This document shows, one piece after another, positions 1 through 64,000 of a stretch of 64,000 nt of DNA. Within the stretch, counting starts at the first letter, position 1. Each line of letters opens with the position of its first letter. The stretch spans positions 1,728,001 to 1,792,000 of the forward strand of contig OZ246001.1 of assembly GCA_965230295.1 (NCBI GenBank), written 5' to 3'. The notes under the pieces were generated by a model. It did no database searches. It was not told the DNA's origin and saw only the letters and a program-made list of their open reading frames with translations. The position numbers and the translations under genes were made by a program. The DNA comes from Marinicella sp. (GTDB lineage: Bacteria > Pseudomonadota > Gammaproteobacteria > Xanthomonadales > Marinicellaceae).

Positions 1-4
1 TGGA

Positions 5-436
5 ATGAGTAAACAAATCAGCAGAATAGTTGATAAAAGACGCCTTCTTCAAGGCGTTTTTTTATTCCTGATATTGTTGAGTTCATGGTGGTATCAGCAA
101 AATTATTCAACCAACAGCGACCTGATTGATGCCATAAACATGCAGCGCAATGATGTGTTGGTTGAATTTGAAGCAGAGGTCATCAAGCTATTGAGGGATG
201 ATAACCATGGGTCTAAACACCAAAAATTTATCGTTCAACATGGTATTCACACCCTGTTGATTGCCCACAATATAGATTTGGCACCAAGGGTTCCAATTGT
301 CGTTGGTGATCACTTGACCATCAATGGTGAGTATGAATGGAATGACCGTGGTGGGGTGGTTCATTGGACCCACCATGATCCCCAAAATAGGCGAGCTGGA
401 GGTTGGATTGAACTGGACGGAAAAAAGTTTAAATAA
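5..436 (+). CDS. DUF3465 family OB-fold membrane-anchored protein
   Basis: N-terminal TM segment; family-typical motifs DDNHGSKHQKFI, AHNIDLAPRV, GEYEWN..GGVVHWTHHDP. Confidence 0.8.
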   Translation: MSKQISRIVDKRRLLQGVFLFLILLSSWWYQQNYSTNSDLIDAINMQRNDVLVEFEAEVIKLLRDDNHGSKHQKFIVQHGIHTLLIAHNIDLAPRVPIVVGDHLTINGEYEWNDRGGVVHWTHHDPQNRRAGGWIELDGKKFK

Positions 437-449
437 GCATTAAAAATAC

Positions 450-478
450 TTGCCTAATGTATTGAATTAATTTATCAT
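450..478 (+). promoter_or_regulatory. sigma70 promoter of tRNA-Lys
   Basis: TTGCCT(450-455)-17 bp-TATCAT(473-478), followed by a GC-rich discriminator GCGCACC as in stable-RNA promoters. Confidence 0.7.
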
Positions 479-521
479 TGCGCACCTCGAAACATTCAGT
501 TTCAATCCTGTTTATTCAAAT

Positions 522-597
522 GGGTCGTTAGCTCAGCTGGTAGAGCAGTGGACTTTTAATCCATTGGTCATAGGTTCAAATCCTATACGACCCACCA
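522..597 (+). tRNA. tRNA-Lys (anticodon TTT)
   Basis: 76 nt GGGTCGTTAGCTCAG...GTGGA-CTTTTAA-TCCAT...GGTTCAAATCC...CGACCCACCA; acceptor stem, TpsiC loop and encoded CCA. Confidence 0.97.
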
Positions 598-856
598 TTG
601 AATTTGATTTTAAAAAAATACGTCAAATATCCTGAATTTATTGGTCAGATGTGTCTATACCCAATGAATCTACTGTCCGGATAAAAAGTGGTTATTAATT
701 AACCAAAAAACAACACGCATAAAATCAAATATGAAAACCAATAATTTGTTTTATTATCAGTGACTTACAAAGACAGCCTTTTGTTTTTATGTGCCAATAT
801 ACTTCATGAGCAAGGTCATGACAAAGAAAAGGCGGATTTGAAGCAAGTACAAGCGC

Positions 857-893
857 AAAAAAACACCACTTCAAATCAATAAAATGGTGTTTT
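857..893 (-). terminator. possible intrinsic terminator of xthA-yceJ-yceI
   Basis: Inverted repeat AAAACACCA(860-868)/TGGTGTTTT(885-893) with an A-run giving a U-tract on the minus strand; long 16-nt loop. Confidence 0.35.
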
Positions 894-910
894 AAGAAAT
901 GGTGTGTTGG

Positions 911-1474
911 TTATTTTTTGATGCCTTCAACAGAGACTGTTAAGGTCAAATTTTCATAAGCACCACCAACACTTTTTTTCAGTTTAAATTTTGAAAGTTG
1001 TAAATCGGTGGTTGCTTCATACCCGCGGCGATACCCTCCCCATGGATCTTTGCCGGCGCCGATGAATTTGACATCCAAAGAAACCTCTTGAGTCACACCA
1101 TTCAATGTTAAGTTTCCGGTCATGGTGCCATGGCCATCTGTGGAAGGGGTGAATGAGGTGCTGTTAAATGTTGCCGTTGGATGTGCAGCCACATTCAGGA
1201 AATCATCACTACGCAAATGTTTGTCTCGAGCGGTGTGGTTTGAGTTGACACTGCTGGTGTCAACAGTCATTTCAATACTGGCAGCAGTTGGGTTGTTCTC
1301 ATCAAAGGTAAATTCTCCGTCGAAAGAATCAAAACGTCCATACAACCAACTGTATCCCAGGTGACTGATTTTAAATTGCACAAAAGCGTGTGAGCCCTTG
1401 GTGTCAATTTGGTAGGTGTCTGCTGTAGCAAAACCACTGGTGATGAATAAAAGGATCAACAATATTTTTTTCAT
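911..1474 (-). CDS. yceI: YceI family periplasmic polyisoprenoid-binding protein
   Basis: Signal peptide; YQIDTKGSHAFVQFKISHLGYSWLYGRF, RDKHLRSDDF, KDPWGGYR motifs. Confidence 0.93.
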   Translation of the reverse strand: MKKILLILLFITSGFATADTYQIDTKGSHAFVQFKISHLGYSWLYGRFDSFDGEFTFDENNPTAASIEMTVDTSSVNSNHTARDKHLRSDDFLNVAAHPTATFNSTSFTPSTDGHGTMTGNLTLNGVTQEVSLDVKFIGAGKDPWGGYRRGYEATTDLQLSKFKLKKSVGGAYENLTLTVSVEGIKK

Positions 1475-1482
1475 ATAGATTC

Positions 1483-2010
1483 CTATAACATGCGTTTTAA
1501 AGTATCGTCTTTATCGATGAAATGGTGTTTCAATGCGCCCAGCACATGAAAAATCACCATGGCCATCAATACATAAGACAGGTTCTCGTGTAACCAACCC
1601 ATGGTATCGACCTGGTTGGCAGAAAATTGTGAAAATGCGGGTAATTTAATAAATTCAAGCACTGTTTTAGTTTCACCATCTGCTGTAGTGAACAAATACC
1701 CACAAATAATGATGGTAGAGACCAAAAGATAAATCAACGCTTTGACACCTTTGGCCACGAAAGATTCAAAACGGTTGTGGTTCAATGGTGTAAGGTTTGA
1801 ACGGGGAAAAAACAGTCTGATGATCATCCATGTCCACAAAACCAAGATAACGACACCGCCTGTGATGTGCCACTCAGGTAAGGTGGTGTACCAGGGACTG
1901 TAATAATCCAGATCAACCATGATCCATCCAGAAATAAACAGCGCAATGATCAGTAAAGCACTGAACCAGTGTAACAGCCTTTTAATGATCGTGTGTTTTG
2001 TCATCATCAT
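1483..2010 (-). CDS. yceJ: Cytochrome b561 (YceJ-like)
   Basis: Four TM helices with heme His (LHW, WH, LHE, FHVLGALKHHFIDKD); adjacent to yceI. Confidence 0.85.
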   Translation of the reverse strand: MMMTKHTIIKRLLHWFSALLIIALFISGWIMVDLDYYSPWYTTLPEWHITGGVVILVLWTWMIIRLFFPRSNLTPLNHNRFESFVAKGVKALIYLLVSTIIICGYLFTTADGETKTVLEFIKLPAFSQFSANQVDTMGWLHENLSYVLMAMVIFHVLGALKHHFIDKDDTLKRML

Positions 2011-2778
2011 TTACCAGTCAAACTCAGTAACCACAGGTGTGTGGTCAGAAGGGCGTTCCCATTTTCGTGGTTCAACATCAATGTATGAAGCCGTGACGGC
2101 TTCGGACATTTCATCAGAACACAACACCAAATCAATGCGCAAACCAAGTCCCCTGATAAACCCGTTCATGCGGTAATCCCACCAACTGAATAAACCACCT
2201 TCATCATGTAACAATCTGAAACTGTCTTGTAAACCCAAATCCAGCAAACGATTCAAGGCGTTGCGTTCCTCGGTGGTACAGAGGATTTTTTCATGCCATT
2301 TATCAGGATCATGGACATCGCGATCATCTGGTGCGATGTTGAAATCACCCAAGACTACCACATCATCGTATTCATTCATTTGTTGCTCAACAAAGTGGGT
2401 CACTTTGTCTAACCAATTGAGTTTATAGGTGAATTTTTCTGTACCAGGGGCTGAACCGTTGACCACATACAAGTCAATGATGCGCACATCATCTACAGTG
2501 GCAGCCAATATGCGCCTTTGTGGGTCGTCCAGACCTGGAATATCAGTGATCACATCGACAGGCTGCTGTTTGGCAATGATGGCCACACCGTTGTAGGTTT
2601 TTTGACCAGAAAACACCACTTGATAACCAGCCGCCTCAATGGCTGCTTGTGGAAAGACCTCATCGGTCATTTTGGTTTCTTGCAAGGCCAGTACATCGGG
2701 CTGGGAAGATTCAAGCCACTGCAACACATGTTCCAAACGGACATTGAGTGAATTGACGTTCCAGGAAGCTATTTTCAT
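2011..2778 (-). CDS. xthA: Exodeoxyribonuclease III
   Basis: SWNVNS, LQETK, GDFNIAP, FSWWDYR, RIDL, SDHTP motifs. Confidence 0.95.
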   Translation of the reverse strand: MKIASWNVNSLNVRLEHVLQWLESSQPDVLALQETKMTDEVFPQAAIEAAGYQVVFSGQKTYNGVAIIAKQQPVDVITDIPGLDDPQRRILAATVDDVRIIDLYVVNGSAPGTEKFTYKLNWLDKVTHFVEQQMNEYDDVVVLGDFNIAPDDRDVHDPDKWHEKILCTTEERNALNRLLDLGLQDSFRLLHDEGGLFSWWDYRMNGFIRGLGLRIDLVLCSDEMSEAVTASYIDVEPRKWERPSDHTPVVTEFDW

Positions 2779-2946
2779 GGTAGTTGGTTTTATAAATCAG
2801 AAAATTGTAACAAACAATGTGGTTTTATAGATGTTATTCGGCAGTGAAAGTGAAAAAAAATTCAACTTTGCTTAAAGCGTAATAAAACCTAACAAACAAC
2901 GAAACCAATAACATAAAATAAAGGGTTAGTTTGATAACATTAAATT

Positions 2947-3462
2947 ATGCTTCGCATCATTGGTATTGATCCAGGTTCACGCTTTACCGGCGTGGGGATC
3001 ATTGACACAAAAGACCAAAACATCCAACATGTCCACCATGAGACCATCAAGTGTGGTGATGGCGACTTTCCAGAGCGCCTGAAAACCATATTTGTGACAG
3101 TCAATCATTTGGTGCAACAATACCAACCTCATGAGATGGCGATTGAAAATGTGTTCATGGCTAAAAATGCAAATGCAGCTTTGAAATTAGGCCAGGCACG
3201 AGGTGCAGCCATTTGTGCCACGGTGGCCAATGATGTTTTGGTGCATGAATACGCACCCAAAGCCATCAAGCAGGCTGTGGTGGGAAAAGGCGGTGCAGAC
3301 AAAGCCCAAGTGCAGTATATGGTGCAGTTGTTGCTGAATTTAACAGAAAAGGTGCAAAATGATGCGGCCGATGGTCTGGCTGTAGCCATTTGTCATGCCA
3401 ATAATCGTTGGGCCCAACAGCGGTTGGTGGCTAACAACACCAGTAATTGGAGAAAATTTTGA
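2947..3462 (+). CDS. ruvC: Holliday junction resolvase RuvC
   Basis: IIGIDPGS, AIENVF, LGQARG, DAADGLA; upstream of ruvA/ruvB. Confidence 0.96.
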   Translation: MLRIIGIDPGSRFTGVGIIDTKDQNIQHVHHETIKCGDGDFPERLKTIFVTVNHLVQQYQPHEMAIENVFMAKNANAALKLGQARGAAICATVANDVLVHEYAPKAIKQAVVGKGGADKAQVQYMVQLLLNLTEKVQNDAADGLAVAICHANNRWAQQRLVANNTSNWRKF

Positions 3463-3472
3463 GGTCAGATTC

Positions 3473-4072
3473 ATGATCGGTCGCTTACATGGCCAGCTGG
3501 TACACACTGAACCCCCTTCTCATTTGATTGTAGATGTGAACGGTGTCGGTTATGAGGTGGAAGCACCCACCAGTGTATTTTTTGATTTACCGGAAATGAA
3601 CCATCAAATCACTCTGGTGATTCATCATCTGGTGCGTGAAGACGCTTCTATTCTTTATGGTTTTCGCAGTTTTGCCCAACGTGATTTGTTCCGAACATTG
3701 TTGAAGGTCAATGGCATAGGTGCCAAATCGGCATTGGCTATTTTGTCCACCATGAGTTCAGCTGAGTTTGCACAAGTGATTCAGGATCAAAACGTATCAG
3801 CCATAGTGAAGGTGCCGGGCATCGGTAAAAAAACCGCACAACGGTTGATCATAGAAATGAAAGACAAGGTGGATGTCACCACCATGGACCCAGGTGATCC
3901 CAACCAGCCACAAGCCAGTCGTTTTGGCATTCACACAGAAGCGGAATCGGCTTTGCAAGCCCTTGGATTTAAGCCAACAGAAGCCAGTCAAATGGTGAAA
4001 CAAGTGGCCAAAGATGACATGAGTGTGGAAGAAATTATCCGCGTTTGTTTACAACTGAAAGGAGCCGGCTGA
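3473..4072 (+). CDS. ruvA: Holliday junction branch migration protein RuvA
   Basis: Start at MIGRLHG (3473); [14 protein letters not shown], HhH motifs VNGIGAK and VPGIGKKTA. Confidence 0.96.
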
Positions 4073-5121
4073 TGGAAAATAACCCATTTGAGGTCAGTGA
4101 TCGATTGATTGGCGGCATGCCTGAAAGCTCACAAGAAAAGTTGATTGAGGCCAGCATCAGACCACAAAGTCTCAGTGAATACTTGGGCCAAAAAGAAGTC
4201 AAAGAACAGATGGAACTGTTTATCCAGGCAGCCAAAAATCGTGCCGAATCTCTAGACCATGTGTTGATCTTTGGTCCACCTGGTTTGGGCAAAACCACCA
4301 TGGCCCACGTGATTGCCAATGAAATGGGGGTGCAGATGCGTCAAACATCCGGCCCGGTGCTGGAAAAAGCCGGTGATCTGGCGGCTTTGTTGACCAACCT
4401 ACAACCGCATGATGTGTTGTTTATCGACGAAATTCACCGACTATCACCGGTGGTCGAAGAAGTTTTGTACCCTGCGATGGAGGATTTCCAAATCGACATC
4501 ATGATTGGTGAAGGTCCGGCTGCCCGTTCGATTAAGTTGGATTTACCACCGTTTACTTTGGTGGGTGCCACGACCCGAGCAGGGCTATTGACCTCACCTT
4601 TGCGCGATCGTTTTGGCATCGTACAGCGACTCAAGTTTTATGAGACGCCCGATTTGATGCACATTGTAGCCAGGTCAGCTCAAATCCTGAACATCCAAGC
4701 CGATGAAGCCGGGTGTCTGGAAGTGGCCAGGCGCTCACGGGGCACTCCCAGAATAGCCAATCGCCTGTTGCGTCGGGTTCGGGACTATGCAGAGGTCAAA
4801 GGGGATGGCGTAATCACCGAAGAGATTGCTTCCAGTGCCATGAACATGTTACAAGTAGACCAAAAAGGATTGGATGAAATGGACCGTAAACTGTTGTCCA
4901 TCATCACACAACAATTTGAAGGAGGACCCGTGGGGATCAACTCATTGGCAGCTGCTTTGTCTGAAGAACGTGGTACGGTAGAGGATGTGATTGAACCTTA
5001 TTTAATTCAACAAGGTTTGATTGCTCGCACGGCTCGAGGCCGGATTGCCACGACCAAAACCTGGCAAATCTTGGGCATCAGCCCACCTAAAAACAAACAC
5101 AACCAAGACCTTTTTGAGTGA
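4072..5121 (+). CDS. ruvB: Holliday junction DNA helicase RuvB
   Basis: Walker [39 protein letters not shown]; ATG overlaps ruvA stop. Confidence 0.97.
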
Positions 5122-5134
5122 ATTCAATTCATAT

Positions 5135-5533
5135 ATGAGCAAATACACCCATCAATTCAGAGTCTATTATGAAGACACCGACGCTGGCGGCGTGGTTTAT
5201 CATGCCAATTATTTGAACTTTTTCGAACGCACGCGGACTGAATGGTTACGATCTAAAGGATTGCAACAAAGTGTGATGCGCGAACAAGCCAATGTGATAC
5301 TGGCCATTCGGAAAATGGACATTGATTTTGTACTACCGGCCAGGCTCGATGATGTATTGACGGTCAGCACAGAAGTGCAAAGCCACAGTAAAATAACCAT
5401 GGTGGTGGCCCAAGAAATGTATGTGGGTGATACCTTGGTTGCCAAAGCCCGTGTACAAATAGTCAGTTTGAGTGCAGAAAAGTTCAAACCGATGCGCTTT
5501 CCAACCCAATATTTAGAGGAGTTAATGCTTTGA
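5135..5533 (+). CDS. ybgC: Tol-Pal-associated acyl-CoA thioesterase
   Basis: RVYYEDTDAGGVVYHANYL..FERTRTE; sits between ruvB and tolQ. Confidence 0.92.
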   Translation: MSKYTHQFRVYYEDTDAGGVVYHANYLNFFERTRTEWLRSKGLQQSVMREQANVILAIRKMDIDFVLPARLDDVLTVSTEVQSHSKITMVVAQEMYVGDTLVAKARVQIVSLSAEKFKPMRFPTQYLEELML

Positions 5534-6195
5534 ACGACAGCGGACAATTTTATTACGAAATCATCATGAGTGCTTCCATGCCAGTGAAAGTGGTGATGGT
5601 TATTTTGGTGTTGGCATCGGTGTGGTCTTGGTTGATCATCTTTTCCAAAGGTCGGGTGTTGGCCAGTGCACAAAACAAGGCCAAGAAATTTGAAGAATAC
5701 TTTTGGTCTGGGGTCGATTTGAACAAACTGTATGACACCATATCAGGCAAAAAAAATTCTGGGCTGGCAAAAATTTTCGAAGCCGGTTTCAAAGAGTTTC
5801 AACGGAAAAAAACGGTATCTAAAGGCGCCATCAGCTCGATTGAGGGCTCAGACCGGGCGATGCGAGTGGCGCTGAACCGTGAAATAGAAAACATGGAAAG
5901 CCACTTACCGACCTTGGCCACCATTGGGTCAACCAGCCCGTACATTGGGTTGTTTGGTACGGTGATAGGTATCATGTTGTCTTTTCATGCTTTATCAGAT
6001 GTGACACAGGCCACCATTGCCTTGGTGGCACCGGGCATTTCAGAAGCCTTGATCGCCACGGCCATGGGTTTGTTTGCTGCCATTCCAGCGGTTATTTTTT
6101 ATAACAAGTTCAGCGATAAGGTGGAACGCATCTATGCCCAATACGATGCTTTTAAGGAAGAATTTTCTGCCATTTTACACCGGCAGGTAGGGTAG
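5530..6195 (+). CDS. tolQ: TolQ
   Basis: LATIGSTSPYIGLFGTV, VAPGISEALIATAMGLFAAIPA; TTG start overlapping ybgC. Confidence 0.95.
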   Translation: MNDSGQFYYEIIMSASMPVKVVMVILVLASVWSWLIIFSKGRVLASAQNKAKKFEEYFWSGVDLNKLYDTISGKKNSGLAKIFEAGFKEFQRKKTVSKGAISSIEGSDRAMRVALNREIENMESHLPTLATIGSTSPYIGLFGTVIGIMLSFHALSDVTQATIALVAPGISEALIATAMGLFAAIPAVIFYNKFSDKVERIYAQYDAFKEEFSAILHRQVG

Positions 6196-6199
6196 TCAG

Positions 6200-6616
6200 A
6201 TGAGGCGACCCCGCAAAGTCAAAGCAGAAATCAATGTGGTGCCATACATCGACGTGACTTTGGTGTTGTTGATCATTTTCATGATCACCACACCTTTAAT
6301 GAACCTGGGTGTTGATGTCAACTTACCTGAATCAACGGCCAACACCATCACCATTGAAACCGAGCCAGCAGTGGTGAATGTAACAGCCAATGGCGATTTG
6401 TATTTAAGTATTGGTGGCGAATATGAGTTGATTGATGCAGAATCATTGACCAAAAAGCTCACCGCCTTTGTCAAAGTCAATGATGAATTACCCATCATGA
6501 TAGGCGCCGATGAGTCCGTCAGTTATGGACAAGTCTATCAAGCCATGGCCATTGTTCAGCAGTCAGGCGCCAAGAAAGTGGGTTTGATCAGCGACCCCAT
6601 TAAACCGGATCAGTGA
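6200..6616 (+). CDS. tolR: TolR
   Basis: EINVVPYIDVTLVLLIIFM motif; operon context. Confidence 0.95.
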   Translation: MRRPRKVKAEINVVPYIDVTLVLLIIFMITTPLMNLGVDVNLPESTANTITIETEPAVVNVTANGDLYLSIGGEYELIDAESLTKKLTAFVKVNDELPIMIGADESVSYGQVYQAMAIVQQSGAKKVGLISDPIKPDQ

Positions 6617-6622
6617 TTTGAT

Positions 6623-7411
6623 ATGTCGGTCTTGAGTTTCGATGCTGAAAAACGACAAGGACTGCTTTATTCCTTGGGTTTACACATTGCGATCGTGATG
6701 TTGTTGATGATGTCGACCCAACAAATCAGCATCACACCACCCAAAGGCATTGCCATTCAGGCTGAAATCATGGATCTGGATCAGTTTTTAAAAAATCAGC
6801 CCAAGCCCAAAACACAGCCGGTTAAAAAAGATCCGCCGAAACCAGAACCGAAACCACCTGAACCGAAACCCCCAGAACCTAAACCACCGGAGCCCAAACC
6901 GGTAGAAAAACCGGTGGAAAAACCAGTGATTAAACCCCAGGTTGATCCAGTGAAGCGTCAGGAGAAAACCGATCGACAAAAACGTCTGGAAGAAATCCGG
7001 CGCAAAAGACAAGAAGCCGAACAACAGGCACAAAAACAACCAGAAATTAAACCCACAGAAAATCCTGTGGAAAAACCAGCTAATCCAGCCATTGGCACCC
7101 CAACAGGTGTGGAAGACCCTTTGAATAAATTGAAGGCCCAGTATTCCTTGGTATTAGATGCAGCTGTAAGAAGACAATGGGCCATGCCGGTAGGTACACC
7201 TCAAACCTTAAAATGCTTAGTTAAAGTCAAGCAAATACCTGGCGGCGGTGTTATAGATGTTTCAATTGGCTCACCTTGTAATGCTTCCCCTATAGTCAGA
7301 AACTCGATCATCAATGCGGTAAAAAAAGCAGATCCGCTGCCTTATACAGGCTTTGAAAGGGTTTTTGATCGAGAAATTGACATAACTTTCACCAACACGG
7401 AGAACAAATAA
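6623..7411 (+). CDS. tolA: TolA (short, Pro-rich linker)
   Basis: TM with SxxxH (SLGLH), KPPEP repeats, charged helix, C-terminal TolA/TonB domain (VKQIPGG...KADPLP). Confidence 0.85.
   Translation: MSVLSFDAEKRQGLLYSLGLHIAIVMLLMMSTQQISITPPKGIAIQAEIMDLDQFLKNQPKPKTQPVKKDPPKPEPKPPEPKPPEPKPPEPKPVEKPVEKPVIKPQVDPVKRQEKTDRQKRLEEIRRKRQEAEQQAQKQPEIKPTENPVEKPANPAIGTPTGVEDPLNKLKAQYSLVLDAAVRRQWAMPVGTPQTLKCLVKVKQIPGGGVIDVSIGSPCNASPIVRNSIINAVKKADPLPYTGFERVFDREIDITFTNTENK
6836..6926 (+). repeat. Degenerate 12-15 bp coding tandem repeat (PKPPE / KPVE units) in tolA
   Basis: ccgaaaccacctgaa/ccgaaacccccagaa/cctaaaccaccggag/cccaaaccggtagaa; end points approximate. Confidence 0.7.
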
Positions 7412-8700
7412 TGAAAACAATATTGACCTTATTCACTTTAGGGACGTTGCTTTCTTTTAACCTTAATGCTCAATTAAACATCACCATTGATGGGGGCAAC
7501 GCTTCGGCTCTGCCCATAGCGGTGGTCGATTTTGTTAACTCCGGTGACCCACTGGCCACCGATATGGCCGAAGTGATTCGCAATGACTTGGCCCGATCAG
7601 GCCAATTCAAACCATTGGATAAAAGTTTAATTGTTGACCAGCCCCGATCGGATGCCGACATAAATTTTGGCACCTGGCGACTGCTGGGTTCGGACTTTAT
7701 TTCATATGGTGACATCACTTATTTAGATGAAAATCGCATGGAAGTTCGTTTCCGCTTGGCTTCTGTGGCAGAACAAAAGCAATTGTTGGCTTTGACCTTG
7801 CCTTTAAACCGGGAGCAAGCCAGGGCCGGTGCACATTACATTGCAGATCGGATCTATGAAGAAATTTTAGGCATCCCAGGGGTGTTTTCTACCAAACTGT
7901 CCTATGTAACCATGACAAAGAACAACCAGGGTTTTAAATACCAACTGATCGTTGCCGATTCAGATGGGTTTGGCCCCCAATCTCTGGTGACCTCAAACGA
8001 ACCTTTGTTGTCACCTTCATGGTCTCCAGACGGGAAAAAACTGGCTTATGTGTCATTTGAAAAAGGTAACTCAGCGATCTATATTCAGGACTTGAGTACC
8101 GGATCCAGAACATTGATGTCTAATTTCGAGGGAATCAATGGGGCACCTAAGTTTTCGCCCAATGGTCAAAGGCTGGCCATCACCTTGTCGAAGTCAGGTA
8201 ACCCAGAAATCTACACCATCAATGTGTTTGATAAAAAGTTGACCCAAATCACCAACCATTGGGCCATTGATACCGAACCGGAATGGTCACCGGATGGCCA
8301 AAGTTTATTCTTCACGTCTGATCGAGGAGGTCGGCCGCAAATTTACCAAGTTGATTTGATCAACAAACAACCCAAACGCATCACTTTCGAGGGCGAATAC
8401 AATGCCCGTGCCAGCTTGTCTCCGGACGGCAAGTACATAGCCATGGTTCACGGTAACGACAACCGGTATCAAATCGCTTTGTTGCACCGACCATCAAACA
8501 CCATGCAATTAATCAGTGACGGTAGTTTGGACGAAACACCCAGCTTTGCACCCAATGGCGCAATGGTGTTGTTTGCCACCAAAACGCCGGCTGGAAAAGG
8601 CTTGTTAAAAGCCGTTTCAACCGACGGCCAAACGTCCAATGATTTGGTGTTGACCAATGGCCATGTTCGTGAGCCTAACTGGTCTCCCTTATTGAAATAG
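7411..8700 (+). CDS. tolB: TolB
   Basis: Signal peptide, N-domain (DLARSGQF, AHYIADRIYE), PD40 repeats (SPSWSPDG, PEWSPDG), C-terminal REPNWSP. Confidence 0.95.
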   Translation: MKTILTLFTLGTLLSFNLNAQLNITIDGGNASALPIAVVDFVNSGDPLATDMAEVIRNDLARSGQFKPLDKSLIVDQPRSDADINFGTWRLLGSDFISYGDITYLDENRMEVRFRLASVAEQKQLLALTLPLNREQARAGAHYIADRIYEEILGIPGVFSTKLSYVTMTKNNQGFKYQLIVADSDGFGPQSLVTSNEPLLSPSWSPDGKKLAYVSFEKGNSAIYIQDLSTGSRTLMSNFEGINGAPKFSPNGQRLAITLSKSGNPEIYTINVFDKKLTQITNHWAIDTEPEWSPDGQSLFFTSDRGGRPQIYQVDLINKQPKRITFEGEYNARASLSPDGKYIAMVHGNDNRYQIALLHRPSNTMQLISDGSLDETPSFAPNGAMVLFATKTPAGKGLLKAVSTDGQTSNDLVLTNGHVREPNWSPLLK

Positions 8701-8704
8701 TTTA

Positions 8705-8722
8705 GGGCCTGTTAACAGGCCC
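8705..8722. repeat. Perfect 18-bp palindrome GGGCCTGTTAACAGGCCC
   Basis: Sequence equals its own reverse complement; starts 4 bp after the tolB stop. Confidence 0.9.
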
Positions 8723-8754
8723 CCCTAGTCTTAAGCTTGGCTTGAAGACCACCC

Positions 8755-8807
8755 AAACCATCAACTATACTGTTGGCTTCAATCACTGGTATTGTTGATG
8801 GTTTTTT
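8755..8807 (+). terminator. Long hairpin plus U-tract, probable terminator of the ruv-tol operon
   Basis: AAACCATCAAC(8755-8765)/GTTGATGGTTT(8794-8804) with further internal pairing (ATAC/GTAT), followed by a T-run. Confidence 0.55.
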
Positions 8808-9026
8808 ATTTGTACAGATCATTTTTTTAATGGTGCTGGAGTTAGCCAGACAAACAGTCGCCAACCAAAACACCCAATTGAGAGAACATCAAGTCAGTGT
8901 TGCGGTCTGTGGTGGATGTGCTGGTGTAAAGGTAAACAACGCTGGAAACGTTAATGACACAAGCTGAAGTGGTTCTTTATGAGGCCAAGGGCTTCGATAA
9001 CAATAAAATGATATTTCGGGGAATTT

Positions 9027-9329
9027 ATGAGTGATTTAGACAATTACATCAAGCAGGCTTCAGATCAACAGTGGCTGGTCATCGTGCTGTTGATTGTATT
9101 TCCACCGGTGGGCATTTATTTGCTGTGGAAAGGCAAGCACTTTGATGAAAAGAAACGCAAGATCATTACTGGGGTGTCTGTTGCTTGGTTTTTGCTGTAT
9201 TTGATTGATGCTTCAATGGCACCAAGCAACCAGAGTGGTTATGGTAGTTGCAGCGCCACATTTTATGAAAATGGTTGTACCTATTACCGCGATGACAACT
9301 GTAATGTAGTGGCCAAATCTTGTGACTGA
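9027..9329 (+). CDS. Small membrane protein with C-terminal four-Cys domain
   Basis: Two hydrophobic segments (LLIVFPPVGIYLLWK; ITGVSVAWFLLYLI), then CSATFYENGCTYYRDDNCNVVAKSC; SD-like GGGGA; overlaps next gene. Confidence 0.7.
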   Translation: MSDLDNYIKQASDQQWLVIVLLIVFPPVGIYLLWKGKHFDEKKRKIITGVSVAWFLLYLIDASMAPSNQSGYGSCSATFYENGCTYYRDDNCNVVAKSCD

Positions 9330-10767
9330 TAAACACAACTATGACCAAGAGATGGACTGGAATTATGCCCGGTTTATTGACTTGATAAACAGTACAGCAA
9401 AGAGTTTGGCTGCGTATGTAGACAAGGCCAACAAAGGCCTTCAACCAGTATCCAATCTGAAGCCGCTGGCGGAAATCAGGACCGCACTCAAAGCAGATCA
9501 GTTGATCCAAAAGGGCGGACTTTCCGAGCAGGGTTTTTCTGATTTTCTGGAAGTCTATTTAAAACACAGCACGCAATTACACCACCCCAACTACATGGCG
9601 CATCAAGTGGCATCACCAGGCATACCTTCGGCTTTAGCAGATTTCATTCATGGTGCCATCAACAACCCCATGGCCATTTATGAGATGGGGTCTACAGCAG
9701 CCACCTTAGAACATGTGGTGATCAATTGGATGCTGCATAAAATAGGTTGGCCAGAAGAACCCTTAGAAAAAACAAACCAAACCCATGGTGCAGGTGTACT
9801 CATGCACGGAGGTTCATTGGCCAACCTGGTTTCCTTGTTGGCAGCCAGGTCAGCGATTGCTCCAGATGCATGGGAACGAGGCAACCCTACAGACCTGAAA
9901 GTATTGGCACCGGCCAACAGCCACTATTCAATTGTCAGGGCCTTATCAATCATGGGGTTAGGCAGCCAGGCTTTGGTACCTGTTGCGGTCGATGCAGAAG
10001 AGCGGATCATTCCGGCAGCTCTTGAAGAATGCATCCAGTCAACCTTATCTCAGGGATACCGCATCATGGCGGTGGTTGCCAATGCTTGTTCAACCGGCAG
10101 TGGCTTGTTCGATCCTTTGACAGAGGTGGCCAACATTTGTGACCAACATCAAGTATGGTTTCATGTGGATGCTTGTCACGGCGGCTCTTTTCTACTTTCT
10201 GAGCAATTAAAACACCATTTGAGCGGTGCAGAAAAAGCGGATTCATTGGTCTGGGATGCCCACAAAATGATGCGCGTTTCAAGCTTGTGTACAGCGGTAT
10301 TGGTCAGAAATTCCAGTCATTTACAACATGCGTTTCAACAACAAGCCAGTTATTTGTTTTATGGCAGCCAAAGTATGGGTAAGGACTTTTTGCATCGCAC
10401 GGTGGAGTGCACCAAATCGGCATTGGCTACCAAAGTCTTTTTAAGCTTGGCATGGCAGGGAGAACAGGCCCTGGGTGAATACATTGAGGCCAGGGTGGGC
10501 CTAACGCATCAAGCTTACCAATTAATAAATCAACGTGATAACTTCCACTGTCCTTATCAACCAGAAAGTAACATCCTGTGTTTCAGGTATAAAGACGATG
10601 ATGATCTACAAATCACCATACGTGAAACACTGCTCAACGCAGGAATCTTTCATCTGACCTCAACGGACTTGAGCGGCAAAAGGTATTTGCGTATAACCAT
10701 CATGACCACAGCCACCAGTCTTGAAACCATAGAACAGATGGTTGAGGCGATAGAATCCAGGTGGTGA
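9322..10767 (+). CDS. Group II PLP-dependent decarboxylase (DABA/aromatic amino acid decarboxylase family)
   Basis: HHPNYMAHQV, GGSLANL, HYSI, WFHVDACHGG, PLP-lysine WDAHKMM. Confidence 0.88.
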   Translation: MTDKHNYDQEMDWNYARFIDLINSTAKSLAAYVDKANKGLQPVSNLKPLAEIRTALKADQLIQKGGLSEQGFSDFLEVYLKHSTQLHHPNYMAHQVASPGIPSALADFIHGAINNPMAIYEMGSTAATLEHVVINWMLHKIGWPEEPLEKTNQTHGAGVLMHGGSLANLVSLLAARSAIAPDAWERGNPTDLKVLAPANSHYSIVRALSIMGLGSQALVPVAVDAEERIIPAALEECIQSTLSQGYRIMAVVANACSTGSGLFDPLTEVANICDQHQVWFHVDACHGGSFLLSEQLKHHLSGAEKADSLVWDAHKMMRVSSLCTAVLVRNSSHLQHAFQQQASYLFYGSQSMGKDFLHRTVECTKSALATKVFLSLAWQGEQALGEYIEARVGLTHQAYQLINQRDNFHCPYQPESNILCFRYKDDDDLQITIRETLLNAGIFHLTSTDLSGKRYLRITIMTTATSLETIEQMVEAIESRW

Positions 10768-10796
10768 AATGCAGAACAAGACATTTGGAGCAGCTT

Positions 10797-11597
10797 ATGA
10801 ATAAGATGATACTGGTGTTGATCTTTTTTGGTTTTACGGTCAATGCAGAGATTGAACACCTGACGGGATTAAAGGGCAGTCAGTACCATGCACTACACTC
10901 CAAGGTGTTGGATCATGACTACCATATTTTTGTCAAAACACCACAAATCGACCCAGCAGATAAAAACAAAAAGTTGCCTGTGGTTTATCTGTTAGACGGT
11001 GGCGTTCATTTTCCAAGTATGGTGCCATATTCTCGATATATGACGTTGTTTGAGGAAATACCTCCGGTGATACAGGTGGGCATTTCTTACGGCACCAGTG
11101 ATTGGCAAAAAGGCAACAAGCGGAGTCATGATTTTACCTTGCCCGCCGCCAGTCGAGATCACTATGGTGGTGCCGAAAAGTTTCATCAGTTCTTAACCAC
11201 AGAACTGTTTCCCTTGATTGAAAGCAAATACCCCACTGATCCACAGCAAAGGATTTTATTTGGGCATTCACTGGGGGGCCAGTTTGCACTGTATTGTGCC
11301 ATGTTTCAACCGCACACCTTCAGCGGGTTGATTGCCAGCAATCCCGCCATTCATCGCAACACAGAGTTGTTTATGAAACCCATGGAGGTTTCAGCTCACC
11401 AGCCAAAATTATTTATCATGCAGGCTGAAAACGACAATGAAGTTTACATTCAACCCAGAAAAAAATGGCTTGAATTTTGGCAAAACAAACCTCACCATTG
11501 GCAACAGAAAGTCATGGAAGCCAAAGACCATAACCACATGAGCAGTGTGGTTGCGGCCTATCGGCAGGGTATGAAATGGCTGTTTACAAACCAATAA
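10797..11597 (+). CDS. Exported alpha/beta hydrolase (IroE/BesA-like esterase)
   Basis: Signal peptide from ATG 10797; PVVYLLDG, GGAEKF, nucleophile GHSLGG, C-terminal His (HNH). Confidence 0.82.
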   Translation: MNKMILVLIFFGFTVNAEIEHLTGLKGSQYHALHSKVLDHDYHIFVKTPQIDPADKNKKLPVVYLLDGGVHFPSMVPYSRYMTLFEEIPPVIQVGISYGTSDWQKGNKRSHDFTLPAASRDHYGGAEKFHQFLTTELFPLIESKYPTDPQQRILFGHSLGGQFALYCAMFQPHTFSGLIASNPAIHRNTELFMKPMEVSAHQPKLFIMQAENDNEVYIQPRKKWLEFWQNKPHHWQQKVMEAKDHNHMSSVVAAYRQGMKWLFTNQ

Positions 11598-11613
11598 TTA
11601 TTGACAAAATAAC

Positions 11614-12033
11614 ATGAAAAATACCGTTACCACTCAATGGGTCAAAGACTATACCTTTGTCAGCTCCAACCAAGACAACCAGTCCATTGTGATGGACTCG
11701 CCCGTTTCTGAAGGCGGTGATAAAGTGGGCCCATCACCCATGGAAGTGGTTTTGATGGGATTAAGTGCCTGTGCAGGTATCGATGTTAAGCTGATTTTGA
11801 CCAAAGCCAAACAAGACTTCTCAGATATTCAGGTTAAAGTCAGTGCTGAGCGACGGGAAGAAATACCGAAAGTGTACACTGACATCAACTTGCACTTTGT
11901 CATCACCGGTAATGCCCTGTCTGAAAAACAAGTGGTCCGCGCGATTAAGTTATCGGCTGAAAAATACTGTTCAGTTTCCCACATGCTACAAGGGACAGTA
12001 AACATCACCCATAGCCACGAGATCATTGAATAA
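11614..12033 (+). CDS. OsmC/YhfA family protein
   Basis: GPSPMEVVLMGLSACAGID and SAEKYCSV two-Cys motifs. Confidence 0.9.
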   Translation: MKNTVTTQWVKDYTFVSSNQDNQSIVMDSPVSEGGDKVGPSPMEVVLMGLSACAGIDVKLILTKAKQDFSDIQVKVSAERREEIPKVYTDINLHFVITGNALSEKQVVRAIKLSAEKYCSVSHMLQGTVNITHSHEIIE

Positions 12034-12200
12034 GGGATGAACCTATTGATCATCGAAATGCCTCTGGCTGCATAAATTCGATCAATCGATACAAAGCAAA
12101 AAGTATTAAAAACAGGTAAGTCATTCAGAACAGCAAGGCTTTTGTGATATTTTTCTGACGTCAACGGTCTTTGATTTAACTTAATACCACGAGACCACCT

Positions 12201-12887
12201 GTGAAAAAAATTCTATGCTTGTTGATCCTGACCTTCTGTAATCCGATTTTGGCTCAGGAATACAGTGCCATGTATCGGGTCACTTTTGTTGGTGATTGGA
12301 CGGCAACCAACCACCCCATTGATTACCCCAACAATGCACATTTTTCTAACTTGATTGGCAGTACTCACAACCAAGTAGGTGGTACCTGGGCCTTGGGTGA
12401 ACTGGCTTCAAGTGGAATAAAGTCGATGGCTGAAGATGGTCTCAACAACTTGTTGATCACAGAAGTCAATGCGCAAATGAGTGCTGGTACAGCAGAAAAT
12501 TTGATTGAAGCGATAGGAGGATATGGAGATGAAACGACCTTTGTCGACTTTGAAATCACGGCATCCCATCCCAGGGTCAGCTTAACCAGTATGATTGCCC
12601 CGAGTCCAGACTGGTTTGTTGGAGTCCATGATTTGAGTTTAATCAACTCAGGAGAGTGGTTGGAGGAACTCATGATTGAACTGTTGCCATACGATGCAGG
12701 GACAGACAGCGGAGCTTCGTTTCGCAGTGAAAATTTTCCAACACAGCCAGCCCAACCCATCAGCCTCATCACCACCCACCCATTACCAGATAACGTTCCT
12801 TTGGGTTATTTGGTGTTTACTCGTTTAAGTACCACAGGCAGTCCACCCGATGAAGTGTTCGTGAGCAATTTTGAGGCCATTGAATGA
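12201..12887 (+). CDS. Secreted Spondin_N domain protein with C-terminal DEVFVSNFE motif
   Basis: Signal peptide; YRVTF..W....HP..YP..AHFS, MIAPSPDWFVGV, YDAGTDSG spondin motifs. Confidence 0.88.
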   Translation: MKKILCLLILTFCNPILAQEYSAMYRVTFVGDWTATNHPIDYPNNAHFSNLIGSTHNQVGGTWALGELASSGIKSMAEDGLNNLLITEVNAQMSAGTAENLIEAIGGYGDETTFVDFEITASHPRVSLTSMIAPSPDWFVGVHDLSLINSGEWLEELMIELLPYDAGTDSGASFRSENFPTQPAQPISLITTHPLPDNVPLGYLVFTRLSTTGSPPDEVFVSNFEAIE

Positions 12888-12893
12888 ACCTCA

Positions 12894-14705
12894 TCATTGA
12901 TCGGTAAATTGTAGTTTGGCCAGCTCAGAGTACAAACTGTTGTTACGAATCAATTGTTCATGTTTGCCTTTGGCCACAATTTTTCCCTGATCCATCACAA
13001 TGATTTGATCGGCTTTGCGTATGGTGGCCAGCCGATGTGCAATGACCAGGGTTGTCCGATCTTTCATGATGCTGTTCAAGGCTTCTTGGACCAGTTTTTC
13101 ACTGTTGGCATCCAAAGCACTGGTGGCTTCATCCAACAACAACACGGGCGGGTTGGTCAACACAGCACGGGCTATGGATAAGCGCTGTGCTTGACCGCCA
13201 GACAACCTGACGCCTCGTTCACCCAAGTATGTGTCGTAGCCTTGATCCAGGTTTTCTATGAATTCATCGGCATGGGCCAAACGCGCCGCTGCTTTGATGG
13301 CTTCATCACTGGCTTCAGGGTTACCGTAGGCAATGTTTTCCCGTGCCGTGCTGGAAAAAATGGTGACGTCTTGTGCCACCAATGAAAATTGAGAACGCAA
13401 GTCATTCAACTTGATGTTTTGAATGTCCTGACCATCTAATTTGATGTGACCAGATTGGGGTTCGTAAAATCTCATCAGCAGCTGGAATAAGGTGGATTTA
13501 CCTGAACCGGATGGTCCAACCAGCGCAACAGTTTGGCCAGGAATGACCTCAAAAGATATGTCTGACAAAACATTCAAGCCGGTGCGGCTGGGGTATGCAA
13601 AATTGACTTGATCAATACTTATGTTACCCAAGATGTCACGGTCGAATTGAAAGGCATCAGCGGCTTCCTGAATGGTGGACTCAGTGTTCATCAACTCAAT
13701 GATTCTTTCCAGGGCTCCTGCGGCTTTTTTCAACTCACTCCAAACGGTTGACAAGGCGCCCACAGAGGTGGCCGCCATGATGGCATACATCACAAACTGA
13801 CTCAGTGTACCGGCAGTCATGTCTCCGGTGATCACATCACGCGCCCCCAACCACAAGACAAAAACAATGCCGCCAAAAATCACGAAACCGACCAGTAAAG
13901 ACATGATTGTGGTCATGCGTATGGAAGCCACAGCGGCTTTGAAAGCGTTATTGATGGCCGTTATGAATTTGTTGTTTTCGAATTGTTCCTGGGCATAGGC
14001 TTGAACAGTGTGCATGGCGTTGATGGTTTCAGTGGCCAGAGCAGAAGAATCAGCAATGCGATCCTGTTCTGCTTTAGAAAGCTTTTGAATGCGCCGCCCT
14101 GTGATGACAATGGGAATCACCACCAAGGGTATCAGGAAAGCGATGTACATCGCCAGTTTAGGGCTGGAAACCACCATCATAAAAGCCGCACCAAAAAAAG
14201 TCACAGCAGAACGCAGGGCAATGGAGAAGGTGCTGCCAACCACGGTTTCAACCAAGGTGGTGTCGGTGTTGATGCGTGACAGAATTTCTCCGGTTTTGGT
14301 TTTTTCAAAAAACTCTTGAGACTGGGTCATGACCTTGGCATAAACCTGTTTACGCAAATCTGTGACTACTTTTTGTCCGATCCATGAGACCCAGAAATAG
14401 CGCAAGGAAGTAAACAAGATCATCAACGATGAAACCACAAACACCAACACAAAATAATAAGACAAGGTGTCTTGGTTTTCAGCAGCAAACCCCAGGTCGA
14501 TCATTTGTTTAAAAGCCACGGGTATGGCCAAATTGGCTGCTGCACCAAGAAACAGCAACAGCAGCGCTAACAGGATGTGCTTTTTGTAGGGAACAATCAG
14601 TGGTTTAATTAACCGCAAATGATTCAAAGAAGCTTTGCTGTTCTCTGCTTCTGATTTGGGTTGATCGTTCAATGTTGTCGTATCCACTTCACTGTGTCCT
14701 GCCAT
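12894..14705 (-). CDS. ABC transporter, fused permease/ATPase (MsbA-like ABCB)
   Basis: Six-TM domain; Walker A GPSGSGKS, LSGGQAQR, LLLDEATSALD, IAHRL. Confidence 0.92.
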   Translation of the reverse strand: MAGHSEVDTTTLNDQPKSEAENSKASLNHLRLIKPLIVPYKKHILLALLLLFLGAAANLAIPVAFKQMIDLGFAAENQDTLSYYFVLVFVVSSLMILFTSLRYFWVSWIGQKVVTDLRKQVYAKVMTQSQEFFEKTKTGEILSRINTDTTLVETVVGSTFSIALRSAVTFFGAAFMMVVSSPKLAMYIAFLIPLVVIPIVITGRRIQKLSKAEQDRIADSSALATETINAMHTVQAYAQEQFENNKFITAINNAFKAAVASIRMTTIMSLLVGFVIFGGIVFVLWLGARDVITGDMTAGTLSQFVMYAIMAATSVGALSTVWSELKKAAGALERIIELMNTESTIQEAADAFQFDRDILGNISIDQVNFAYPSRTGLNVLSDISFEVIPGQTVALVGPSGSGKSTLFQLLMRFYEPQSGHIKLDGQDIQNIKLNDLRSQFSLVAQDVTIFSSTARENIAYGNPEASDEAIKAAARLAHADEFIENLDQGYDTYLGERGVRLSGGQAQRLSIARAVLTNPPVLLLDEATSALDANSEKLVQEALNSIMKDRTTLVIAHRLATIRKADQIIVMDQGKIVAKGKHEQLIRNNSLYSELAKLQFTDQ

Positions 14706-15535
14706 AATGATTTTGCCTCCGGCTTGAAAAAGCCAAAATGTCCAATTGATTCAAGTCCCAAATTCTGCGGGTCAATGATGCGTTTTTCTATGTGCCGCTG
14801 GTCATCATTTACTGTTAAGGACTTGCCATATTCTTCCAACAGCCCGTCAATGGCTGCCTCAGGAGCCATGTCATCATCCGTGAATCCAAAGCACAGTAGT
14901 GGCTTTGCAAAGTGATGCCATGGATTTAAATCAAAACCAAATTTTTGATTAAACAGGTAGTCTTTTTGTTGCCCCCATGAAGCCCATTGCTTGGCAGCTG
15001 CAGACGGCCAGGGATAATTGCCCAAACCCAGTTTGGCTGCATTGAATCGAGGCCCTTTACTCATCCAAGGTACCAACACATGCCACAACAGGTATAGTTT
15101 CATATAACCAGACAGCGGCCACAGCCGCTTATCGCCTTTTTGTGCCGCCACAAGTATCAACCCATCGATGTGGTCGATGTTGTGAGCAAAACCCAACAAT
15201 TGACCACCAATGCTGTGTCCCAAAACCCAAACTTTTTCAGGCTTGAGGCTTGTGCGAACCCAGCCAATAATGGCCGACTGGTCCAACCGCCCCCATGACT
15301 CGGCATTCTGCAGTGCATCATCAGCTAACACATCCATGCCATCTTCCATGCCTCTGTAGTTGTACAAAACCACGGTGAGGCCTTGGGCCGCCATACTGGC
15401 AGCAAAGGCGTGGTAAAGCTTCCGCTTGACTCCAATGGCAGGGTTTACAATCAGGGTGTTGGCAGAGTCAGCCCCGAAAACCTCTAGTTGTAAAGTGACC
15501 TGGTCATTGGTGGTTATGTTGACGGCATCAAACAT
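14669..15535 (-). CDS. Predicted alpha/beta hydrolase (COG4757-like)
   Basis: YNYRG, GHSIGGQ, FTDD, SIGHFGFF motifs. Confidence 0.82.
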   Translation of the reverse strand: MFDAVNITTNDQVTLQLEVFGADSANTLIVNPAIGVKRKLYHAFAASMAAQGLTVVLYNYRGMEDGMDVLADDALQNAESWGRLDQSAIIGWVRTSLKPEKVWVLGHSIGGQLLGFAHNIDHIDGLILVAAQKGDKRLWPLSGYMKLYLLWHVLVPWMSKGPRFNAAKLGLGNYPWPSAAAKQWASWGQQKDYLFNQKFGFDLNPWHHFAKPLLCFGFTDDDMAPEAAIDGLLEEYGKSLTVNDDQRHIEKRIIDPQNLGLESIGHFGFFKPEAKSLWQDTVKWIRQH

Positions 15536-15607
15536 TTAAGAAGGCCTAAAAAATCTTCATTGTAATGGATTACGCAAACAGAATGGTTGGCTGGTTAGGC
15601 AAAAACC

Positions 15608-16234
15608 TCAAGACTTCTTTTGGGCGATCATGAACACGGCTTTTCCGGGTGCGGGTTGCCATTGGTGAATGATGTCAAAATCGGCATTGAGCATAAACCG
15701 TTCCAACGCTTGTTGATCAAACACATGCAAAGTAGGTAACAACCCCAAAAATCGCCCGATGGGCCCCAACCACTTGAAGATTTTCATGGAATCTCCCAAG
15801 CAAGGCGTGGAGGTGACCAACAACCCACCAGGATTCAACATTTGGCTGACTTGTTTGACCACTTGTTGAGTGTTTTTCAATAAGTGCAGGATGCTCAGCC
15901 CCAACACCACATCAAAACGCTGCTCACCCGCATCAAAGTCATCGATGGTGCTGGTTAAGAAATCAATGTTGGTGATGTTTTGTTGTTCGGCTTTGTTTTT
16001 GGCAATGGCAATCATCTGATCTGACACATCGATGGCGGTGATGTGCTCGACAAGTGGCGCATGAATCAATGCTGTTGAGCCAGTGCCACAACCAAACTCG
16101 AACAGTCGCATGTTTGGTTTGAGGTGCTGTTGGGTCAGATTGAGCTTTTGTTCGTAAACGGCTTGATCAGGCACCGGACGCTTGGCGTATTTGGCGGCAT
16201 GTCGGTTCCAAAATTTTTGGTCGAAGTTTTTCAT
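15608..16234 (-). CDS. Class I SAM-dependent methyltransferase
   Basis: FEFGCGTG SAM motif, IDVS, SILHLL, LNPGG. Confidence 0.88.
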   Translation of the reverse strand: MKNFDQKFWNRHAAKYAKRPVPDQAVYEQKLNLTQQHLKPNMRLFEFGCGTGSTALIHAPLVEHITAIDVSDQMIAIAKNKAEQQNITNIDFLTSTIDDFDAGEQRFDVVLGLSILHLLKNTQQVVKQVSQMLNPGGLLVTSTPCLGDSMKIFKWLGPIGRFLGLLPTLHVFDQQALERFMLNADFDIIHQWQPAPGKAVFMIAQKKS

Positions 16235-16271
16235 TGATTTGTTTCATTTTTTGGGTTGATTCCATTATATG

Positions 16272-16330
16272 CATGCAAAACAGAATAAAAATATGATATT
16301 TTGTATGTAATCCATGCAAATATGAATAAA
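16272..16330. promoter_or_regulatory. Duplicated imperfect palindrome, candidate LysR operator sites
   Basis: CATGCAAAACAGAATAAA(16272-16289) and CATGCAAATATGAATAAA(16313-16330), 15/18 identical, between divergent methyltransferase and LysR genes. Confidence 0.55.
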
Positions 16331-17226
16331 TGAGCGCTCTCAATTCACAGTTCAATTGGAACCAGGCCAAAGCATTTCTCTTAACTGCTCAAACCGGTTC
16401 TTTATCTGCTGCTGCACACCTACTGAAAGTGTCCCAACCGACCTTGGGCCGTCAGGTCAGCGCCTTAGAATCGGCACTGGGCGTGGTGCTGTTTGAGCGG
16501 GTGGGGCGTGGCCTGTCGTTAACGCCCAGTGGCCAAGAGCTGTTGGAGCATGTACAACACATGAATGAGGCAGCCAATCAGTTCATGCTCACAGCCACCG
16601 GCCAAAATAAACAATTGGCTGGCGAAGTTTGTATCACCGCCACCGATGTGCTGGCCTATTTTATCTTACCGCCTATACTTGCAAAACTTCGACGGCTGGA
16701 ACCGGGTATTCATATCGAGGTGATTGCCAGTAATGCGGCCAGTGACCTGCTGCGTCGGGAAGCCGACATTGCGGTGCGTTCTTTCAGGCCCACACAAGCT
16801 GATTTGGTGGCCAAGAAATTGGCCGATGTCGAAGCATTTTTGTATGCCACCCCAGGATACCTGGCGAGTTTAAATGATCCGAAAAACATGATGGAATTCA
16901 ATCAGGCCGACTTCATTGGTTTTGTGAACAACGATCCGTATCAAGAAGCCTTGAATGAGATGGGTTTTGAGCTCACAGCAGAGAATTTTCCTGTAGTTTG
17001 TGAAAACCACCTCATCCATTGGGAATTGACCAAACAGGGTGTGGGTATAGGAGTGATGCCGTTACAAGTGGGCAGCCAGGAACCGTTGGTCAAGCCCATT
17101 TTGCCTGATTTGCCAGGACACACTTCAGAATTGTGGTTGGTAGCCCACAGGGAAGTCAGGACCAGTCGCCGCGTAAGAAGGGTGTTTGATTTTTTGTCTG
17201 ATCAACTGATGCACATAGAAGTGTAA
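16330..17226 (+). CDS. LysR family transcriptional regulator
   Basis: HTH GSLSAAAHLLKVSQPTLGRQVSALE, LFER; READIAVR. Confidence 0.93.
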   Translation: MSALNSQFNWNQAKAFLLTAQTGSLSAAAHLLKVSQPTLGRQVSALESALGVVLFERVGRGLSLTPSGQELLEHVQHMNEAANQFMLTATGQNKQLAGEVCITATDVLAYFILPPILAKLRRLEPGIHIEVIASNAASDLLRREADIAVRSFRPTQADLVAKKLADVEAFLYATPGYLASLNDPKNMMEFNQADFIGFVNNDPYQEALNEMGFELTAENFPVVCENHLIHWELTKQGVGIGVMPLQVGSQEPLVKPILPDLPGHTSELWLVAHREVRTSRRVRRVFDFLSDQLMHIEV

Positions 17227-17241
17227 AGATCATGCCATCAG

Positions 17242-17709
17242 TCACATTTGTGACTGCAGGTAATTTTCCAAACCAGTCAACTTGATCAAACGCAATTGTT
17301 TTTCCAGCCAATAGGCGTGATCAGTTTCGGTGTCATCCAGCAGCACCAATAACTGGTCCCGAGTGACGTAATCTTGTTCTTGCTCACACAAGGCCATGAC
17401 TTTTTTCAACGCTTTTTGTACACCATATTCGATGTCCAGATCACTTTGCAGCATGGCGGGTACGGTAGCGCCAATGTTCAGGCCATCTCGTTTAGACAGG
17501 TCAGGCTTGCCTTCAAGGAAGAGGATGCGTTCAATCAAAACGGCCGCATGGCCTTTTTCATCATCAAACTCATGATCAATGCGCTCATAGAGCTTGTTTA
17601 AGCCCATGTCTTCATACATTCTGGAGTGAACAAAGTATTGGTCCATGGCGGTTAATTCGTAAACCAGGAGCTCATTCAGTGCATTGATGATTTGAGGGTT
17701 GCCTTTCAT
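17242..17709 (-). CDS. bfr: Bacterioferritin, ferroxidase-type subunit lacking the heme Met52
   Basis: E18 (YELTAMDQY), E51/H54 in DEKGH with Lys at position 52, E94 (DIEY), E127/H130-equivalent (ETDH). Confidence 0.88.
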   Translation of the reverse strand: MKGNPQIINALNELLVYELTAMDQYFVHSRMYEDMGLNKLYERIDHEFDDEKGHAAVLIERILFLEGKPDLSKRDGLNIGATVPAMLQSDLDIEYGVQKALKKVMALCEQEQDYVTRDQLLVLLDDTETDHAYWLEKQLRLIKLTGLENYLQSQM

Positions 17710-18182
17710 TCGTTGTCTCCAATTTGAGCTTGTAGGTAGTTTTGTAAACCCACGTCATCAATCAATGAAACTTGGGTTTCGTGCCAGTCTATCAGTTCCT
17801 CTTCATGCGCCAAATGGGAGCTGAGTAAGTCACGGCTGACATAATCTTGGGCCGCTTCACAGGTGGTTATGGCTGTTTTGATAACTTGGTGTTGATTGGC
17901 CAGGAATTCACTGTTGCACTTGATCACTTCAGCCGTGTCTTCTCCAATGTTCAATTTACCCAGCTTTTGTAAATTGGGTAAACCACCCAGCAACAGTATG
18001 CGTTCGATCAAATCATCGGCATGCTTCATGTCTTTGATGGATTTTTTATAAAAGACTTCATCCAATTCAGCAAAGCCCCAATCCTTGGTCATGCGAGCAT
18101 GTAAAAAGAACTGATTGATGGAAGTCAATTTACTGGTTAATACCAGATTAAGTGTGGTGTGGATACTGCTGTCAATGTTCAT
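17706..18182 (-). CDS. bfr: Bacterioferritin, heme-binding subunit with degenerate ferroxidase centre
   Basis: SKLTSINQFFLHARM (E18->K), DMKHAD retains Met52, C-terminal EEEL lacks His130. Confidence 0.88.
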   Translation of the reverse strand: MNIDSSIHTTLNLVLTSKLTSINQFFLHARMTKDWGFAELDEVFYKKSIKDMKHADDLIERILLLGGLPNLQKLGKLNIGEDTAEVIKCNSEFLANQHQVIKTAITTCEAAQDYVSRDLLSSHLAHEEELIDWHETQVSLIDDVGLQNYLQAQIGDNE

Positions 18183-18387
18183 GTTGTTGTGAGTTTTTGT
18201 AATAGTTGGATTCTAGATTGTTTTGTTGGCAAAGTCAAAAAATACATTTAATTTCAACCACTTAATACGTAACAAGAATCACTTTCATTTGTGTTTAGTT
18301 TTCTATTCTGGGTGAATGTATTCGTTCTCAGGCAAGCGTGTGCGATAATAAAAGCAGTCAATGTAAACAACATCAACCGGAGTCATT

Positions 18388-18822
18388 GTGTCAAACAACA
18401 AAACCCAAGCAACCGAAGCCAGTGTGATTAAATTCCTCACGGCGGTGTCACCAGAACACAAAAGACAAGATGCGTTCACCTTGTTGGAAATGATGGAAAG
18501 ACTGTCCGGCTATCAGGCTAAAATGTGGGGTCCAAGTATCGTGGGTTTTGGCCAGTACCATTACCGATATGACTCAGGACGAGAAGGCGATTTCATGCGC
18601 ATCGGTTTTTCACCCCGAAAAGCCAACATTTCTTTGTACATCATCACAGGGGTTAAACGGTACCCAGAGCTTTTGGACCAATTGGGCAAGCACAAAACAG
18701 GCAAATCATGTCTTTATGTCAATAAACTGAAAGACATCAAGTTGAACGTATTGGAACAGCTGATCAGTAAAGAATTGGCTTACATGGCAGAAAAGTACCC
18801 AGAAGACATACCATCAAGATAA
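18388..18822 (+). CDS. DUF1801 (YdhG-like) protein
   Basis: KMWGPSIVGFGQYHYRYDSGREG, GFSPRK, LGKHKTGKSCLY; GTG start with GGAG. Confidence 0.88.
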   Translation: MSNNKTQATEASVIKFLTAVSPEHKRQDAFTLLEMMERLSGYQAKMWGPSIVGFGQYHYRYDSGREGDFMRIGFSPRKANISLYIITGVKRYPELLDQLGKHKTGKSCLYVNKLKDIKLNVLEQLISKELAYMAEKYPEDIPSR

Positions 18823-18824
18823 CC

Positions 18825-19658
18825 ATGAAGACGTTGCCCAAAATCACCTGGGGTGATGCCAACGATCAACCCCCCATTTACTTTGCCCATGCCAACGGCT
18901 ATCCACCAGGCAGTTACCAATCGATCATCGATGCCTTGTCTACAGACCACCAGGTTGTATCGTATTTACAAAGGCCGCTGTGGCAACCCGCACCTGATGT
19001 CATGAGTATCCAGTCATGGCATGAGCTGGCAGATGATGTGATTCAATTTTTTGACCAGAACCACATGAAAAATGTGGTGGCTGTGGGCCATTCATTGGGT
19101 TCTGTAACGGCTTTTATGGCAGCCCAAAAAAGACCCGATCTGATCAAAGCATTGGTGATGATTGAACCTGTAGCCCTGCCTTGGATTTTTTGTTGGTTGA
19201 CACAGGTTTTTCCAGGTTTGGTCAGGCAGCGAGTCAGCATCATCCGCAAAGCCTTGAAGCGACCCAATCAATTTACTGATTTAGCAGCCGCCTTTGATTT
19301 CCACCGCAAACCACGGGTGTTTGGTCGCATCAGTGATGAAAACTTGTGGCATTACATCCGCGCCGGTGTGGTTCAACAAGGTGAAAACTATCGACTGGCA
19401 TATCCGCGTGAGTGGGAGGCCAGGATTTATGCCACAGCGACCTATTTCAGAGGTCAGTTGATTCATTCAAAACTGCCGGTTCTGGGTCTGAGAGGAGGTC
19501 ATTCAGATACGGTCGATGCCAAGTTTTGGCGTCGTTGGCAGCGCAATGATAACCACCAACACATTGAATTTCCAGAAGCGGGCCATTTACTGCCATTGGA
19601 AAACCCAGCGGCGGTGATTGAAGCCATCATGCCATTTGTGGAGCGTCACCAAAGATGA
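18825..19658 (+). CDS. Alpha/beta fold hydrolase
   Basis: FAHANGY, GHSLG, GHLLPLE. Confidence 0.87.
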   Translation: MKTLPKITWGDANDQPPIYFAHANGYPPGSYQSIIDALSTDHQVVSYLQRPLWQPAPDVMSIQSWHELADDVIQFFDQNHMKNVVAVGHSLGSVTAFMAAQKRPDLIKALVMIEPVALPWIFCWLTQVFPGLVRQRVSIIRKALKRPNQFTDLAAAFDFHRKPRVFGRISDENLWHYIRAGVVQQGENYRLAYPREWEARIYATATYFRGQLIHSKLPVLGLRGGHSDTVDAKFWRRWQRNDNHQHIEFPEAGHLLPLENPAAVIEAIMPFVERHQR

Positions 19659-21181
19659 AAGGGGATGTTTTACATCAGTCCAAGGCAGGTACAATTGTCT
19701 TGACTACATTGAACAGTCGTTACATCCATGCTTCATTCAGCTTACGTTACCTCTATGCCAACTTGGGTGAACTGCAACCACAATCATCCATTGTAGAGTT
19801 CACCATACATGATCGAGCGATCGACATGGTTGAAAAGTTGTTGTCAAAATCTCCCTCCATCATAGGATTCAGTGTCTATATTTGGAATGTCGTGGAAACC
19901 ACGGCAGTGGTTAAGTTACTCAAAACAATTCAACCTGAAATCACCATTGTTTTGGGCGGTCCAGAAGTCAGCCACATCCCGGACCAACCGGAAGTGGTTG
20001 AGCTGGCAGATTATGTGATCAAAGGCCCGGGAGAGTCGAGTTTCCGTGCCTTGTGTCAACAAATTCTGAATCAACAATTGCCGGCAGAACAGGTCATCAA
20101 CGGTTTACCACAACCCTTGGAAGAGTTGTTGATGCCCTATGAGTATTATAATGAAGAAGATCTGAGTAACCGCATCATTTATGTTGAGGCATCTCGAGGA
20201 TGTCCTTTCAAATGTGAGTTTTGTCTGTCATCCTTGGACAAAACATCCAAAACGTTTACCCTGGACCGTTTCCTGGCTGAAATGGACCGGCTCTATAAGC
20301 TGGGTGCCAGGAATTTCAAATTCATTGACCGAACTTTCAACCTCAAGATCGCTCATTCAACGACCATCTTGCAGTTTTTTCTGGATCGTATGGATTCTGA
20401 GCTGATGGTGCATTTCGAAGTGATTCCTGATCGGTTGCCTGATAAGCTCAAAGTGCTGTTGCAACAGTTTCCGGTCAATAGTTTACAGTTTGAGGTGGGA
20501 GTACAAACGTTTGACCCAGAAATACAAACGCTGATCTCAAGACGTCAGGACAATGAACAAACCAAAGCCAACTTGAAGTGGCTGCGAGCTTCCACCCAAG
20601 CACACATCCATGCCGATTTGATATTTGGTCTACCGGGAGATACGTTGACAGGCTTTGCCGACAGTTTTGATCAACTGTACGCCTTACAACCACAGGAAAT
20701 CCAGCTGGGTATATTAAAAAGGTTGCGAGGTGCGCCCATCAATCGACACACCGCAGAATACCGAATGAAGTACAGTCCAGCGCCACCTTATGCGGTGTTA
20801 CAAACCAGAGACATCAGCTTCAATGAATTACAAAGAGTGGGACGTTTTGCTCGTTACTGGGACATCTTTGGTAACCAAGGACGCTTCAAACACAGTTTAC
20901 CTTTGATCATGGGCACACAACCGTTTGCGCGTTTCATGCAGTTTTCAGACGCCTTGTTTGCTCAAGCACAAAGCACCTGGAAAATTTCTTTCCGACGGCA
21001 GTTTGTGTTGTTATATCAGATCATTCCGACGGCGCTTAATGTCGACTCAGACGTTTTGTTCACAGCACTGCAAAAAGACTTCGATCGCAGTGGTGAAAAA
21101 GGCGTGCTGGCCCATTTGTTGAACCCCATTGAAAAAGCCAAAAAGAACCAAAAAAATGCCCGCCAAGCACGGCATTTGTGA
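19655..21181 (+). CDS. B12-binding-domain radical SAM protein (DUF4080-type C-terminus)
   Basis: GFSVYIWN, LGGPEVS; CxxxCxxC in SRGCPFKCEFC; FIDRTFN; HADLIFGLPG. Confidence 0.9.
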   Translation: MKGDVLHQSKAGTIVLTTLNSRYIHASFSLRYLYANLGELQPQSSIVEFTIHDRAIDMVEKLLSKSPSIIGFSVYIWNVVETTAVVKLLKTIQPEITIVLGGPEVSHIPDQPEVVELADYVIKGPGESSFRALCQQILNQQLPAEQVINGLPQPLEELLMPYEYYNEEDLSNRIIYVEASRGCPFKCEFCLSSLDKTSKTFTLDRFLAEMDRLYKLGARNFKFIDRTFNLKIAHSTTILQFFLDRMDSELMVHFEVIPDRLPDKLKVLLQQFPVNSLQFEVGVQTFDPEIQTLISRRQDNEQTKANLKWLRASTQAHIHADLIFGLPGDTLTGFADSFDQLYALQPQEIQLGILKRLRGAPINRHTAEYRMKYSPAPPYAVLQTRDISFNELQRVGRFARYWDIFGNQGRFKHSLPLIMGTQPFARFMQFSDALFAQAQSTWKISFRRQFVLLYQIIPTALNVDSDVLFTALQKDFDRSGEKGVLAHLLNPIEKAKKNQKNARQARHL

Positions 21182-21247
21182 TGCAATAAATGTGAGGCTT
21201 GTGTGACACGCCATACCAATCAACAATCTCTGCTATAATCATTGGCC

Positions 21248-22360
21248 ATGGATGGCGTGAGTGATGAGGGACACCAGCCACAAGGGTATCCCTCGTTCAT
21301 AGAATATCAATGTGACCGACTGCTGCCAGTGGCCAAAATGTTGCTGGGGTTCAGTGTCATATACCTGATTGGATTTGCCATTCTGGATTATTTCAAATAC
21401 CCCGATCAGATACACACCATTGTCATCTTTCGCTTGCTGGCAGCCTTGCCGCTGTTGTTGTTGATTTCGTTTCTGAATAAACCAAAGTACCACTTAAAAA
21501 TTCCAAAGTTATTTCTCACATTAGGCTTGTTGTCTTTCAGTTGCTTTCTGGCCCTTAACCTGGCCATACCCGGGAAAAAATACATTGTGGTTTTGGTACC
21601 TGTTTTTTATATTTTGGCGGTTATAGCTATGGCACCGTTGTTCAAAACCAGTGAATTGTTGTTAACTTTCGTGTTGGGATTTTTGGTTTATTATTGGGCA
21701 GGGTTTTTTTATATCAAAGACAACGAATACATCAAGTTGGTTTTCCCACACATGACCGCCATTGTGTTGTTTACCCTGATCACAGTGATTAAGATCAAAC
21801 AGTCAGCAGAGGAAAACTATCAACTGGCCAAAGATTTGCACTGGCGTTCAGAACATGATGAATTAACCAAGGTGTTCAATCGGCGTGGGGTATTTGCCTG
21901 GATAACGGACCAAAACCTGTTCAATGGACAATCTTTCGAGCCCATATCTTTGGCAATGTTGGACCTGGACCATTTCAAAAGCATCAACGATGAATATGGT
22001 CATGATGTGGGCGATCAAGTGATTCAACAAAGTGCGCAGTTAATCAAAGATGAACTCGGCCCCAACTCGGTGGTTGCACGATTTGGTGGAGAAGAGTTTT
22101 TATTGGTTTTACAAGAAGGGTCAGAGGCTCAAAACTTATTGTGTACCAGAACCATTTTGGAAAAAATTCGGGACTTGGCGATCATCGAGGACAGCAACAA
22201 AACCAGAAACGTGACCGTCAGCATTGGATTTGTCAATCACCGCATCACCCACACCTTCGAACAAACATTGAAGGTGGCTGATGACTTTTTGTACCATGCC
22301 AAAGAGACGGGACGGAATAAAATGATCACAGGTCATGAAAAAGTAGCCAGCCATGGCTGA
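21248..22360 (+). CDS. Membrane diguanylate cyclase (GGEEF)
   Basis: About six TM helices; DELTKVFNRR, DLDHFKSIND.YGH, RFGGEEF; start uncertain. Confidence 0.88.
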   Translation: MDGVSDEGHQPQGYPSFIEYQCDRLLPVAKMLLGFSVIYLIGFAILDYFKYPDQIHTIVIFRLLAALPLLLLISFLNKPKYHLKIPKLFLTLGLLSFSCFLALNLAIPGKKYIVVLVPVFYILAVIAMAPLFKTSELLLTFVLGFLVYYWAGFFYIKDNEYIKLVFPHMTAIVLFTLITVIKIKQSAEENYQLAKDLHWRSEHDELTKVFNRRGVFAWITDQNLFNGQSFEPISLAMLDLDHFKSINDEYGHDVGDQVIQQSAQLIKDELGPNSVVARFGGEEFLLVLQEGSEAQNLLCTRTILEKIRDLAIIEDSNKTRNVTVSIGFVNHRITHTFEQTLKVADDFLYHAKETGRNKMITGHEKVASHG

Positions 22361-23243
22361 ACCCACACCTTGTCAAACCATTGATCTGCTCGATGTATCG
22401 GTGTTGGTAAAAAGGGAAGACTTGAATCATCCTGTGGTACAGGGCAACAAGCTGTGGAAACTGAAACACAATCTTTTGGCAGCCAAGAAGCAACAGTCAG
22501 ACACCGTGGTTACCTTTGGAGGCGCTTTTTCAAACCACCTGTTGGCAACAGCCTATGCGGCCAAGGCAGCCGGGTTGGCAGCGGTGGGCATCGTTCGTGG
22601 TGACGAACTGGATGACAATCAAGCGGTCTGGTCAGAAACCTTACATCGATGTGCTCACTATGGGATGCGCTTAGAGTTTGTGAACCGCAAGCATTATCGA
22701 CAAAAACAACACAGCCAAGCGGTGCAGCGTATACTTTCTGAATTACCCCATGCCTATTTGATCCCGGAAGGGGGCAGCAACTTATTGGCGACCCAGGGGG
22801 TGGCCGATATGGTGGCCGAGTTGGCTCAACAACTGCGCCAACAACCCACGCACTTGATTTGTCCGGTGGGTACCGGAGGTACTTTGGCTGGGTTAATCAC
22901 GGGGGTGAGCCAACAAGGGTGGCACAGTCAAGTCACGGGTGTTTCAGTCTTGAGAGGACTGAACTTCATAGAAGCAGATGTACAAGGATGGACTGAGCAT
23001 TTGGCGCCACCAGTATCGTGGCGGATTGTACACGATTTCCACGGTGGCGGTTATGCCAAACGAACCCCGGAAATGACCCGTTTTGCAGTGACCTTTTCTC
23101 AACAGCATGGTATTCCATTGGATAAAGTTTATAACATCAAATCATTTTATGCCTTGGCCCACATGATTAAATCAGGCCAATTGACAACCCAAGATCACCC
23201 ACTCATCATCCATACGGGCGGACTTCAAGGTGGCGTGCTGTGA
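22353..23243 (+). CDS. ACC deaminase / D-cysteine desulfhydrase family PLP enzyme
   Basis: KREDL, GNKLWKL, TFGGAFSNHL, PEGGSN, GTGGT, IHTGGLQG. Confidence 0.9.
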   Translation: MAEPTPCQTIDLLDVSVLVKREDLNHPVVQGNKLWKLKHNLLAAKKQQSDTVVTFGGAFSNHLLATAYAAKAAGLAAVGIVRGDELDDNQAVWSETLHRCAHYGMRLEFVNRKHYRQKQHSQAVQRILSELPHAYLIPEGGSNLLATQGVADMVAELAQQLRQQPTHLICPVGTGGTLAGLITGVSQQGWHSQVTGVSVLRGLNFIEADVQGWTEHLAPPVSWRIVHDFHGGGYAKRTPEMTRFAVTFSQQHGIPLDKVYNIKSFYALAHMIKSGQLTTQDHPLIIHTGGLQGGVL

Positions 23244-23336
23244 ACCCAAGAAACGGACAAGTTGAGATTAATGTTACTCAACAAGCATTTTTCGTTTTAT
23301 AATCATAAATAGGCCGTTGTCGACTCAGGAGTTAGC

Positions 23337-24065
23337 GTGTACCAGAGAGAACAAAAAAAGACCACCTTTTCGGGCATCAGAATGTTTGTTGTGTTTTTGG
23401 GCTTGGCTCAAATCATCCCTGCTGTCGCCGCGGACGCCTCCTATGGTTTATTAAGCAACTGGACTTATTGGCTGTTTTTGCTGTTGTTTTTACTGATCGT
23501 TTTGTTGGTCATTAAGGTTCGCAATTACGGCAAAAATTTAGCCAAACTGGAAGCTGAATTAACCCACTTAAGTCGCACCGATGAATTGACACAATTGTTG
23601 AATAGACGCTACCTGGAAAAGCGACTGTATGAAGATTTTGAGTGGCATATGAGAAACGAGTCTTCAGACAGTGTGCTACTGATGATTGAAATTGATCAAT
23701 TTGATACCGTAACAGAAAACTTTGGTCATGCAGCAGGTGACTTGGTGGTTCAAACAGTCGCCAGCATCATCCAGACGCGTATCAGGAACACCGACTTGTG
23801 TGGTCGTTTTGCCGAAGAAACATTTTTGGTTTTGTTGCGTGACACCACCACAGAACCGGCCAGAACGTTGGCAGATCAGGTGTGCCAAAAGGTGGCCGAC
23901 ACCAACATGTTCTACGGTCAAAAAACCAACAACGTCACTTGTTGTGTCGGAGTGGCGGCTTATACAAAAGACATGGTTTCATGCCGAGACTGGATTCAAC
24001 AAGCAGAAAAAGCACTCTATAAAGCCAAACAATTGGGAAATAACCAAGCTTTCATTTACCAATAA
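23337..24065 (+). CDS. Membrane-anchored degenerate GGDEF-domain protein (AEETF) with intact I-site
   Basis: GTG start with AGGAG; DELTQLLNRR; RNTD-LCGRF-AEETF. Confidence 0.82.
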   Translation: MYQREQKKTTFSGIRMFVVFLGLAQIIPAVAADASYGLLSNWTYWLFLLLFLLIVLLVIKVRNYGKNLAKLEAELTHLSRTDELTQLLNRRYLEKRLYEDFEWHMRNESSDSVLLMIEIDQFDTVTENFGHAAGDLVVQTVASIIQTRIRNTDLCGRFAEETFLVLLRDTTTEPARTLADQVCQKVADTNMFYGQKTNNVTCCVGVAAYTKDMVSCRDWIQQAEKALYKAKQLGNNQAFIYQ

Positions 24066-24137
24066 ACCTTGTTTCTCAGAGCCACGGGCTACTGTTTATA
24101 AGCCCAGTCATAAGATCAAAAAAAAATTTGAAAGCTG

Positions 24138-25892
24138 TCACCTGACAACATCACTTGAAATTTCTTTGAGGCTCATCAAGGCCCTTTGTTTGGTGTCGGC
24201 ATCAATGATTTCTGACAAAATACTGGCCGGATTGTTGGGGTTGATTGAAGCTCCCAGATTGACCAACCCTGCAATGGCGTCACGCCTGATTTCAGGGTTG
24301 GTGTCACCAGCAGCTTTGATCAACAGAGATTGGCATGATGGCCCTCCATGTTGGTCAATATAGGCGACCACCCGGTCTAATCGACAAAGGGTTTTGGTGT
24401 GGTTGACGGCACAGCTTCTGACATCTTCATCAGGGTGGTTTAAATAGGAAAAAACCGGTTCGGGGTTAACCAAAACATCCAGGTTAATCAGCGCTACATA
24501 AGCCCGCATCTGTACACCCGCATCAGGGTCATTCCGATGAATGTACTGTAAGGCTTGGTGCACATACGTTTCATCATGTGTTTGCAATGCTTCAACCAAA
24601 GAATGTCTCACGCCTGTTGATGGGTCGTTTGAGAATTGTCTGGTCATGATCTGTAAGGCTTCGTGGTCATTCAGTTTACCAATGGCCAATATAGATTGCA
24701 TTCGGGTGTGTGGTACGGGATATTCTTTGGCGGTTTTGAGCAAGTATGGGATGGCCCTTTTGTCACCCCGGCTCCCCAGTGATTTGGCTGCTTCATCAGC
24801 TTTATATTTATCGCGACCAAACAGGGTTTGAATTTCTGCCTGTAAAGAATTTTCAGATGGTTTTGAGACGATACCGGCTGAGGCCAACATAAGTAAAAAG
24901 ATAAAGGATGTGGCGGTGATGAGTTTAATCGAGAACCTGTTTACAACGCTCAATGTTTGGTCTTTTTGTTGGACGATGGACTTGATTCTGGCTGCCAAAC
25001 CTTGTTGTTGGGTCATGGCAACAGAGGCGTATTTGGTTTCTTTCCTTAGGTCACGGGTGATGGCTACCAACTCCTCCGCATATTCAAGGTGGTTCTTGCC
25101 ACTTTTCACCACTTGTTCATCACAAGACAGCTCGCGTTCCAGTCCATGTTGGTGAACCACATACCAGACCAATGGATTTGACCAGTACATACATTTAGCC
25201 AGCTGGTTAATGAGAACCAGAATGTGATCCAAACGAGATGCATGAGTCAATTCATGTAGAAACACAGTTTTTAGGCGCTCATGGGACCACTGATTGGCCG
25301 CTTGTGGCAGCAAGATTTTGGGTCGAAACAGGCCCCAAATTAAGGGTGACCCAATGACTTTACTGATACCTATTTTGACTTTAAGCTGACAGTCAACAGC
25401 TTGTTTGGCTTGTAACAAAATTGTTTGCCAGTGTTTTGGGGGAGCTGTAGATTGGCGTGAAAAGACAGCCAGCCCCAATAAATCAGCCAGTAATTTAGCC
25501 AACAGAATGATGGCTCCACATGTCCAAATTAGCAGCGCCAAGCCCAAAAAGTACTCCCAGAAACTCAAGGCCACATTGTTGTTATTGTTAATGCCACTGA
25601 TGTCCATAACCGATTCCAGGGTGGTGGGTTTCCCTGAATACTGGATTTCATCAGCAGGTATCAAGACACTGTAACCAGGAGGGTGAATCACCGGTGCTTC
25701 CCAGGTAGGTAGCGTTTGGTGTAACAACGGCAGCATCACAACCACAACCAATACCAATGACCACAACCAATACCTGACATTGGCTTGATAGCTTTTTAAC
25801 AACCGGGACCCCAGAATACCAAGCACCAAGATGACGGTTGATTTGATAAACAGCAGTGCAGCAAACTCGAACAAAAACCATTCAAACTTCAT
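24138..25892 (-). CDS. BlaR1/MecR1-like M56 metallopeptidase with C-terminal HEAT-like repeats
   Basis: VRYWLW, SPLIWGLFRPKILLP, zinc motif HELTH, YWSNPLVW, ERELSCDE; post-TM helical repeats (AAKSLG, DPSTGVR, DPDAGVQ, PDEDVR, NPEIRRDA). Confidence 0.88.
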   Translation of the reverse strand: MKFEWFLFEFAALLFIKSTVILVLGILGSRLLKSYQANVRYWLWSLVLVVVVMLPLLHQTLPTWEAPVIHPPGYSVLIPADEIQYSGKPTTLESVMDISGINNNNNVALSFWEYFLGLALLIWTCGAIILLAKLLADLLGLAVFSRQSTAPPKHWQTILLQAKQAVDCQLKVKIGISKVIGSPLIWGLFRPKILLPQAANQWSHERLKTVFLHELTHASRLDHILVLINQLAKCMYWSNPLVWYVVHQHGLERELSCDEQVVKSGKNHLEYAEELVAITRDLRKETKYASVAMTQQQGLAARIKSIVQQKDQTLSVVNRFSIKLITATSFIFLLMLASAGIVSKPSENSLQAEIQTLFGRDKYKADEAAKSLGSRGDKRAIPYLLKTAKEYPVPHTRMQSILAIGKLNDHEALQIMTRQFSNDPSTGVRHSLVEALQTHDETYVHQALQYIHRNDPDAGVQMRAYVALINLDVLVNPEPVFSYLNHPDEDVRSCAVNHTKTLCRLDRVVAYIDQHGGPSCQSLLIKAAGDTNPEIRRDAIAGLVNLGASINPNNPASILSEIIDADTKQRALMSLKEISSDVVR

Positions 25893-25894
25893 TG

Positions 25895-26293
25895 TTATTG
25901 ATCCACTTTCTTTTGTTTTGCTGCTTCAATGATGGCACTGAGTTCATCCAATTCACTGTCGGCGAGCTGGTTGGTTGAAACATCAATCAAGGTGGCCACA
26001 GCCTGGGGAGTTGAGTTGGAAAAAAAAGTTTCTAGCAGGTGTTTGGTTGCAGCATGAGCTGCTTTAGGTTGGGGTTTGGTGGGCTGGTAAATATACTGTC
26101 TGCTCTCTTTAAAGTGGCTGACAAACCCTTTGCTTTCTAACACACCTAAAATCACTCTGATGCTGTTATAACTGGGCGGGTTGCTGATGTTCTCCAGCAC
26201 ATCATGAACGCTTCCTTGTTTGATTTTATAGAGCGCATCCATGATTTGGGACTCCCTTCTGGATAACTGTGCATGCATGTTTTTTGTGTTCAT
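25895..26293 (-). CDS. BlaI/MecI/CopY family repressor
   Basis: LSRRESQIMDALY, SYNSIRVILGVLESKG, LLETFF; directly upstream of the M56 gene. Confidence 0.9.
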   Translation of the reverse strand: MNTKNMHAQLSRRESQIMDALYKIKQGSVHDVLENISNPPSYNSIRVILGVLESKGFVSHFKESRQYIYQPTKPQPKAAHAATKHLLETFFSNSTPQAVATLIDVSTNQLADSELDELSAIIEAAKQKKVDQ

Positions 26294-26344
26294 AAACGGC
26301 TTTGGTATTGCAATGATAAGTTGATGATACAGAAAAAAAACTTG

Positions 26345-26366
26345 AGTGTAAATATTTTTGCATTTA
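26345..26366. promoter_or_regulatory. Candidate BlaI operator 1 (AGTGTAAATATTTTTGCATTTA)
   Basis: Imperfect palindrome core TGTAAATATTTTTGCA; 21/22 match to the reverse complement of 26491-26512. Confidence 0.65.
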
Positions 26367-26459
26367 TATTATAAAAAGAAATTCCTGTTTTGGCTAGATT
26401 GCCGGATTAAGCTGAGACTGAGGATTGGGCTACCTAATTAAATGCATATCGAGGTTTTT

Positions 26460-28655
26460 ATGACAAAGTCATTCAGATTGAATTTACACCTAAATGCAAA
26501 TATATTTACACTTGTGTTGGTTTCATTTACCACGTATCAAGTTGAAGTCCTGGCTTCAACTGACCCAAGCGATCGTTTTGAGGTGAGCCAATCCATCGAT
26601 ATTCCTACACTAGAAAAAGAAGGTGTCTTGTTGGATGGGCATCTTGATGAACCTGTGTGGCAGCAAGCCGCTTTGATTGATGATTTTCATCAAATCAACC
26701 CAAATGAGTACCAACAGCCAACTCAATATACAGTGGTTAGGTTGTTCATCACCGATGAACATTTGTATGTGGGCGCAGTCTTGCATGACACCCATCCGGA
26801 CCTGATTGTGGCCAAACAACTGAATCAAAGGGGGCGCATGTCAAATGACGATCAGTTTTGGATACTTTTGGACACTTTTAATGATCAGCGCAACGGTTAT
26901 TACTTGCAAGCCAATGCCAACAGCATTGGCGGAGATGCCTTGGTAGAAAATAACAGCAACATGATTTGGGACTGGGACGGGATTTGGGAAGTCAAATCGC
27001 AGCGAGGTGATTTTGGCTGGAGCTTGGAAATGAAAATCCCATTCAAAACCTTGTCATATGATGCCGACAACCCGGTTTGGGGGTTCAACATGGGCCGAGC
27101 CATCAGTCGTTTGAATGAAGAGATACAATGGTCTTCCAAAGGCAGGCAAGATTTTTCAGAAGCGCCCGCCTATGCAGGTCAACTCAATGGCATGGATATT
27201 CCCCCTGCTGGGTTGAGTTTGGATGTGGTGCCTTCTGTTGCATTGGCTGAAGGTGACTTGAATCAAGGTGTGAACACCTTGGAACCTGCGTTGGATGTTT
27301 TTTATCGACCCAATGCCACCAACACCCTGGCCTTAACACTGAATACAGATTTTTCAGCCACTGAGGTCGATGACAGACAGGTTAACCTGACCCGGTTTTC
27401 CCTGTTCTTTCCCGAAAAAAGAGATTTTTTCTTGCAAGATGCTGGTATTTTTGAGTTTGGTGGGCTCTCAGGCAATGGCAACCCGTTTTTTTCTCGCAGC
27501 ATAGGCATAGGTGAGAATGGTGTGCCTTTATCACTGCAAGCAGGCGTTAAGTGGACAGGGCGGCAAGGGCGATACAGTTATGGTGTTCTGGGTATTCAGC
27601 AAGACGATCCGGTTACCGGGCTAAACAGTGAATTGGGGATTGCCCGGCTGTCAGCAAACGTGCTGAATGAATCTCAATTTGGAGCCATCATGACTTATGG
27701 AGATCCAAACTCTGATCAAAGGGCCAGCACCGCGGGGTTGGATTTCAGGTATAGAAACAGCCAACTGGCAGGCAGTTCAAATACAATGTCACTGAATACT
27801 TTTGTTCAACAAACCAAGCAAGCCAACTCTTCAGGTGATGATATGGCTTATGGTTTTGATTGGCGATTTCCCAATGATCGGCACACGGCCAGGTTCAGGG
27901 CCACAGAAATTCAAAATAACTTTGCGCCAGCTTTGGGTTTTGTCAATCGCACCCATATCAGGGATTATTTAAGCTACTACCGCTTTCAGGTCAGGCCATC
28001 ACATGAAAAAATCAGGGCAGTGAAGTATTGGCTGTGGTTGGAAATGGTCACGGATTTAGACAATCAGCTTGAATCAAGGTCTTTTTTTACTTTTGTTGGT
28101 ATTAATGGTGTCAGAGATGATTGGGCGACTTTACAGTTCAGGAATGCCCGAGAAGTGTTGTCTGAATCATTTGAAATATCGCCAGGAATCATCATTCCTG
28201 AAGGTGGTTACGGTTGGCAGGAACTGTCTTTTTTTTATGGAACAGATGCCGGACGAAAGTGGTCGATAGAAGGTAATCTGAGGTCTGGCGGCTTTTATGG
28301 TGGGGATAAAAAATCGATGAAAGTAACCACCCGATGGAAGCCATCAAGTCATTTCAATGTGGCTCTGAATTATCAAATGAACAGCATTAAATTGCCTCAG
28401 GGGGACTTCATCACCAGATTGGCCAGTATCAATAACAACATAGCCATCAATGCCGAATGGTCCATCATCACCAACCTGCAATATGACAATGTATCGGACA
28501 CCTTGGGCATCAATTCAAGGCTGCGATGGGTTCCAAAAGTTGGGCAAGAGTTTTTTCTGGTATACAACCACAACGCTGATGTTGATGATGATCACAGCCT
28601 AATAAACAGACAACATTCAACTACACTCAAAGCCAGTTATACATATAGATTTTAA
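26460..28655 (+). CDS. DUF5916 / CBM9-like domain outer-membrane protein
   Basis: LDGHLDEPVW, LDTFND, LNTDFSATEVD..QVNLTRFSLFFPEKRDFF, FFSRSIG; C-terminal beta-signal SYTYRF; start uncertain (26442 or 26460; GAGGT precedes 26460). Confidence 0.85.
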   Translation: MTKSFRLNLHLNANIFTLVLVSFTTYQVEVLASTDPSDRFEVSQSIDIPTLEKEGVLLDGHLDEPVWQQAALIDDFHQINPNEYQQPTQYTVVRLFITDEHLYVGAVLHDTHPDLIVAKQLNQRGRMSNDDQFWILLDTFNDQRNGYYLQANANSIGGDALVENNSNMIWDWDGIWEVKSQRGDFGWSLEMKIPFKTLSYDADNPVWGFNMGRAISRLNEEIQWSSKGRQDFSEAPAYAGQLNGMDIPPAGLSLDVVPSVALAEGDLNQGVNTLEPALDVFYRPNATNTLALTLNTDFSATEVDDRQVNLTRFSLFFPEKRDFFLQDAGIFEFGGLSGNGNPFFSRSIGIGENGVPLSLQAGVKWTGRQGRYSYGVLGIQQDDPVTGLNSELGIARLSANVLNESQFGAIMTYGDPNSDQRASTAGLDFRYRNSQLAGSSNTMSLNTFVQQTKQANSSGDDMAYGFDWRFPNDRHTARFRATEIQNNFAPALGFVNRTHIRDYLSYYRFQVRPSHEKIRAVKYWLWLEMVTDLDNQLESRSFFTFVGINGVRDDWATLQFRNAREVLSESFEISPGIIIPEGGYGWQELSFFYGTDAGRKWSIEGNLRSGGFYGGDKKSMKVTTRWKPSSHFNVALNYQMNSIKLPQGDFITRLASINNNIAINAEWSIITNLQYDNVSDTLGINSRLRWVPKVGQEFFLVYNHNADVDDDHSLINRQHSTTLKASYTYRF
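26491..26512. promoter_or_regulatory. Candidate BlaI operator 2 (TAAATGCAAATATATTTACACT)
   Basis: Inverted near-perfect copy of 26345-26366, located within the 5' end of the DUF5916 ORF. Confidence 0.6.
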
Positions 28656-28677
28656 TCAACAACAAGCAGGAAAAAAC

Positions 28678-29547
28678 ATGAAACACATCCAAGTCATTAC
28701 TTCACTGATTGGTTTTATTGTATACAACCCAACCACGGCAGCCCCATGGTCGCCAGATGGTCAAAAGATTGCATACAGCTATATAGGCAATCCTGAAAAC
28801 ATATATGTTGTGGATCAGGATGGCAACAACCCGATAACACTGTTGGCCAGGGCACAAAGAGACTTCAGGCCGGAATGGTCGCCAGATGGCTCACACCTGA
28901 TCATCACTTCTGTTGTGGACAAAAAACATGTCACTTATACAGTTGATCTATCAGGAAAAGCAAAACAAATCACCACCGTTGAGGACGTCATAGGTGGTGC
29001 TCAATACAACAGTGATGGAACCCAATTTTTATATTTCACTGATGAACCAAGACCCAGAGACTTGTATGTCCGAAATTTGAAATCAGGGCGTGATGAACGA
29101 TTAACAAATACCCCTGGTTATGATGAATACAGTGCCCGTTGGAACTCAGATAACCAGCAAATAGTCTATGTCAAAAAAGGCATAGCATCAGAAGCACCAG
29201 GAGATTTGTGGCTGTTAAACCGACTAACAGGAGAAAATCAAAACATCACCAAAACGAGCAAGTTGGATGAATTTCACCCATCATGGTCGCACGATGGCCA
29301 GAAAATTGTGTTCATTGAAGTCAATACCGGCCAATTCAACGTAGTGATGCTGGACCTCAACACGATGAAACGTCATAAACTGGCAAGTGGTGAAGGATAT
29401 GCTGTATTGTCACCGCATTTTTCACCAGATGATAAGTGGGTGTCTTTCACACGTACAGACTTTGCAGAAAAAGCAGAAAACCTGCCAGCCATCGTTAAGG
29501 TGTGTATAGAAAACAAGCAAGAAGTATTGATCACCAGATGGAAATGA
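28678..29547 (+). CDS. Exported PD40/TolB-like beta-propeller protein
   Basis: SD AGGA; signal-like N-terminus; WSPDG, PEWSPDG, PSWSHDG, PHFSPDD repeats. Confidence 0.85.
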   Translation: MKHIQVITSLIGFIVYNPTTAAPWSPDGQKIAYSYIGNPENIYVVDQDGNNPITLLARAQRDFRPEWSPDGSHLIITSVVDKKHVTYTVDLSGKAKQITTVEDVIGGAQYNSDGTQFLYFTDEPRPRDLYVRNLKSGRDERLTNTPGYDEYSARWNSDNQQIVYVKKGIASEAPGDLWLLNRLTGENQNITKTSKLDEFHPSWSHDGQKIVFIEVNTGQFNVVMLDLNTMKRHKLASGEGYAVLSPHFSPDDKWVSFTRTDFAEKAENLPAIVKVCIENKQEVLITRWK

Positions 29548-29656
29548 GTCATTCAATGATGATTGAATAGAGTCCAAAAAACCACAACAGATTGTTTGCC
29601 ATGGATACGGACTGGTCTGACAGGTTATAATTTTATTTTTTTATGCAGGATAGGCC

Positions 29657-30028
29657 ATGAAAAATCAGGTGATCAATCTCAAAGAAAAGGCCGCACTGAT
29701 CAAAGACCATTGGTCACCAAGGGTGGTGGGAGAGGTTGATGACAGCTATGTCAAAATTGCCAAAGTCAAAGGTGAATTCACCTGGCATGACCATCAAGAG
29801 GATGAGTTTTTCATGGTGTTGGAAGGTGAACTAGAAATTCAAATGGAGCACGAAGTGGTGCTGCTGCAACAAGGTGAAATGTATGTGGTTCCCAAAGGTG
29901 TGATGCACAACCCGGTGGCTAAAGAAGAATGTACCGTGATGTTGTTCGAAAAGAAAAGCACCCGGCATACAGGCGATGTTCAGGCCGATTTAACCAAAGA
30001 CATCAACGACCAACTCAAGCCCTTATAA
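29657..30028 (+). CDS. Cupin domain protein
   Basis: WSPRVVG, GEFTWHDH.EDEFF, VVPKGVMHNP. Confidence 0.88.
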   Translation: MKNQVINLKEKAALIKDHWSPRVVGEVDDSYVKIAKVKGEFTWHDHQEDEFFMVLEGELEIQMEHEVVLLQQGEMYVVPKGVMHNPVAKEECTVMLFEKKSTRHTGDVQADLTKDINDQLKPL

Positions 30029-30049
30029 CGGACCGCCCACGGTGATGAG

Positions 30050-30724
30050 ATGACTTCGCAGGAGCAAAAACTAACATTTGATATCGATGAAGAATTCATT
30101 CGTCAGGCCGAAGATGACATTTATCGTATTTTATTGCAACAACGGCGGCAATTTAACCAGCGTTGGCAAAACCACAAAACCATGAATAAAGTGAAAGTTT
30201 TTCTGCGCTATTTGGGTTTGTTGTTGTGTGTTGCAGGAGCTTTGATCTGTGCCGGATCCCTGTTTCTCGGGATGGCTTGGGACCATCGGGTATGGCCTTT
30301 GTGGTCCTTGTTGGTGTTGTTTGTGCTGTTGGCATGGTTCTTCATCAAAAATCCTGTACTTGAACAACGGGCAAAAAAATGGACGGAACGGGTCAGTCAA
30401 AAAAGTTGCCGTAAACTGGCCAAAAAATGTGTCAAGCAGGCTGATGGCATGGTGCCTTTCCAAGCGCAATATGAAATCAAAGGAAATTTGATCAGCTATT
30501 ACCGAAAACAGCCCGAAGCGGATGAAACCAGTGAACATTGGCAGTTTGTTTGGAATCGAAAAATGGCCGGATTTGCTGTCCATTCCAGACACGCAACGGT
30601 GTTTTTTAAAAAAGAGCGGTCAATCCAACCAACCATCATCGTGCTGCACCATGGTGCCAGTGAGGTGCAAAGGATTCTGTCTTCTTTGAACATCAATTCA
30701 CAAAACATTGAAAGCCATGATTGA
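30050..30724 (+). CDS. Hypothetical two-TM membrane protein
   Basis: Long ORF with two hydrophobic helices, packed within an operon. Confidence 0.6.
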   Translation: MTSQEQKLTFDIDEEFIRQAEDDIYRILLQQRRQFNQRWQNHKTMNKVKVFLRYLGLLLCVAGALICAGSLFLGMAWDHRVWPLWSLLVLFVLLAWFFIKNPVLEQRAKKWTERVSQKSCRKLAKKCVKQADGMVPFQAQYEIKGNLISYYRKQPEADETSEHWQFVWNRKMAGFAVHSRHATVFFKKERSIQPTIIVLHHGASEVQRILSSLNINSQNIESHD

Positions 30725-31205
30725 CCCTAAAATCATCATTTTTGGAAACTCGGGTTCAGGTAAGTCCACACTGGCAAAAAAACTATCCAGAAAGCACAAT
30801 GTATCACACCTTGACTTAGACATGTTGGCCTGGCAAACCACGGATCCACCGACCAGAAGGTCGCTGAATGAATCAGCCCATACAATCGATCAATTCATCT
30901 CAGAAAACAAGGGCTGGGTCATAGAAGGTTGTTATGTTGATTTATTACAAATGGTCGAGGGTGAAGCGAATCAAGCCATTTTTATGAACCTATCGATTAA
31001 GCGGTGCCAAGACAATGCCCGTAACCGGCCATGGGAGCCGCATAAATATGTGTCCAAAGCGGCACAAGATGCCAACCTGGATATGTTGTTGGACTGGATC
31101 GCAGATTACGAGAATCGTGATGATGAGTTTTCCTACCGGGCGCACCGGACGTTGTATAATCAATTCGCTAAAAATAAACAGGAAATAACCCGGAACCCAT
31201 CATGA
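30717..31205 (+). CDS. P-loop kinase (shikimate/adenylate kinase-like, FlaR-type)
   Basis: GNSGSGKST, HLDLD, WVIEGCY, RPWEPHKY. Confidence 0.82.
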   Translation: MIDPKIIIFGNSGSGKSTLAKKLSRKHNVSHLDLDMLAWQTTDPPTRRSLNESAHTIDQFISENKGWVIEGCYVDLLQMVEGEANQAIFMNLSIKRCQDNARNRPWEPHKYVSKAAQDANLDMLLDWIADYENRDDEFSYRAHRTLYNQFAKNKQEITRNPS

Positions 31206-31214
31206 GAAAGTTTA

Positions 31215-31664
31215 ATGAAAACCCGTGAACAATTTGACCACGCTTTTCCTGTTCAGGTGGACGTACCAGTGCAATGGGGTGATATGGATGCCTTTGGTCA
31301 CGTCAACAACACCGTCTACTTCAAGTTTTTTGAGACGGCCAGATTGGCTTATTTCAATGCGGTGGGGGTGATGGATGACATGCAAAAAGATCAATTGGGC
31401 CCTATCTTGGCAGAGACCAATGCTCAATTCAGGCGTGCACTGGTGTTTCCTGATCAAGTGGTGGTTGGTGCCAATGTCAAAGAAAACCATGAATATGGTT
31501 TCTTGATGCAGTATGGGGTGTTCAGTGAGCAGCAACAAACCGTCTCAACGTTGGGAACCGGTCGGATCGTGATGGTGGATTACAACAGCGGCCAGAAAGT
31601 CAAACCTTCAAAGAAGCTTTTGGGGTTGATTGCGACATTACAACAAGCCCATGAAAGCGCTTGA
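31215..31664 (+). CDS. 4HBT-family acyl-CoA thioesterase
   Basis: WGDMDAFGHVNNTVYFKFFETAR. Confidence 0.9.
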   Translation: MKTREQFDHAFPVQVDVPVQWGDMDAFGHVNNTVYFKFFETARLAYFNAVGVMDDMQKDQLGPILAETNAQFRRALVFPDQVVVGANVKENHEYGFLMQYGVFSEQQQTVSTLGTGRIVMVDYNSGQKVKPSKKLLGLIATLQQAHESA

Positions 31665-32112
31665 ATTAAAAATCCCACCGGCTTTGTTGGTATTGATTTT
31701 TGGGCTTTTGATGTGGTTGGTGGATCAGGTGTTGCCGCAATTCAAAGAAACCGGCGTCCTTTATCAGTGGTTGAGCATGGCTGTATTTGGGTTGTCCCTG
31801 TTGTGTGTGGCTTTGGGTGTTGCCAGTTTCAGGCATGCCAAGACCACAGTTGACCCCACCCAACCACAAAACGCATCATCAGTGGTCACTGGAGGCATTT
31901 ACCGATACACCCGCAACCCCATGTATTTGGGCTTTTTGTTGATGTTGATGGCTTTTGCGATCAAACTGGCAAACCCTGTGACATTAACCATGCTGCCTGT
32001 TTTTGTGGCTTATTTGAATCGCTTTCAAATCAAACCGGAAGAGCAGGCATTGACGAACCTGTTTGGCAAAGAATATACAGACTACCGACAACAAGTGAGC
32101 AGGTGGCTTTGA
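31651..32112 (+). CDS. Isoprenylcysteine carboxyl methyltransferase (PEMT/ICMT) family protein
   Basis: LELKIPP, TTVDP, GIYRYTRNPMYLG, PEEQAL...FG..Y. Confidence 0.9.
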   Translation: MKALELKIPPALLVLIFGLLMWLVDQVLPQFKETGVLYQWLSMAVFGLSLLCVALGVASFRHAKTTVDPTQPQNASSVVTGGIYRYTRNPMYLGFLLMLMAFAIKLANPVTLTMLPVFVAYLNRFQIKPEEQALTNLFGKEYTDYRQQVSRWL

Positions 32113-32534
32113 TGAAAAAATATGAAATAAACAATGAAATTCCAACACCGATGGATTTTTTCGCTTTGTTTGAAACCACTGGTTGGAACGAAGCCTACCA
32201 AGTCACACCACAAGCCTTGCAACAAGCCCTGGATGAAAGTTGGTACACCGTCAGTGCCTATGACAGGGGCGAATTGGTAGGGTTTGGCCGGGTGTTGTCT
32301 GATGGGGTGTTGTATGCCATGATCTATGATTTGATCGTACATCCTGATTTCCAACAACAAGGCTTGGGTACGATGTTGTTGAACCGATTAATTGAAGCTT
32401 GTCAAAAAGCCAACATCAGAGCCATTCAGCTGTTTTCGGCCCATGGAAAAACGCAGTTCTATGAATCCAGAGGTTTTGTCACCAGGCACCATGAAGCACC
32501 AGGTATGGTGTATGCACACAAGAAAGACCATTGA
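32112..32534 (+). CDS. GNAT family N-acetyltransferase
   Basis: LVGFGRV.SDG, VHPDFQQQGLG, FYESRGF. Confidence 0.9.
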   Translation: MKKYEINNEIPTPMDFFALFETTGWNEAYQVTPQALQQALDESWYTVSAYDRGELVGFGRVLSDGVLYAMIYDLIVHPDFQQQGLGTMLLNRLIEACQKANIRAIQLFSAHGKTQFYESRGFVTRHHEAPGMVYAHKKDH

Positions 32535-32760
32535 GTGTATCAACGTCCTTTTGGTCATTCAATGGGGTCATTTTTTAGTCGCCTCCAAAACTTTGATAAC
32601 GCAACAGAGCCACTGGCCACTTGGGTGTTTGGTTGAGACCACAAATGACCGTTATTCAGGCCAAAAAATTAACACCTAAAAGTTGTTATGAGGACATCTG
32701 AAACCCATAGGGACCTGAATCAATGGCCAACACCCCGCTTAATGTTAAGAAATTTGCCAT

Positions 32761-35385
32761 TTGAGGCTTCTTGATATCAGGTATATAATAATAGTGAATG
32801 AAAGGGGAAAAACAGTTAACGGCTCAGTGATAAATCGAGTTGTGTTGCTTTGGTTATTACTAACATCAGCCATCTTGGCAAGAGCACAAAGCAACGACAA
32901 ACAATCAAACAACATCATCCATGTTGGGGTTGCAAATGCCCCACCCATAATCATTATTGAACCAGACAAGCCACCTCAAGGCATGATGATTGATTTTCTT
33001 GAAAAAGTGGCATCCATGGAAAATTGGCAAATTAAGTGGGTTGTGAATGAATGGCCAGTGATTGATCAAATGATCAGAGACGGTCAAATTGACTTGATTA
33101 CTTTTATGGCTTATTCGGATGAGCGGGCACGATTCATGGATTTCAGCAACGAAAGTTTTGTCACAGAATGGGGCCAGGTGTATACCCAGAACAAACAAAC
33201 CTACCAAAGCATTTTAGATTTTGATGAAAAATCGGTTGCGGTGATGAAAGGTGAAATTCATGGCTCTGGATTTATTGAATTGTGTAAATTGTTTGAAATC
33301 ACTTGTCATTTTGAGGTGGTTGAAAGCTACCAAGCGGCATTCAGTTTGTTGAGCTCTGGTGAGGTTGATGGCTTGGCTTCAAGTAATATTGTTGGCTACG
33401 TTTATGAGTCAAAATTCGATGTACATCGCACAGGCATCATGTACCATCCACAGAAAACACTGTTTGCAATACCAAAAAACCATGACGCTCAGGTACTGAC
33501 AATACTTGACCGGTACCTGACCGAGTGGCGTCTATCAAGTGATTCCTACTACCACGAAATTCATGATAAATGGATCAACCGAATGGAGAAAAGCGATTGG
33601 CCACGTTGGTTGGTGTATTTGGCTGCCATATCAGTGTTGTTGTTGCTCTTATCCTGGCTGGTGGTGGTGTTTTTGCGCAAGCAAATTCGCAAACATGTGG
33701 GAGAAATATCTGACCAAAAGGACCAAATTTCACAAATCATTAATTTAGTACCTCACATGATATATGCCGTGAACGAGAAAGGCCAGGTGATATTGGCTAA
33801 TGACAACACGGAGAATTTTTTCGGCGTAGGACAGCTGAATGAAAAACATGTTGATGACATGCAAAATAACAAAGCCGGCTCGGAACCCTTATTCAGAGAT
33901 GATCAGTTCTTATTGTCTGATCGGGCCAGGTCATTTAACAAAGAAATCACCGTCATTAATGAACAAGACGGAGAAGCCATTTTTAAAGTTACTAAAGTGC
34001 CGTACTTTGGAAAAACCAGCCAGTTGCCTTCCATCGTTACCGTGGCCATTGATGTGACCGAAGAAAAGTTACATGAACAGCAAATGGAACACATGGTGCA
34101 GCATGATTTGTTGACCGGCTTGTCCAACCGGGTATTTCTGAATGAGCGAATCAAACAATCACACTTGCACGCTGTTAAGAAAAAGCAACATGGTGCCGTG
34201 TTGTTTATAGATTTGGATCACTTCAAAAAGGTCAATGATACTTTGGGGCATCGCATTGGCGACGAATTGTTAAAGCGGGTTGCCAAAACCTTAAACTCGA
34301 TAGTGGTTCCTGAAAACACGGTTGCCAGGATTGGCAGTGATGAGTTTGTGGTACAAATTGATGATCCGTCGGCTGATATGCCCTCTGCTGAAAAAGCCAT
34401 TTACCCAGTGGCCGAGCAAATAACGGAAATGTTAGGAACCCCCTGTGAAATAGAAGGGAACATACTTTATGTTTCGGCCAGTGTTGGCGTGGTCATCTAT
34501 CCAAATACTGAGGTCAGTCACAAACAAATTTTGCAAAGGGCCGATACAGCCATGCGTTTTGCAAAATACAAAGGGCGCAATCAATATGCTGTTTTTAAAG
34601 AAAATATGGAACGAGAAATAAAGCGGCAACATGTGATTGAGGAAGCCTTAAGATCCGCCATAAAAAATTCGGAATTCATCCTCCAGTTCCAACCACAAAT
34701 TGATGCCACGGAAGACAAATTAATTGGCGTGGAAGCCCTGCTGCGTTGGCAACACCCAAGTGGAGATTTGGTGCAGCCAAATGATTTCATAGGGGTAGCA
34801 GAACAAAGCGGTTTAATCGTTCCTTTGGGGTTCTGGGTCATAGAAGAAGCGTGCAAACAAATAAAAAAATGGTCACAAGAACACCAGGAACCACCCTTTA
34901 TCACGGTGAATTTATCCGTAGCACAAGTGCTGAACTTGGATTTTGTTGATGCGGTTAAAGCCATGCTTGAGAAGTACCAAATTAACCCGACCTTGTTAGA
35001 GTTGGAGGTGACAGAATCAGTGATGCTAGAAGATGCTTCTGTTGCCATAGAAGTGTTAAATCAACTGAAATCATTGGGGGTTAAACTGTCTATTGATGAT
35101 TTTGGAACAGGATTCTCTTCATTGAATTATTTAAAAAAACTGCCTTTTGATAAATTGAAAATCGACCGCAGTTTCATCAATGACATTCCTGGAGATCAAG
35201 ACAATGAGAACATCATCAAATCAATCATTACGATCAGTACAGACATGGGTTTAGAGTTGATTGCTGAGGGGGTAGAAACAAAGGAACAGGTTGACTTGTT
35301 GATGAATTTGAATTGTGATCATTTTCAGGGCTTCTTTTATGACAGACCCAGTAACATCGAATACATAGATAAAAAATACCTGTGA
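32761..35385 (+). CDS. Periplasmic SBP_bac_3 sensor-PAS-GGDEF(GSDEF)-EAL protein, probable c-di-GMP phosphodiesterase
   Basis: YSDERARFMDFS PBPb motif, TM, PAS, DLDHFK..GSDEF, EALLRW, ELEVTES, DDFGTG, AEGVE; true start probably downstream of the TTG at 32761. Confidence 0.88.
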   Translation: MRLLDIRYIIIVNERGKTVNGSVINRVVLLWLLLTSAILARAQSNDKQSNNIIHVGVANAPPIIIIEPDKPPQGMMIDFLEKVASMENWQIKWVVNEWPVIDQMIRDGQIDLITFMAYSDERARFMDFSNESFVTEWGQVYTQNKQTYQSILDFDEKSVAVMKGEIHGSGFIELCKLFEITCHFEVVESYQAAFSLLSSGEVDGLASSNIVGYVYESKFDVHRTGIMYHPQKTLFAIPKNHDAQVLTILDRYLTEWRLSSDSYYHEIHDKWINRMEKSDWPRWLVYLAAISVLLLLLSWLVVVFLRKQIRKHVGEISDQKDQISQIINLVPHMIYAVNEKGQVILANDNTENFFGVGQLNEKHVDDMQNNKAGSEPLFRDDQFLLSDRARSFNKEITVINEQDGEAIFKVTKVPYFGKTSQLPSIVTVAIDVTEEKLHEQQMEHMVQHDLLTGLSNRVFLNERIKQSHLHAVKKKQHGAVLFIDLDHFKKVNDTLGHRIGDELLKRVAKTLNSIVVPENTVARIGSDEFVVQIDDPSADMPSAEKAIYPVAEQITEMLGTPCEIEGNILYVSASVGVVIYPNTEVSHKQILQRADTAMRFAKYKGRNQYAVFKENMEREIKRQHVIEEALRSAIKNSEFILQFQPQIDATEDKLIGVEALLRWQHPSGDLVQPNDFIGVAEQSGLIVPLGFWVIEEACKQIKKWSQEHQEPPFITVNLSVAQVLNLDFVDAVKAMLEKYQINPTLLELEVTESVMLEDASVAIEVLNQLKSLGVKLSIDDFGTGFSSLNYLKKLPFDKLKIDRSFINDIPGDQDNENIIKSIITISTDMGLELIAEGVETKEQVDLLMNLNCDHFQGFFYDRPSNIEYIDKKYL

Positions 35386-35418
35386 CGATTTTTGATTGTG
35401 GCAGATGAAACAGTCTGC

Positions 35419-37347
35419 TTACCAACCGCCGCCACCTCCGCCGCCACCGCCACCACCTGATGAACCACCGGAAGATGAACTGCCTGAGGAGTAGCTGCTT
35501 GAAGAACCAGAGCGGCTGGATGAATAAGACCTTGAAGAAGCGCTGCGAGGGGCGCTGGGTATGGTTGTAGATCTGGCCACATGGCTTTTCATTGATCGGG
35601 TCAAGTTGCTGATGGAAGTGTTGAAATCAGAATGCGGGGTGTATTCAGAATGCAGCCACTTGGGTTGAAAAGTGCTGCCATGACCACTGTTCTGTTCAGC
35701 TTGTGAATGGAGGGTATTGGTGAATTTTTTGGCCCATTGGTTTTCTAAATTCAAAGCCACCGCATAGGGCAATAACTCTTCATAATGTTCAAGGGTTTTG
35801 TCTGGCGGGTTCATCAAATCCAGGCGCTGTTCTTCTGCAGCTTTCATATACAATTTCAAGCCATCGATTTGATCCTTTAAATGTCGGCCAAATGGAGTGG
35901 GTGCGCGAAGGAGGTATGTGAACAGGCCATTGATGGTCAACAAAAACAGCACAAAATACAACCACTTTTGGTGTTCTAGCAACCAGTAAAAAATATCCAT
36001 ATAATGAGAAGCCAGTATGAACAGCAGCAGTATACCCATAAAAATAGGCGCGGCAGCAAGAAAGGCCAAGGCGATGCTGATGATCACCACAAAACCGATC
36101 AATATGGCTAACAATTCTCCCAGGTTTAAATGTTGCTGGTATATCAACAAGGTACCAATGAAAAAACACACCACACTGATCAGCCAACCACACAACACAT
36201 AGAAACCATTGTCTTTGAAACACCGGTTTTGATATTCTTTTTTTAGCTTGCTGTTCAAAGCATTCTTGGCATATCTCACTGAGGAATTGTATTGCTTGCT
36301 GATGGTGATGTGGCGACTGCGATCAGAAAACAGTTGTTGTTTGACTGACTTTTCACCACTTGAAAGTGGCGTTTTGGGGCGTTCTTTGATTAATTTTATG
36401 CGGTACTGTTTTTTCAGTTGAGTGATTTTGAGACAGCCCTTAACAGCCATACTCACTAAAGCCGCCACAAAGGTTTGGTCGTTGGCATGTCCATTATCGA
36501 TGTAGTGAACGGCTGCCGGAGACAGGCCTTTGGGCGGTTTGAATCGGGCCATGATGACGCCAGGATCCGGATCTATGCCATATCGAAACCAAGCGGATAA
36601 GTAAAAACCCACATAAAACAATGCGGTGACCAATGCCAACAACCACAGCACATTGTTCTTAATGAATCCGAGCCAATCAAAAGGTTTTGGGTTTAACAGG
36701 CCTTTGGCAAATTGGATGCCCACCGTCAAGCCCTGATAGGGTTCGAGCCGTTGGGAGGTTTTGAAGCCCAAAGTATCAGCTGTGTTCGCAACAACAAAGT
36801 TTTGATCTTGTTCGCCTTGGTAGCCAGTCCATGCTGATTGATCCAATACCAGGTTTAAGCCACCACCTGGTAAGGTGACAGAAACCGATGCTTCTTGAAT
36901 AGGAAAGGCCCACCCTGTACCAGTGACATTCCAATAAAATTCATCGTAGTTATCAAAATATCCAAGTTGTTGGTCGGTGGTGTAAACCAGTTGGTATTGG
37001 TGTAGGCCTGGATCTAGATATGCCGATGATGACCCCATGTAAATCCGAATGCCATTGGTGAGTTTTTCAGTGTGGAAAGGCTCAGCTTCACCATTACGGG
37101 TGACAGATTTCACATCGAAACCCACTTGTTTTTGTGTCAACCAGGCTCCGAAGTATTGGGTTGGAAAATCGCGATAAATGCCGCGATTGATCTCGCGTCT
37201 TTCAGCGTTGACTTCTATGGACTCGGTGACTGTGATCTGCCCAGAAGGGTGGATCATGATGTCGCTGTGAAAAGAAGTGATTAACTCCTCAGCATGGGCG
37301 TTGGCCAGTAACAACCAGGATAACAACAAAAAACACAGACGCATCAT
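35419..37347 (-). CDS. DUF2207 membrane protein
   Basis: RGIYRDFP, DEFYWNVTG..WAFPI, YEELLPYAVAL, Ser/Gly-rich tail ending GGGGGGW. Confidence 0.9.
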   Translation of the reverse strand: MMRLCFLLLSWLLLANAHAEELITSFHSDIMIHPSGQITVTESIEVNAERREINRGIYRDFPTQYFGAWLTQKQVGFDVKSVTRNGEAEPFHTEKLTNGIRIYMGSSSAYLDPGLHQYQLVYTTDQQLGYFDNYDEFYWNVTGTGWAFPIQEASVSVTLPGGGLNLVLDQSAWTGYQGEQDQNFVVANTADTLGFKTSQRLEPYQGLTVGIQFAKGLLNPKPFDWLGFIKNNVLWLLALVTALFYVGFYLSAWFRYGIDPDPGVIMARFKPPKGLSPAAVHYIDNGHANDQTFVAALVSMAVKGCLKITQLKKQYRIKLIKERPKTPLSSGEKSVKQQLFSDRSRHITISKQYNSSVRYAKNALNSKLKKEYQNRCFKDNGFYVLCGWLISVVCFFIGTLLIYQQHLNLGELLAILIGFVVIISIALAFLAAAPIFMGILLLFILASHYMDIFYWLLEHQKWLYFVLFLLTINGLFTYLLRAPTPFGRHLKDQIDGLKLYMKAAEEQRLDLMNPPDKTLEHYEELLPYAVALNLENQWAKKFTNTLHSQAEQNSGHGSTFQPKWLHSEYTPHSDFNTSISNLTRSMKSHVARSTTIPSAPRSASSRSYSSSRSGSSSSYSSGSSSSGGSSGGGGGGGGGGGW

Positions 37348-37404
37348 GTGTTTATTAAACTCCTTTGTGATCTGAGTTACAACTCCAAAATTACAATCAC
37401 CTTG

Positions 37405-38646
37405 TCAGAGTAAAGCATTGGCGAATAAAGGTGCCAAACTCAAAAGTGTTTGAATGTGTGCTTCATCAAAACCCCTTTTGTTGTTTTTGGTGAACAACAA
37501 CAAGCCGGATTTGTGTTGTAATTTAATCCGAATAACCAAAATTGAATTGGCATTGACCTGATTCAGTAAATACTTGGCAAAATGGGCCTGTTGGTTTTTT
37601 ATGGTGTGAGACAATACGTCATCAATGTGGATGAATTCATGGTCTTCAATGCCGTTTATGGTGCTGTCAATGGGCACCAGGGTTTTACCCATGAGGCCTT
37701 TTTGTGACTGGTTTGAGGCGATCAATTCGACAGAAAAACTGTCTTTCTTTGGAGCCATAAAGTAGGCATTAGACACATTAACAATGGCTTGGGTTTCTGT
37801 GCGAATTACCTCCATGGCATGCTGTTTAGTGGGCGCTGCATGAAGTTGGTTCAACAGCGATAAAATGCTTTGTGAGCGACCTGACAGCTGATTAAAGTCA
37901 GCAACCAATTGACCTATTTCATCTTCACTTTGGTCTTTTATTTTTAAACCATAGTTGCCCAAAGAAACTTCCCGACAAGCTTGTGCAACACGGATGATTC
38001 TTTTCACAATCGATTGGTTAAACCAGAGATACATCAGGATGAGTAACAGGGTGATCAAACCCATAGCCAACCAATTGAAATTGATGGTGGCTTGTCGCTG
38101 GGCCAGCACCAAGTCCTCAAAATTCATATGAGCCATTTCAATTTGGCTGAACAACCCTGATTCATCCGCCAGGATGTAATCATTGCCCCATTCAAGGCGA
38201 GGCTCTTCAGGGTTATCGCCTATCTGTTCATTGAACCCTTGTTGGAAGGTGGCCAATGCTTGTTCCATTTGTTTAAAACCCTGATTGTTTTTTTCTATCA
38301 GCATGCCATCAATCAACACATTGGTGGTGCTGTTGCGGTTGTAATAATCAAAAGCACTTTGGTTGACCATTTGTTCTAGTGAGGTGATGTTCTCTTGTAA
38401 TTGGGAAAAATACACCTTTAGATCACGGTTGTAGGATTCATAATCGCGCGGTGCATTTTCACCGTACTGTACGGACTGCTCTTTCATTAAGTCCACCAGT
38501 TGTTCCATTTTACTCATGTCTTTTGACAAAGTGATGTCGCTTGATAGTTGAGTAATGGCTTGGTTACTGAACCACAGGATCAAAGCAATCAGCAACAAAG
38601 CCAATGCGCCAGTGGTGATTAATTTTTGTTTGAGGCCAAATTTCAT
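37405..38646 (-). CDS. Membrane sensor: TM-helical periplasmic domain-TM-HAMP-GAF, no output domain
   Basis: Start MKFGLKQKL (38646); HAMP IVKRIIRV...DEIGQLVADFNQL; GAF-like end ANSILVIRI...GFDEAHIQTLLSLA. Confidence 0.72.
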   Translation of the reverse strand: MKFGLKQKLITTGALALLLIALILWFSNQAITQLSSDITLSKDMSKMEQLVDLMKEQSVQYGENAPRDYESYNRDLKVYFSQLQENITSLEQMVNQSAFDYYNRNSTTNVLIDGMLIEKNNQGFKQMEQALATFQQGFNEQIGDNPEEPRLEWGNDYILADESGLFSQIEMAHMNFEDLVLAQRQATINFNWLAMGLITLLLILMYLWFNQSIVKRIIRVAQACREVSLGNYGLKIKDQSEDEIGQLVADFNQLSGRSQSILSLLNQLHAAPTKQHAMEVIRTETQAIVNVSNAYFMAPKKDSFSVELIASNQSQKGLMGKTLVPIDSTINGIEDHEFIHIDDVLSHTIKNQQAHFAKYLLNQVNANSILVIRIKLQHKSGLLLFTKNNKRGFDEAHIQTLLSLAPLFANALL

Positions 38647-38656
38647 GTGGGTACCT

Positions 38657-39778
38657 TCAGTATGTTCGCCAACGATCAATGAATGATTCTCTGATGGCTT
38701 GGTTATCTAATTTTTCAGCTATCTGCATGATGAACTGATCTTGTGAGTGGCTTTGTTTTAAGGCATGGGTCAAAATAAAATCAGCCATAGGACCAATCAA
38801 GTCAGCCAAGTGGTCTCGCATGCCAGAGAAATCTTCATCATCGACCACCCAGTCAGTGGCAGACTGGGTGATGACTGTGCCCGTGGTAAAGAAACCTGAA
38901 GTTTCATCTTCTGTGGGTGCCGGGCTGGTCGTCTTTGCCGTCGTTTGTTTCAGGGTGTTCATCAAGGGCTTGAGTGCACTGACCACCTCTGGTACGGATG
39001 TAAACCGGTCTTTGTAACCCACACTCAATCCTTTGTGCATAAACTCGTGCAAGATCACAGGAATCAATGTTTTGCTGTTGAACTGGTTGTGCTTGGCCAT
39101 TTGATTGAGCTGTGGCAACACCGCCCCATCATAACTGTCGATGTCTTTGGCATGCCCCATCAGCTCATAAAACATGACGAACAAACTATAGACATCGGTA
39201 TAAGTGCCAACCTCATCTGAGCCAAACATTTGTTCAGGAGCCATGTATTTGGGGGTTCCAACGGCCACACCAATTTGAGTCATGTTTTGATTTTCATTGC
39301 TTTTGGCGATCCCAAAGTCTGTTAATTTCAATACTTTACCGCTCTCTAACAACACATTTTCAGGTTTGAGGTCGCGGTGAATGATGCCGTTTTGGTGTGC
39401 TACATGCAGTGCTTTGAGTAACTGCACAAACATCGACATAATTTTTAGCAATGGAATTGATCGCTGTTTTTTCAGCAGGGCTTTTAAGCTGGGGCCTTTG
39501 ATGTACTCCATCACCATATAAGCCATTTCATCCTGTTGACCGAAATCCAAGATGGTCACAATGTTGGGGTGATTGCACTTGGCCAATAGTTTAGCTTCTT
39601 GTACAAAACGAGCCACAAAATCTGCATCAGCAGATGTGGTTTTGGCTTCAGCGGCTATGGTTTTGATCGCCACTTTGCGGTCGATTTGCTCGTCATGACC
39701 CAAGTACACGATGCCCATCGCCCCTTGGCCCAACACCCCTTTGATGCGGTACTTGCTGATTTGTTGAGGCATCGACAT
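38657..39778 (-). CDS. Soluble Hanks-type Ser/Thr protein kinase with small C-terminal helical domain
   Basis: GQGAMG, VAIK, HRDLKPEN, DFG, GTPKYMAPE, DVYS; no TM segment. Confidence 0.93.
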   Translation of the reverse strand: MSMPQQISKYRIKGVLGQGAMGIVYLGHDEQIDRKVAIKTIAAEAKTTSADADFVARFVQEAKLLAKCNHPNIVTILDFGQQDEMAYMVMEYIKGPSLKALLKKQRSIPLLKIMSMFVQLLKALHVAHQNGIIHRDLKPENVLLESGKVLKLTDFGIAKSNENQNMTQIGVAVGTPKYMAPEQMFGSDEVGTYTDVYSLFVMFYELMGHAKDIDSYDGAVLPQLNQMAKHNQFNSKTLIPVILHEFMHKGLSVGYKDRFTSVPEVVSALKPLMNTLKQTTAKTTSPAPTEDETSGFFTTGTVITQSATDWVVDDEDFSGMRDHLADLIGPMADFILTHALKQSHSQDQFIMQIAEKLDNQAIRESFIDRWRTY

Positions 39779-39780
39779 GA

Positions 39781-40551
39781 TCAGCTCAACATGCTCATGG
39801 CCGCTTTGAGGCTGCGTTGTAAACGGTTGAAAGCTTGGCCAATTTGACTGATTTCGTCATGACCACGAACTTCGATTTCATCCACTTCTGCTTGTCCCTG
39901 GCTGATCAGCTCAGCCTGTTCAGCCATTCGCTTCAAAGGTTTGATGACCAGCACATGCATCATCAGATTCAACACCACCAACGCGACGACAATCAACAAC
40001 ACCAATAACAAAATGAATCTGTGAAATTCAGATTGAATAGCTGTTTGTTGTTCCGATAAATTGATGCGTACAATTTTTGCACCAGTGATTGATTGGTCAT
40101 TCATGATGGGTTTGGCAAAAGCGTAAAACGGCCCTTGAGCATCGGTCAATTGTGCAGTGATCACTGGCAGGTTAGGGTCGTTCTGAAACTGGTCAATGAT
40201 GTTTTGTTGCCAAACATTGGCTTGATACAAGGCAATGCCTGAGCCAATGATGGCCACTTTGTAACTGAATTTAGGTAAATGAAGTTGAGCATCAGCGAAA
40301 ACCTGGCTGGCGGCATAGGATCCGACCGATTGAGGCAAGAACCCAGCTTCCAGTTGTTGTAACAAAGGCAGTACTTCAAGTTGATTGTAATTTCGTATGG
40401 ATTCGGCCACTTGGTAAATCACATTGGCTTGTTGTTGTGTTTGCAGGTCTGCTTTTAACAACACTTGTTGTCGATGCAACAAAAACACCACAACCCAGCT
40501 GATTAACAATATGCTGAACAACACCAGATTAAATTTTAACCGCAATCCCAT
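39781..40551 (-). CDS. DUF3365 (Tll0287-like) sensor + HAMP membrane protein, lacking CxxCH
   Basis: MGLRLKFNLVL start; AESIRNY..EV.PLL, FLPQSV.SYAA, FSYK; HAMP VIKPLKRM...DEISQIGQAFNRLQRSL, then stop. Confidence 0.72.
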   Translation of the reverse strand: MGLRLKFNLVLFSILLISWVVVFLLHRQQVLLKADLQTQQQANVIYQVAESIRNYNQLEVLPLLQQLEAGFLPQSVGSYAASQVFADAQLHLPKFSYKVAIIGSGIALYQANVWQQNIIDQFQNDPNLPVITAQLTDAQGPFYAFAKPIMNDQSITGAKIVRINLSEQQTAIQSEFHRFILLLVLLIVVALVVLNLMMHVLVIKPLKRMAEQAELISQGQAEVDEIEVRGHDEISQIGQAFNRLQRSLKAAMSMLS

Positions 40552-40662
40552 AACTAATTTCTGCTTCAAGTTTTAAAGTAGAACCGGGTTTGCAAAAAAA
40601 ATCACAACGGCCTTGAAAAAAGTTGAGCGCTTTTCCTTACAATGGGTCGAGTATCGGTTGGG

Positions 40663-41091
40663 TTATTTTACTTTCCAATGCTTCTGCATTTCATAAAACA
40701 AGAACGAAGCGGACCAGGTGATCAACACCAAACCTGTTAATGACTCAATTCCAGTCAGAAAGCGAATGTCACCAATGGGTTCTATGTCACCAAAACCCAG
40801 TGTGGTGAAGGTGGAAAACGAAAAGTACACCGCATCTAAAAGCTCACCATTGTAGTTGCCTTGTAAGGTGCCCCACATGCCACTTTTGATTTTAAAGTGG
40901 TATGACAGGGCAAATATCCACACCTCGATGGAATGAGCCACCAAGGCGCCAAACACACCGATCACTATTTTAAAGCGTGGCCGGACTTGTAAAGTGTTGA
41001 TGCGCTTAGATAAGTGGAACAAAAACTCATAGTGAATCATCACGCACAATGAGACCACAAAAACATTGATAAGGGTGGCCCAGATGATCAT
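40663..41091 (-). CDS. Small potassium-channel-family protein (Ion_trans_2)
   Basis: YFSFSTFTTLGFGD filter motif; start ATG overlaps the HIT gene stop. Confidence 0.85.
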   Translation of the reverse strand: MIIWATLINVFVVSLCVMIHYEFLFHLSKRINTLQVRPRFKIVIGVFGALVAHSIEVWIFALSYHFKIKSGMWGTLQGNYNGELLDAVYFSFSTFTTLGFGDIEPIGDIRFLTGIESLTGLVLITWSASFLFYEMQKHWKVK

Positions 41092-41498
41092 GCTGAATCC
41101 CCTAACAGCGCAACCAAATTTTCTCGCCAATGACTTATTTCAGAGTCACTGTATCTGGTCTCTGGCAAAGGATTGCCCCAAACCACATCAGGCCACAAGG
41201 GGTCTTGGCGGTGACGACCAATGACATGAATGTGTAATTGTTGAACGACATTACCAATGGCAGCGAAATTAATTTTTTCAGAACCCATGTTGGCTTTAAG
41301 GTAGTTGCTCAATAAACGGCTGATGCGGGTGATGATCATTTGGTTTTCAACCGACAAGTCACAAAACTCAATCACGTCAGTTTCAGGAATGATGATGAGC
41401 CAAGGCATCGAAGCGTTGTTATTTAACCTGATGTGACAGCCTTGATGAACAAACAAGTCATGGCTGTCTGCTGATAGCCTGTGGTCGATTTCAAACAT
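41088..41498 (-). CDS. HIT family protein
   Basis: PWLIIIP, KINFAAIGNVVQQLHIHVIGR..DP.WP..VWG. Confidence 0.9.
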   Translation of the reverse strand: MFEIDHRLSADSHDLFVHQGCHIRLNNNASMPWLIIIPETDVIEFCDLSVENQMIITRISRLLSNYLKANMGSEKINFAAIGNVVQQLHIHVIGRHRQDPLWPDVVWGNPLPETRYSDSEISHWRENLVALLGDSA

Positions 41499-41633
41499 GC
41501 CTTGATTTTACCTATTGGGTCCAAAAAAAGGTAATAAAACATGGACTTGGGGCATTGTTTTATATTTTTTGATCGACAGCAGCAAATTATAGGTCGATCA
41601 TTTGAAGCCCATGACCGCCGGGGGTAAGATGAA

Positions 41634-42164
41634 ATGATCATGAAGAATGTGTATGTATTGATCACACTGTTACTGCTGGCGCAGCCTTTGAGTGCACAAT
41701 TTCCACCATTAGAAATCAATTTGGATCAAGTGGAAGCTTCGGTTAATGGCTTGGCAGAGGCCTCCCTTCGCGCCGGCACCAATTGGCAAAACATCACCGA
41801 AATCAGAGGCAGCATCATTTTTGATCCAATGGTTGTTGATGAACCGGTGTTGATCTTTTGGGGCCTCTCTAACCCGGGCGGCGCTTTGATTCAGGACCAA
41901 GGTGGAGGCGTGTTGACCTACCAGTGGGAATCGTTGATTTCCATTGGCCCCACATTGAACCCGGGAGATGTCGTATTCACTTTACAGTTTGAAGTAACTG
42001 GCGGTGTTGGCAGTGCCACACCATTGGATTTCAGCAGTACTCCTGAACCACTGTTTTGGGCCAATGGATTCGGATGGTCAGGGAACAACCACTCGATCAG
42101 CAATGGATCAGTCACGATCGTGGTCGGTGATGATTTGATTTTCAAATCGGACTTTGACCCATAA
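41634..42164 (+). CDS. Secreted single cohesin-like beta-sandwich protein with C-terminal DLIFKSDFD motif
   Basis: Signal peptide (PLSA/Q); I.FDP.V, GVLTYQW, VVFTLQFEVTG.VGSATPLDF, NGSVTI resemble type II cohesin-like domains. Confidence 0.6.
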   Translation: MIMKNVYVLITLLLLAQPLSAQFPPLEINLDQVEASVNGLAEASLRAGTNWQNITEIRGSIIFDPMVVDEPVLIFWGLSNPGGALIQDQGGGVLTYQWESLISIGPTLNPGDVVFTLQFEVTGGVGSATPLDFSSTPEPLFWANGFGWSGNNHSISNGSVTIVVGDDLIFKSDFDP

Positions 42165-42192
42165 AAAAGGGCTCTGAAAGAGCCCTCATTTT
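42163..42192. terminator. Bidirectional intrinsic terminator
   Basis: AAAAA-AGGGCTCT-GAA-AGAGCCCT-CATTTT between convergent genes. Confidence 0.8.
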
Positions 42193-42207
42193 GGAGTTGT
42201 TGTCTGT

Positions 42208-42954
42208 TTACAGGTTGAAGCTGAACCAGATGCCGAAATCACCGTCACCATGTCGCCAACCATCGTGGTATGGGTAGTAGGTGTAGTAGTCACGGTAGAA
42301 ATACTCATCGTGGTAATCCATACACCACATGCCTTCATGCCAGTGGCCATAACCATATCCAGGTCGATCAAAATAGTGGCCCAGGCCCCGCAATGGGCGA
42401 TAGCGGTAGTAATCATCATAATACACGTTGTAGTTATAAAAGTGGCGGTAATGGTTGCGCAAGTGCTTGCGGTACTTCTTCATGCGTTTTTTCCACTTTT
42501 TGTAGTGCTTTTTCGGCTTGTAATAATTGTGGCTTATGTACCCGTGGTTGTTGTAACCGTAATATCGGTTGTTGCGGTTATATCCATGGCTGTTGTAATG
42601 GCGGTTGCGGTTATCGAAATGCCGGTTGTTGCGGTAATCTCCATTGAAGCCATGGTGTCGGTGCTTGTTTGAATGGCGTTGACCGTAAGCGTGCCTGTTG
42701 TTGTAGCCATGCTTGTTTTGATAACCATTGTTGTGGCCGTGTTTATGTCTGCGGGTTTCTTGACGCGCACTGTGTGCACCCTTGACATGTTTTTGACCAC
42801 CGCCACGATAAGCGTGTTTGTTGTGGTTATGTGAGTATTGTTTGTTGTGATTTTGGCGGTGCTTATTGTGTCCACCGTCTCTGGATCGGTCAGCCAATGC
42901 AGATACACTGAAAACCAGAGCTGTTAATGTGAGGTATGTTTTAAAAGATTTCAT
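42208..42954 (-). CDS. Secreted His/Asn/Tyr/Gly/Arg-rich low-complexity protein
   Basis: SD AGGAG, ATG 42954, signal peptide MKSFKTYLTLTALVFSVSALA; repeated HGYNN/GYN units; aromatic-rich C-terminus. Confidence 0.8.
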   Translation of the reverse strand: MKSFKTYLTLTALVFSVSALADRSRDGGHNKHRQNHNKQYSHNHNKHAYRGGGQKHVKGAHSARQETRRHKHGHNNGYQNKHGYNNRHAYGQRHSNKHRHHGFNGDYRNNRHFDNRNRHYNSHGYNRNNRYYGYNNHGYISHNYYKPKKHYKKWKKRMKKYRKHLRNHYRHFYNYNVYYDDYYRYRPLRGLGHYFDRPGYGYGHWHEGMWCMDYHDEYFYRDYYTYYPYHDGWRHGDGDFGIWFSFNL

Positions 42955-43000
42955 AATTAAATCTCCTGTTGTTACTGTGAGTCCCAATTTACGGGTCTAG

Positions 43001-43046
43001 ACTGAATCAAAACTGAATGTTATGGAGCTGTTCAGATAGCGTTAAG
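43001..43046. promoter_or_regulatory. OmpR-type direct-repeat sites upstream of the His-rich gene
   Basis: ACTGAAT at 43001 and 43012 (11-bp period); oppositely oriented GTTCAG/GTTAAG at 43030 and 43041 (11-bp period). Confidence 0.45.
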
Positions 43047-43132
43047 ATATGGAAACCAGTGGAATGTCATATTTTGTGGTGAAATGGTTGTGCTGTTGCT
43101 ACAATCATTGCCTGATAAAATCTCGAATAGGC

Positions 43133-44614
43133 ATGAAATTTATTTTACTGATGGCCATATTTTTGGCCCCAAGCTCATGGGCAAACCCTGAACTACATAA
43201 CAAGAAACTGGACGAGTTACTGATCACCAATGCGATGGTCGTGGTGGGCGTGGGGACACCTGCTGAAGGCCCGTATGACATTCATATTAAGAATGGATTG
43301 ATCCACAAAATGACCAGGTCCAAAGAAGGTGCCAAGGTCAGAGAATTGGAGATTCAACACCTGGATGTCGAAGGTGCTTATGTATTGCCAGGTTTCATCA
43401 ACATGCATGCCCACAGCATGTATGAAAGATCTGAGATAGAAATGGCACAACCTTATCAGCATTATTTATGGCTGGCCAGTGGCATCACCACCATCAGGGA
43501 CTTGGGCAGTGATTTGGAAGAAACCCTAAAAAACAGAGAACAAAGTGCCAAGCATGAAATCATTGCGCCTCGGGTATTTGCTTATCCTGCCATTTGGGGC
43601 AACCACAGCGATGCAGATTTAAAAGAAAAAATAAAGGCATTCAAAAAACAAGGTGTTGATGGTTTGAAGTTTGGCATGATGGACAAACAAACATTCATGA
43701 CGGCATCTGAACTGGCCAATGATAACCGGTTGAAAGTGGCCAATCATGTCGGGGTGGAAGACATGTCTGCATGGGATAACATGGTGGCAGGTACCACCAG
43801 CATTGAACACTGGTATGGTGTTCCGGATGCCGCATTAAAAGGGGTGCAAAAGTTTCCGGCAGACATGAATTATTCGAATGAATTGCACCGTTTTCGTTAT
43901 GCCGGCCGGTTGTGGCGTGAAGCGGATGCAGAAAAGCTGGATGGCGTGCTCCAGGGTTTGGTGGATGCTGGGGTGGCCTGGGACCCAACTTTGGTTATTT
44001 ATGAGGCTTCCAGAGATTTACAACGGGCCATTTCTTCACCTTGGTTCAAAGATTATTTGCACCCTGGGTTGGAAATGTTTTTCCAACCCAGTGAGGATTC
44101 ACACGGTTCTTTTTTTTGGGGTTGGACATCAACCGATGAAACCTACTGGAAAAACAACTACCAGATTTGGTTTAAGGCCTTGCGCGATTTTGCCGATAAA
44201 GGTGGCATCATAACCACGGGAGAAGATGCCGGATTCATTTATCAATTGTTTGGTTTTGGATACCTTCGAGAATTACAGTTGCATCAGGAAGCAGGCTTCC
44301 ATCCACTGGAGGTGATCAAGCATGCCACAGTTAATTCAGCTCATGTGTTGGGGCAAGGGAAACAACTGGGTCAAGTGCGCATCGGATATACCGCTGATTT
44401 GGTGATTGTGAATGGCAACCCTTTGGCTGATTTGTCGGTGCTGTTGCCCAGAAACATCAAACCATTGACCGGCGATGAAAGTACCGGCGGCATTGTCTGG
44501 ACATTAAAAGATGGCATCCCTTACCATGCCCCAACCATGCTTAAAGCGGTCAGAGAAATGGTGCGAAAAGCCAGAAAGGACAACCCGATTAATTACTTGG
44601 TGGAGGCAGAATGA
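43133..44614 (+). CDS. Exported amidohydrolase-family metalloenzyme
   Basis: Signal peptide from ATG 43133; LPGFINMHAH, GITTIRD, SIEH, GEDAG, ADLVIVNGNP. Confidence 0.88.
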   Translation: MKFILLMAIFLAPSSWANPELHNKKLDELLITNAMVVVGVGTPAEGPYDIHIKNGLIHKMTRSKEGAKVRELEIQHLDVEGAYVLPGFINMHAHSMYERSEIEMAQPYQHYLWLASGITTIRDLGSDLEETLKNREQSAKHEIIAPRVFAYPAIWGNHSDADLKEKIKAFKKQGVDGLKFGMMDKQTFMTASELANDNRLKVANHVGVEDMSAWDNMVAGTTSIEHWYGVPDAALKGVQKFPADMNYSNELHRFRYAGRLWREADAEKLDGVLQGLVDAGVAWDPTLVIYEASRDLQRAISSPWFKDYLHPGLEMFFQPSEDSHGSFFWGWTSTDETYWKNNYQIWFKALRDFADKGGIITTGEDAGFIYQLFGFGYLRELQLHQEAGFHPLEVIKHATVNSAHVLGQGKQLGQVRIGYTADLVIVNGNPLADLSVLLPRNIKPLTGDESTGGIVWTLKDGIPYHAPTMLKAVREMVRKARKDNPINYLVEAE

Positions 44615-45030
44615 AATACCTTCACACCATGGTTCGGGTCAGTGACCTGTCGGCATCGTTGGAATTCTATGTGAACCAATTAGGCCTGGTTGAACACAGC
44701 CGAAGGGATGTAGAAGCCGGTCGCTTCACTCTGGTGTTTTTACATGCGCCAGGTGATGAGTCTGCCATGGTGGAGTTGACCCATAATTGGGATGAAAGCG
44801 GGTATACAGAAGGCCGAAACTTTGGACATTTGGCTTATTCGGTGGAGAACATTTATGAATTCTGTCAGCACTTGATGGATCAAGGCGTAATCATCAATCG
44901 ACCGCCTCGAGATGGCCGCATGGCATTTATACGCAGCCCTGATAACATTTCTATTGAGTTGTTGCAGCAAGGCGATGCCTTACCCGTTCAGGAACCTTGG
45001 CAGTCGATGGAAAATAAGGGCAGTTGGTGA
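44611..45030 (+). CDS. gloA: Lactoylglutathione lyase (glyoxalase I, VOC family)
   Basis: YLHTMVRV, GRFTLVFL, VELTHNWD, GRNFGHLAY, RSPDNISIELL. Confidence 0.88.
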   Translation: MKYLHTMVRVSDLSASLEFYVNQLGLVEHSRRDVEAGRFTLVFLHAPGDESAMVELTHNWDESGYTEGRNFGHLAYSVENIYEFCQHLMDQGVIINRPPRDGRMAFIRSPDNISIELLQQGDALPVQEPWQSMENKGSW

Positions 45031-45408
45031 TTAGCCCAGTAAATTTTGGTATAAGATCACACCCCAGACCAGTGCCACAATCAACAAGGCCATAAACACG
45101 GCTGCAGAACCCATGTCTTTGGCCCGTCCGGCCAGTTCGTGCCTTTCTTCACCACAAACCAGATCCACCACAGCTTCAATGGCTGAATTGATGATTTCCA
45201 CCAACATCACCAACAACCATGAGCCAACCAACATGATCAGTTGGGTGCCAGATGCTGCCAACCAAACGGCACAAGGCAACAAAACGATGCTCAAATAAAC
45301 TTCCATGCGGAAGGAAGCTTCTTCCTGGTAAGTGGCTTTCAGGCCTTTCAAGGTCCATTGAAAGGCCCGATAAATTTCTTTGGGTCCTCGAATGCCAGAA
45401 TCAGGCAT
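45031..45408 (-). CDS. dgkA: Diacylglycerol kinase
   Basis: [31 protein letters not shown]. Confidence 0.93.
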
Positions 45409-46852
45409 TGATTTTATACACCACGTTGGGTTCTTTCACTGCTTTGACTTCGTCCATGCGTCTTACAGGTGTGGTATAAGGTGCTTGTTTTAATGTGTCG
45501 ATGTCGTCACTGGCTTGAGCCAACACGTTGGCCATGGCTTCAACAAAAGCATCGATGGATTGTTTTGATTCAGTTTCTGTGGGTTCAATCAACAAACATT
45601 CAGCCACCAATAAGGGGAAATAAATGGTGGGTGCATGCATGTCTTGGTCCAACAATGCTTTGGCCAAGTCACTGGCGGTCAAGCCCAGGTCTTTGGCTTG
45701 TTTTTTCAGGGTAACAATAAACTCGTGACTGGCACGGCGGTTTTTAAACGCCAAATCAAAACCCACGGCCTCCAGACGTTTCATTAAATAGTTGGCGTTC
45801 AAAGTTGCAAATTCAGATATGCGTTGCATGCCCTCACGCCCATTGAGTAAGGCATAGACATAGGCACGTAAATTAACGCCAGCGTTGCCGGCAAAGGTTG
45901 ACAGCTGGCCAATGGTTTTCGGGGCTTCTTGTTCAGATACAAAATAATACTGACCGTCTTTTTTTCCCACGTAAGGAATCGGCATATAAGGCAGTAAACG
46001 CTCGCTAACGCCAATGGCACCAGATCCAGGACCTCCGCCACCATGTGGTGTAGAAAATGTTTTATGCAGGTTCATGTGGATCACATCAAAGCCCATGATG
46101 CCAGGGTTGGTTTTACCCAAAATGGCATTCAAATTGGCGCCATCGTAATACAGTAAACCGCCTGCAGCATGTACTTTATCGGCGATGACTTTGATTTTGC
46201 TTTCAAATACACCCAGTGTAGATGGGTTGGTCAACATGATGCCAGCTGTGTGTGGTCCCAGTGCGGCATCCAAGGCATCCATGTCAACATTACCATCTTC
46301 ATCTGTGCGAATTTCTTTGACTTTATAACCACACATGATGGCGGTGGCCGGGTTGGTCCCATGTGCCGCATCTGGTACGATGATTTCTCGCCGTTCAAAA
46401 TCTTGGCGGTCATCATGGTAAGCCTTGATCATGGCCACCCCGGAAAATTCACCTTGAGCACCTGCCATGGGTGTTAATGAAACACCTTTCATGTTGGTCA
46501 CAGCTTGTAAGATTTGTTGTAAGTGATACATACATGCCAGGTATCCTTGAGACAAACTGGCATGGGCCAATGGGTGGCGCGCCAGAAATTCATCTTTCAT
46601 GGCCAATGAATTACAGGCCCTGGGATTGTATTTCATGGTACAAGAACCCAAGGGGTAAAAGTTGGTATCGATGGAAAAGTTCTTCTGACTCAGTTGGGTG
46701 TAATGTCTGACCACATCTAATTCGCTGGCTTGTGGCATGCCTAAACGAGAACCTCTTTGGTATTGTTCTGGTATGAGGTGTGAGACATCAACTTCATTGG
46801 GAGATTGTGCGGTGGCAGTTCTGCCGGCTTTGGACTTTTCGAAAATCAACAT
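45401..46852 (-). CDS. gcvPB: Glycine dehydrogenase (decarboxylating) subunit 2
   Basis: [53 protein letters not shown]; 483 aa split-type subunit. Confidence 0.94.
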
Positions 46853-46862
46853 GATTCAGCCT

Positions 46863-48923
46863 TTAAAAATCATAGTAAAAAGATAAGTGGTAGTTTCTAC
46901 CTGGTGCATCTAAACCGGAAGCATGTTCGCGGTATTTTTTATTGAAAATATTTTCAACACCCAGTCTTACCTGGCCATTGATGCTGTGTTTCCAGGTGAA
47001 GTGCGTATCATATACCACAAAACCACCCGTGCCAAATGGATTGATGCGTGCATCACTTAAATCACGGGCACTGAGTCGGTCTTGGGTGTTGGCATAGCGA
47101 ACCTGAGACCTCATGTCCCAACGGTCACTGAGGTCTTGTTGATACCCTACAACACCAAACGCAGGTGGTATCCGGTCAGCCGGTCCAGTACCTTCAGAGG
47201 TTTCTTCCGTACCATGGGTGTAGGTGATGTTGGTAAATAAATGCCCACCATTGTCAAAATAGTAGTTCAGCTCAGCTTCCAATCCGTATATATCGACTTC
47301 ATTGATGTTTTGTGATTGCACCACATCCAGGCCATCAGCTGTGACTTCGCCGGTTTCAACCGATGCAATCACATCCTGGTATCTGGAAACAAAGGCCACC
47401 ACTTCAGCTTGCCATCCATTGCCAGCATGTTTATAACCAATGTCCAGTGAAATGACAGATTCAGGTTCTAGGCTTGGATTGATGACATTAAAACGGTTGC
47501 CTGAGCGTTCACCCACCTGGCCCAAGTCGAAAATATTGGGTGGTCTGAAGCCGCGACCAATGTTGGCAAAGACGCGATCTGAGTCATTGATTTTGTATAA
47601 CCAGCTGGCGTGCCATGTGAGGTCAGTGAGGCTCAATTGATCATTATCAATATCTGGGCTGTTCAGGTCTATGTCATAATCACTGAATCGGACACCGGTG
47701 GTGAATTCATGATCGCCGTTGTATTGATGCCAGTCGGCAAACACCGCAAATTGTCGCATTGAAGAGTCATCTGGATAGCGTGAAGCCCTGGGCACATCTG
47801 TCCCATCGGCCAACACCCTTTGACGGGCACTTGAAATGGTGTCTATATAGGAATCAAAGCCATAGACCAAAAGACTGTCGTCATCCAATGCTTTGTTCCA
47901 GTCTGCTTGTAAAGTAAACAGGTCACTGTGGTTTTGCTCGGTGTCAGTCCGGCTACCTGACAATGGGATGCTGTAACGGTTATCGGTGATTTTTTGGAAT
48001 GACAAGTGGTAGTTAGCCATGTCATACCAATCAGTTGGCGAAGCCGTTGTGTACTTCAAATGTGCAAATTGTCGCTCATTGGGTTGGAACAAGTAGACCT
48101 GTGACTCAGGTTCTGTTTCACCAAACCCGGCCACCAAATTATCAACCCGGGGTGTGGCTGGTTGGTGGGTGTATTGTAGGTCGAATATCCAGTTGGAAGT
48201 GTTCGATGTGTTGAACACCCATTTGTTGTTGAACGATCGGGAGGTATAGGCGGTGAATGGGATGGTTTCGCCAGAGCCAGTGGTGCGTTGCCCAATGTCT
48301 TGATAACTGAGGCCGAATGTGGATGCAATTTTATCGTTGCCAAAATCACCACCAATGTGACTGATCCACTTTTCATCGGCACTGTCCCATGAGCTGAAAA
48401 CCTGACCAGTCATGCTCCATTCACTGCTGTAAAACTCCGGCGTGTGGGTCAAGACATTGACCACACCACCCAGGGCGTCACCGCCATAAAGAACAGAACT
48501 GGGCCCTCTGACCACTTCAATTTGTGAAGTCATGAATGAATCCACCAGGGCCAGGTATTGATTCGGCGCGTTGCGGAAAAAAGCTGTGTTAACGCGCATG
48601 CCGTCAACCAAGTGAACATTGCCAGATCCTTTCAGGCCACGGATGATCGGGATGGCCTGACCTGGGGTGGTTTGTTGGATATAGACGCCTGACTCCTGAC
48701 GCAACAGATCAGGCAGTAAAGTATTGGGTTTGTTCTTGATTTCATCACGGGTAACCACGGAAACCGCTGTGGCTGTGTCATTGGTGGCGGTGGCGGTTTT
48801 GCTGGCCGTCACTTGAAGTGGCGCCAGTGATTCTACACTTTCATCTAGATTGACATCAGGCGCAGGGTTTTCTTGTGCCAGGCTGGCGGTAGCCACAATC
48901 AGCAATACAATACTCAGTTTCAT
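46863..48923 (-). CDS. TonB-dependent receptor (iron/heme-receptor-like)
   Basis: Signal peptide, VTAS, plug IRGL..LVDG, IEVVRGPSSVLYGGDALGGVVN, FRPPN...NPSL, C-terminal SFYYDF. Confidence 0.92.
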   Translation of the reverse strand: MKLSIVLLIVATASLAQENPAPDVNLDESVESLAPLQVTASKTATATNDTATAVSVVTRDEIKNKPNTLLPDLLRQESGVYIQQTTPGQAIPIIRGLKGSGNVHLVDGMRVNTAFFRNAPNQYLALVDSFMTSQIEVVRGPSSVLYGGDALGGVVNVLTHTPEFYSSEWSMTGQVFSSWDSADEKWISHIGGDFGNDKIASTFGLSYQDIGQRTTGSGETIPFTAYTSRSFNNKWVFNTSNTSNWIFDLQYTHQPATPRVDNLVAGFGETEPESQVYLFQPNERQFAHLKYTTASPTDWYDMANYHLSFQKITDNRYSIPLSGSRTDTEQNHSDLFTLQADWNKALDDDSLLVYGFDSYIDTISSARQRVLADGTDVPRASRYPDDSSMRQFAVFADWHQYNGDHEFTTGVRFSDYDIDLNSPDIDNDQLSLTDLTWHASWLYKINDSDRVFANIGRGFRPPNIFDLGQVGERSGNRFNVINPSLEPESVISLDIGYKHAGNGWQAEVVAFVSRYQDVIASVETGEVTADGLDVVQSQNINEVDIYGLEAELNYYFDNGGHLFTNITYTHGTEETSEGTGPADRIPPAFGVVGYQQDLSDRWDMRSQVRYANTQDRLSARDLSDARINPFGTGGFVVYDTHFTWKHSINGQVRLGVENIFNKKYREHASGLDAPGRNYHLSFYYDF

Positions 48924-48988
48924 GGGTCAATCTTTGGTCAAAGGGTGAGTAATTTACTATGGGTTCAGGCCAGAATCAACCAACAAAT

Positions 48989-49007
48989 GATAATGATAAG
49001 CAACAAG
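48989..49007. promoter_or_regulatory. Candidate Fur box upstream of the TonB-dependent receptor
   Basis: GATAATGATAAGCAACAAG matches 14/19 of GATAATGATAATCATTATC; an overlapping register at 48983 matches 13/19. Confidence 0.6.
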
Positions 49008-49026
49008 TTTTAAACCGAGGCCTTTT

Positions 49027-49043
49027 CTGAACAGAAGCTGAAC
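49027..49043. promoter_or_regulatory. CTGAAC-N5-CTGAAC direct repeat (OmpR-type site candidate)
   Basis: CTGAAC at 49027 and 49038; same period and orientation relative to its gene as the 43002-43018 site. Confidence 0.4.
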
Positions 49044-49075
49044 AAAAGACCAAGGACTTTCTATTTAAATGACCT

Positions 49076-51727
49076 TTAAGCTTGCGATTCTTTTTGGTAT
49101 TTCTTGATCTCATTGACAGTCAAAACATAGGCTTTGCGAGCGTTTTTTATGTTCTCAATCACGGCCTGTTCTTGCTCCTCAATGGCAGCAGCTTCTACTT
49201 TCTTACAATAGTGGCTGAATCCTGTGGCTCCGATGTTTGCACCGGTGGATTTCAGTGTGTGCGCAATTTGTCTGGCATTGGCATAGTCATGGGTTTGACT
49301 GAAAGTGTTCAACTGATTCAGCATGCCAGGCGATTCTTGCTGAAATAAATCCAACAACGAATTGGTTTCATCGCCCATGAATGTTCTGATTTCAGCCAAA
49401 GCCCGAGTATTCAACCATTTGGTGTTGACGTCATCAGAGTCTTCCTTTTCCTGCTTTTCTTCGGGGTCAGTGGTTGGTTTTGCAGGCTTCTTTTTGGCAC
49501 CCAATGGGTCCCATTTTTTCAATGTTTTTTCTAAGATGTACCGATTGAGTGGTTTGGACATGTAATCATCCATACCTGCATCCAGACATTTTTCCTTGTC
49601 ACCCAGCATGGCGTTGGCGGTCATGGCTATGATTGGGGTGTGGTTGAGGTTGTTGTTCTCTTCATATTTTCGGATGCGCTTGGTACAAAAATAACCGTCC
49701 ATTACGGGCATTTGGCAATCCATCAGAATCAAGCGGTAGCGGGTTTTTTTGGCTTTGTTTAAGGCCACCATGCCATTTTCTGCGACATCAAAAGGAAAGC
49801 CTATGTAATCAATCAGTTTTTGTGCCACCTTCAGGTTAACTTCATTGTCTTCAACCAGCAAGATGGTGTCTGAAATATCAGCATAATCGACGGTTTCATC
49901 CTGAGCCGCTGAAGATTCTTCAGGCGCATCTTTGGCTTCGGTTTCATAGGACTCGTCATGGCTGTCCTGTTCTTCATCCAACTCCAAGACTTCTTCTGGG
50001 AAGTAACGTCTTTCAAACTCACCAATGACCAGTTCGACTTCTTTGTCAGGGTGCATGATTTGGATGTTTTTATACTGTTTTACACCTGCAATGTGACCGC
50101 CGGTGGTGATGGCACAAATCCAAACGTCGTCTAACTCGCCCTTTTCTACCAATAACAACAATTGTCTTAACGTTTTGGCATTGGTATCAAAGTCAATAAA
50201 CAGCAAGGTGGTTTTACCATCCTGTATGCCCCTGGCAGCTTGAATTCTTGACAGTGCATGCTGGTAGTTCAATGAGGTTTGTACCGGTAACAGTGCTTTT
50301 TCTAAAGAAGCCTGAATGCGCTTGAATAAAACAGGATTGGTGTTCAATAAAATGGCTTGATGTTGATGGACTTCGGTACCACCATGCAAGGCATCACCTG
50401 CTGATTTGGTGAAAGGGATTTCAAACCAGAATGTACTGCCAACACCGGTTTTTGATTCAACACCCATTTGACCTTTGAGCAACTCTACAATTTTCTTACT
50501 GATGGCCAAGCCCAATCCGGTACCACCAAATTTGCGTGTCGATGAATTGTCGCCCTGGGTAAAGGCATTGAACAATTTTTCTACCTGATCCGGTGCGATA
50601 CCGATGCCTTGGTCTTTCACCGAAAACCTGATCAATTCTTTGGTGGTGAAATTTTTAACTTTTTTAACATCAACAATGATTTTGCCGTGATCAGAAAACT
50701 TAATGGCATTGGATAATATATTGGTCAGTACTTGTCTGACCCTGATGGGGTCCCCCCTTAACAAAGGATTGATTTGATCGTCTACGTTGACAGAAATTTC
50801 CAGACCTTTTCTTTCAGCTGATGAACTGAGACTGTCTAACACTTCTTCAACCACTTTTCTGACTTTTAACCCAGTGACTTCGGTGGTTAATTTGCCAGCT
50901 TCTACTTTCGAATAATCAAGCAAATCGTCAATCAGCTTCTGCATCTGAGTGGCCGATGTGTGCGCAGTGGTTAGGTAATCTTTCTGAAAAGCGTTGAGTT
51001 CTGTGTCCATAACAATGTCTATCAACGGCACAATACCATTCAATGGTGTGCGAATTTCATGACTCATGGTGGCCAGAAACTCCATCTTAGCCATTTCGGC
51101 AGCAGACAGATCGACCTTCAGGTTTTTGATTTGCTCTTTGAGCACTTTGGTTTCATAGATGGCTTCTTCGGCTTTTTTAATCTGTCTGGCCAGGCTGGCA
51201 GGCAGTGGATCGCTTTTCTTTTTCTTTTCGGTGGTTTCTGCCAACAAAAAACGACTGGCAACAACCACAAAACCAACCACCAAGAGCACCAACAATGAAA
51301 ACAGCAGTGGTTGACTCAGACCCAACTGATCGGCAGGCTGTAACAACAATAAAACAGCAAAACTCAAAACGGGTAATGCCATGCACAGGGCTGTTTTTTC
51401 TAAATTCAGCTGGGTAAAGAACAGAACAGAAGTCAGCCAAATTAACACCAAAGTCACAAATAAGGCAACATGGGCCTGATCACTTAACCAAAAACTCAGG
51501 GCCAGCCAAAAACTGCCAATCACAGGAATCATCCAGTCGACTTTTTTAGCAACCACATCATCAAAACGGTTTTGTATAACCGGGAAGGTATAAGCCCAAC
51601 CGGTGGCCAAGGTCAACACCAATAAAAGTAAGGGGATCTGATACAGTCCGCCTTCAATCCATGCCAGCAACAACATGAACAGTGCCAGTATGCACATCAG
51701 CAACTTTTTATTCTTTAAATGATCCAT
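49076..51727 (-). CDS. Unorthodox hybrid sensor histidine kinase (multi-TM, HisKA, HATPase, pseudo-REC, REC, HPt)
   Basis: SHEIRTPLNG, NAIKF, DQGIG, GGTGLGL, VEDNEVN..LMDCQMP, HPt AHTLKS. Confidence 0.92.
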   Translation of the reverse strand: MDHLKNKKLLMCILALFMLLLAWIEGGLYQIPLLLLVLTLATGWAYTFPVIQNRFDDVVAKKVDWMIPVIGSFWLALSFWLSDQAHVALFVTLVLIWLTSVLFFTQLNLEKTALCMALPVLSFAVLLLLQPADQLGLSQPLLFSLLVLLVVGFVVVASRFLLAETTEKKKKSDPLPASLARQIKKAEEAIYETKVLKEQIKNLKVDLSAAEMAKMEFLATMSHEIRTPLNGIVPLIDIVMDTELNAFQKDYLTTAHTSATQMQKLIDDLLDYSKVEAGKLTTEVTGLKVRKVVEEVLDSLSSSAERKGLEISVNVDDQINPLLRGDPIRVRQVLTNILSNAIKFSDHGKIIVDVKKVKNFTTKELIRFSVKDQGIGIAPDQVEKLFNAFTQGDNSSTRKFGGTGLGLAISKKIVELLKGQMGVESKTGVGSTFWFEIPFTKSAGDALHGGTEVHQHQAILLNTNPVLFKRIQASLEKALLPVQTSLNYQHALSRIQAARGIQDGKTTLLFIDFDTNAKTLRQLLLLVEKGELDDVWICAITTGGHIAGVKQYKNIQIMHPDKEVELVIGEFERRYFPEEVLELDEEQDSHDESYETEAKDAPEESSAAQDETVDYADISDTILLVEDNEVNLKVAQKLIDYIGFPFDVAENGMVALNKAKKTRYRLILMDCQMPVMDGYFCTKRIRKYEENNNLNHTPIIAMTANAMLGDKEKCLDAGMDDYMSKPLNRYILEKTLKKWDPLGAKKKPAKPTTDPEEKQEKEDSDDVNTKWLNTRALAEIRTFMGDETNSLLDLFQQESPGMLNQLNTFSQTHDYANARQIAHTLKSTGANIGATGFSHYCKKVEAAAIEEQEQAVIENIKNARKAYVLTVNEIKKYQKESQA

Positions 51728-51934
51728 TCAATCCTACCCTCTGGTGTTAATACATGCGACATGAGAAGCCGCAGGACAAGTTCAACCTCATACTTAAAAT
51801 TGTCCCATTCAACGAACATACCTATTTATGATTGTAGCTAAATATCAATCAGGTCGAAAGTTTTTTTTAACACCATTTGCAGGAAAGGGAGCTAATTACT
51901 TGAAATAGGTTGTTTTTTTGCAGAAATAACGGTG

Positions 51935-54900
51935 TCAATATCGGGTCAACAGTTCAGCGATTGTGTTTTTAGCCGCAGAGAACGAGAACCATTTTTCAAC
52001 GTTTTCTAAGCCGCCTTTTGAGACTTGCTGCCAAAGTGTTTGGTCTTGGTAAAGCTGAATCACCGCTTCAGCAAAAGAATCGGCATCATCAGCCATCAAC
52101 ACATCATAACCATTTTTGGTGTACATGCCTTCAACGGCCACACTGGTTCCCACCACGGGCTGTCCATAACTCATGCTCATGTTCACTTTACCTTTAACCC
52201 CGGCGCCAAACCGCAAAGGAGCAACGGCCAACCGGGTGTTTTGCATCAAGGGCTCTATGTCAGCAACAAACCCATGGAACTCAATATTGGGGTGTTGTCC
52301 CAATGCTTTTACTTGCTGTGGCGCCTTTGAACCGATGATGTGCAGTTTCAGTTCAGGGATTTCGGCGCATATTTTTGGCAGAATATCATTCACAAACCAC
52401 ACAATCCCATCTACATTAGGGGTGTGTTGATAACCGCCAATAAACATGATGTCCTGACTTTTGTTGTAGCCAACATGACCGCCATAAACTTCATGGATGT
52501 TAGACAACACAGCCACATCCAATTCGGCGTTTTCCTGGCCCATTACTTGCTGTTCGTATGAGCTGACTACCAAGGTTAAGTCACAAGCTTCGGCCACAGA
52601 GTATTCTTTGGCTTTGGTTTCGTTGGCTGTTTTCAGTGCCAAATCATCATTGTCGAGCTCCGCCATCCTTGTTTCCCGCAGGTAATGTAAGTCAACGGTA
52701 TCAAACCAGATTTTTGCTTTGGGGCAATAGGATCTGATCATGTCCATTACCGGTTCGGCCACATAATATCGACTCAATATCACCCGATCAAAATAAGCCC
52801 CTTTGGCCTTTAAATAGGCCAGAGGCGAGTTGTATTTTGGGGCATAAATACACTCGACACCCAACCTTTGCAGATCTTTGCTGTAGTCATCAAAAAAGGC
52901 CATGTTTTCGGGGATGAAACTGACATGGTGGCCCAATTCGATAAAAATTTGCATCAAATTGATCATCCGCAATGAACCAGAATCCTGATCAGGGGTCGGT
53001 GTACAGGCATCCAAAATCAACACCCTTGGTGGTTGATTTTGTAACCTGGCCAGCTCAATGTCAGACCCTGGTGCAGGTTGTTTCTCGAGTTCCGGTCGCC
53101 ATTTTTCTAAAAACTTTTGTTGATTGATGACTTGGAATTTTTTGGTTCCTGAATTCAGGTCTGTGCCCGAAGATATGCCTTCAAAGTGAATCACCCGGCT
53201 GAGCGGTTGATAAAGTACTTTTTTACCTGCTTTTCTGACCGCAAAAGCCAAGTCAGTGTCTTCGTAATAGGCCGGTTTGTAGCGTTCATCGAATTGTCCG
53301 AGTTCACGGAACAGGGCCGTACGAATCATGATGCTGGCGCCGCTGATGTAAGTGGCCTCTCGAACATGTTGGTATTCAGGGTCATCAGGAGTTTCCAAGC
53401 GGCCATAATTCCATCCGGATGCATCGCTGAATACAATACCACCAGCTTCCTGAAGGCGCCCATCAGGGTAAAGCAATTGGCTGCCCACCAACCCGGCATC
53501 AGGGTGCTGAGAGAAGGTGTGATAAAGTTCATCCAACCAACCTGGCAGCACTTCAGTGTCGTTATTTAAAAACAACAGGAATTGGCCTTGTGCCATTGCC
53601 GCGCCGGTGTTACATGATTGAATAAAGCCGCCATTTTCTGGTTGTCGATGATAGCGAATGCCTTGGGTGTTTTTGATTTCTTGAGGAGTTTCATCCGTTG
53701 AACAATCATCAACAACAATCACTTCGAAAGTCGTATTGTCTGTCAGTCTGGCTAAGGATTCTAAACAGTGGTAAGTGTGTTTAAAGTGATTAAAAACAGG
53801 AATTACAATACTGACCAGCGGATCTTTAGTCTGCTTAATACTTAGTGATTGGTAGCTTTCAACCACTGAGTGGGCAGAGACTGGAGGTCTTTTGGCCGGT
53901 TTCTTTAATTTGTTTTTCGCCATCAAGGCCGTTTGTTTCATGCCTCTGGTTTTTAGGCTGTTACGGACCCTGCGCGGTAAACTTTTGAGTTGACTGAATC
54001 TGAATTTAATGGCATTTCTTTTGTGTCTTGCATAAGTGGTGAAGCGGCGCAATGGTTTGGTGATGCGCCATGATCGGCTGTTAAGCATGGCTTCGATCTG
54101 TTCACTCAGTTGTGTTTTTTCTGCGGTTAACAAGCTGTTTGCGGTTTGTTCGTCCCGCAAAGTTGCACGGACCTGATTGACCTCAGCTTGAAGGTTGTCG
54201 TTGGCTTGGTCTAGTCGTTTGATGGCGTCCGTTTGTTCTGCTACGGTGTCACTTAAATGTTGAACCTCTTGTCGACCCAAGTCGATGTTATGGGCTAAGT
54301 GCTGATTGTGTTGATCAAGTTCTTTGGCCCATTTAACTTTTTCTTCCAGGTTTTGCTCAGTCGCTTTCAATGCAAGGGTCAGTTGGTTGGCAGATTGCTG
54401 TTCTCGTTTGAAGGCATCAGCCAAAGGAGAAGGTGTGGCCAGACCCCAAGTTTGGTAAGCACAAGGTTCAAACATAAAGTGTTTAAGCAGTTGGTCATAG
54501 GCCTTTTTGTTGTCATTGGTATTCCATTGCTTGGTGACCAATGAATTTTCTCTTAACTGAACCAATGTTTCCGGGTTTTGTTGCAGGGTTTTTATGTTTT
54601 CGATCAGTGCCTGGGCGTCGGGTTTGACCAACACACCATTTTTATTGTGTTCTATGCGGTTCTTCAAAGCACCAACAGCAGTGGCTAACACCGGCAAGCC
54701 CATGGTTTGTAGTTCAGACAGTGTATAGCTGAAAGTTTCAGCAGTGGTTGATGCCAATAAGCCCAGCTGTGGAGCAATTTTTTTCACCAAAGACTCGAGT
54801 TCTTCGTGTTGAAAATCTGCAATGACCCGGGTGTTGGCGAAGTCAACAAAGGCTTTGCCATTTTTACCAGCGCCCAACAAAACAAATTGAATGGACGCAT

Positions 54901-56251
54901 CATTTTGTAAGTCACTGATACAGGCTTGTAACAAATCCTGTCCTTTTGAGGGGCTGATGCGACCCAGAACCAACACCGTAAACGGCTCTTTATTCACCTG
55001 ATAGTCAATGGCTTGTAGCGGTTCAGGCGCATGCGGGATTACCACGGTTTTGTTAAAACATGACGCCTGTGGCAGTTTCAGAAGGTTGGTCTTAACGGAC
55101 TCATCAGGTGCCACGATCGAAACATGTGGTTGATTCAATAATTCATTGTTTTTGAATTGCCATTTGGCCAGTTGGTCAGCACTTATGGACCCAAAAGGCT
55201 CGTTTCGGGTATCTTTAAGTGCCTGTTCAATATGCTGTTCAGCAATTGGATCTTCATCCAACAAGGCATTTAAACTTGGCCAATGAGGAAAATAGTCGTG
55301 CAACACTCTGATGGTAGGTAAACCCGTGTTTAAACAATCCATGGCATGGCCAATCAAAGAAGAAACCACCAACCCATTGATGCCCCAAATATCAATCACA
55401 CGATCCAGCAACATGTGGTATTCGCGGTGATGTGTGGCCGTGGCAATGATCGGCGCTGCCAGATGGAATTCCTGTAGCACCGGACCTTGGATGTGTTGCC
55501 AGTGTAACAAGAACTTTTCTCCTTGTTGTTTACGGAAAAACTCTCCCTGGCTGCTGAGCACCAGATGATTCATTTCATTATGATTTTGAATAAAATCATT
55601 CACCCATTCATGCACACCACCGCCCCAATCCATGACCAAATGCAATACCGTGGGTTTGTTATCAAGCCGAGGATAACCAGGAAGTAGGTGCTCAGTTTGT
55701 ATTTTTGACAGGGTCATTTGCACCTTGACCAACGGGTGTGCGGGCAATGGTCTTTGATCGCCTGTATCAATGGCTTTAGGTGCAGATATTACGGTTTCAT
55801 TGGATGGCGTGTCTACCACCAGATTATTAACAGCGAACACCTCTGTATGGTCATCCAGATGGTCAACATGTCGCACAGCAAAACAATTGAGGTTAAGTGC
55901 AGTGCTGACATAGTATTGAGCTTTTTGTATAAGGTATACAAGCTGATCTAATTGCGCCAAGGTGCCTGTAAATGGTTCGGTCAAGGGTGAAATTTGTCGT
56001 TGTTGGGTGCTCAGCGCACAGGTTTTCATGACCTGCGTATCATCCAATAAGGGCTGTAAAAGCCGTCTTTGCCAGTGTGGTGGTAAGAAAGCTTGGGCAT
56101 TGACCACTGTGATGATGTGGTCATTTTTGATTGAGTTTTTTATCCACTCAATCAGCTGTTCATCCACCGTTTCTTGGGTGCTGTACAGCACAGAACCCGA
56201 TTGCTGGTCTTTTGAGCTGTTGTAGTAGACGGTGTGAACATTTTTCTGCAT
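51935..56251 (-). CDS. Multi-domain glycosyltransferase (GT4-like, coiled coil, GT2, GT4-like)
   Basis: LHDY/ETFSYTLSE GT4-like block; heptad coiled coil ending SRSWRITKPLR; GT2 VSIVIP, VDDCS, FLNNDT, YYEDTD; C-terminal DSGSLR, APLRFGAGVKGKV. Confidence 0.9.
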   Translation of the reverse strand: MQKNVHTVYYNSSKDQQSGSVLYSTQETVDEQLIEWIKNSIKNDHIITVVNAQAFLPPHWQRRLLQPLLDDTQVMKTCALSTQQRQISPLTEPFTGTLAQLDQLVYLIQKAQYYVSTALNLNCFAVRHVDHLDDHTEVFAVNNLVVDTPSNETVISAPKAIDTGDQRPLPAHPLVKVQMTLSKIQTEHLLPGYPRLDNKPTVLHLVMDWGGGVHEWVNDFIQNHNEMNHLVLSSQGEFFRKQQGEKFLLHWQHIQGPVLQEFHLAAPIIATATHHREYHMLLDRVIDIWGINGLVVSSLIGHAMDCLNTGLPTIRVLHDYFPHWPSLNALLDEDPIAEQHIEQALKDTRNEPFGSISADQLAKWQFKNNELLNQPHVSIVAPDESVKTNLLKLPQASCFNKTVVIPHAPEPLQAIDYQVNKEPFTVLVLGRISPSKGQDLLQACISDLQNDASIQFVLLGAGKNGKAFVDFANTRVIADFQHEELESLVKKIAPQLGLLASTTAETFSYTLSELQTMGLPVLATAVGALKNRIEHNKNGVLVKPDAQALIENIKTLQQNPETLVQLRENSLVTKQWNTNDNKKAYDQLLKHFMFEPCAYQTWGLATPSPLADAFKREQQSANQLTLALKATEQNLEEKVKWAKELDQHNQHLAHNIDLGRQEVQHLSDTVAEQTDAIKRLDQANDNLQAEVNQVRATLRDEQTANSLLTAEKTQLSEQIEAMLNSRSWRITKPLRRFTTYARHKRNAIKFRFSQLKSLPRRVRNSLKTRGMKQTALMAKNKLKKPAKRPPVSAHSVVESYQSLSIKQTKDPLVSIVIPVFNHFKHTYHCLESLARLTDNTTFEVIVVDDCSTDETPQEIKNTQGIRYHRQPENGGFIQSCNTGAAMAQGQFLLFLNNDTEVLPGWLDELYHTFSQHPDAGLVGSQLLYPDGRLQEAGGIVFSDASGWNYGRLETPDDPEYQHVREATYISGASIMIRTALFRELGQFDERYKPAYYEDTDLAFAVRKAGKKVLYQPLSRVIHFEGISSGTDLNSGTKKFQVINQQKFLEKWRPELEKQPAPGSDIELARLQNQPPRVLILDACTPTPDQDSGSLRMINLMQIFIELGHHVSFIPENMAFFDDYSKDLQRLGVECIYAPKYNSPLAYLKAKGAYFDRVILSRYYVAEPVMDMIRSYCPKAKIWFDTVDLHYLRETRMAELDNDDLALKTANETKAKEYSVAEACDLTLVVSSYEQQVMGQENAELDVAVLSNIHEVYGGHVGYNKSQDIMFIGGYQHTPNVDGIVWFVNDILPKICAEIPELKLHIIGSKAPQQVKALGQHPNIEFHGFVADIEPLMQNTRLAVAPLRFGAGVKGKVNMSMSYGQPVVGTSVAVEGMYTKNGYDVLMADDADSFAEAVIQLYQDQTLWQQVSKGGLENVEKWFSFSAAKNTIAELLTRY

Positions 56252-56374
56252 GCGCGCATTCTACCAAAATTCATTCAATGAAGGGGTGCCAAAAGGCATG
56301 AAGGTTTAAGAACATACCTTTTGCTAACACCGGGTTTTGGAGGGTGCGATGGCCGTCGAGAAGCCTGCCAAATG

Positions 56375-57136
56375 TTATTTAATTATTTCAGTGGGCAGGC
56401 CTAAATTTGTTTTGCTGTAGCCCTCGGGTACTTGAAAGGTCTGGGCGCCCAATGCATCATGGTTGATTTCAGTCAGGTAGGCTTTCTGCAATCCCATGTC
56501 GTAATAAACGGGAATGACTGATCCAATGTCAGAAAAATTCATGCTTTGGTCTTGACCGAATTGTGAAGCAAGCTTTTCAACCGTTTGCATGAATTGATTG
56601 ATGCTGTCATAGTCAGCGGCAGGGATACCCAAATCAGCAATGTCAGCCACACAAAAATCACCATCTTTTTGACCTTCAACCATTTTGATAACCACCTCAC
56701 AATCAAAACCGTTGTAATTAGAGGACTGACCACTTTTGTTGTACTGAGGAGGAGCGGCTTGCTTGGGCATTTGCTTTTTTATCATTGACTCCATCATGCC
56801 CCTCATTTGATCACGTTGAGCAGCTGGCATTTGAGACAGTTGTTCTTCGAGCATGCGATCAACCATGGCTGAAACGTCACTCAATGCAGCGATTTCTTTT
56901 TCGCCAAACACCACATAACTTTGGTCCTGGTGATTAACCACCGTGAAGGCATTGGCTTGGGCATTGAAAATTAATGCGGTATTGACGTCACTGTTGTTGG
57001 TGATTTTTGCCACGCCATCACTCATATACATGACGCTGTTTTGCTGGCCATTGGCATCGTTGTAAATCAGTGTGGTGTCCGCGTGAGACTGGACACTGAA
57101 AAGTATGGCTGATAATAATAAAATTCTTGGTTTCAT
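56375..57136 (-). CDS. Exported DUF4412-like protein
   Basis: Signal peptide; VNHQDQSY, MPAAQRDQM, GFDC...FCV, FQVPEGY. Confidence 0.7.
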   Translation of the reverse strand: MKPRILLLSAILFSVQSHADTTLIYNDANGQQNSVMYMSDGVAKITNNSDVNTALIFNAQANAFTVVNHQDQSYVVFGEKEIAALSDVSAMVDRMLEEQLSQMPAAQRDQMRGMMESMIKKQMPKQAAPPQYNKSGQSSNYNGFDCEVVIKMVEGQKDGDFCVADIADLGIPAADYDSINQFMQTVEKLASQFGQDQSMNFSDIGSVIPVYYDMGLQKAYLTEINHDALGAQTFQVPEGYSKTNLGLPTEIIK

Positions 57137-57240
57137 GAATGATTCCCTCTGTTGTATTTGCAGTGCTCATTGTAGGTACAATTCTTGAATCTCATGTTAA
57201 CATGCGGACATTCATTTTGTGAACTGGATCAAGTCCAACG

Positions 57241-59295
57241 GTGCCAAAGAAAAAAGCAACCAAAAGTAAAATCAAGAAATACCTGTTCAAGTCCGTGCTG
57301 TTCATGGTGGGGCTCATGGCCGGGCTGGTGGTGCCTTGGTATTTTTACATCAATTACATCACAGACACCATCGTTCAAGACCGATGGGACATACCCTCGG
57401 TGGTCTATGCGCGTCCCTTGGAGTTGTATCAAGGGCTCACGTTGTCACCACAAGCATTGACCTTTGAGCTGGATTTGTTGGGCTATCAGCCCACTGCAGA
57501 CGCACCCAACCCTGGCCAATATAAACGTGAGGGCAAGCGTTATTGGATCCACAGTAAAGGTTTTGAGTTTCCAGATGCTGCTGCCAAAGCGCAATTGATT
57601 GAATTCTCTTTGAATGGGCCATCCATCCAATCCATCACCCCAAAACTGGCCAGGTTGGAACCGCCGATCATTGGTCGTTTTTTCACCACAGACTTTGAAA
57701 ATCGTTTGCCAATTAAACTGGCGGAGATTCCTGACAGCATGATTCGTGGCTTGCAAGCAGTCGAAGACCGTGACTTCAAAAACCACCACGGCGTTTCCTG
57801 GTGGGGTATCATGCGAGCTGCTGTTAAAAACTTAATGGCAGGAGAAGTGGTACAAGGTGGCAGCACCATCACCCAACAGCTGATCAAGAATAAATTACAT
57901 TACAGTCAAAACAGTTTGTTGCGAAAGTTGCATGAAGCCCTGGCGGCAACTTTGTTGGAAACCAAGTTAAGCAAAGCACAAATATTAGAGTCTTACTTTA
58001 ATGAAGTTTATTGGGGTCAAGATGGCAAAGTGGCTGTCCATGGGGTGGTTGAAGCAGCTCAGTATTATTTTGCCAAACCTGTGGCTCGTTTGAATTTGGC
58101 AGAGCAGGCCTTGCTGGTGGGCATCATCAAAGGCCCTTCCTGGTACAACCCATACCGCCAAACCAAACGGGCCTTATTGCGCCGCAATGTGGTGTTAAAA
58201 AGTTGGTTGGAAACCGGGGTCATCAATGCAGCGCAGCACCAAAAAGCCACGCATTTGCCGCTGGGGTTGTCTAAAAGTCGACAGTTGAAAACGGACTTTG
58301 ACGATTACATGGATGTGGTGAAGCGGCAGATTAAAAAGCAGTTTTCTTTACAAGACTTGAAAAGCAATGGATTGAGGATTTTCACCAGTATGGATCCATT
58401 TGTGCAATACAAGACCACCCAAACGGCCAAAAAAACCAGCGATTGGCTGTCTGATGATGTAGAAAGTGCCATCCTGGTCAGTGGTGCAAAGAATGGTGAA
58501 TTATTGGCTGTAACGGGATCGAAATCAGCGCGTTCGCATTACAACAGGGCCTTGTTAGCAAAACGTCAAATTGGCTCTTTAATCAAACCTTTGGTTTATT
58601 TAGCAGGTCTCGAGTTGTTGTCAGGGTTCAATCTGGATGAAACGTTACAAGATGAGCCATTGCAGGTAACCACTGCAGACAACAAAACTTGGCAGCCTAA
58701 CAATTGGGACCGGCAGAGCTTGGGAGCCATCAGTGCCGCTACCGCATTGATTCAATCCCGCAACCAAGCCACTGTCGATTTAGGCTTGCGCATTAACTTG
58801 AATCGTTTCATTGCCTTTCTGAAACAGTTGGGACTACAAGTTCAACGCAACAACCACCCAGCCTTGTTTCTTGGAGCCATTGAGCTGACACCATTTGAAG
58901 TCCAGCATTTATTTGGGATATTTGCATCTCGAGGAGCCAACCAATACATCAATTCTATCCGTTATGTGACCGATCAAAATAACCAAATTCTCAGTCGTTC
59001 ACAACAATCAATGAACCATGACCTGGCGGTCGGCAACATTGACACCATCAATTGGGCCATGCATCAAATCACCATCGAAGGGACCGCTAAAAAATTAACC
59101 CATGCATTCGAATTGGCTGGTCCCATGTTTGGCAAGACGGGCACCACCAATGACGGTAAAGACAGTTGGTTTGCTGGCTTCACACATGATTATTTGGTCA
59201 CTGTTTGGGTTGGCAGAGATGACAACAAACCGACACCCTATTCGGGCAGTAATGGTGCTTTGATCCTGTGGGGGCATTTGTTCAAAAACCTTTGA
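57241..59295 (+). CDS. mrcB: Penicillin-binding protein 1B
   Basis: TM, UB2H (VYARPLEL), GT51 EDRDF/GGSTITQQL, transpeptidase SLIK, SRN, KTGT. Confidence 0.9.
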   Translation: MPKKKATKSKIKKYLFKSVLFMVGLMAGLVVPWYFYINYITDTIVQDRWDIPSVVYARPLELYQGLTLSPQALTFELDLLGYQPTADAPNPGQYKREGKRYWIHSKGFEFPDAAAKAQLIEFSLNGPSIQSITPKLARLEPPIIGRFFTTDFENRLPIKLAEIPDSMIRGLQAVEDRDFKNHHGVSWWGIMRAAVKNLMAGEVVQGGSTITQQLIKNKLHYSQNSLLRKLHEALAATLLETKLSKAQILESYFNEVYWGQDGKVAVHGVVEAAQYYFAKPVARLNLAEQALLVGIIKGPSWYNPYRQTKRALLRRNVVLKSWLETGVINAAQHQKATHLPLGLSKSRQLKTDFDDYMDVVKRQIKKQFSLQDLKSNGLRIFTSMDPFVQYKTTQTAKKTSDWLSDDVESAILVSGAKNGELLAVTGSKSARSHYNRALLAKRQIGSLIKPLVYLAGLELLSGFNLDETLQDEPLQVTTADNKTWQPNNWDRQSLGAISAATALIQSRNQATVDLGLRINLNRFIAFLKQLGLQVQRNNHPALFLGAIELTPFEVQHLFGIFASRGANQYINSIRYVTDQNNQILSRSQQSMNHDLAVGNIDTINWAMHQITIEGTAKKLTHAFELAGPMFGKTGTTNDGKDSWFAGFTHDYLVTVWVGRDDNKPTPYSGSNGALILWGHLFKNL

Positions 59296-59356
59296 TACAC
59301 GGCCTTTCTGAACCATGGTACGACCTTTGGGATTTTGAAAAATTTGTATTGATGGC

Positions 59357-59384
59357 TTGATAAATCGGCGTTTAAAGCTATGAT
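59357..59384 (+). promoter_or_regulatory. sigma70-like promoter immediately before the TPR lipoprotein gene
   Basis: TTGATA-16 bp-TATGAT; ATG 8 nt downstream; no SD. Confidence 0.5.
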
Positions 59385-59392
59385 TAAGCGCT

Positions 59393-59893
59393 ATGTCAAA
59401 ACACAACCCCACAACCCCTCTGAAAATCTTTGGTATTGTTACGGTGGCTGTTCTATTAAGTCACTGTAGTTACAAACGTGTGGACGTAGAAAAAGATGTC
59501 CGCGAGCCTGCCAGAGACAATGATTCACTGATTCAAGTTTCACCGATGGTGCCAGCCGCTGTGTATGCCTTGATCAACGAAGCAGACATGCAAATGAGTG
59601 ATGGTCAAGTTAAGCTTGCCATTCTGACATTAAAAAGGGCCTTATCGATCAGCCCGGCCTCCGCTTTGGTGCAACAACATTTGTCAGAAGCTTATTTGTC
59701 AGATGCTGATTACAAGCAAGCCCTGTATTGGTCTACATTGGTGGTCAACCAGGGCCCTGATCAGGGAGCTTTGTGTGAACGATCCAGGCGAACCCAAGCG
59801 TTGGCAGCAGAATTGTTGAATGAAGTGGTGGTTCAGGCCCAGGCTTTGGATGCCATTGCTGAATGCACCACCAAAAAGCCGGCGCGCTTTTGA
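59393..59893 (+). CDS. TPR lipoprotein, LpoP-like candidate PBP1B activator
   Basis: Lipobox-like LLSH-C; TPR-like A..TLKRALSISP...LSEAY; directly downstream of mrcB. Confidence 0.65.
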   Translation: MSKHNPTTPLKIFGIVTVAVLLSHCSYKRVDVEKDVREPARDNDSLIQVSPMVPAAVYALINEADMQMSDGQVKLAILTLKRALSISPASALVQQHLSEAYLSDADYKQALYWSTLVVNQGPDQGALCERSRRTQALAAELLNEVVVQAQALDAIAECTTKKPARF

Positions 59894-61803
59894 TGCATAC
59901 AATCGAGCAGGTGCTGGGTGAAGGTGGGTTATTTGAGCAACAAATAGACTCTTTCAAACCCCGTTCTCAGCAGTTGGCTATGGCTGAACACATTGCGGCC
60001 GTGATGGCTGACCAACACATCCTGATTGCTGAAGCTGGTACGGGTACGGGAAAAACCTATGCCTATTTAATTCCGGCACTGATCTCTGGTCAAAAAATCA
60101 TCGTTTCTACCGGTACCAAAACCCTCCAGGACCAGTTGTTCACCAAAGACATACCTCTGCTGTTGGATTTGTTGAGCCTAAAACCCAAAGTGAGGTTACT
60201 TAAAGGCCGCAACAATTACCTGTGTTTAGACAGGTACCATAAATCGGCGCTGATGCCCGTCAGTCGCTATCCAGAAAACAAGGCACTATTTGGCCACTTG
60301 AAAAACTGGATTCACCAAACCAACAGTGGTGAAATCGCTGAGTTGACTGAATACATTGAAAACCGCATGATGTTATCCAACATCACATCAACCCCGGAAA
60401 ATTGTTTGGGTTCTGATTGTGATCATTACAATGATTGTTTTGTCTACAAAGCCAGGCGCCGGGCTTTGGATGCGGATTTACTGGTGATCAACCACCATTT
60501 GTTGTTTGCTGATATGGCGATCAAACAAGGGGGTTTTGGCGAGCTGTTACCGAAAGCAGATGTGATGGTGTTGGATGAATCGCACCAAATTCCAGAAATT
60601 GCCGGACGTTTTTTCAGTCAATTGTTCAGTTCCCGACAATGCAGTGAATTACTCAATGACCTGCTGACAGAAGCCGGAGAGGTGGATGCGGCTTTTGCTG
60701 CCATCAGCGAACCACATGAACAGATGAAAAGGGCTTTGCGAGACACTTTGTTGTCGATGAGTCAAATGCCAGAACGAGAGAGCACCAAACGTTTGTTCCA
60801 AACCCCAATCATCATTGAGGTGTTTGACTTATTGATGCACCACATGGGCTTATTGGTGAATGCCTTAGAACCACTGGTGGTACAAAGCACAGGCCTGCAG
60901 AATTGTTATTTACGTTTGACGGCTTTGGGTGATTTGTTACAAGACATGATGCAACAAGGTGAGTCCAATTTTATTTATTGGTTCGAGGCCAGGGACAAGT
61001 ATTTTGCCTTACACAAATCCCCGTTAGACATTGCTGATCCACTGCGAGAATTCAGGGCGGCTTTTGATACGGCATGGGTGATGACTTCAGCGACTTTAAC
61101 GGTTAATAACAGTTTTGAACATTTTCAACAACAGACCGGGTTTGATGATGCCCAGACATTGTTGTTAGACAGCCCGTTTGATTACCAAAAACAGGCTTTG
61201 ATGTTGTTGCCAAAAAACCTGCCAGAACCCAATGACTATGAGTTCAATCCGGCCATGTTTGAATATGTTTTGCCCTTGATAGAACAAGCCAAAGGCGGGG
61301 TGTTTTTCTTGTTCACTTCACACCGGTCATTACAAATGGCTGCACACTTCTTCAAAGCAAAAACCCACAAGCCGCTGTTTGTTCAAGGCACGGCTGATCG
61401 CAATCAAATGCTCGAGGATTTCAGGGCCGCGGGCAATGGTTTGTTGCTGGGTGCCGCCAGTTTCTGGGAAGGCGTTGATGTTTCAGGGACCAGCCTCAGT
61501 TGTGTCATCATCGATAAACTGCCATTTGCCCATCCCAGTGAACCGGTGTTGAAAGCCAAGATCGAGCACATCAACAAACAGGGTGGCAAGGCATTTTATG
61601 ATTTACAAATTCCCAAAGCCATCATTGCCTTGAAACAGGGTGCCGGGCGGTTGATCAGAGGCGAACAAGACCATGGTGTTTTGGTCATTTGTGACCGCAG
61701 AATCACCAGCAAAGGATATGGACCCTTGTTCCTAAAATCGCTGCCAAATATGCAAATCAGTCATGACCTTGAAACAGCCCTGAGCTTTTTAGCCGAGTTG
61801 TAG
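59893..61803 (+). CDS. yoaA: DinG/YoaA family Fe-S DNA helicase
   Basis: EAGTGTGKT, KGRNNYLC, C....C....C cluster, DESH, SAT, FWEGVD, QGAGRLIR. Confidence 0.88.
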   Translation: MHTIEQVLGEGGLFEQQIDSFKPRSQQLAMAEHIAAVMADQHILIAEAGTGTGKTYAYLIPALISGQKIIVSTGTKTLQDQLFTKDIPLLLDLLSLKPKVRLLKGRNNYLCLDRYHKSALMPVSRYPENKALFGHLKNWIHQTNSGEIAELTEYIENRMMLSNITSTPENCLGSDCDHYNDCFVYKARRRALDADLLVINHHLLFADMAIKQGGFGELLPKADVMVLDESHQIPEIAGRFFSQLFSSRQCSELLNDLLTEAGEVDAAFAAISEPHEQMKRALRDTLLSMSQMPERESTKRLFQTPIIIEVFDLLMHHMGLLVNALEPLVVQSTGLQNCYLRLTALGDLLQDMMQQGESNFIYWFEARDKYFALHKSPLDIADPLREFRAAFDTAWVMTSATLTVNNSFEHFQQQTGFDDAQTLLLDSPFDYQKQALMLLPKNLPEPNDYEFNPAMFEYVLPLIEQAKGGVFFLFTSHRSLQMAAHFFKAKTHKPLFVQGTADRNQMLEDFRAAGNGLLLGAASFWEGVDVSGTSLSCVIIDKLPFAHPSEPVLKAKIEHINKQGGKAFYDLQIPKAIIALKQGAGRLIRGEQDHGVLVICDRRITSKGYGPLFLKSLPNMQISHDLETALSFLAEL

Positions 61804-61870
61804 AGGGACTATTGGCTAAAAAACATCACAATTCACAGAAAATTAAGCCCATCCGTGTTAATTTCTAGTC

Positions 61871-63982
61871 ATGGTCCGGACATTGTATTTACAGATAATC
61901 GTCATTAGCATGCTTGGTTGGTCTTTTGCCAGCCAGTCTCAATCGAAGGTGTCTGGTTGGCAGGTGGATACTGTGCACGGTCCTTCACAACAAGGCATTG
62001 CTGACAGCATAGCATTGGATTTCAACCAGGATGGTCGATTGGATGTGGCTTCAGTGTCATACAACGATGGTCACTTAAGGCTGTATTTAAATCAAGGCAA
62101 CCTCGTTTTTGATCAACAGATCATCAGCACAGATTTATTTGGCGCATTTCGAATCGTCAAAGCAGATTTGAATGACGACAATGAATTTGACTTTATAGTC
62201 CCATCGATAGAGACTTCTGAAATCATTGCCGTGATGAGTGGTCCTGATGGACATGAAAAGCAAGTCATTGCTTCAGGTGTGTTGGTTCCCAGTGATGCCC
62301 AGGTTGGGTTTCTCAATGACGATGATTTATTGGATGTGGCAAGCACTTCATTTCAGGAGGGATTGCTGCTGGCACATCTACAACAAATCGATGGCAGTTT
62401 TGAAACCGAAATCATTTCAGATGTGCCTGTAAACCCCAGAAAAATGGTGCTTGAAGATTTCGATAACGATGGCTTGGTTGATGTGTTGTTGGCCTCATCA
62501 GGTGACGATTCAATCAGGCTTTTCACAAAGCAGCAAAATGATGGGTATGTTGAGACATTGATCAGCAACCAAGCCCTGGGTACCAGGTACACGGAATCTT
62601 GTGACGTCAATGGCGACATGTTACCTGATTTTGTGGTTTCAGCATCAGACGCAAACACCATCTGGGTCTATACAAATTTGGGGTCTAACACATTCAGTCA
62701 AACAGAGCTGGACAATGATGTGGCAGGGGTTCGTTCCTTGTACTGTGTTGACATTGATGATGACGGTCAGCAAGAATTACTCAACTTAGCAGCAGTCACC
62801 GGGGTGATTTATGCCCATGAATTGAAGGGCCCAGTCAACAGGGTTGAAGTGGCCAGTAACAGAGATGGGTATGTCAATGTCAAAGCAGGGGTGTTTACAG
62901 GTGATCAAACAAGCTTATTAACCCAAACGTTTTTTGATAACAGAAATTTGTTGTATGACCCGCTATCAACCAATCAAGAACAAGTGGTTTGGGAAGATTT
63001 TCCAGATGGGGCCAGTGATGTCAAAATGGGAGACATCAACAATGACGGGGTGGAAGATTTGGTGGCATCCAGTTTCAGAGACGATCGGGTGCAATGGTAT
63101 GATGGCACAACCTTTCAACATCACATCATAGCTGAAAATATAGATGGGGCCGCAGAGGTTTTGGTGGTTGATCTGGATGATGACGGATGGGTGGATGTGT
63201 TGTCAGCCGCTTCTTTTGCCAACACTTTTTATTGGCATCGAAATACCGGCAATGAGGTGTTCAATACCTTGGTCATTTTCGACGATGCGCGTTTTGCCAA
63301 TGGATTGGCTGTCGCTGATCTTGATGAAGATGGCCAATTAGATGTGGTCGGGACTTCAGGTTCTGATGACAGTGTCAGGTTGTTTACCCGCAATGGCGTG
63401 TCATTCACTGTACAGTTGCTTGATGACCAAAATGATGCCCCCAATGAGGTCAAAATATATGATATGGACGGAGACATGGATCTTGATTTGGTGGTTCCAT
63501 ATACGTTCTCTGACGAGTTGGTGATGTATGAAAATTTGGGAGGTGCTTTTAGCAGCCAAGTTCTGGCATCAAACCTGGACAGGATTGACTCCACCGCAAT
63601 AACCGACATCAACAATGATGGGTTCATGGATATATTGGCCAGTGTTGCTGGAGATGATGTGGTGGTTAAGTTGATCAATCAAGCCAATGGTGTATTCGTG
63701 CAAGAACCATTGATTCAAGACATTGAAACGCCTAAGAGAATCAAGTTCAATTCAGCCACCCCATACAATTTTTTACAAACCAACTTTTTCCCGAATGGTG
63801 TTGAAGTTGCTTCCATTTATAACTTAGGCGGGGTTCCCGGTGATTATGGTGACTTGTTGTTCGAGTTCAGCAATGCATTGTCCAACTCCAGTCACGTTTT
63901 TTTGGCTTCTTTGCAAGATTTGATTTATGCTGATGGATTTCAAACACAACAAGCCTTCACTCTTGATATTGACCATCCATAA
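61871..63982 (+). CDS. Secreted FG-GAP/VCBS repeat protein with near-terminal DLIYADGFQ motif
   Basis: Signal peptide; many DxDxDG..D repeats (DFNQDGRLD, DFDNDGLVD, DINNDGVED, DLDEDGQLD, DMDGDMDLD). Confidence 0.9.
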   Translation: MVRTLYLQIIVISMLGWSFASQSQSKVSGWQVDTVHGPSQQGIADSIALDFNQDGRLDVASVSYNDGHLRLYLNQGNLVFDQQIISTDLFGAFRIVKADLNDDNEFDFIVPSIETSEIIAVMSGPDGHEKQVIASGVLVPSDAQVGFLNDDDLLDVASTSFQEGLLLAHLQQIDGSFETEIISDVPVNPRKMVLEDFDNDGLVDVLLASSGDDSIRLFTKQQNDGYVETLISNQALGTRYTESCDVNGDMLPDFVVSASDANTIWVYTNLGSNTFSQTELDNDVAGVRSLYCVDIDDDGQQELLNLAAVTGVIYAHELKGPVNRVEVASNRDGYVNVKAGVFTGDQTSLLTQTFFDNRNLLYDPLSTNQEQVVWEDFPDGASDVKMGDINNDGVEDLVASSFRDDRVQWYDGTTFQHHIIAENIDGAAEVLVVDLDDDGWVDVLSAASFANTFYWHRNTGNEVFNTLVIFDDARFANGLAVADLDEDGQLDVVGTSGSDDSVRLFTRNGVSFTVQLLDDQNDAPNEVKIYDMDGDMDLDLVVPYTFSDELVMYENLGGAFSSQVLASNLDRIDSTAITDINNDGFMDILASVAGDDVVVKLINQANGVFVQEPLIQDIETPKRIKFNSATPYNFLQTNFFPNGVEVASIYNLGGVPGDYGDLLFEFSNALSNSSHVFLASLQDLIYADGFQTQQAFTLDIDHP

Positions 63983-64000
63983 TCTTTTTGTTTTTAATAA

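Follow-up and report, generated by a model that had tools for sequence, protein, structure and literature searches.

Why do three unrelated exported proteins, all encoded in one window (the whole stretch of DNA analysed here, 64,000 nucleotides), end in near-identical nine-residue motifs, and what might read such a tail? An earlier note on this DNA had described the motif as a C-terminal tag on unrelated signal-peptide proteins and had supposed that a secretion or surface-docking apparatus recognises it. How the T2SS (type II secretion system) chooses its cargo is a question that has been open for decades, and the tag described below may be the first simple address label for the classical form of this system.

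Three tagged proteins in the window

The first of the three is a 228-aa exported protein (P0001; 12201..12887, + strand), which translation and Pfam identify as a Spondin_N-domain protein (Spond_N, PF06468, E 1.9e-48) and whose tag copy, DEVFVSNFE (12849..12875, +; profile score 16.3), is followed by AIE and the stop codon. The second, a 176-aa exported protein (P0002; 41634..42164, +), carries the copy DLIFKSDFD (42132..42158, +; profile score 25.7), then a single P and the stop. It had been called cohesin-like, a label that found no backing: a Pfam search at E<=0.01 and an NCBIfam search at E<=1 both left the protein without a family. The third (P0003; 61871..63982, +) is a 703-aa exported FG-GAP repeat protein, matched by Pfam FG-GAP_3 (E 5.7e-43, 8 stretches) and FG-GAP, in which DLIYADGFQ (63917..63943, +; profile score 23.5) precedes 12 more residues and the stop. 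The translations place all three motifs exactly where the earlier note had them, and its Spondin_N and FG-GAP labels are borne out by Pfam. Each protein begins with an N-terminal signal peptide that can be read from the sequence; a crude signal-peptide heuristic, positive for 15 of the 58 ORFs of the window, detects two of the three and misses P0002, whose signal peptide is MIMKNVYVLITLLLLAQPLSAQ. These three are the only ORFs among the 58 with the motif at a profile score of at least 8, in agreement with the earlier remark that the other exported proteins of the window lack it.

A C-terminal tag throughout the genome

The genome (G000; 4,008,074 bp) was represented by 3393 non-overlapping ORFs of at least 80 aa, which are not gene-finder calls, and chance levels were taken from 50 within-protein shuffles. 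The strict motif D.[IVL][FY]...F[DEQ] occurs 115 times in this set, 100 times within 12 residues of the C-terminus and 59 times exactly at the end, against shuffle means of 7.84, 0.24 and 0.04, respectively. Its C-terminal enrichment, for which a whole-proteome scan had been proposed, is far above chance. A profile search (tag consensus D-[LV]-I-F-x-[DSN]-[GD]-F-[ED]) found tags within 12 residues of the end in 132 of the 3393 ORFs, about 4% of those called; 69 of the 132 are exactly terminal, 63 have 1-12 residues trailing behind the tag, and only 13 profile matches lie outside the last 12 residues, at N-terminal or internal positions. The last tag residue is E in 60, D in 34 and Q in 6 of the 100 seed tags, and among the terminal dipeptides of the proteome FE is the commonest (56) and FD the third (37). 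Since the 69 exactly terminal tags are encoded by 68 distinct DNA sequences, with neither the 30 nt upstream nor the 40 nt downstream conserved, the conservation is at the level of the protein and is not that of a DNA repeat.

The 132 tagged proteins fall into 73 unrelated clusters, which extends to the whole genome the picture of one tag on unrelated exported proteins. By the crude heuristic, a signal peptide is present in 109 of the 132 tagged ORFs versus 849 of the 3261 untagged ones, the enrichment that this picture implies, and in most of the 23 heuristic-negative tagged ORFs a signal peptide is visible by eye. Two tagged proteins have Tat RRxFL signals and nearly all others have Sec signals. 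The use of both routes is consistent with a machine whose substrates are folded proteins of the periplasm, as PMC12369372 describes for the T2SS. A Pfam survey of 25 of the 32 tagged proteins available in the retrieved loci returned domains of extracellular types, namely DUF285, FG-GAP, CotH with LTD, LRR, trypsin-like, Calx-beta and LamG.

The AF2 model of P0001 (pLDDT 90.5) ends the domain with a strand at residues 202-212 and shows the tail, residues 213-228, as coil of falling confidence; the tagged tail of this one model is predicted to be flexible and to lie outside the fold, rather than forming the short beta-strand that the earlier note had envisaged. Among the best 120 Spondin_N homologues, 38 carry the tag directly behind the domain. 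Homologues of P0001 have it at the same site, immediately behind '...RLSTTGxPP', and named homologues confirm its presence in Marinicella/Dokdonella-type bacteria. At this site other Spondin_N homologues have a T9SS C-terminal domain (CTD; PF18962/PF13860), a PEP-CTERM-like transmembrane (TM) tail, or nothing. Judged from these alignments, the position behind the domain appears to be a slot for sorting signals, and we count this in favour of a targeting function.

A tail of this kind could also be a leftover that signals nothing, from a jelly-roll or LamG-like domain of the form 'F-x-D-G-F-E-S-G-D-x-S-x-W' that has lost everything except its first beta-strand. Some carbohydrate-binding modules begin with similar strings, some homologues (P0070, P0074, P0085 and P0086), including an Acidobacteriota protein, end in a longer form, ...LVFFDGFESGDLSNWS..., and one protein of G000 ends ...DAVFSDGFESGDTSAWSASCP. 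We nevertheless consider this origin highly improbable, since 59 strict copies stop exactly after the ninth residue in unrelated proteins, the conservation is of protein and not of DNA, neutral remnants would decay, and the distribution of the tag follows a secretion system, as set out below.

Comparison with known sorting signals and machines

Several known C-terminal sorting signals share the position of the tag and differ from it in build. The T9SS CTD of Bacteroidota (PF18962/TIGR04183) is likewise appended to the C-terminus of many unrelated proteins exported by Sec, guides these through the outer membrane and occupies the site of the tag in Spondin_N homologues. However, it is a folded beta-sandwich of roughly 70-100 residues that serves a different machine, whereas the tag has nine conserved residues, unstructured in the AF2 model, and no CTD model was matched in the Pfam and NCBIfam scans of the three window proteins or in the Pfam scan of 25 more. 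PEP-CTERM/exosortase and LPXTG/sortase have the same C-terminal position and many-to-one logic, but their signals consist of a signature motif, a TM helix and a basic tail, and the tag lacks this trio: its tails have no hydrophobic helix, and there is no LPXTG in the tags. GlyGly-CTERM is likewise set apart by its TM helix. The earlier note had distinguished the tag from these three classes, and from the far longer T9SS CTD, on such grounds, and the distinction holds. The C-terminal signal of T1SS was rejected: T1SS cargo passes the two membranes in a single step and without an N-terminal signal peptide, and a Sec or Tat signal peptide is borne by the tagged proteins (in 109 of 132 according to the heuristic, in most others by eye). 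The beta-signal of outer-membrane proteins, an aromatic end residue of beta-barrel proteins, was rejected as well, the tag ending in E, D or Q after Phe and the cargo domains being of soluble type. No Pfam or NCBIfam model covers the tag in the three window proteins, nor does any Pfam model in 25 further tagged proteins, and main-text searches of the literature gave only unrelated papers for the motif and no account of a linear T2SS signal in Xanthomonadales.

Exosortase, rhombosortase and sortase, the enzymes behind these classes, do not follow the tag and are discarded as its readers. Exosortase (PF09721) has no match in G000 and occurs in 10 of 25 tag-bearing versus 7 of 26 tag-free panel genomes. 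The best rhombosortase match in G000 reaches 60.9 bits against a TIGR03902 cut-off of 84, the matches being generic rhomboids. G000 has one sortase, but across the panel sortase is found in 15 of 24 tag-bearing genomes (it is absent from the other 9) and in 8 of 26 tag-free ones. The Xps-type T2SS does not discriminate either, as 48 of 50 panel genomes, tagged or not, have its marker T2SSM_b (PF10741).

Tags and the classical T2SS across the order

G000 encodes a classical Gsp set (GspC with HR and PDZ, the GspD secretin, GspE, GspF, the pseudopilins GspG-K, and GspL/M), whose genes are found in three places: gspC-D-E-F lie at C1:654-660 kb, gspG-K at 2.608 Mb and gspL-M at 2.630 Mb. GspH-K and GspM owe their assignment solely to position and N-terminal sequence. 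What is new here is that tags co-occur with the classical, PDZ-GspC type of T2SS in 301 genomes of the order. In a hand tally of a tag-plus-stop DNA pattern against GspC profile matches (E<=1e-15), which treats related genomes as if independent, 126 of the 131 genomes with at least two tags have a PDZ-bearing GspC of the classical T2SS, and at least two tags occur in only 5 of the 110 genomes without GspC, three of these five being 77-90% complete. GspL (PF05134) mirrors the pattern of GspC (56 genomes). In family f12, GspC is found in exactly the 9 tag-bearing of 40 genomes (9/9 and 31/31 match), and one genus is split, G095 having both tags and GspC and G079 neither. In family f2, tags occur in one genome of 41, G136, and a strong GspC (1.2e-78) in this genome alone; in family f8, G283 has 10 tags and GspC, and 35 of 40 genomes have neither. 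Profiling motif counts against secretion genes, which had been suggested in the earlier note, thus yielded a candidate for the apparatus it had postulated; the co-occurrence stands, and that this apparatus reads the tag is probable only to the degree given below.

Two groups of genomes run counter to a T2SS reading. Among the GspC-positive genomes, 65 of 191 have 0-1 strict tags, including 29 of 41 genomes of family f7; in f2, the genus g51 combines a distant GspC (E ~1e-20) with a lack of tags. Conversely, tags occur without GspC or GspL in G259 (two perfect tags, DLIFRDGFE-stop and DTIFLDGFE-stop), G146 (two good tags) and G019 (one tag). A classical T2SS is neither sufficient nor strictly necessary for tags.

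Such exceptions in both directions would be expected if the reader of the tag were some envelope system with no relation to the T2SS, or if the tag acted alone, for example through three acidic residues that bind a metal or a surface polymer, in which case the T2SS link would reflect shared ancestry and the lifestyle of secretome-rich lineages. Because only a handful of other gene families were compared and the genomes are related, another co-inherited gene could be the true reader. Whole cargo families are, moreover, missing in GspC-negative genomes, as expected if many genes travel together: protein queries with two tagged cargo proteins of G095 found no match in the GspC-negative f12 genomes G079, G043 and G111, and for one of the two a pair of GspC-positive genomes yields 14-16 matches apiece, a distribution that we also count in favour of the T2SS link. 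With blastn, the tagged loci of G095 recovered only flanking genes in G079, at 70-80% identity, a divergence too great to prove that the cargo genes are absent. Against a reader outside the T2SS stand the exact match in f12 and f2 (1/1), the split genus, the f2 genomes that are secretome-rich and have only an Xps-type T2SS, of which 0 of 40 have at least two tags, and the failure of the other tested machines to follow the tag; we regard it as distinctly unlikely.

The explanation that we favour, to which we would give somewhat less than an even chance, is that the nonapeptide at or near the C-terminus acts as a linear signal that targets proteins to the classical Gsp-type T2SS, with the GspC PDZ domain as its possible reader. 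The cargo would enter the periplasm via Sec or Tat and fold there, and the unstructured tagged tail would remain exposed and recruit the protein to the T2SS, acting as a portable signal that lies at the C-terminus or a few residues before it. The tagged proteins could be secreted proteins or the modular surface proteome envisaged in the earlier note. From the co-occurrence in genome sequences we infer that the classical T2SS secretes the tagged proteins; binding of the tag to the GspC PDZ domain is more weakly indicated and putative. The bolder proposition, that the nine-residue peptide is sufficient and transferable for the classical T2SS and is read by the GspC PDZ domain, is possible but doubtful; if it were true, this would be the first linear T2SS signal, and the GspC PDZ domain would gain a defined ligand. 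In any case the order is a natural system, with more than 100 unrelated proteins per genome ending in a common short tail that tracks one type of T2SS. If the link is causal, the question of cargo choice comes within reach of experiments on a peptide and a PDZ domain, together with a reporter fusion, and the tag would provide a simple rule for predicting the T2SS secretomes of these bacteria and a small label to direct recombinant proteins out of Gram-negative cells. If it is not, about 4% of the called ORFs still bear a sorting-type signal that is uncatalogued.

Genomic neighbourhood adds no further partner: twenty 20-kb loci around tags in low-tag genomes contain no recurrent non-cargo neighbour gene. 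When distance from gspC is considered, 3 of 20 loci have tagged ORFs no more than 13 kb away, about the chance rate at these tag densities, and in G095, G136, G283 and G012 the tags are dispersed and not clustered with T2SS genes.

The GlyGly-CTERM/rhombosortase system, represented by VesB, VesA and VesC of Vibrio cholerae, likewise places a short C-terminal motif on many unrelated exported proteins. Its signal is tripartite (a Gly/Ser motif, a TM helix and a basic tail) and an intramembrane rhomboid protease cleaves it, whereas the tag is nine residues without a TM helix. According to PMC3237569, GlyGly-CTERM proteins are T2SS cargo and the species bearing them generally have a T2SS, and according to PMC13393428 the motif confers membrane association and translocation needs a second signal. 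By this precedent the tag could sit on T2SS cargo without being the translocation signal, as an auxiliary motif that holds or processes the protein at the membrane or surface before or after transit, its reader being some partner enzyme, outer-membrane protein or surface glycan. Such a role is also compatible with the co-occurrence data, and suits both the adhesin-like cargo (FG-GAP, LRR, Calx-beta and Spondin_N) and the tolerance of 1-12 trailing residues and internal copies. We consider it rather unlikely, since the tag lacks a TM helix that would seat it in a membrane, the 20 loci around tags of low-tag genomes show no recurrent neighbour, and there is no candidate reader: G000 lacks an exosortase and an above-cut-off rhombosortase, and sortase is missing from 9 of the 24 tag-bearing genomes.

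Returning to the T2SS targeting signal and its possible reader, GspC of G000 has T2SSC and PDZ_2 domains; its closest solved relatives are OutC (E 4.4e-33), PulC and EpsC, and the next-best solved relatives of its PDZ domain are those of DegP/DegQ. As stated in PMC12369372 (2025), there is no linear universal T2SS signal and the role of the GspC PDZ domain is poorly understood; the EpsC and OutC PDZ domains are required for a subset of T2SS cargo, and VesB secretion depends on EpsC's PDZ domain. The pairs EpsC-VesB Ig-fold and OutC PDZ-PelI Fn3 loop exemplify selection of a cargo subset by GspC's C-terminal PDZ domain, and the G000 protein is a clear relative of OutC, PulC and EpsC. The PDZ-dependent information of VesB, however, lies in the Ig-fold and not in its C-terminal motif, and the known determinants are features of folded domains, whereas the tag, on more than 100 proteins, is a candidate determinant that is linear, portable and C-terminal.

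In an alignment of 20 GspC PDZ sequences, drawn from families rich and poor in tags, no residue obviously set the two apart. Co-folding of GspC residues 45-287 with a 40-residue tagged tail scored 0.00 in both runs, the tool's verdict being 'no answer', which weighs neither for nor against binding. Canonical PDZ ligands have a free C-terminus with a hydrophobic residue at position 0. The tag has E, D or Q there and in 63 of 132 cases is not at a free C-terminus, a mismatch that lowers the case for a classical PDZ ligand and not that for reading by a PDZ domain. The Asp/Glu ending, the exactly terminal position of only 69 of 132 tags and the 13 N-terminal or internal copies also count against the favoured explanation. 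In DegS/DegP, a periplasmic PDZ domain reads the aromatic-rich extreme C-terminus of outer-membrane proteins, which ends in an aromatic residue (Y-x-F) and signals misfolding; the tag is similarly aromatic-rich, but it ends in Asp/Glu after Phe and is found on folded cargo.

A conserved peptide at the C-termini of exported proteins

The earlier note had described near-identical nine-residue endings on three unrelated secreted proteins of the window, and translation placed this tag in each exactly where it had been reported (12849-12875, 42132-42158 and 63917-63943): P0001, a Spond_N protein (E 1.9e-48) of 228 aa, finishes with ...DEVFVSNFE-AIE, P0002 (176 aa) ends ...DLIFKSDFD-P, and P0003 (703 aa; FG-GAP repeats) ends ...DLIYADGFQ and then 12 residues. 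All three begin with a signal peptide that can be read from the sequence, as the note had also stated, and profile scans assigned P0002 to neither a Pfam nor an NCBIfam family. In the AF2 model of P0001 (pLDDT 90.5; 44-sequence alignment), the last strand of the domain spans residues 202-212, and residues 213-228, which include the tag, form coil with confidence falling to 54.

The genome containing the window, G000, is a single contig (C1) of 4,008,074 bp with 44% G+C, for which 3393 ORFs, each of 80 aa or more and none overlapping another, were called directly and not by a gene finder. The whole-proteome scan that the note had proposed returned the strict pattern 115 times, 100 of them at most 12 residues from the C-terminus and 59 at the exact end, compared with means of 7.84, 0.24 and 0.04 in 50 within-protein shuffles. 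A nine-column profile made from the 100 C-terminal copies gave, at a score of at least 12, 145 matches (132 C-terminal, including 69 exactly terminal; 3 just past the signal peptide; 10 internal), with the consensus D-[LV]-I-F-x-[DSN]-[GD]-F-[ED]. Since the 69 exact-end copies are encoded by 68 distinct DNA sequences and their flanking DNA is not conserved, the tag is conserved at the protein level. Literature searches by motif text and by topic, with supplements outside their scope, found no description of it. The motif is a real and abundant tag that is uncatalogued.

Compared after removal of the tag, the 132 tagged proteins form 73 single-linkage clusters (E<=1e-5), 56 of them singletons. 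A Pfam scan of 25 of the 32 tagged proteins in the fetched loci found extracellular-type domains in 17 (DUF285, FG-GAP, CotH+LTD, LRR, trypsin-like, Calx-beta, LamG, fn3) and no family in 8. The expected enrichment among signal-peptide proteins was observed, with 109/132 tagged versus 849/3261 untagged ORFs positive by a crude heuristic, most of whose 23 tagged misses visibly have signal peptides. Two tagged proteins, g909 and g2928, carry Tat-type RRxFL signals. The tag therefore probably acts after export, and it is also present on cargo that is exported folded.

Co-occurrence with the classical type II secretion system

A DNA pattern of tag plus stop codon has 50 matches in G000. None of 298 genomes belonging to other families in the class has more than one match (21 have one), with similar numbers for a reversed-pattern control, so that one match per genome is treated as noise. 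Across 301 genomes of the order, the matches are patchy: the window's own family has 3-71 in 41/41 genomes and f3 has 2-20 in 8/8, some genera of f12 have 12-24 but the majority lack them, f2 has almost none (1/41 genomes positive), and f4, f7, f9 and f11 have low numbers.

Profiling motif counts against secretion genes, another suggestion of the note, revealed that GspC of the classical type II secretion system (T2SS) tracks the tags in these 301 genomes. In a panel of about 50 genomes, the GspC of G000 matched 24/24 tag-bearing and 6/26 tag-free genomes; of these six, four have a real GspC, all in f7, and two matches are weak. A profile of 15 GspC orthologues (A1) was then scored as present at E<=1e-15, because weak PDZ-only matches occur in every genome, and tags as present at two or more matches. 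By hand tally, 126 genomes have both, 5 have tags only, 65 GspC only and 105 neither; with one or more matches counted as tagged, the numbers are 155, 11, 36 and 99. The five with tags only are G290 (81% complete), G162 (77%), G151 (90%), G146 and G259.

Because the genomes are related, weight was given to contrasts inside families and not to a P-value. The 9 tag-bearing genomes among the 40 of f12 are the same 9 that have GspC, and one f12 genus is split, G095 having tags and GspC and G079 neither. G136 is alone in f2 in having tags and alone in having a strong GspC (1.2e-78), and G283 of f8 has 10 tags and GspC. GspL (PF05134), searched in 56 genomes, follows the same pattern, its weak matches in tag-free genomes adjoining the cluster of the Xps-type T2SS. 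A tagged 854-aa protein of G095 has 14 matches in G052 and 16 in G231, both GspC-positive; neither it nor a tagged 660-aa G095 protein has any in the GspC-negative G079, G043 and G111. In these two proteins, the cargo thus appears to follow the machine.

G000 encodes three secretins: PilQ, that of the Xps-type cluster (GspM_b, MshEN-type ATPase) and that of the classical T2SS. The classical system lies at three loci, one with gspC-D-E-F (C1:654-660 kb), one with gspG-K (2.608 Mb) and one with gspL-M (2.630 Mb), and the order gspC-D-E-F-ftsE-ftsX is kept in several families. The Xps-type cluster (locus L023, C1:854000-858000) has a PPIase and three Pfam-less proteins (143, 472 and 419 aa) after its secretin gene.

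Candidate readers of the tag

As described in PMC12369372, T2SS cargo is delivered by Sec or Tat, and its folding takes place in the periplasm. The best-supported mechanism, to which we give somewhat less than even odds, is that the tag would be a targeting signal for the classical T2SS. The T2SS is not sufficient for tags, as 65 of the GspC-positive genomes (29 of them in f7) have 0-1 strict tags, nor strictly necessary, since G259 (two perfect), G146 (two) and G019 (one) are tagged and lack GspC and GspL. Clustering of tags with gsp genes was not seen at the loci examined.

Within the targeting mechanism, the PDZ domain of GspC is the most likely candidate reader, albeit a doubtful one. GspC of G000 has HR (T2SSC) and PDZ_2 domains, and the solved proteins closest to it are OutC (E 4.4e-33), PulC and EpsC. 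According to PMC12369372, extreme C-termini are the canonical targets of PDZ domains, EpsC's PDZ domain is needed only for VesB, and that of OutC for a subset of pectate lyases. Against this reading, the last residue of the tag is acidic, which is not the case in canonical PDZ ligands, and about half of its copies carry 1-12 trailing residues, a few others being N-terminal or internal. The PDZ sequences of tag-rich and tag-poor lineages show no visible difference.

Next in rank, and a shade less probable than the PDZ reading, the tag may have an auxiliary anchoring or processing role on T2SS cargo. GlyGly-CTERM is the model for this reading: its species generally possess a T2SS (as reported in PMC3237569), and it was shown to confer membrane association, with translocation needing a second signal (PMC13393428). 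Third, and unlikely, the tag would be read by something unrelated; only a few control families were tested, which leaves room for a different co-inherited gene as the actual reader. Among these, the Xps-type T2SS marker PF10741 occurs in 48/50 panel genomes, whether tagged or not. G000 lacks exosortase, which is present in 10/25 tag-bearing versus 7/26 tag-free panel genomes, and no rhombosortase in G000 reaches the family cut-off. Sortase, with one copy in G000, is missing from 9/24 tag-bearing and present in 8/26 tag-free panel genomes. About 3 kb separate the sole G000 sortase gene from a protein that has a tandem pair of tags (PIIFKSGFE-G-DLIFATGFE) and then 11 residues (C1:1120140-1124372).

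Variant contexts and other endings

Among the best 120 of 2346 P0001 homologues (E<=1e-10), of which those named are Marinicella and 'Xanthomonadales bacterium' records, 38 have the tag straight after the Spondin_N domain's conserved end. Of the rest, some terminate where the domain does, T9SS C-terminal domains (PF18962/PF13860) are present in five and PEP-CTERM-like tails, hydrophobic and basic, in four or five, and a few, one named Acidobacteriota, have a longer ending, '...FFDGFESGDLSNWS...'. Judged from these sequences, the end of the domain appears to be a slot for sorting signals. Many longer (~350 aa) metagenomic homologues (P0041-P0063 and others) end in conserved ...LLMEQLVNVAGLECE or ...LVGIAGSPCE, apparently a further C-terminal ending that is uncatalogued.

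Three large G000 proteins encoded outside the window have an internal tag (C1:3172793-3178705, C1:1421560-1424421 and C1:1502239-1506363) and share past it a C-terminal domain of ~85-90 aa with the motif W-x-x-E-x-L ... G-D-x-D-G-D-G-x-x-N, a thrombospondin-type-3-like acidic loop; here the tag appears to mark a domain boundary, not an end. Tandem FG-GAP paralogues at C1:3803983-3814879, also outside the window, end in the tag, Cys and a further residue (...GF[DEG]-C-[INM]), the tag being extended by a constant two residues. The endings '-TPAP' and '-APAP' recur in several G000 proteins, in some past the tag (DLIFADGFDTPAP, DLIYADGYDTPAP) and in large internal-tag proteins after Cys (...CEAPAP, ...CTPAP), and possibly represent a second short motif at the C-terminus. 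In the window, a 642-aa ORF on the minus strand (35419-37347) has a signal-peptide-like start and a C-terminus in which eleven consecutive glycines precede a terminal Trp (...GSSGGGGGGGGGGGW). At C1:3018107-3030812 (loci L028/L029), two small tagged paralogues, 333 and 335 aa long and with unusual Gly-rich N-termini, each have one large, untagged neighbour; of these neighbours (764 and 729 aa), the 764-aa one has a winged-helix-regulator-like start.
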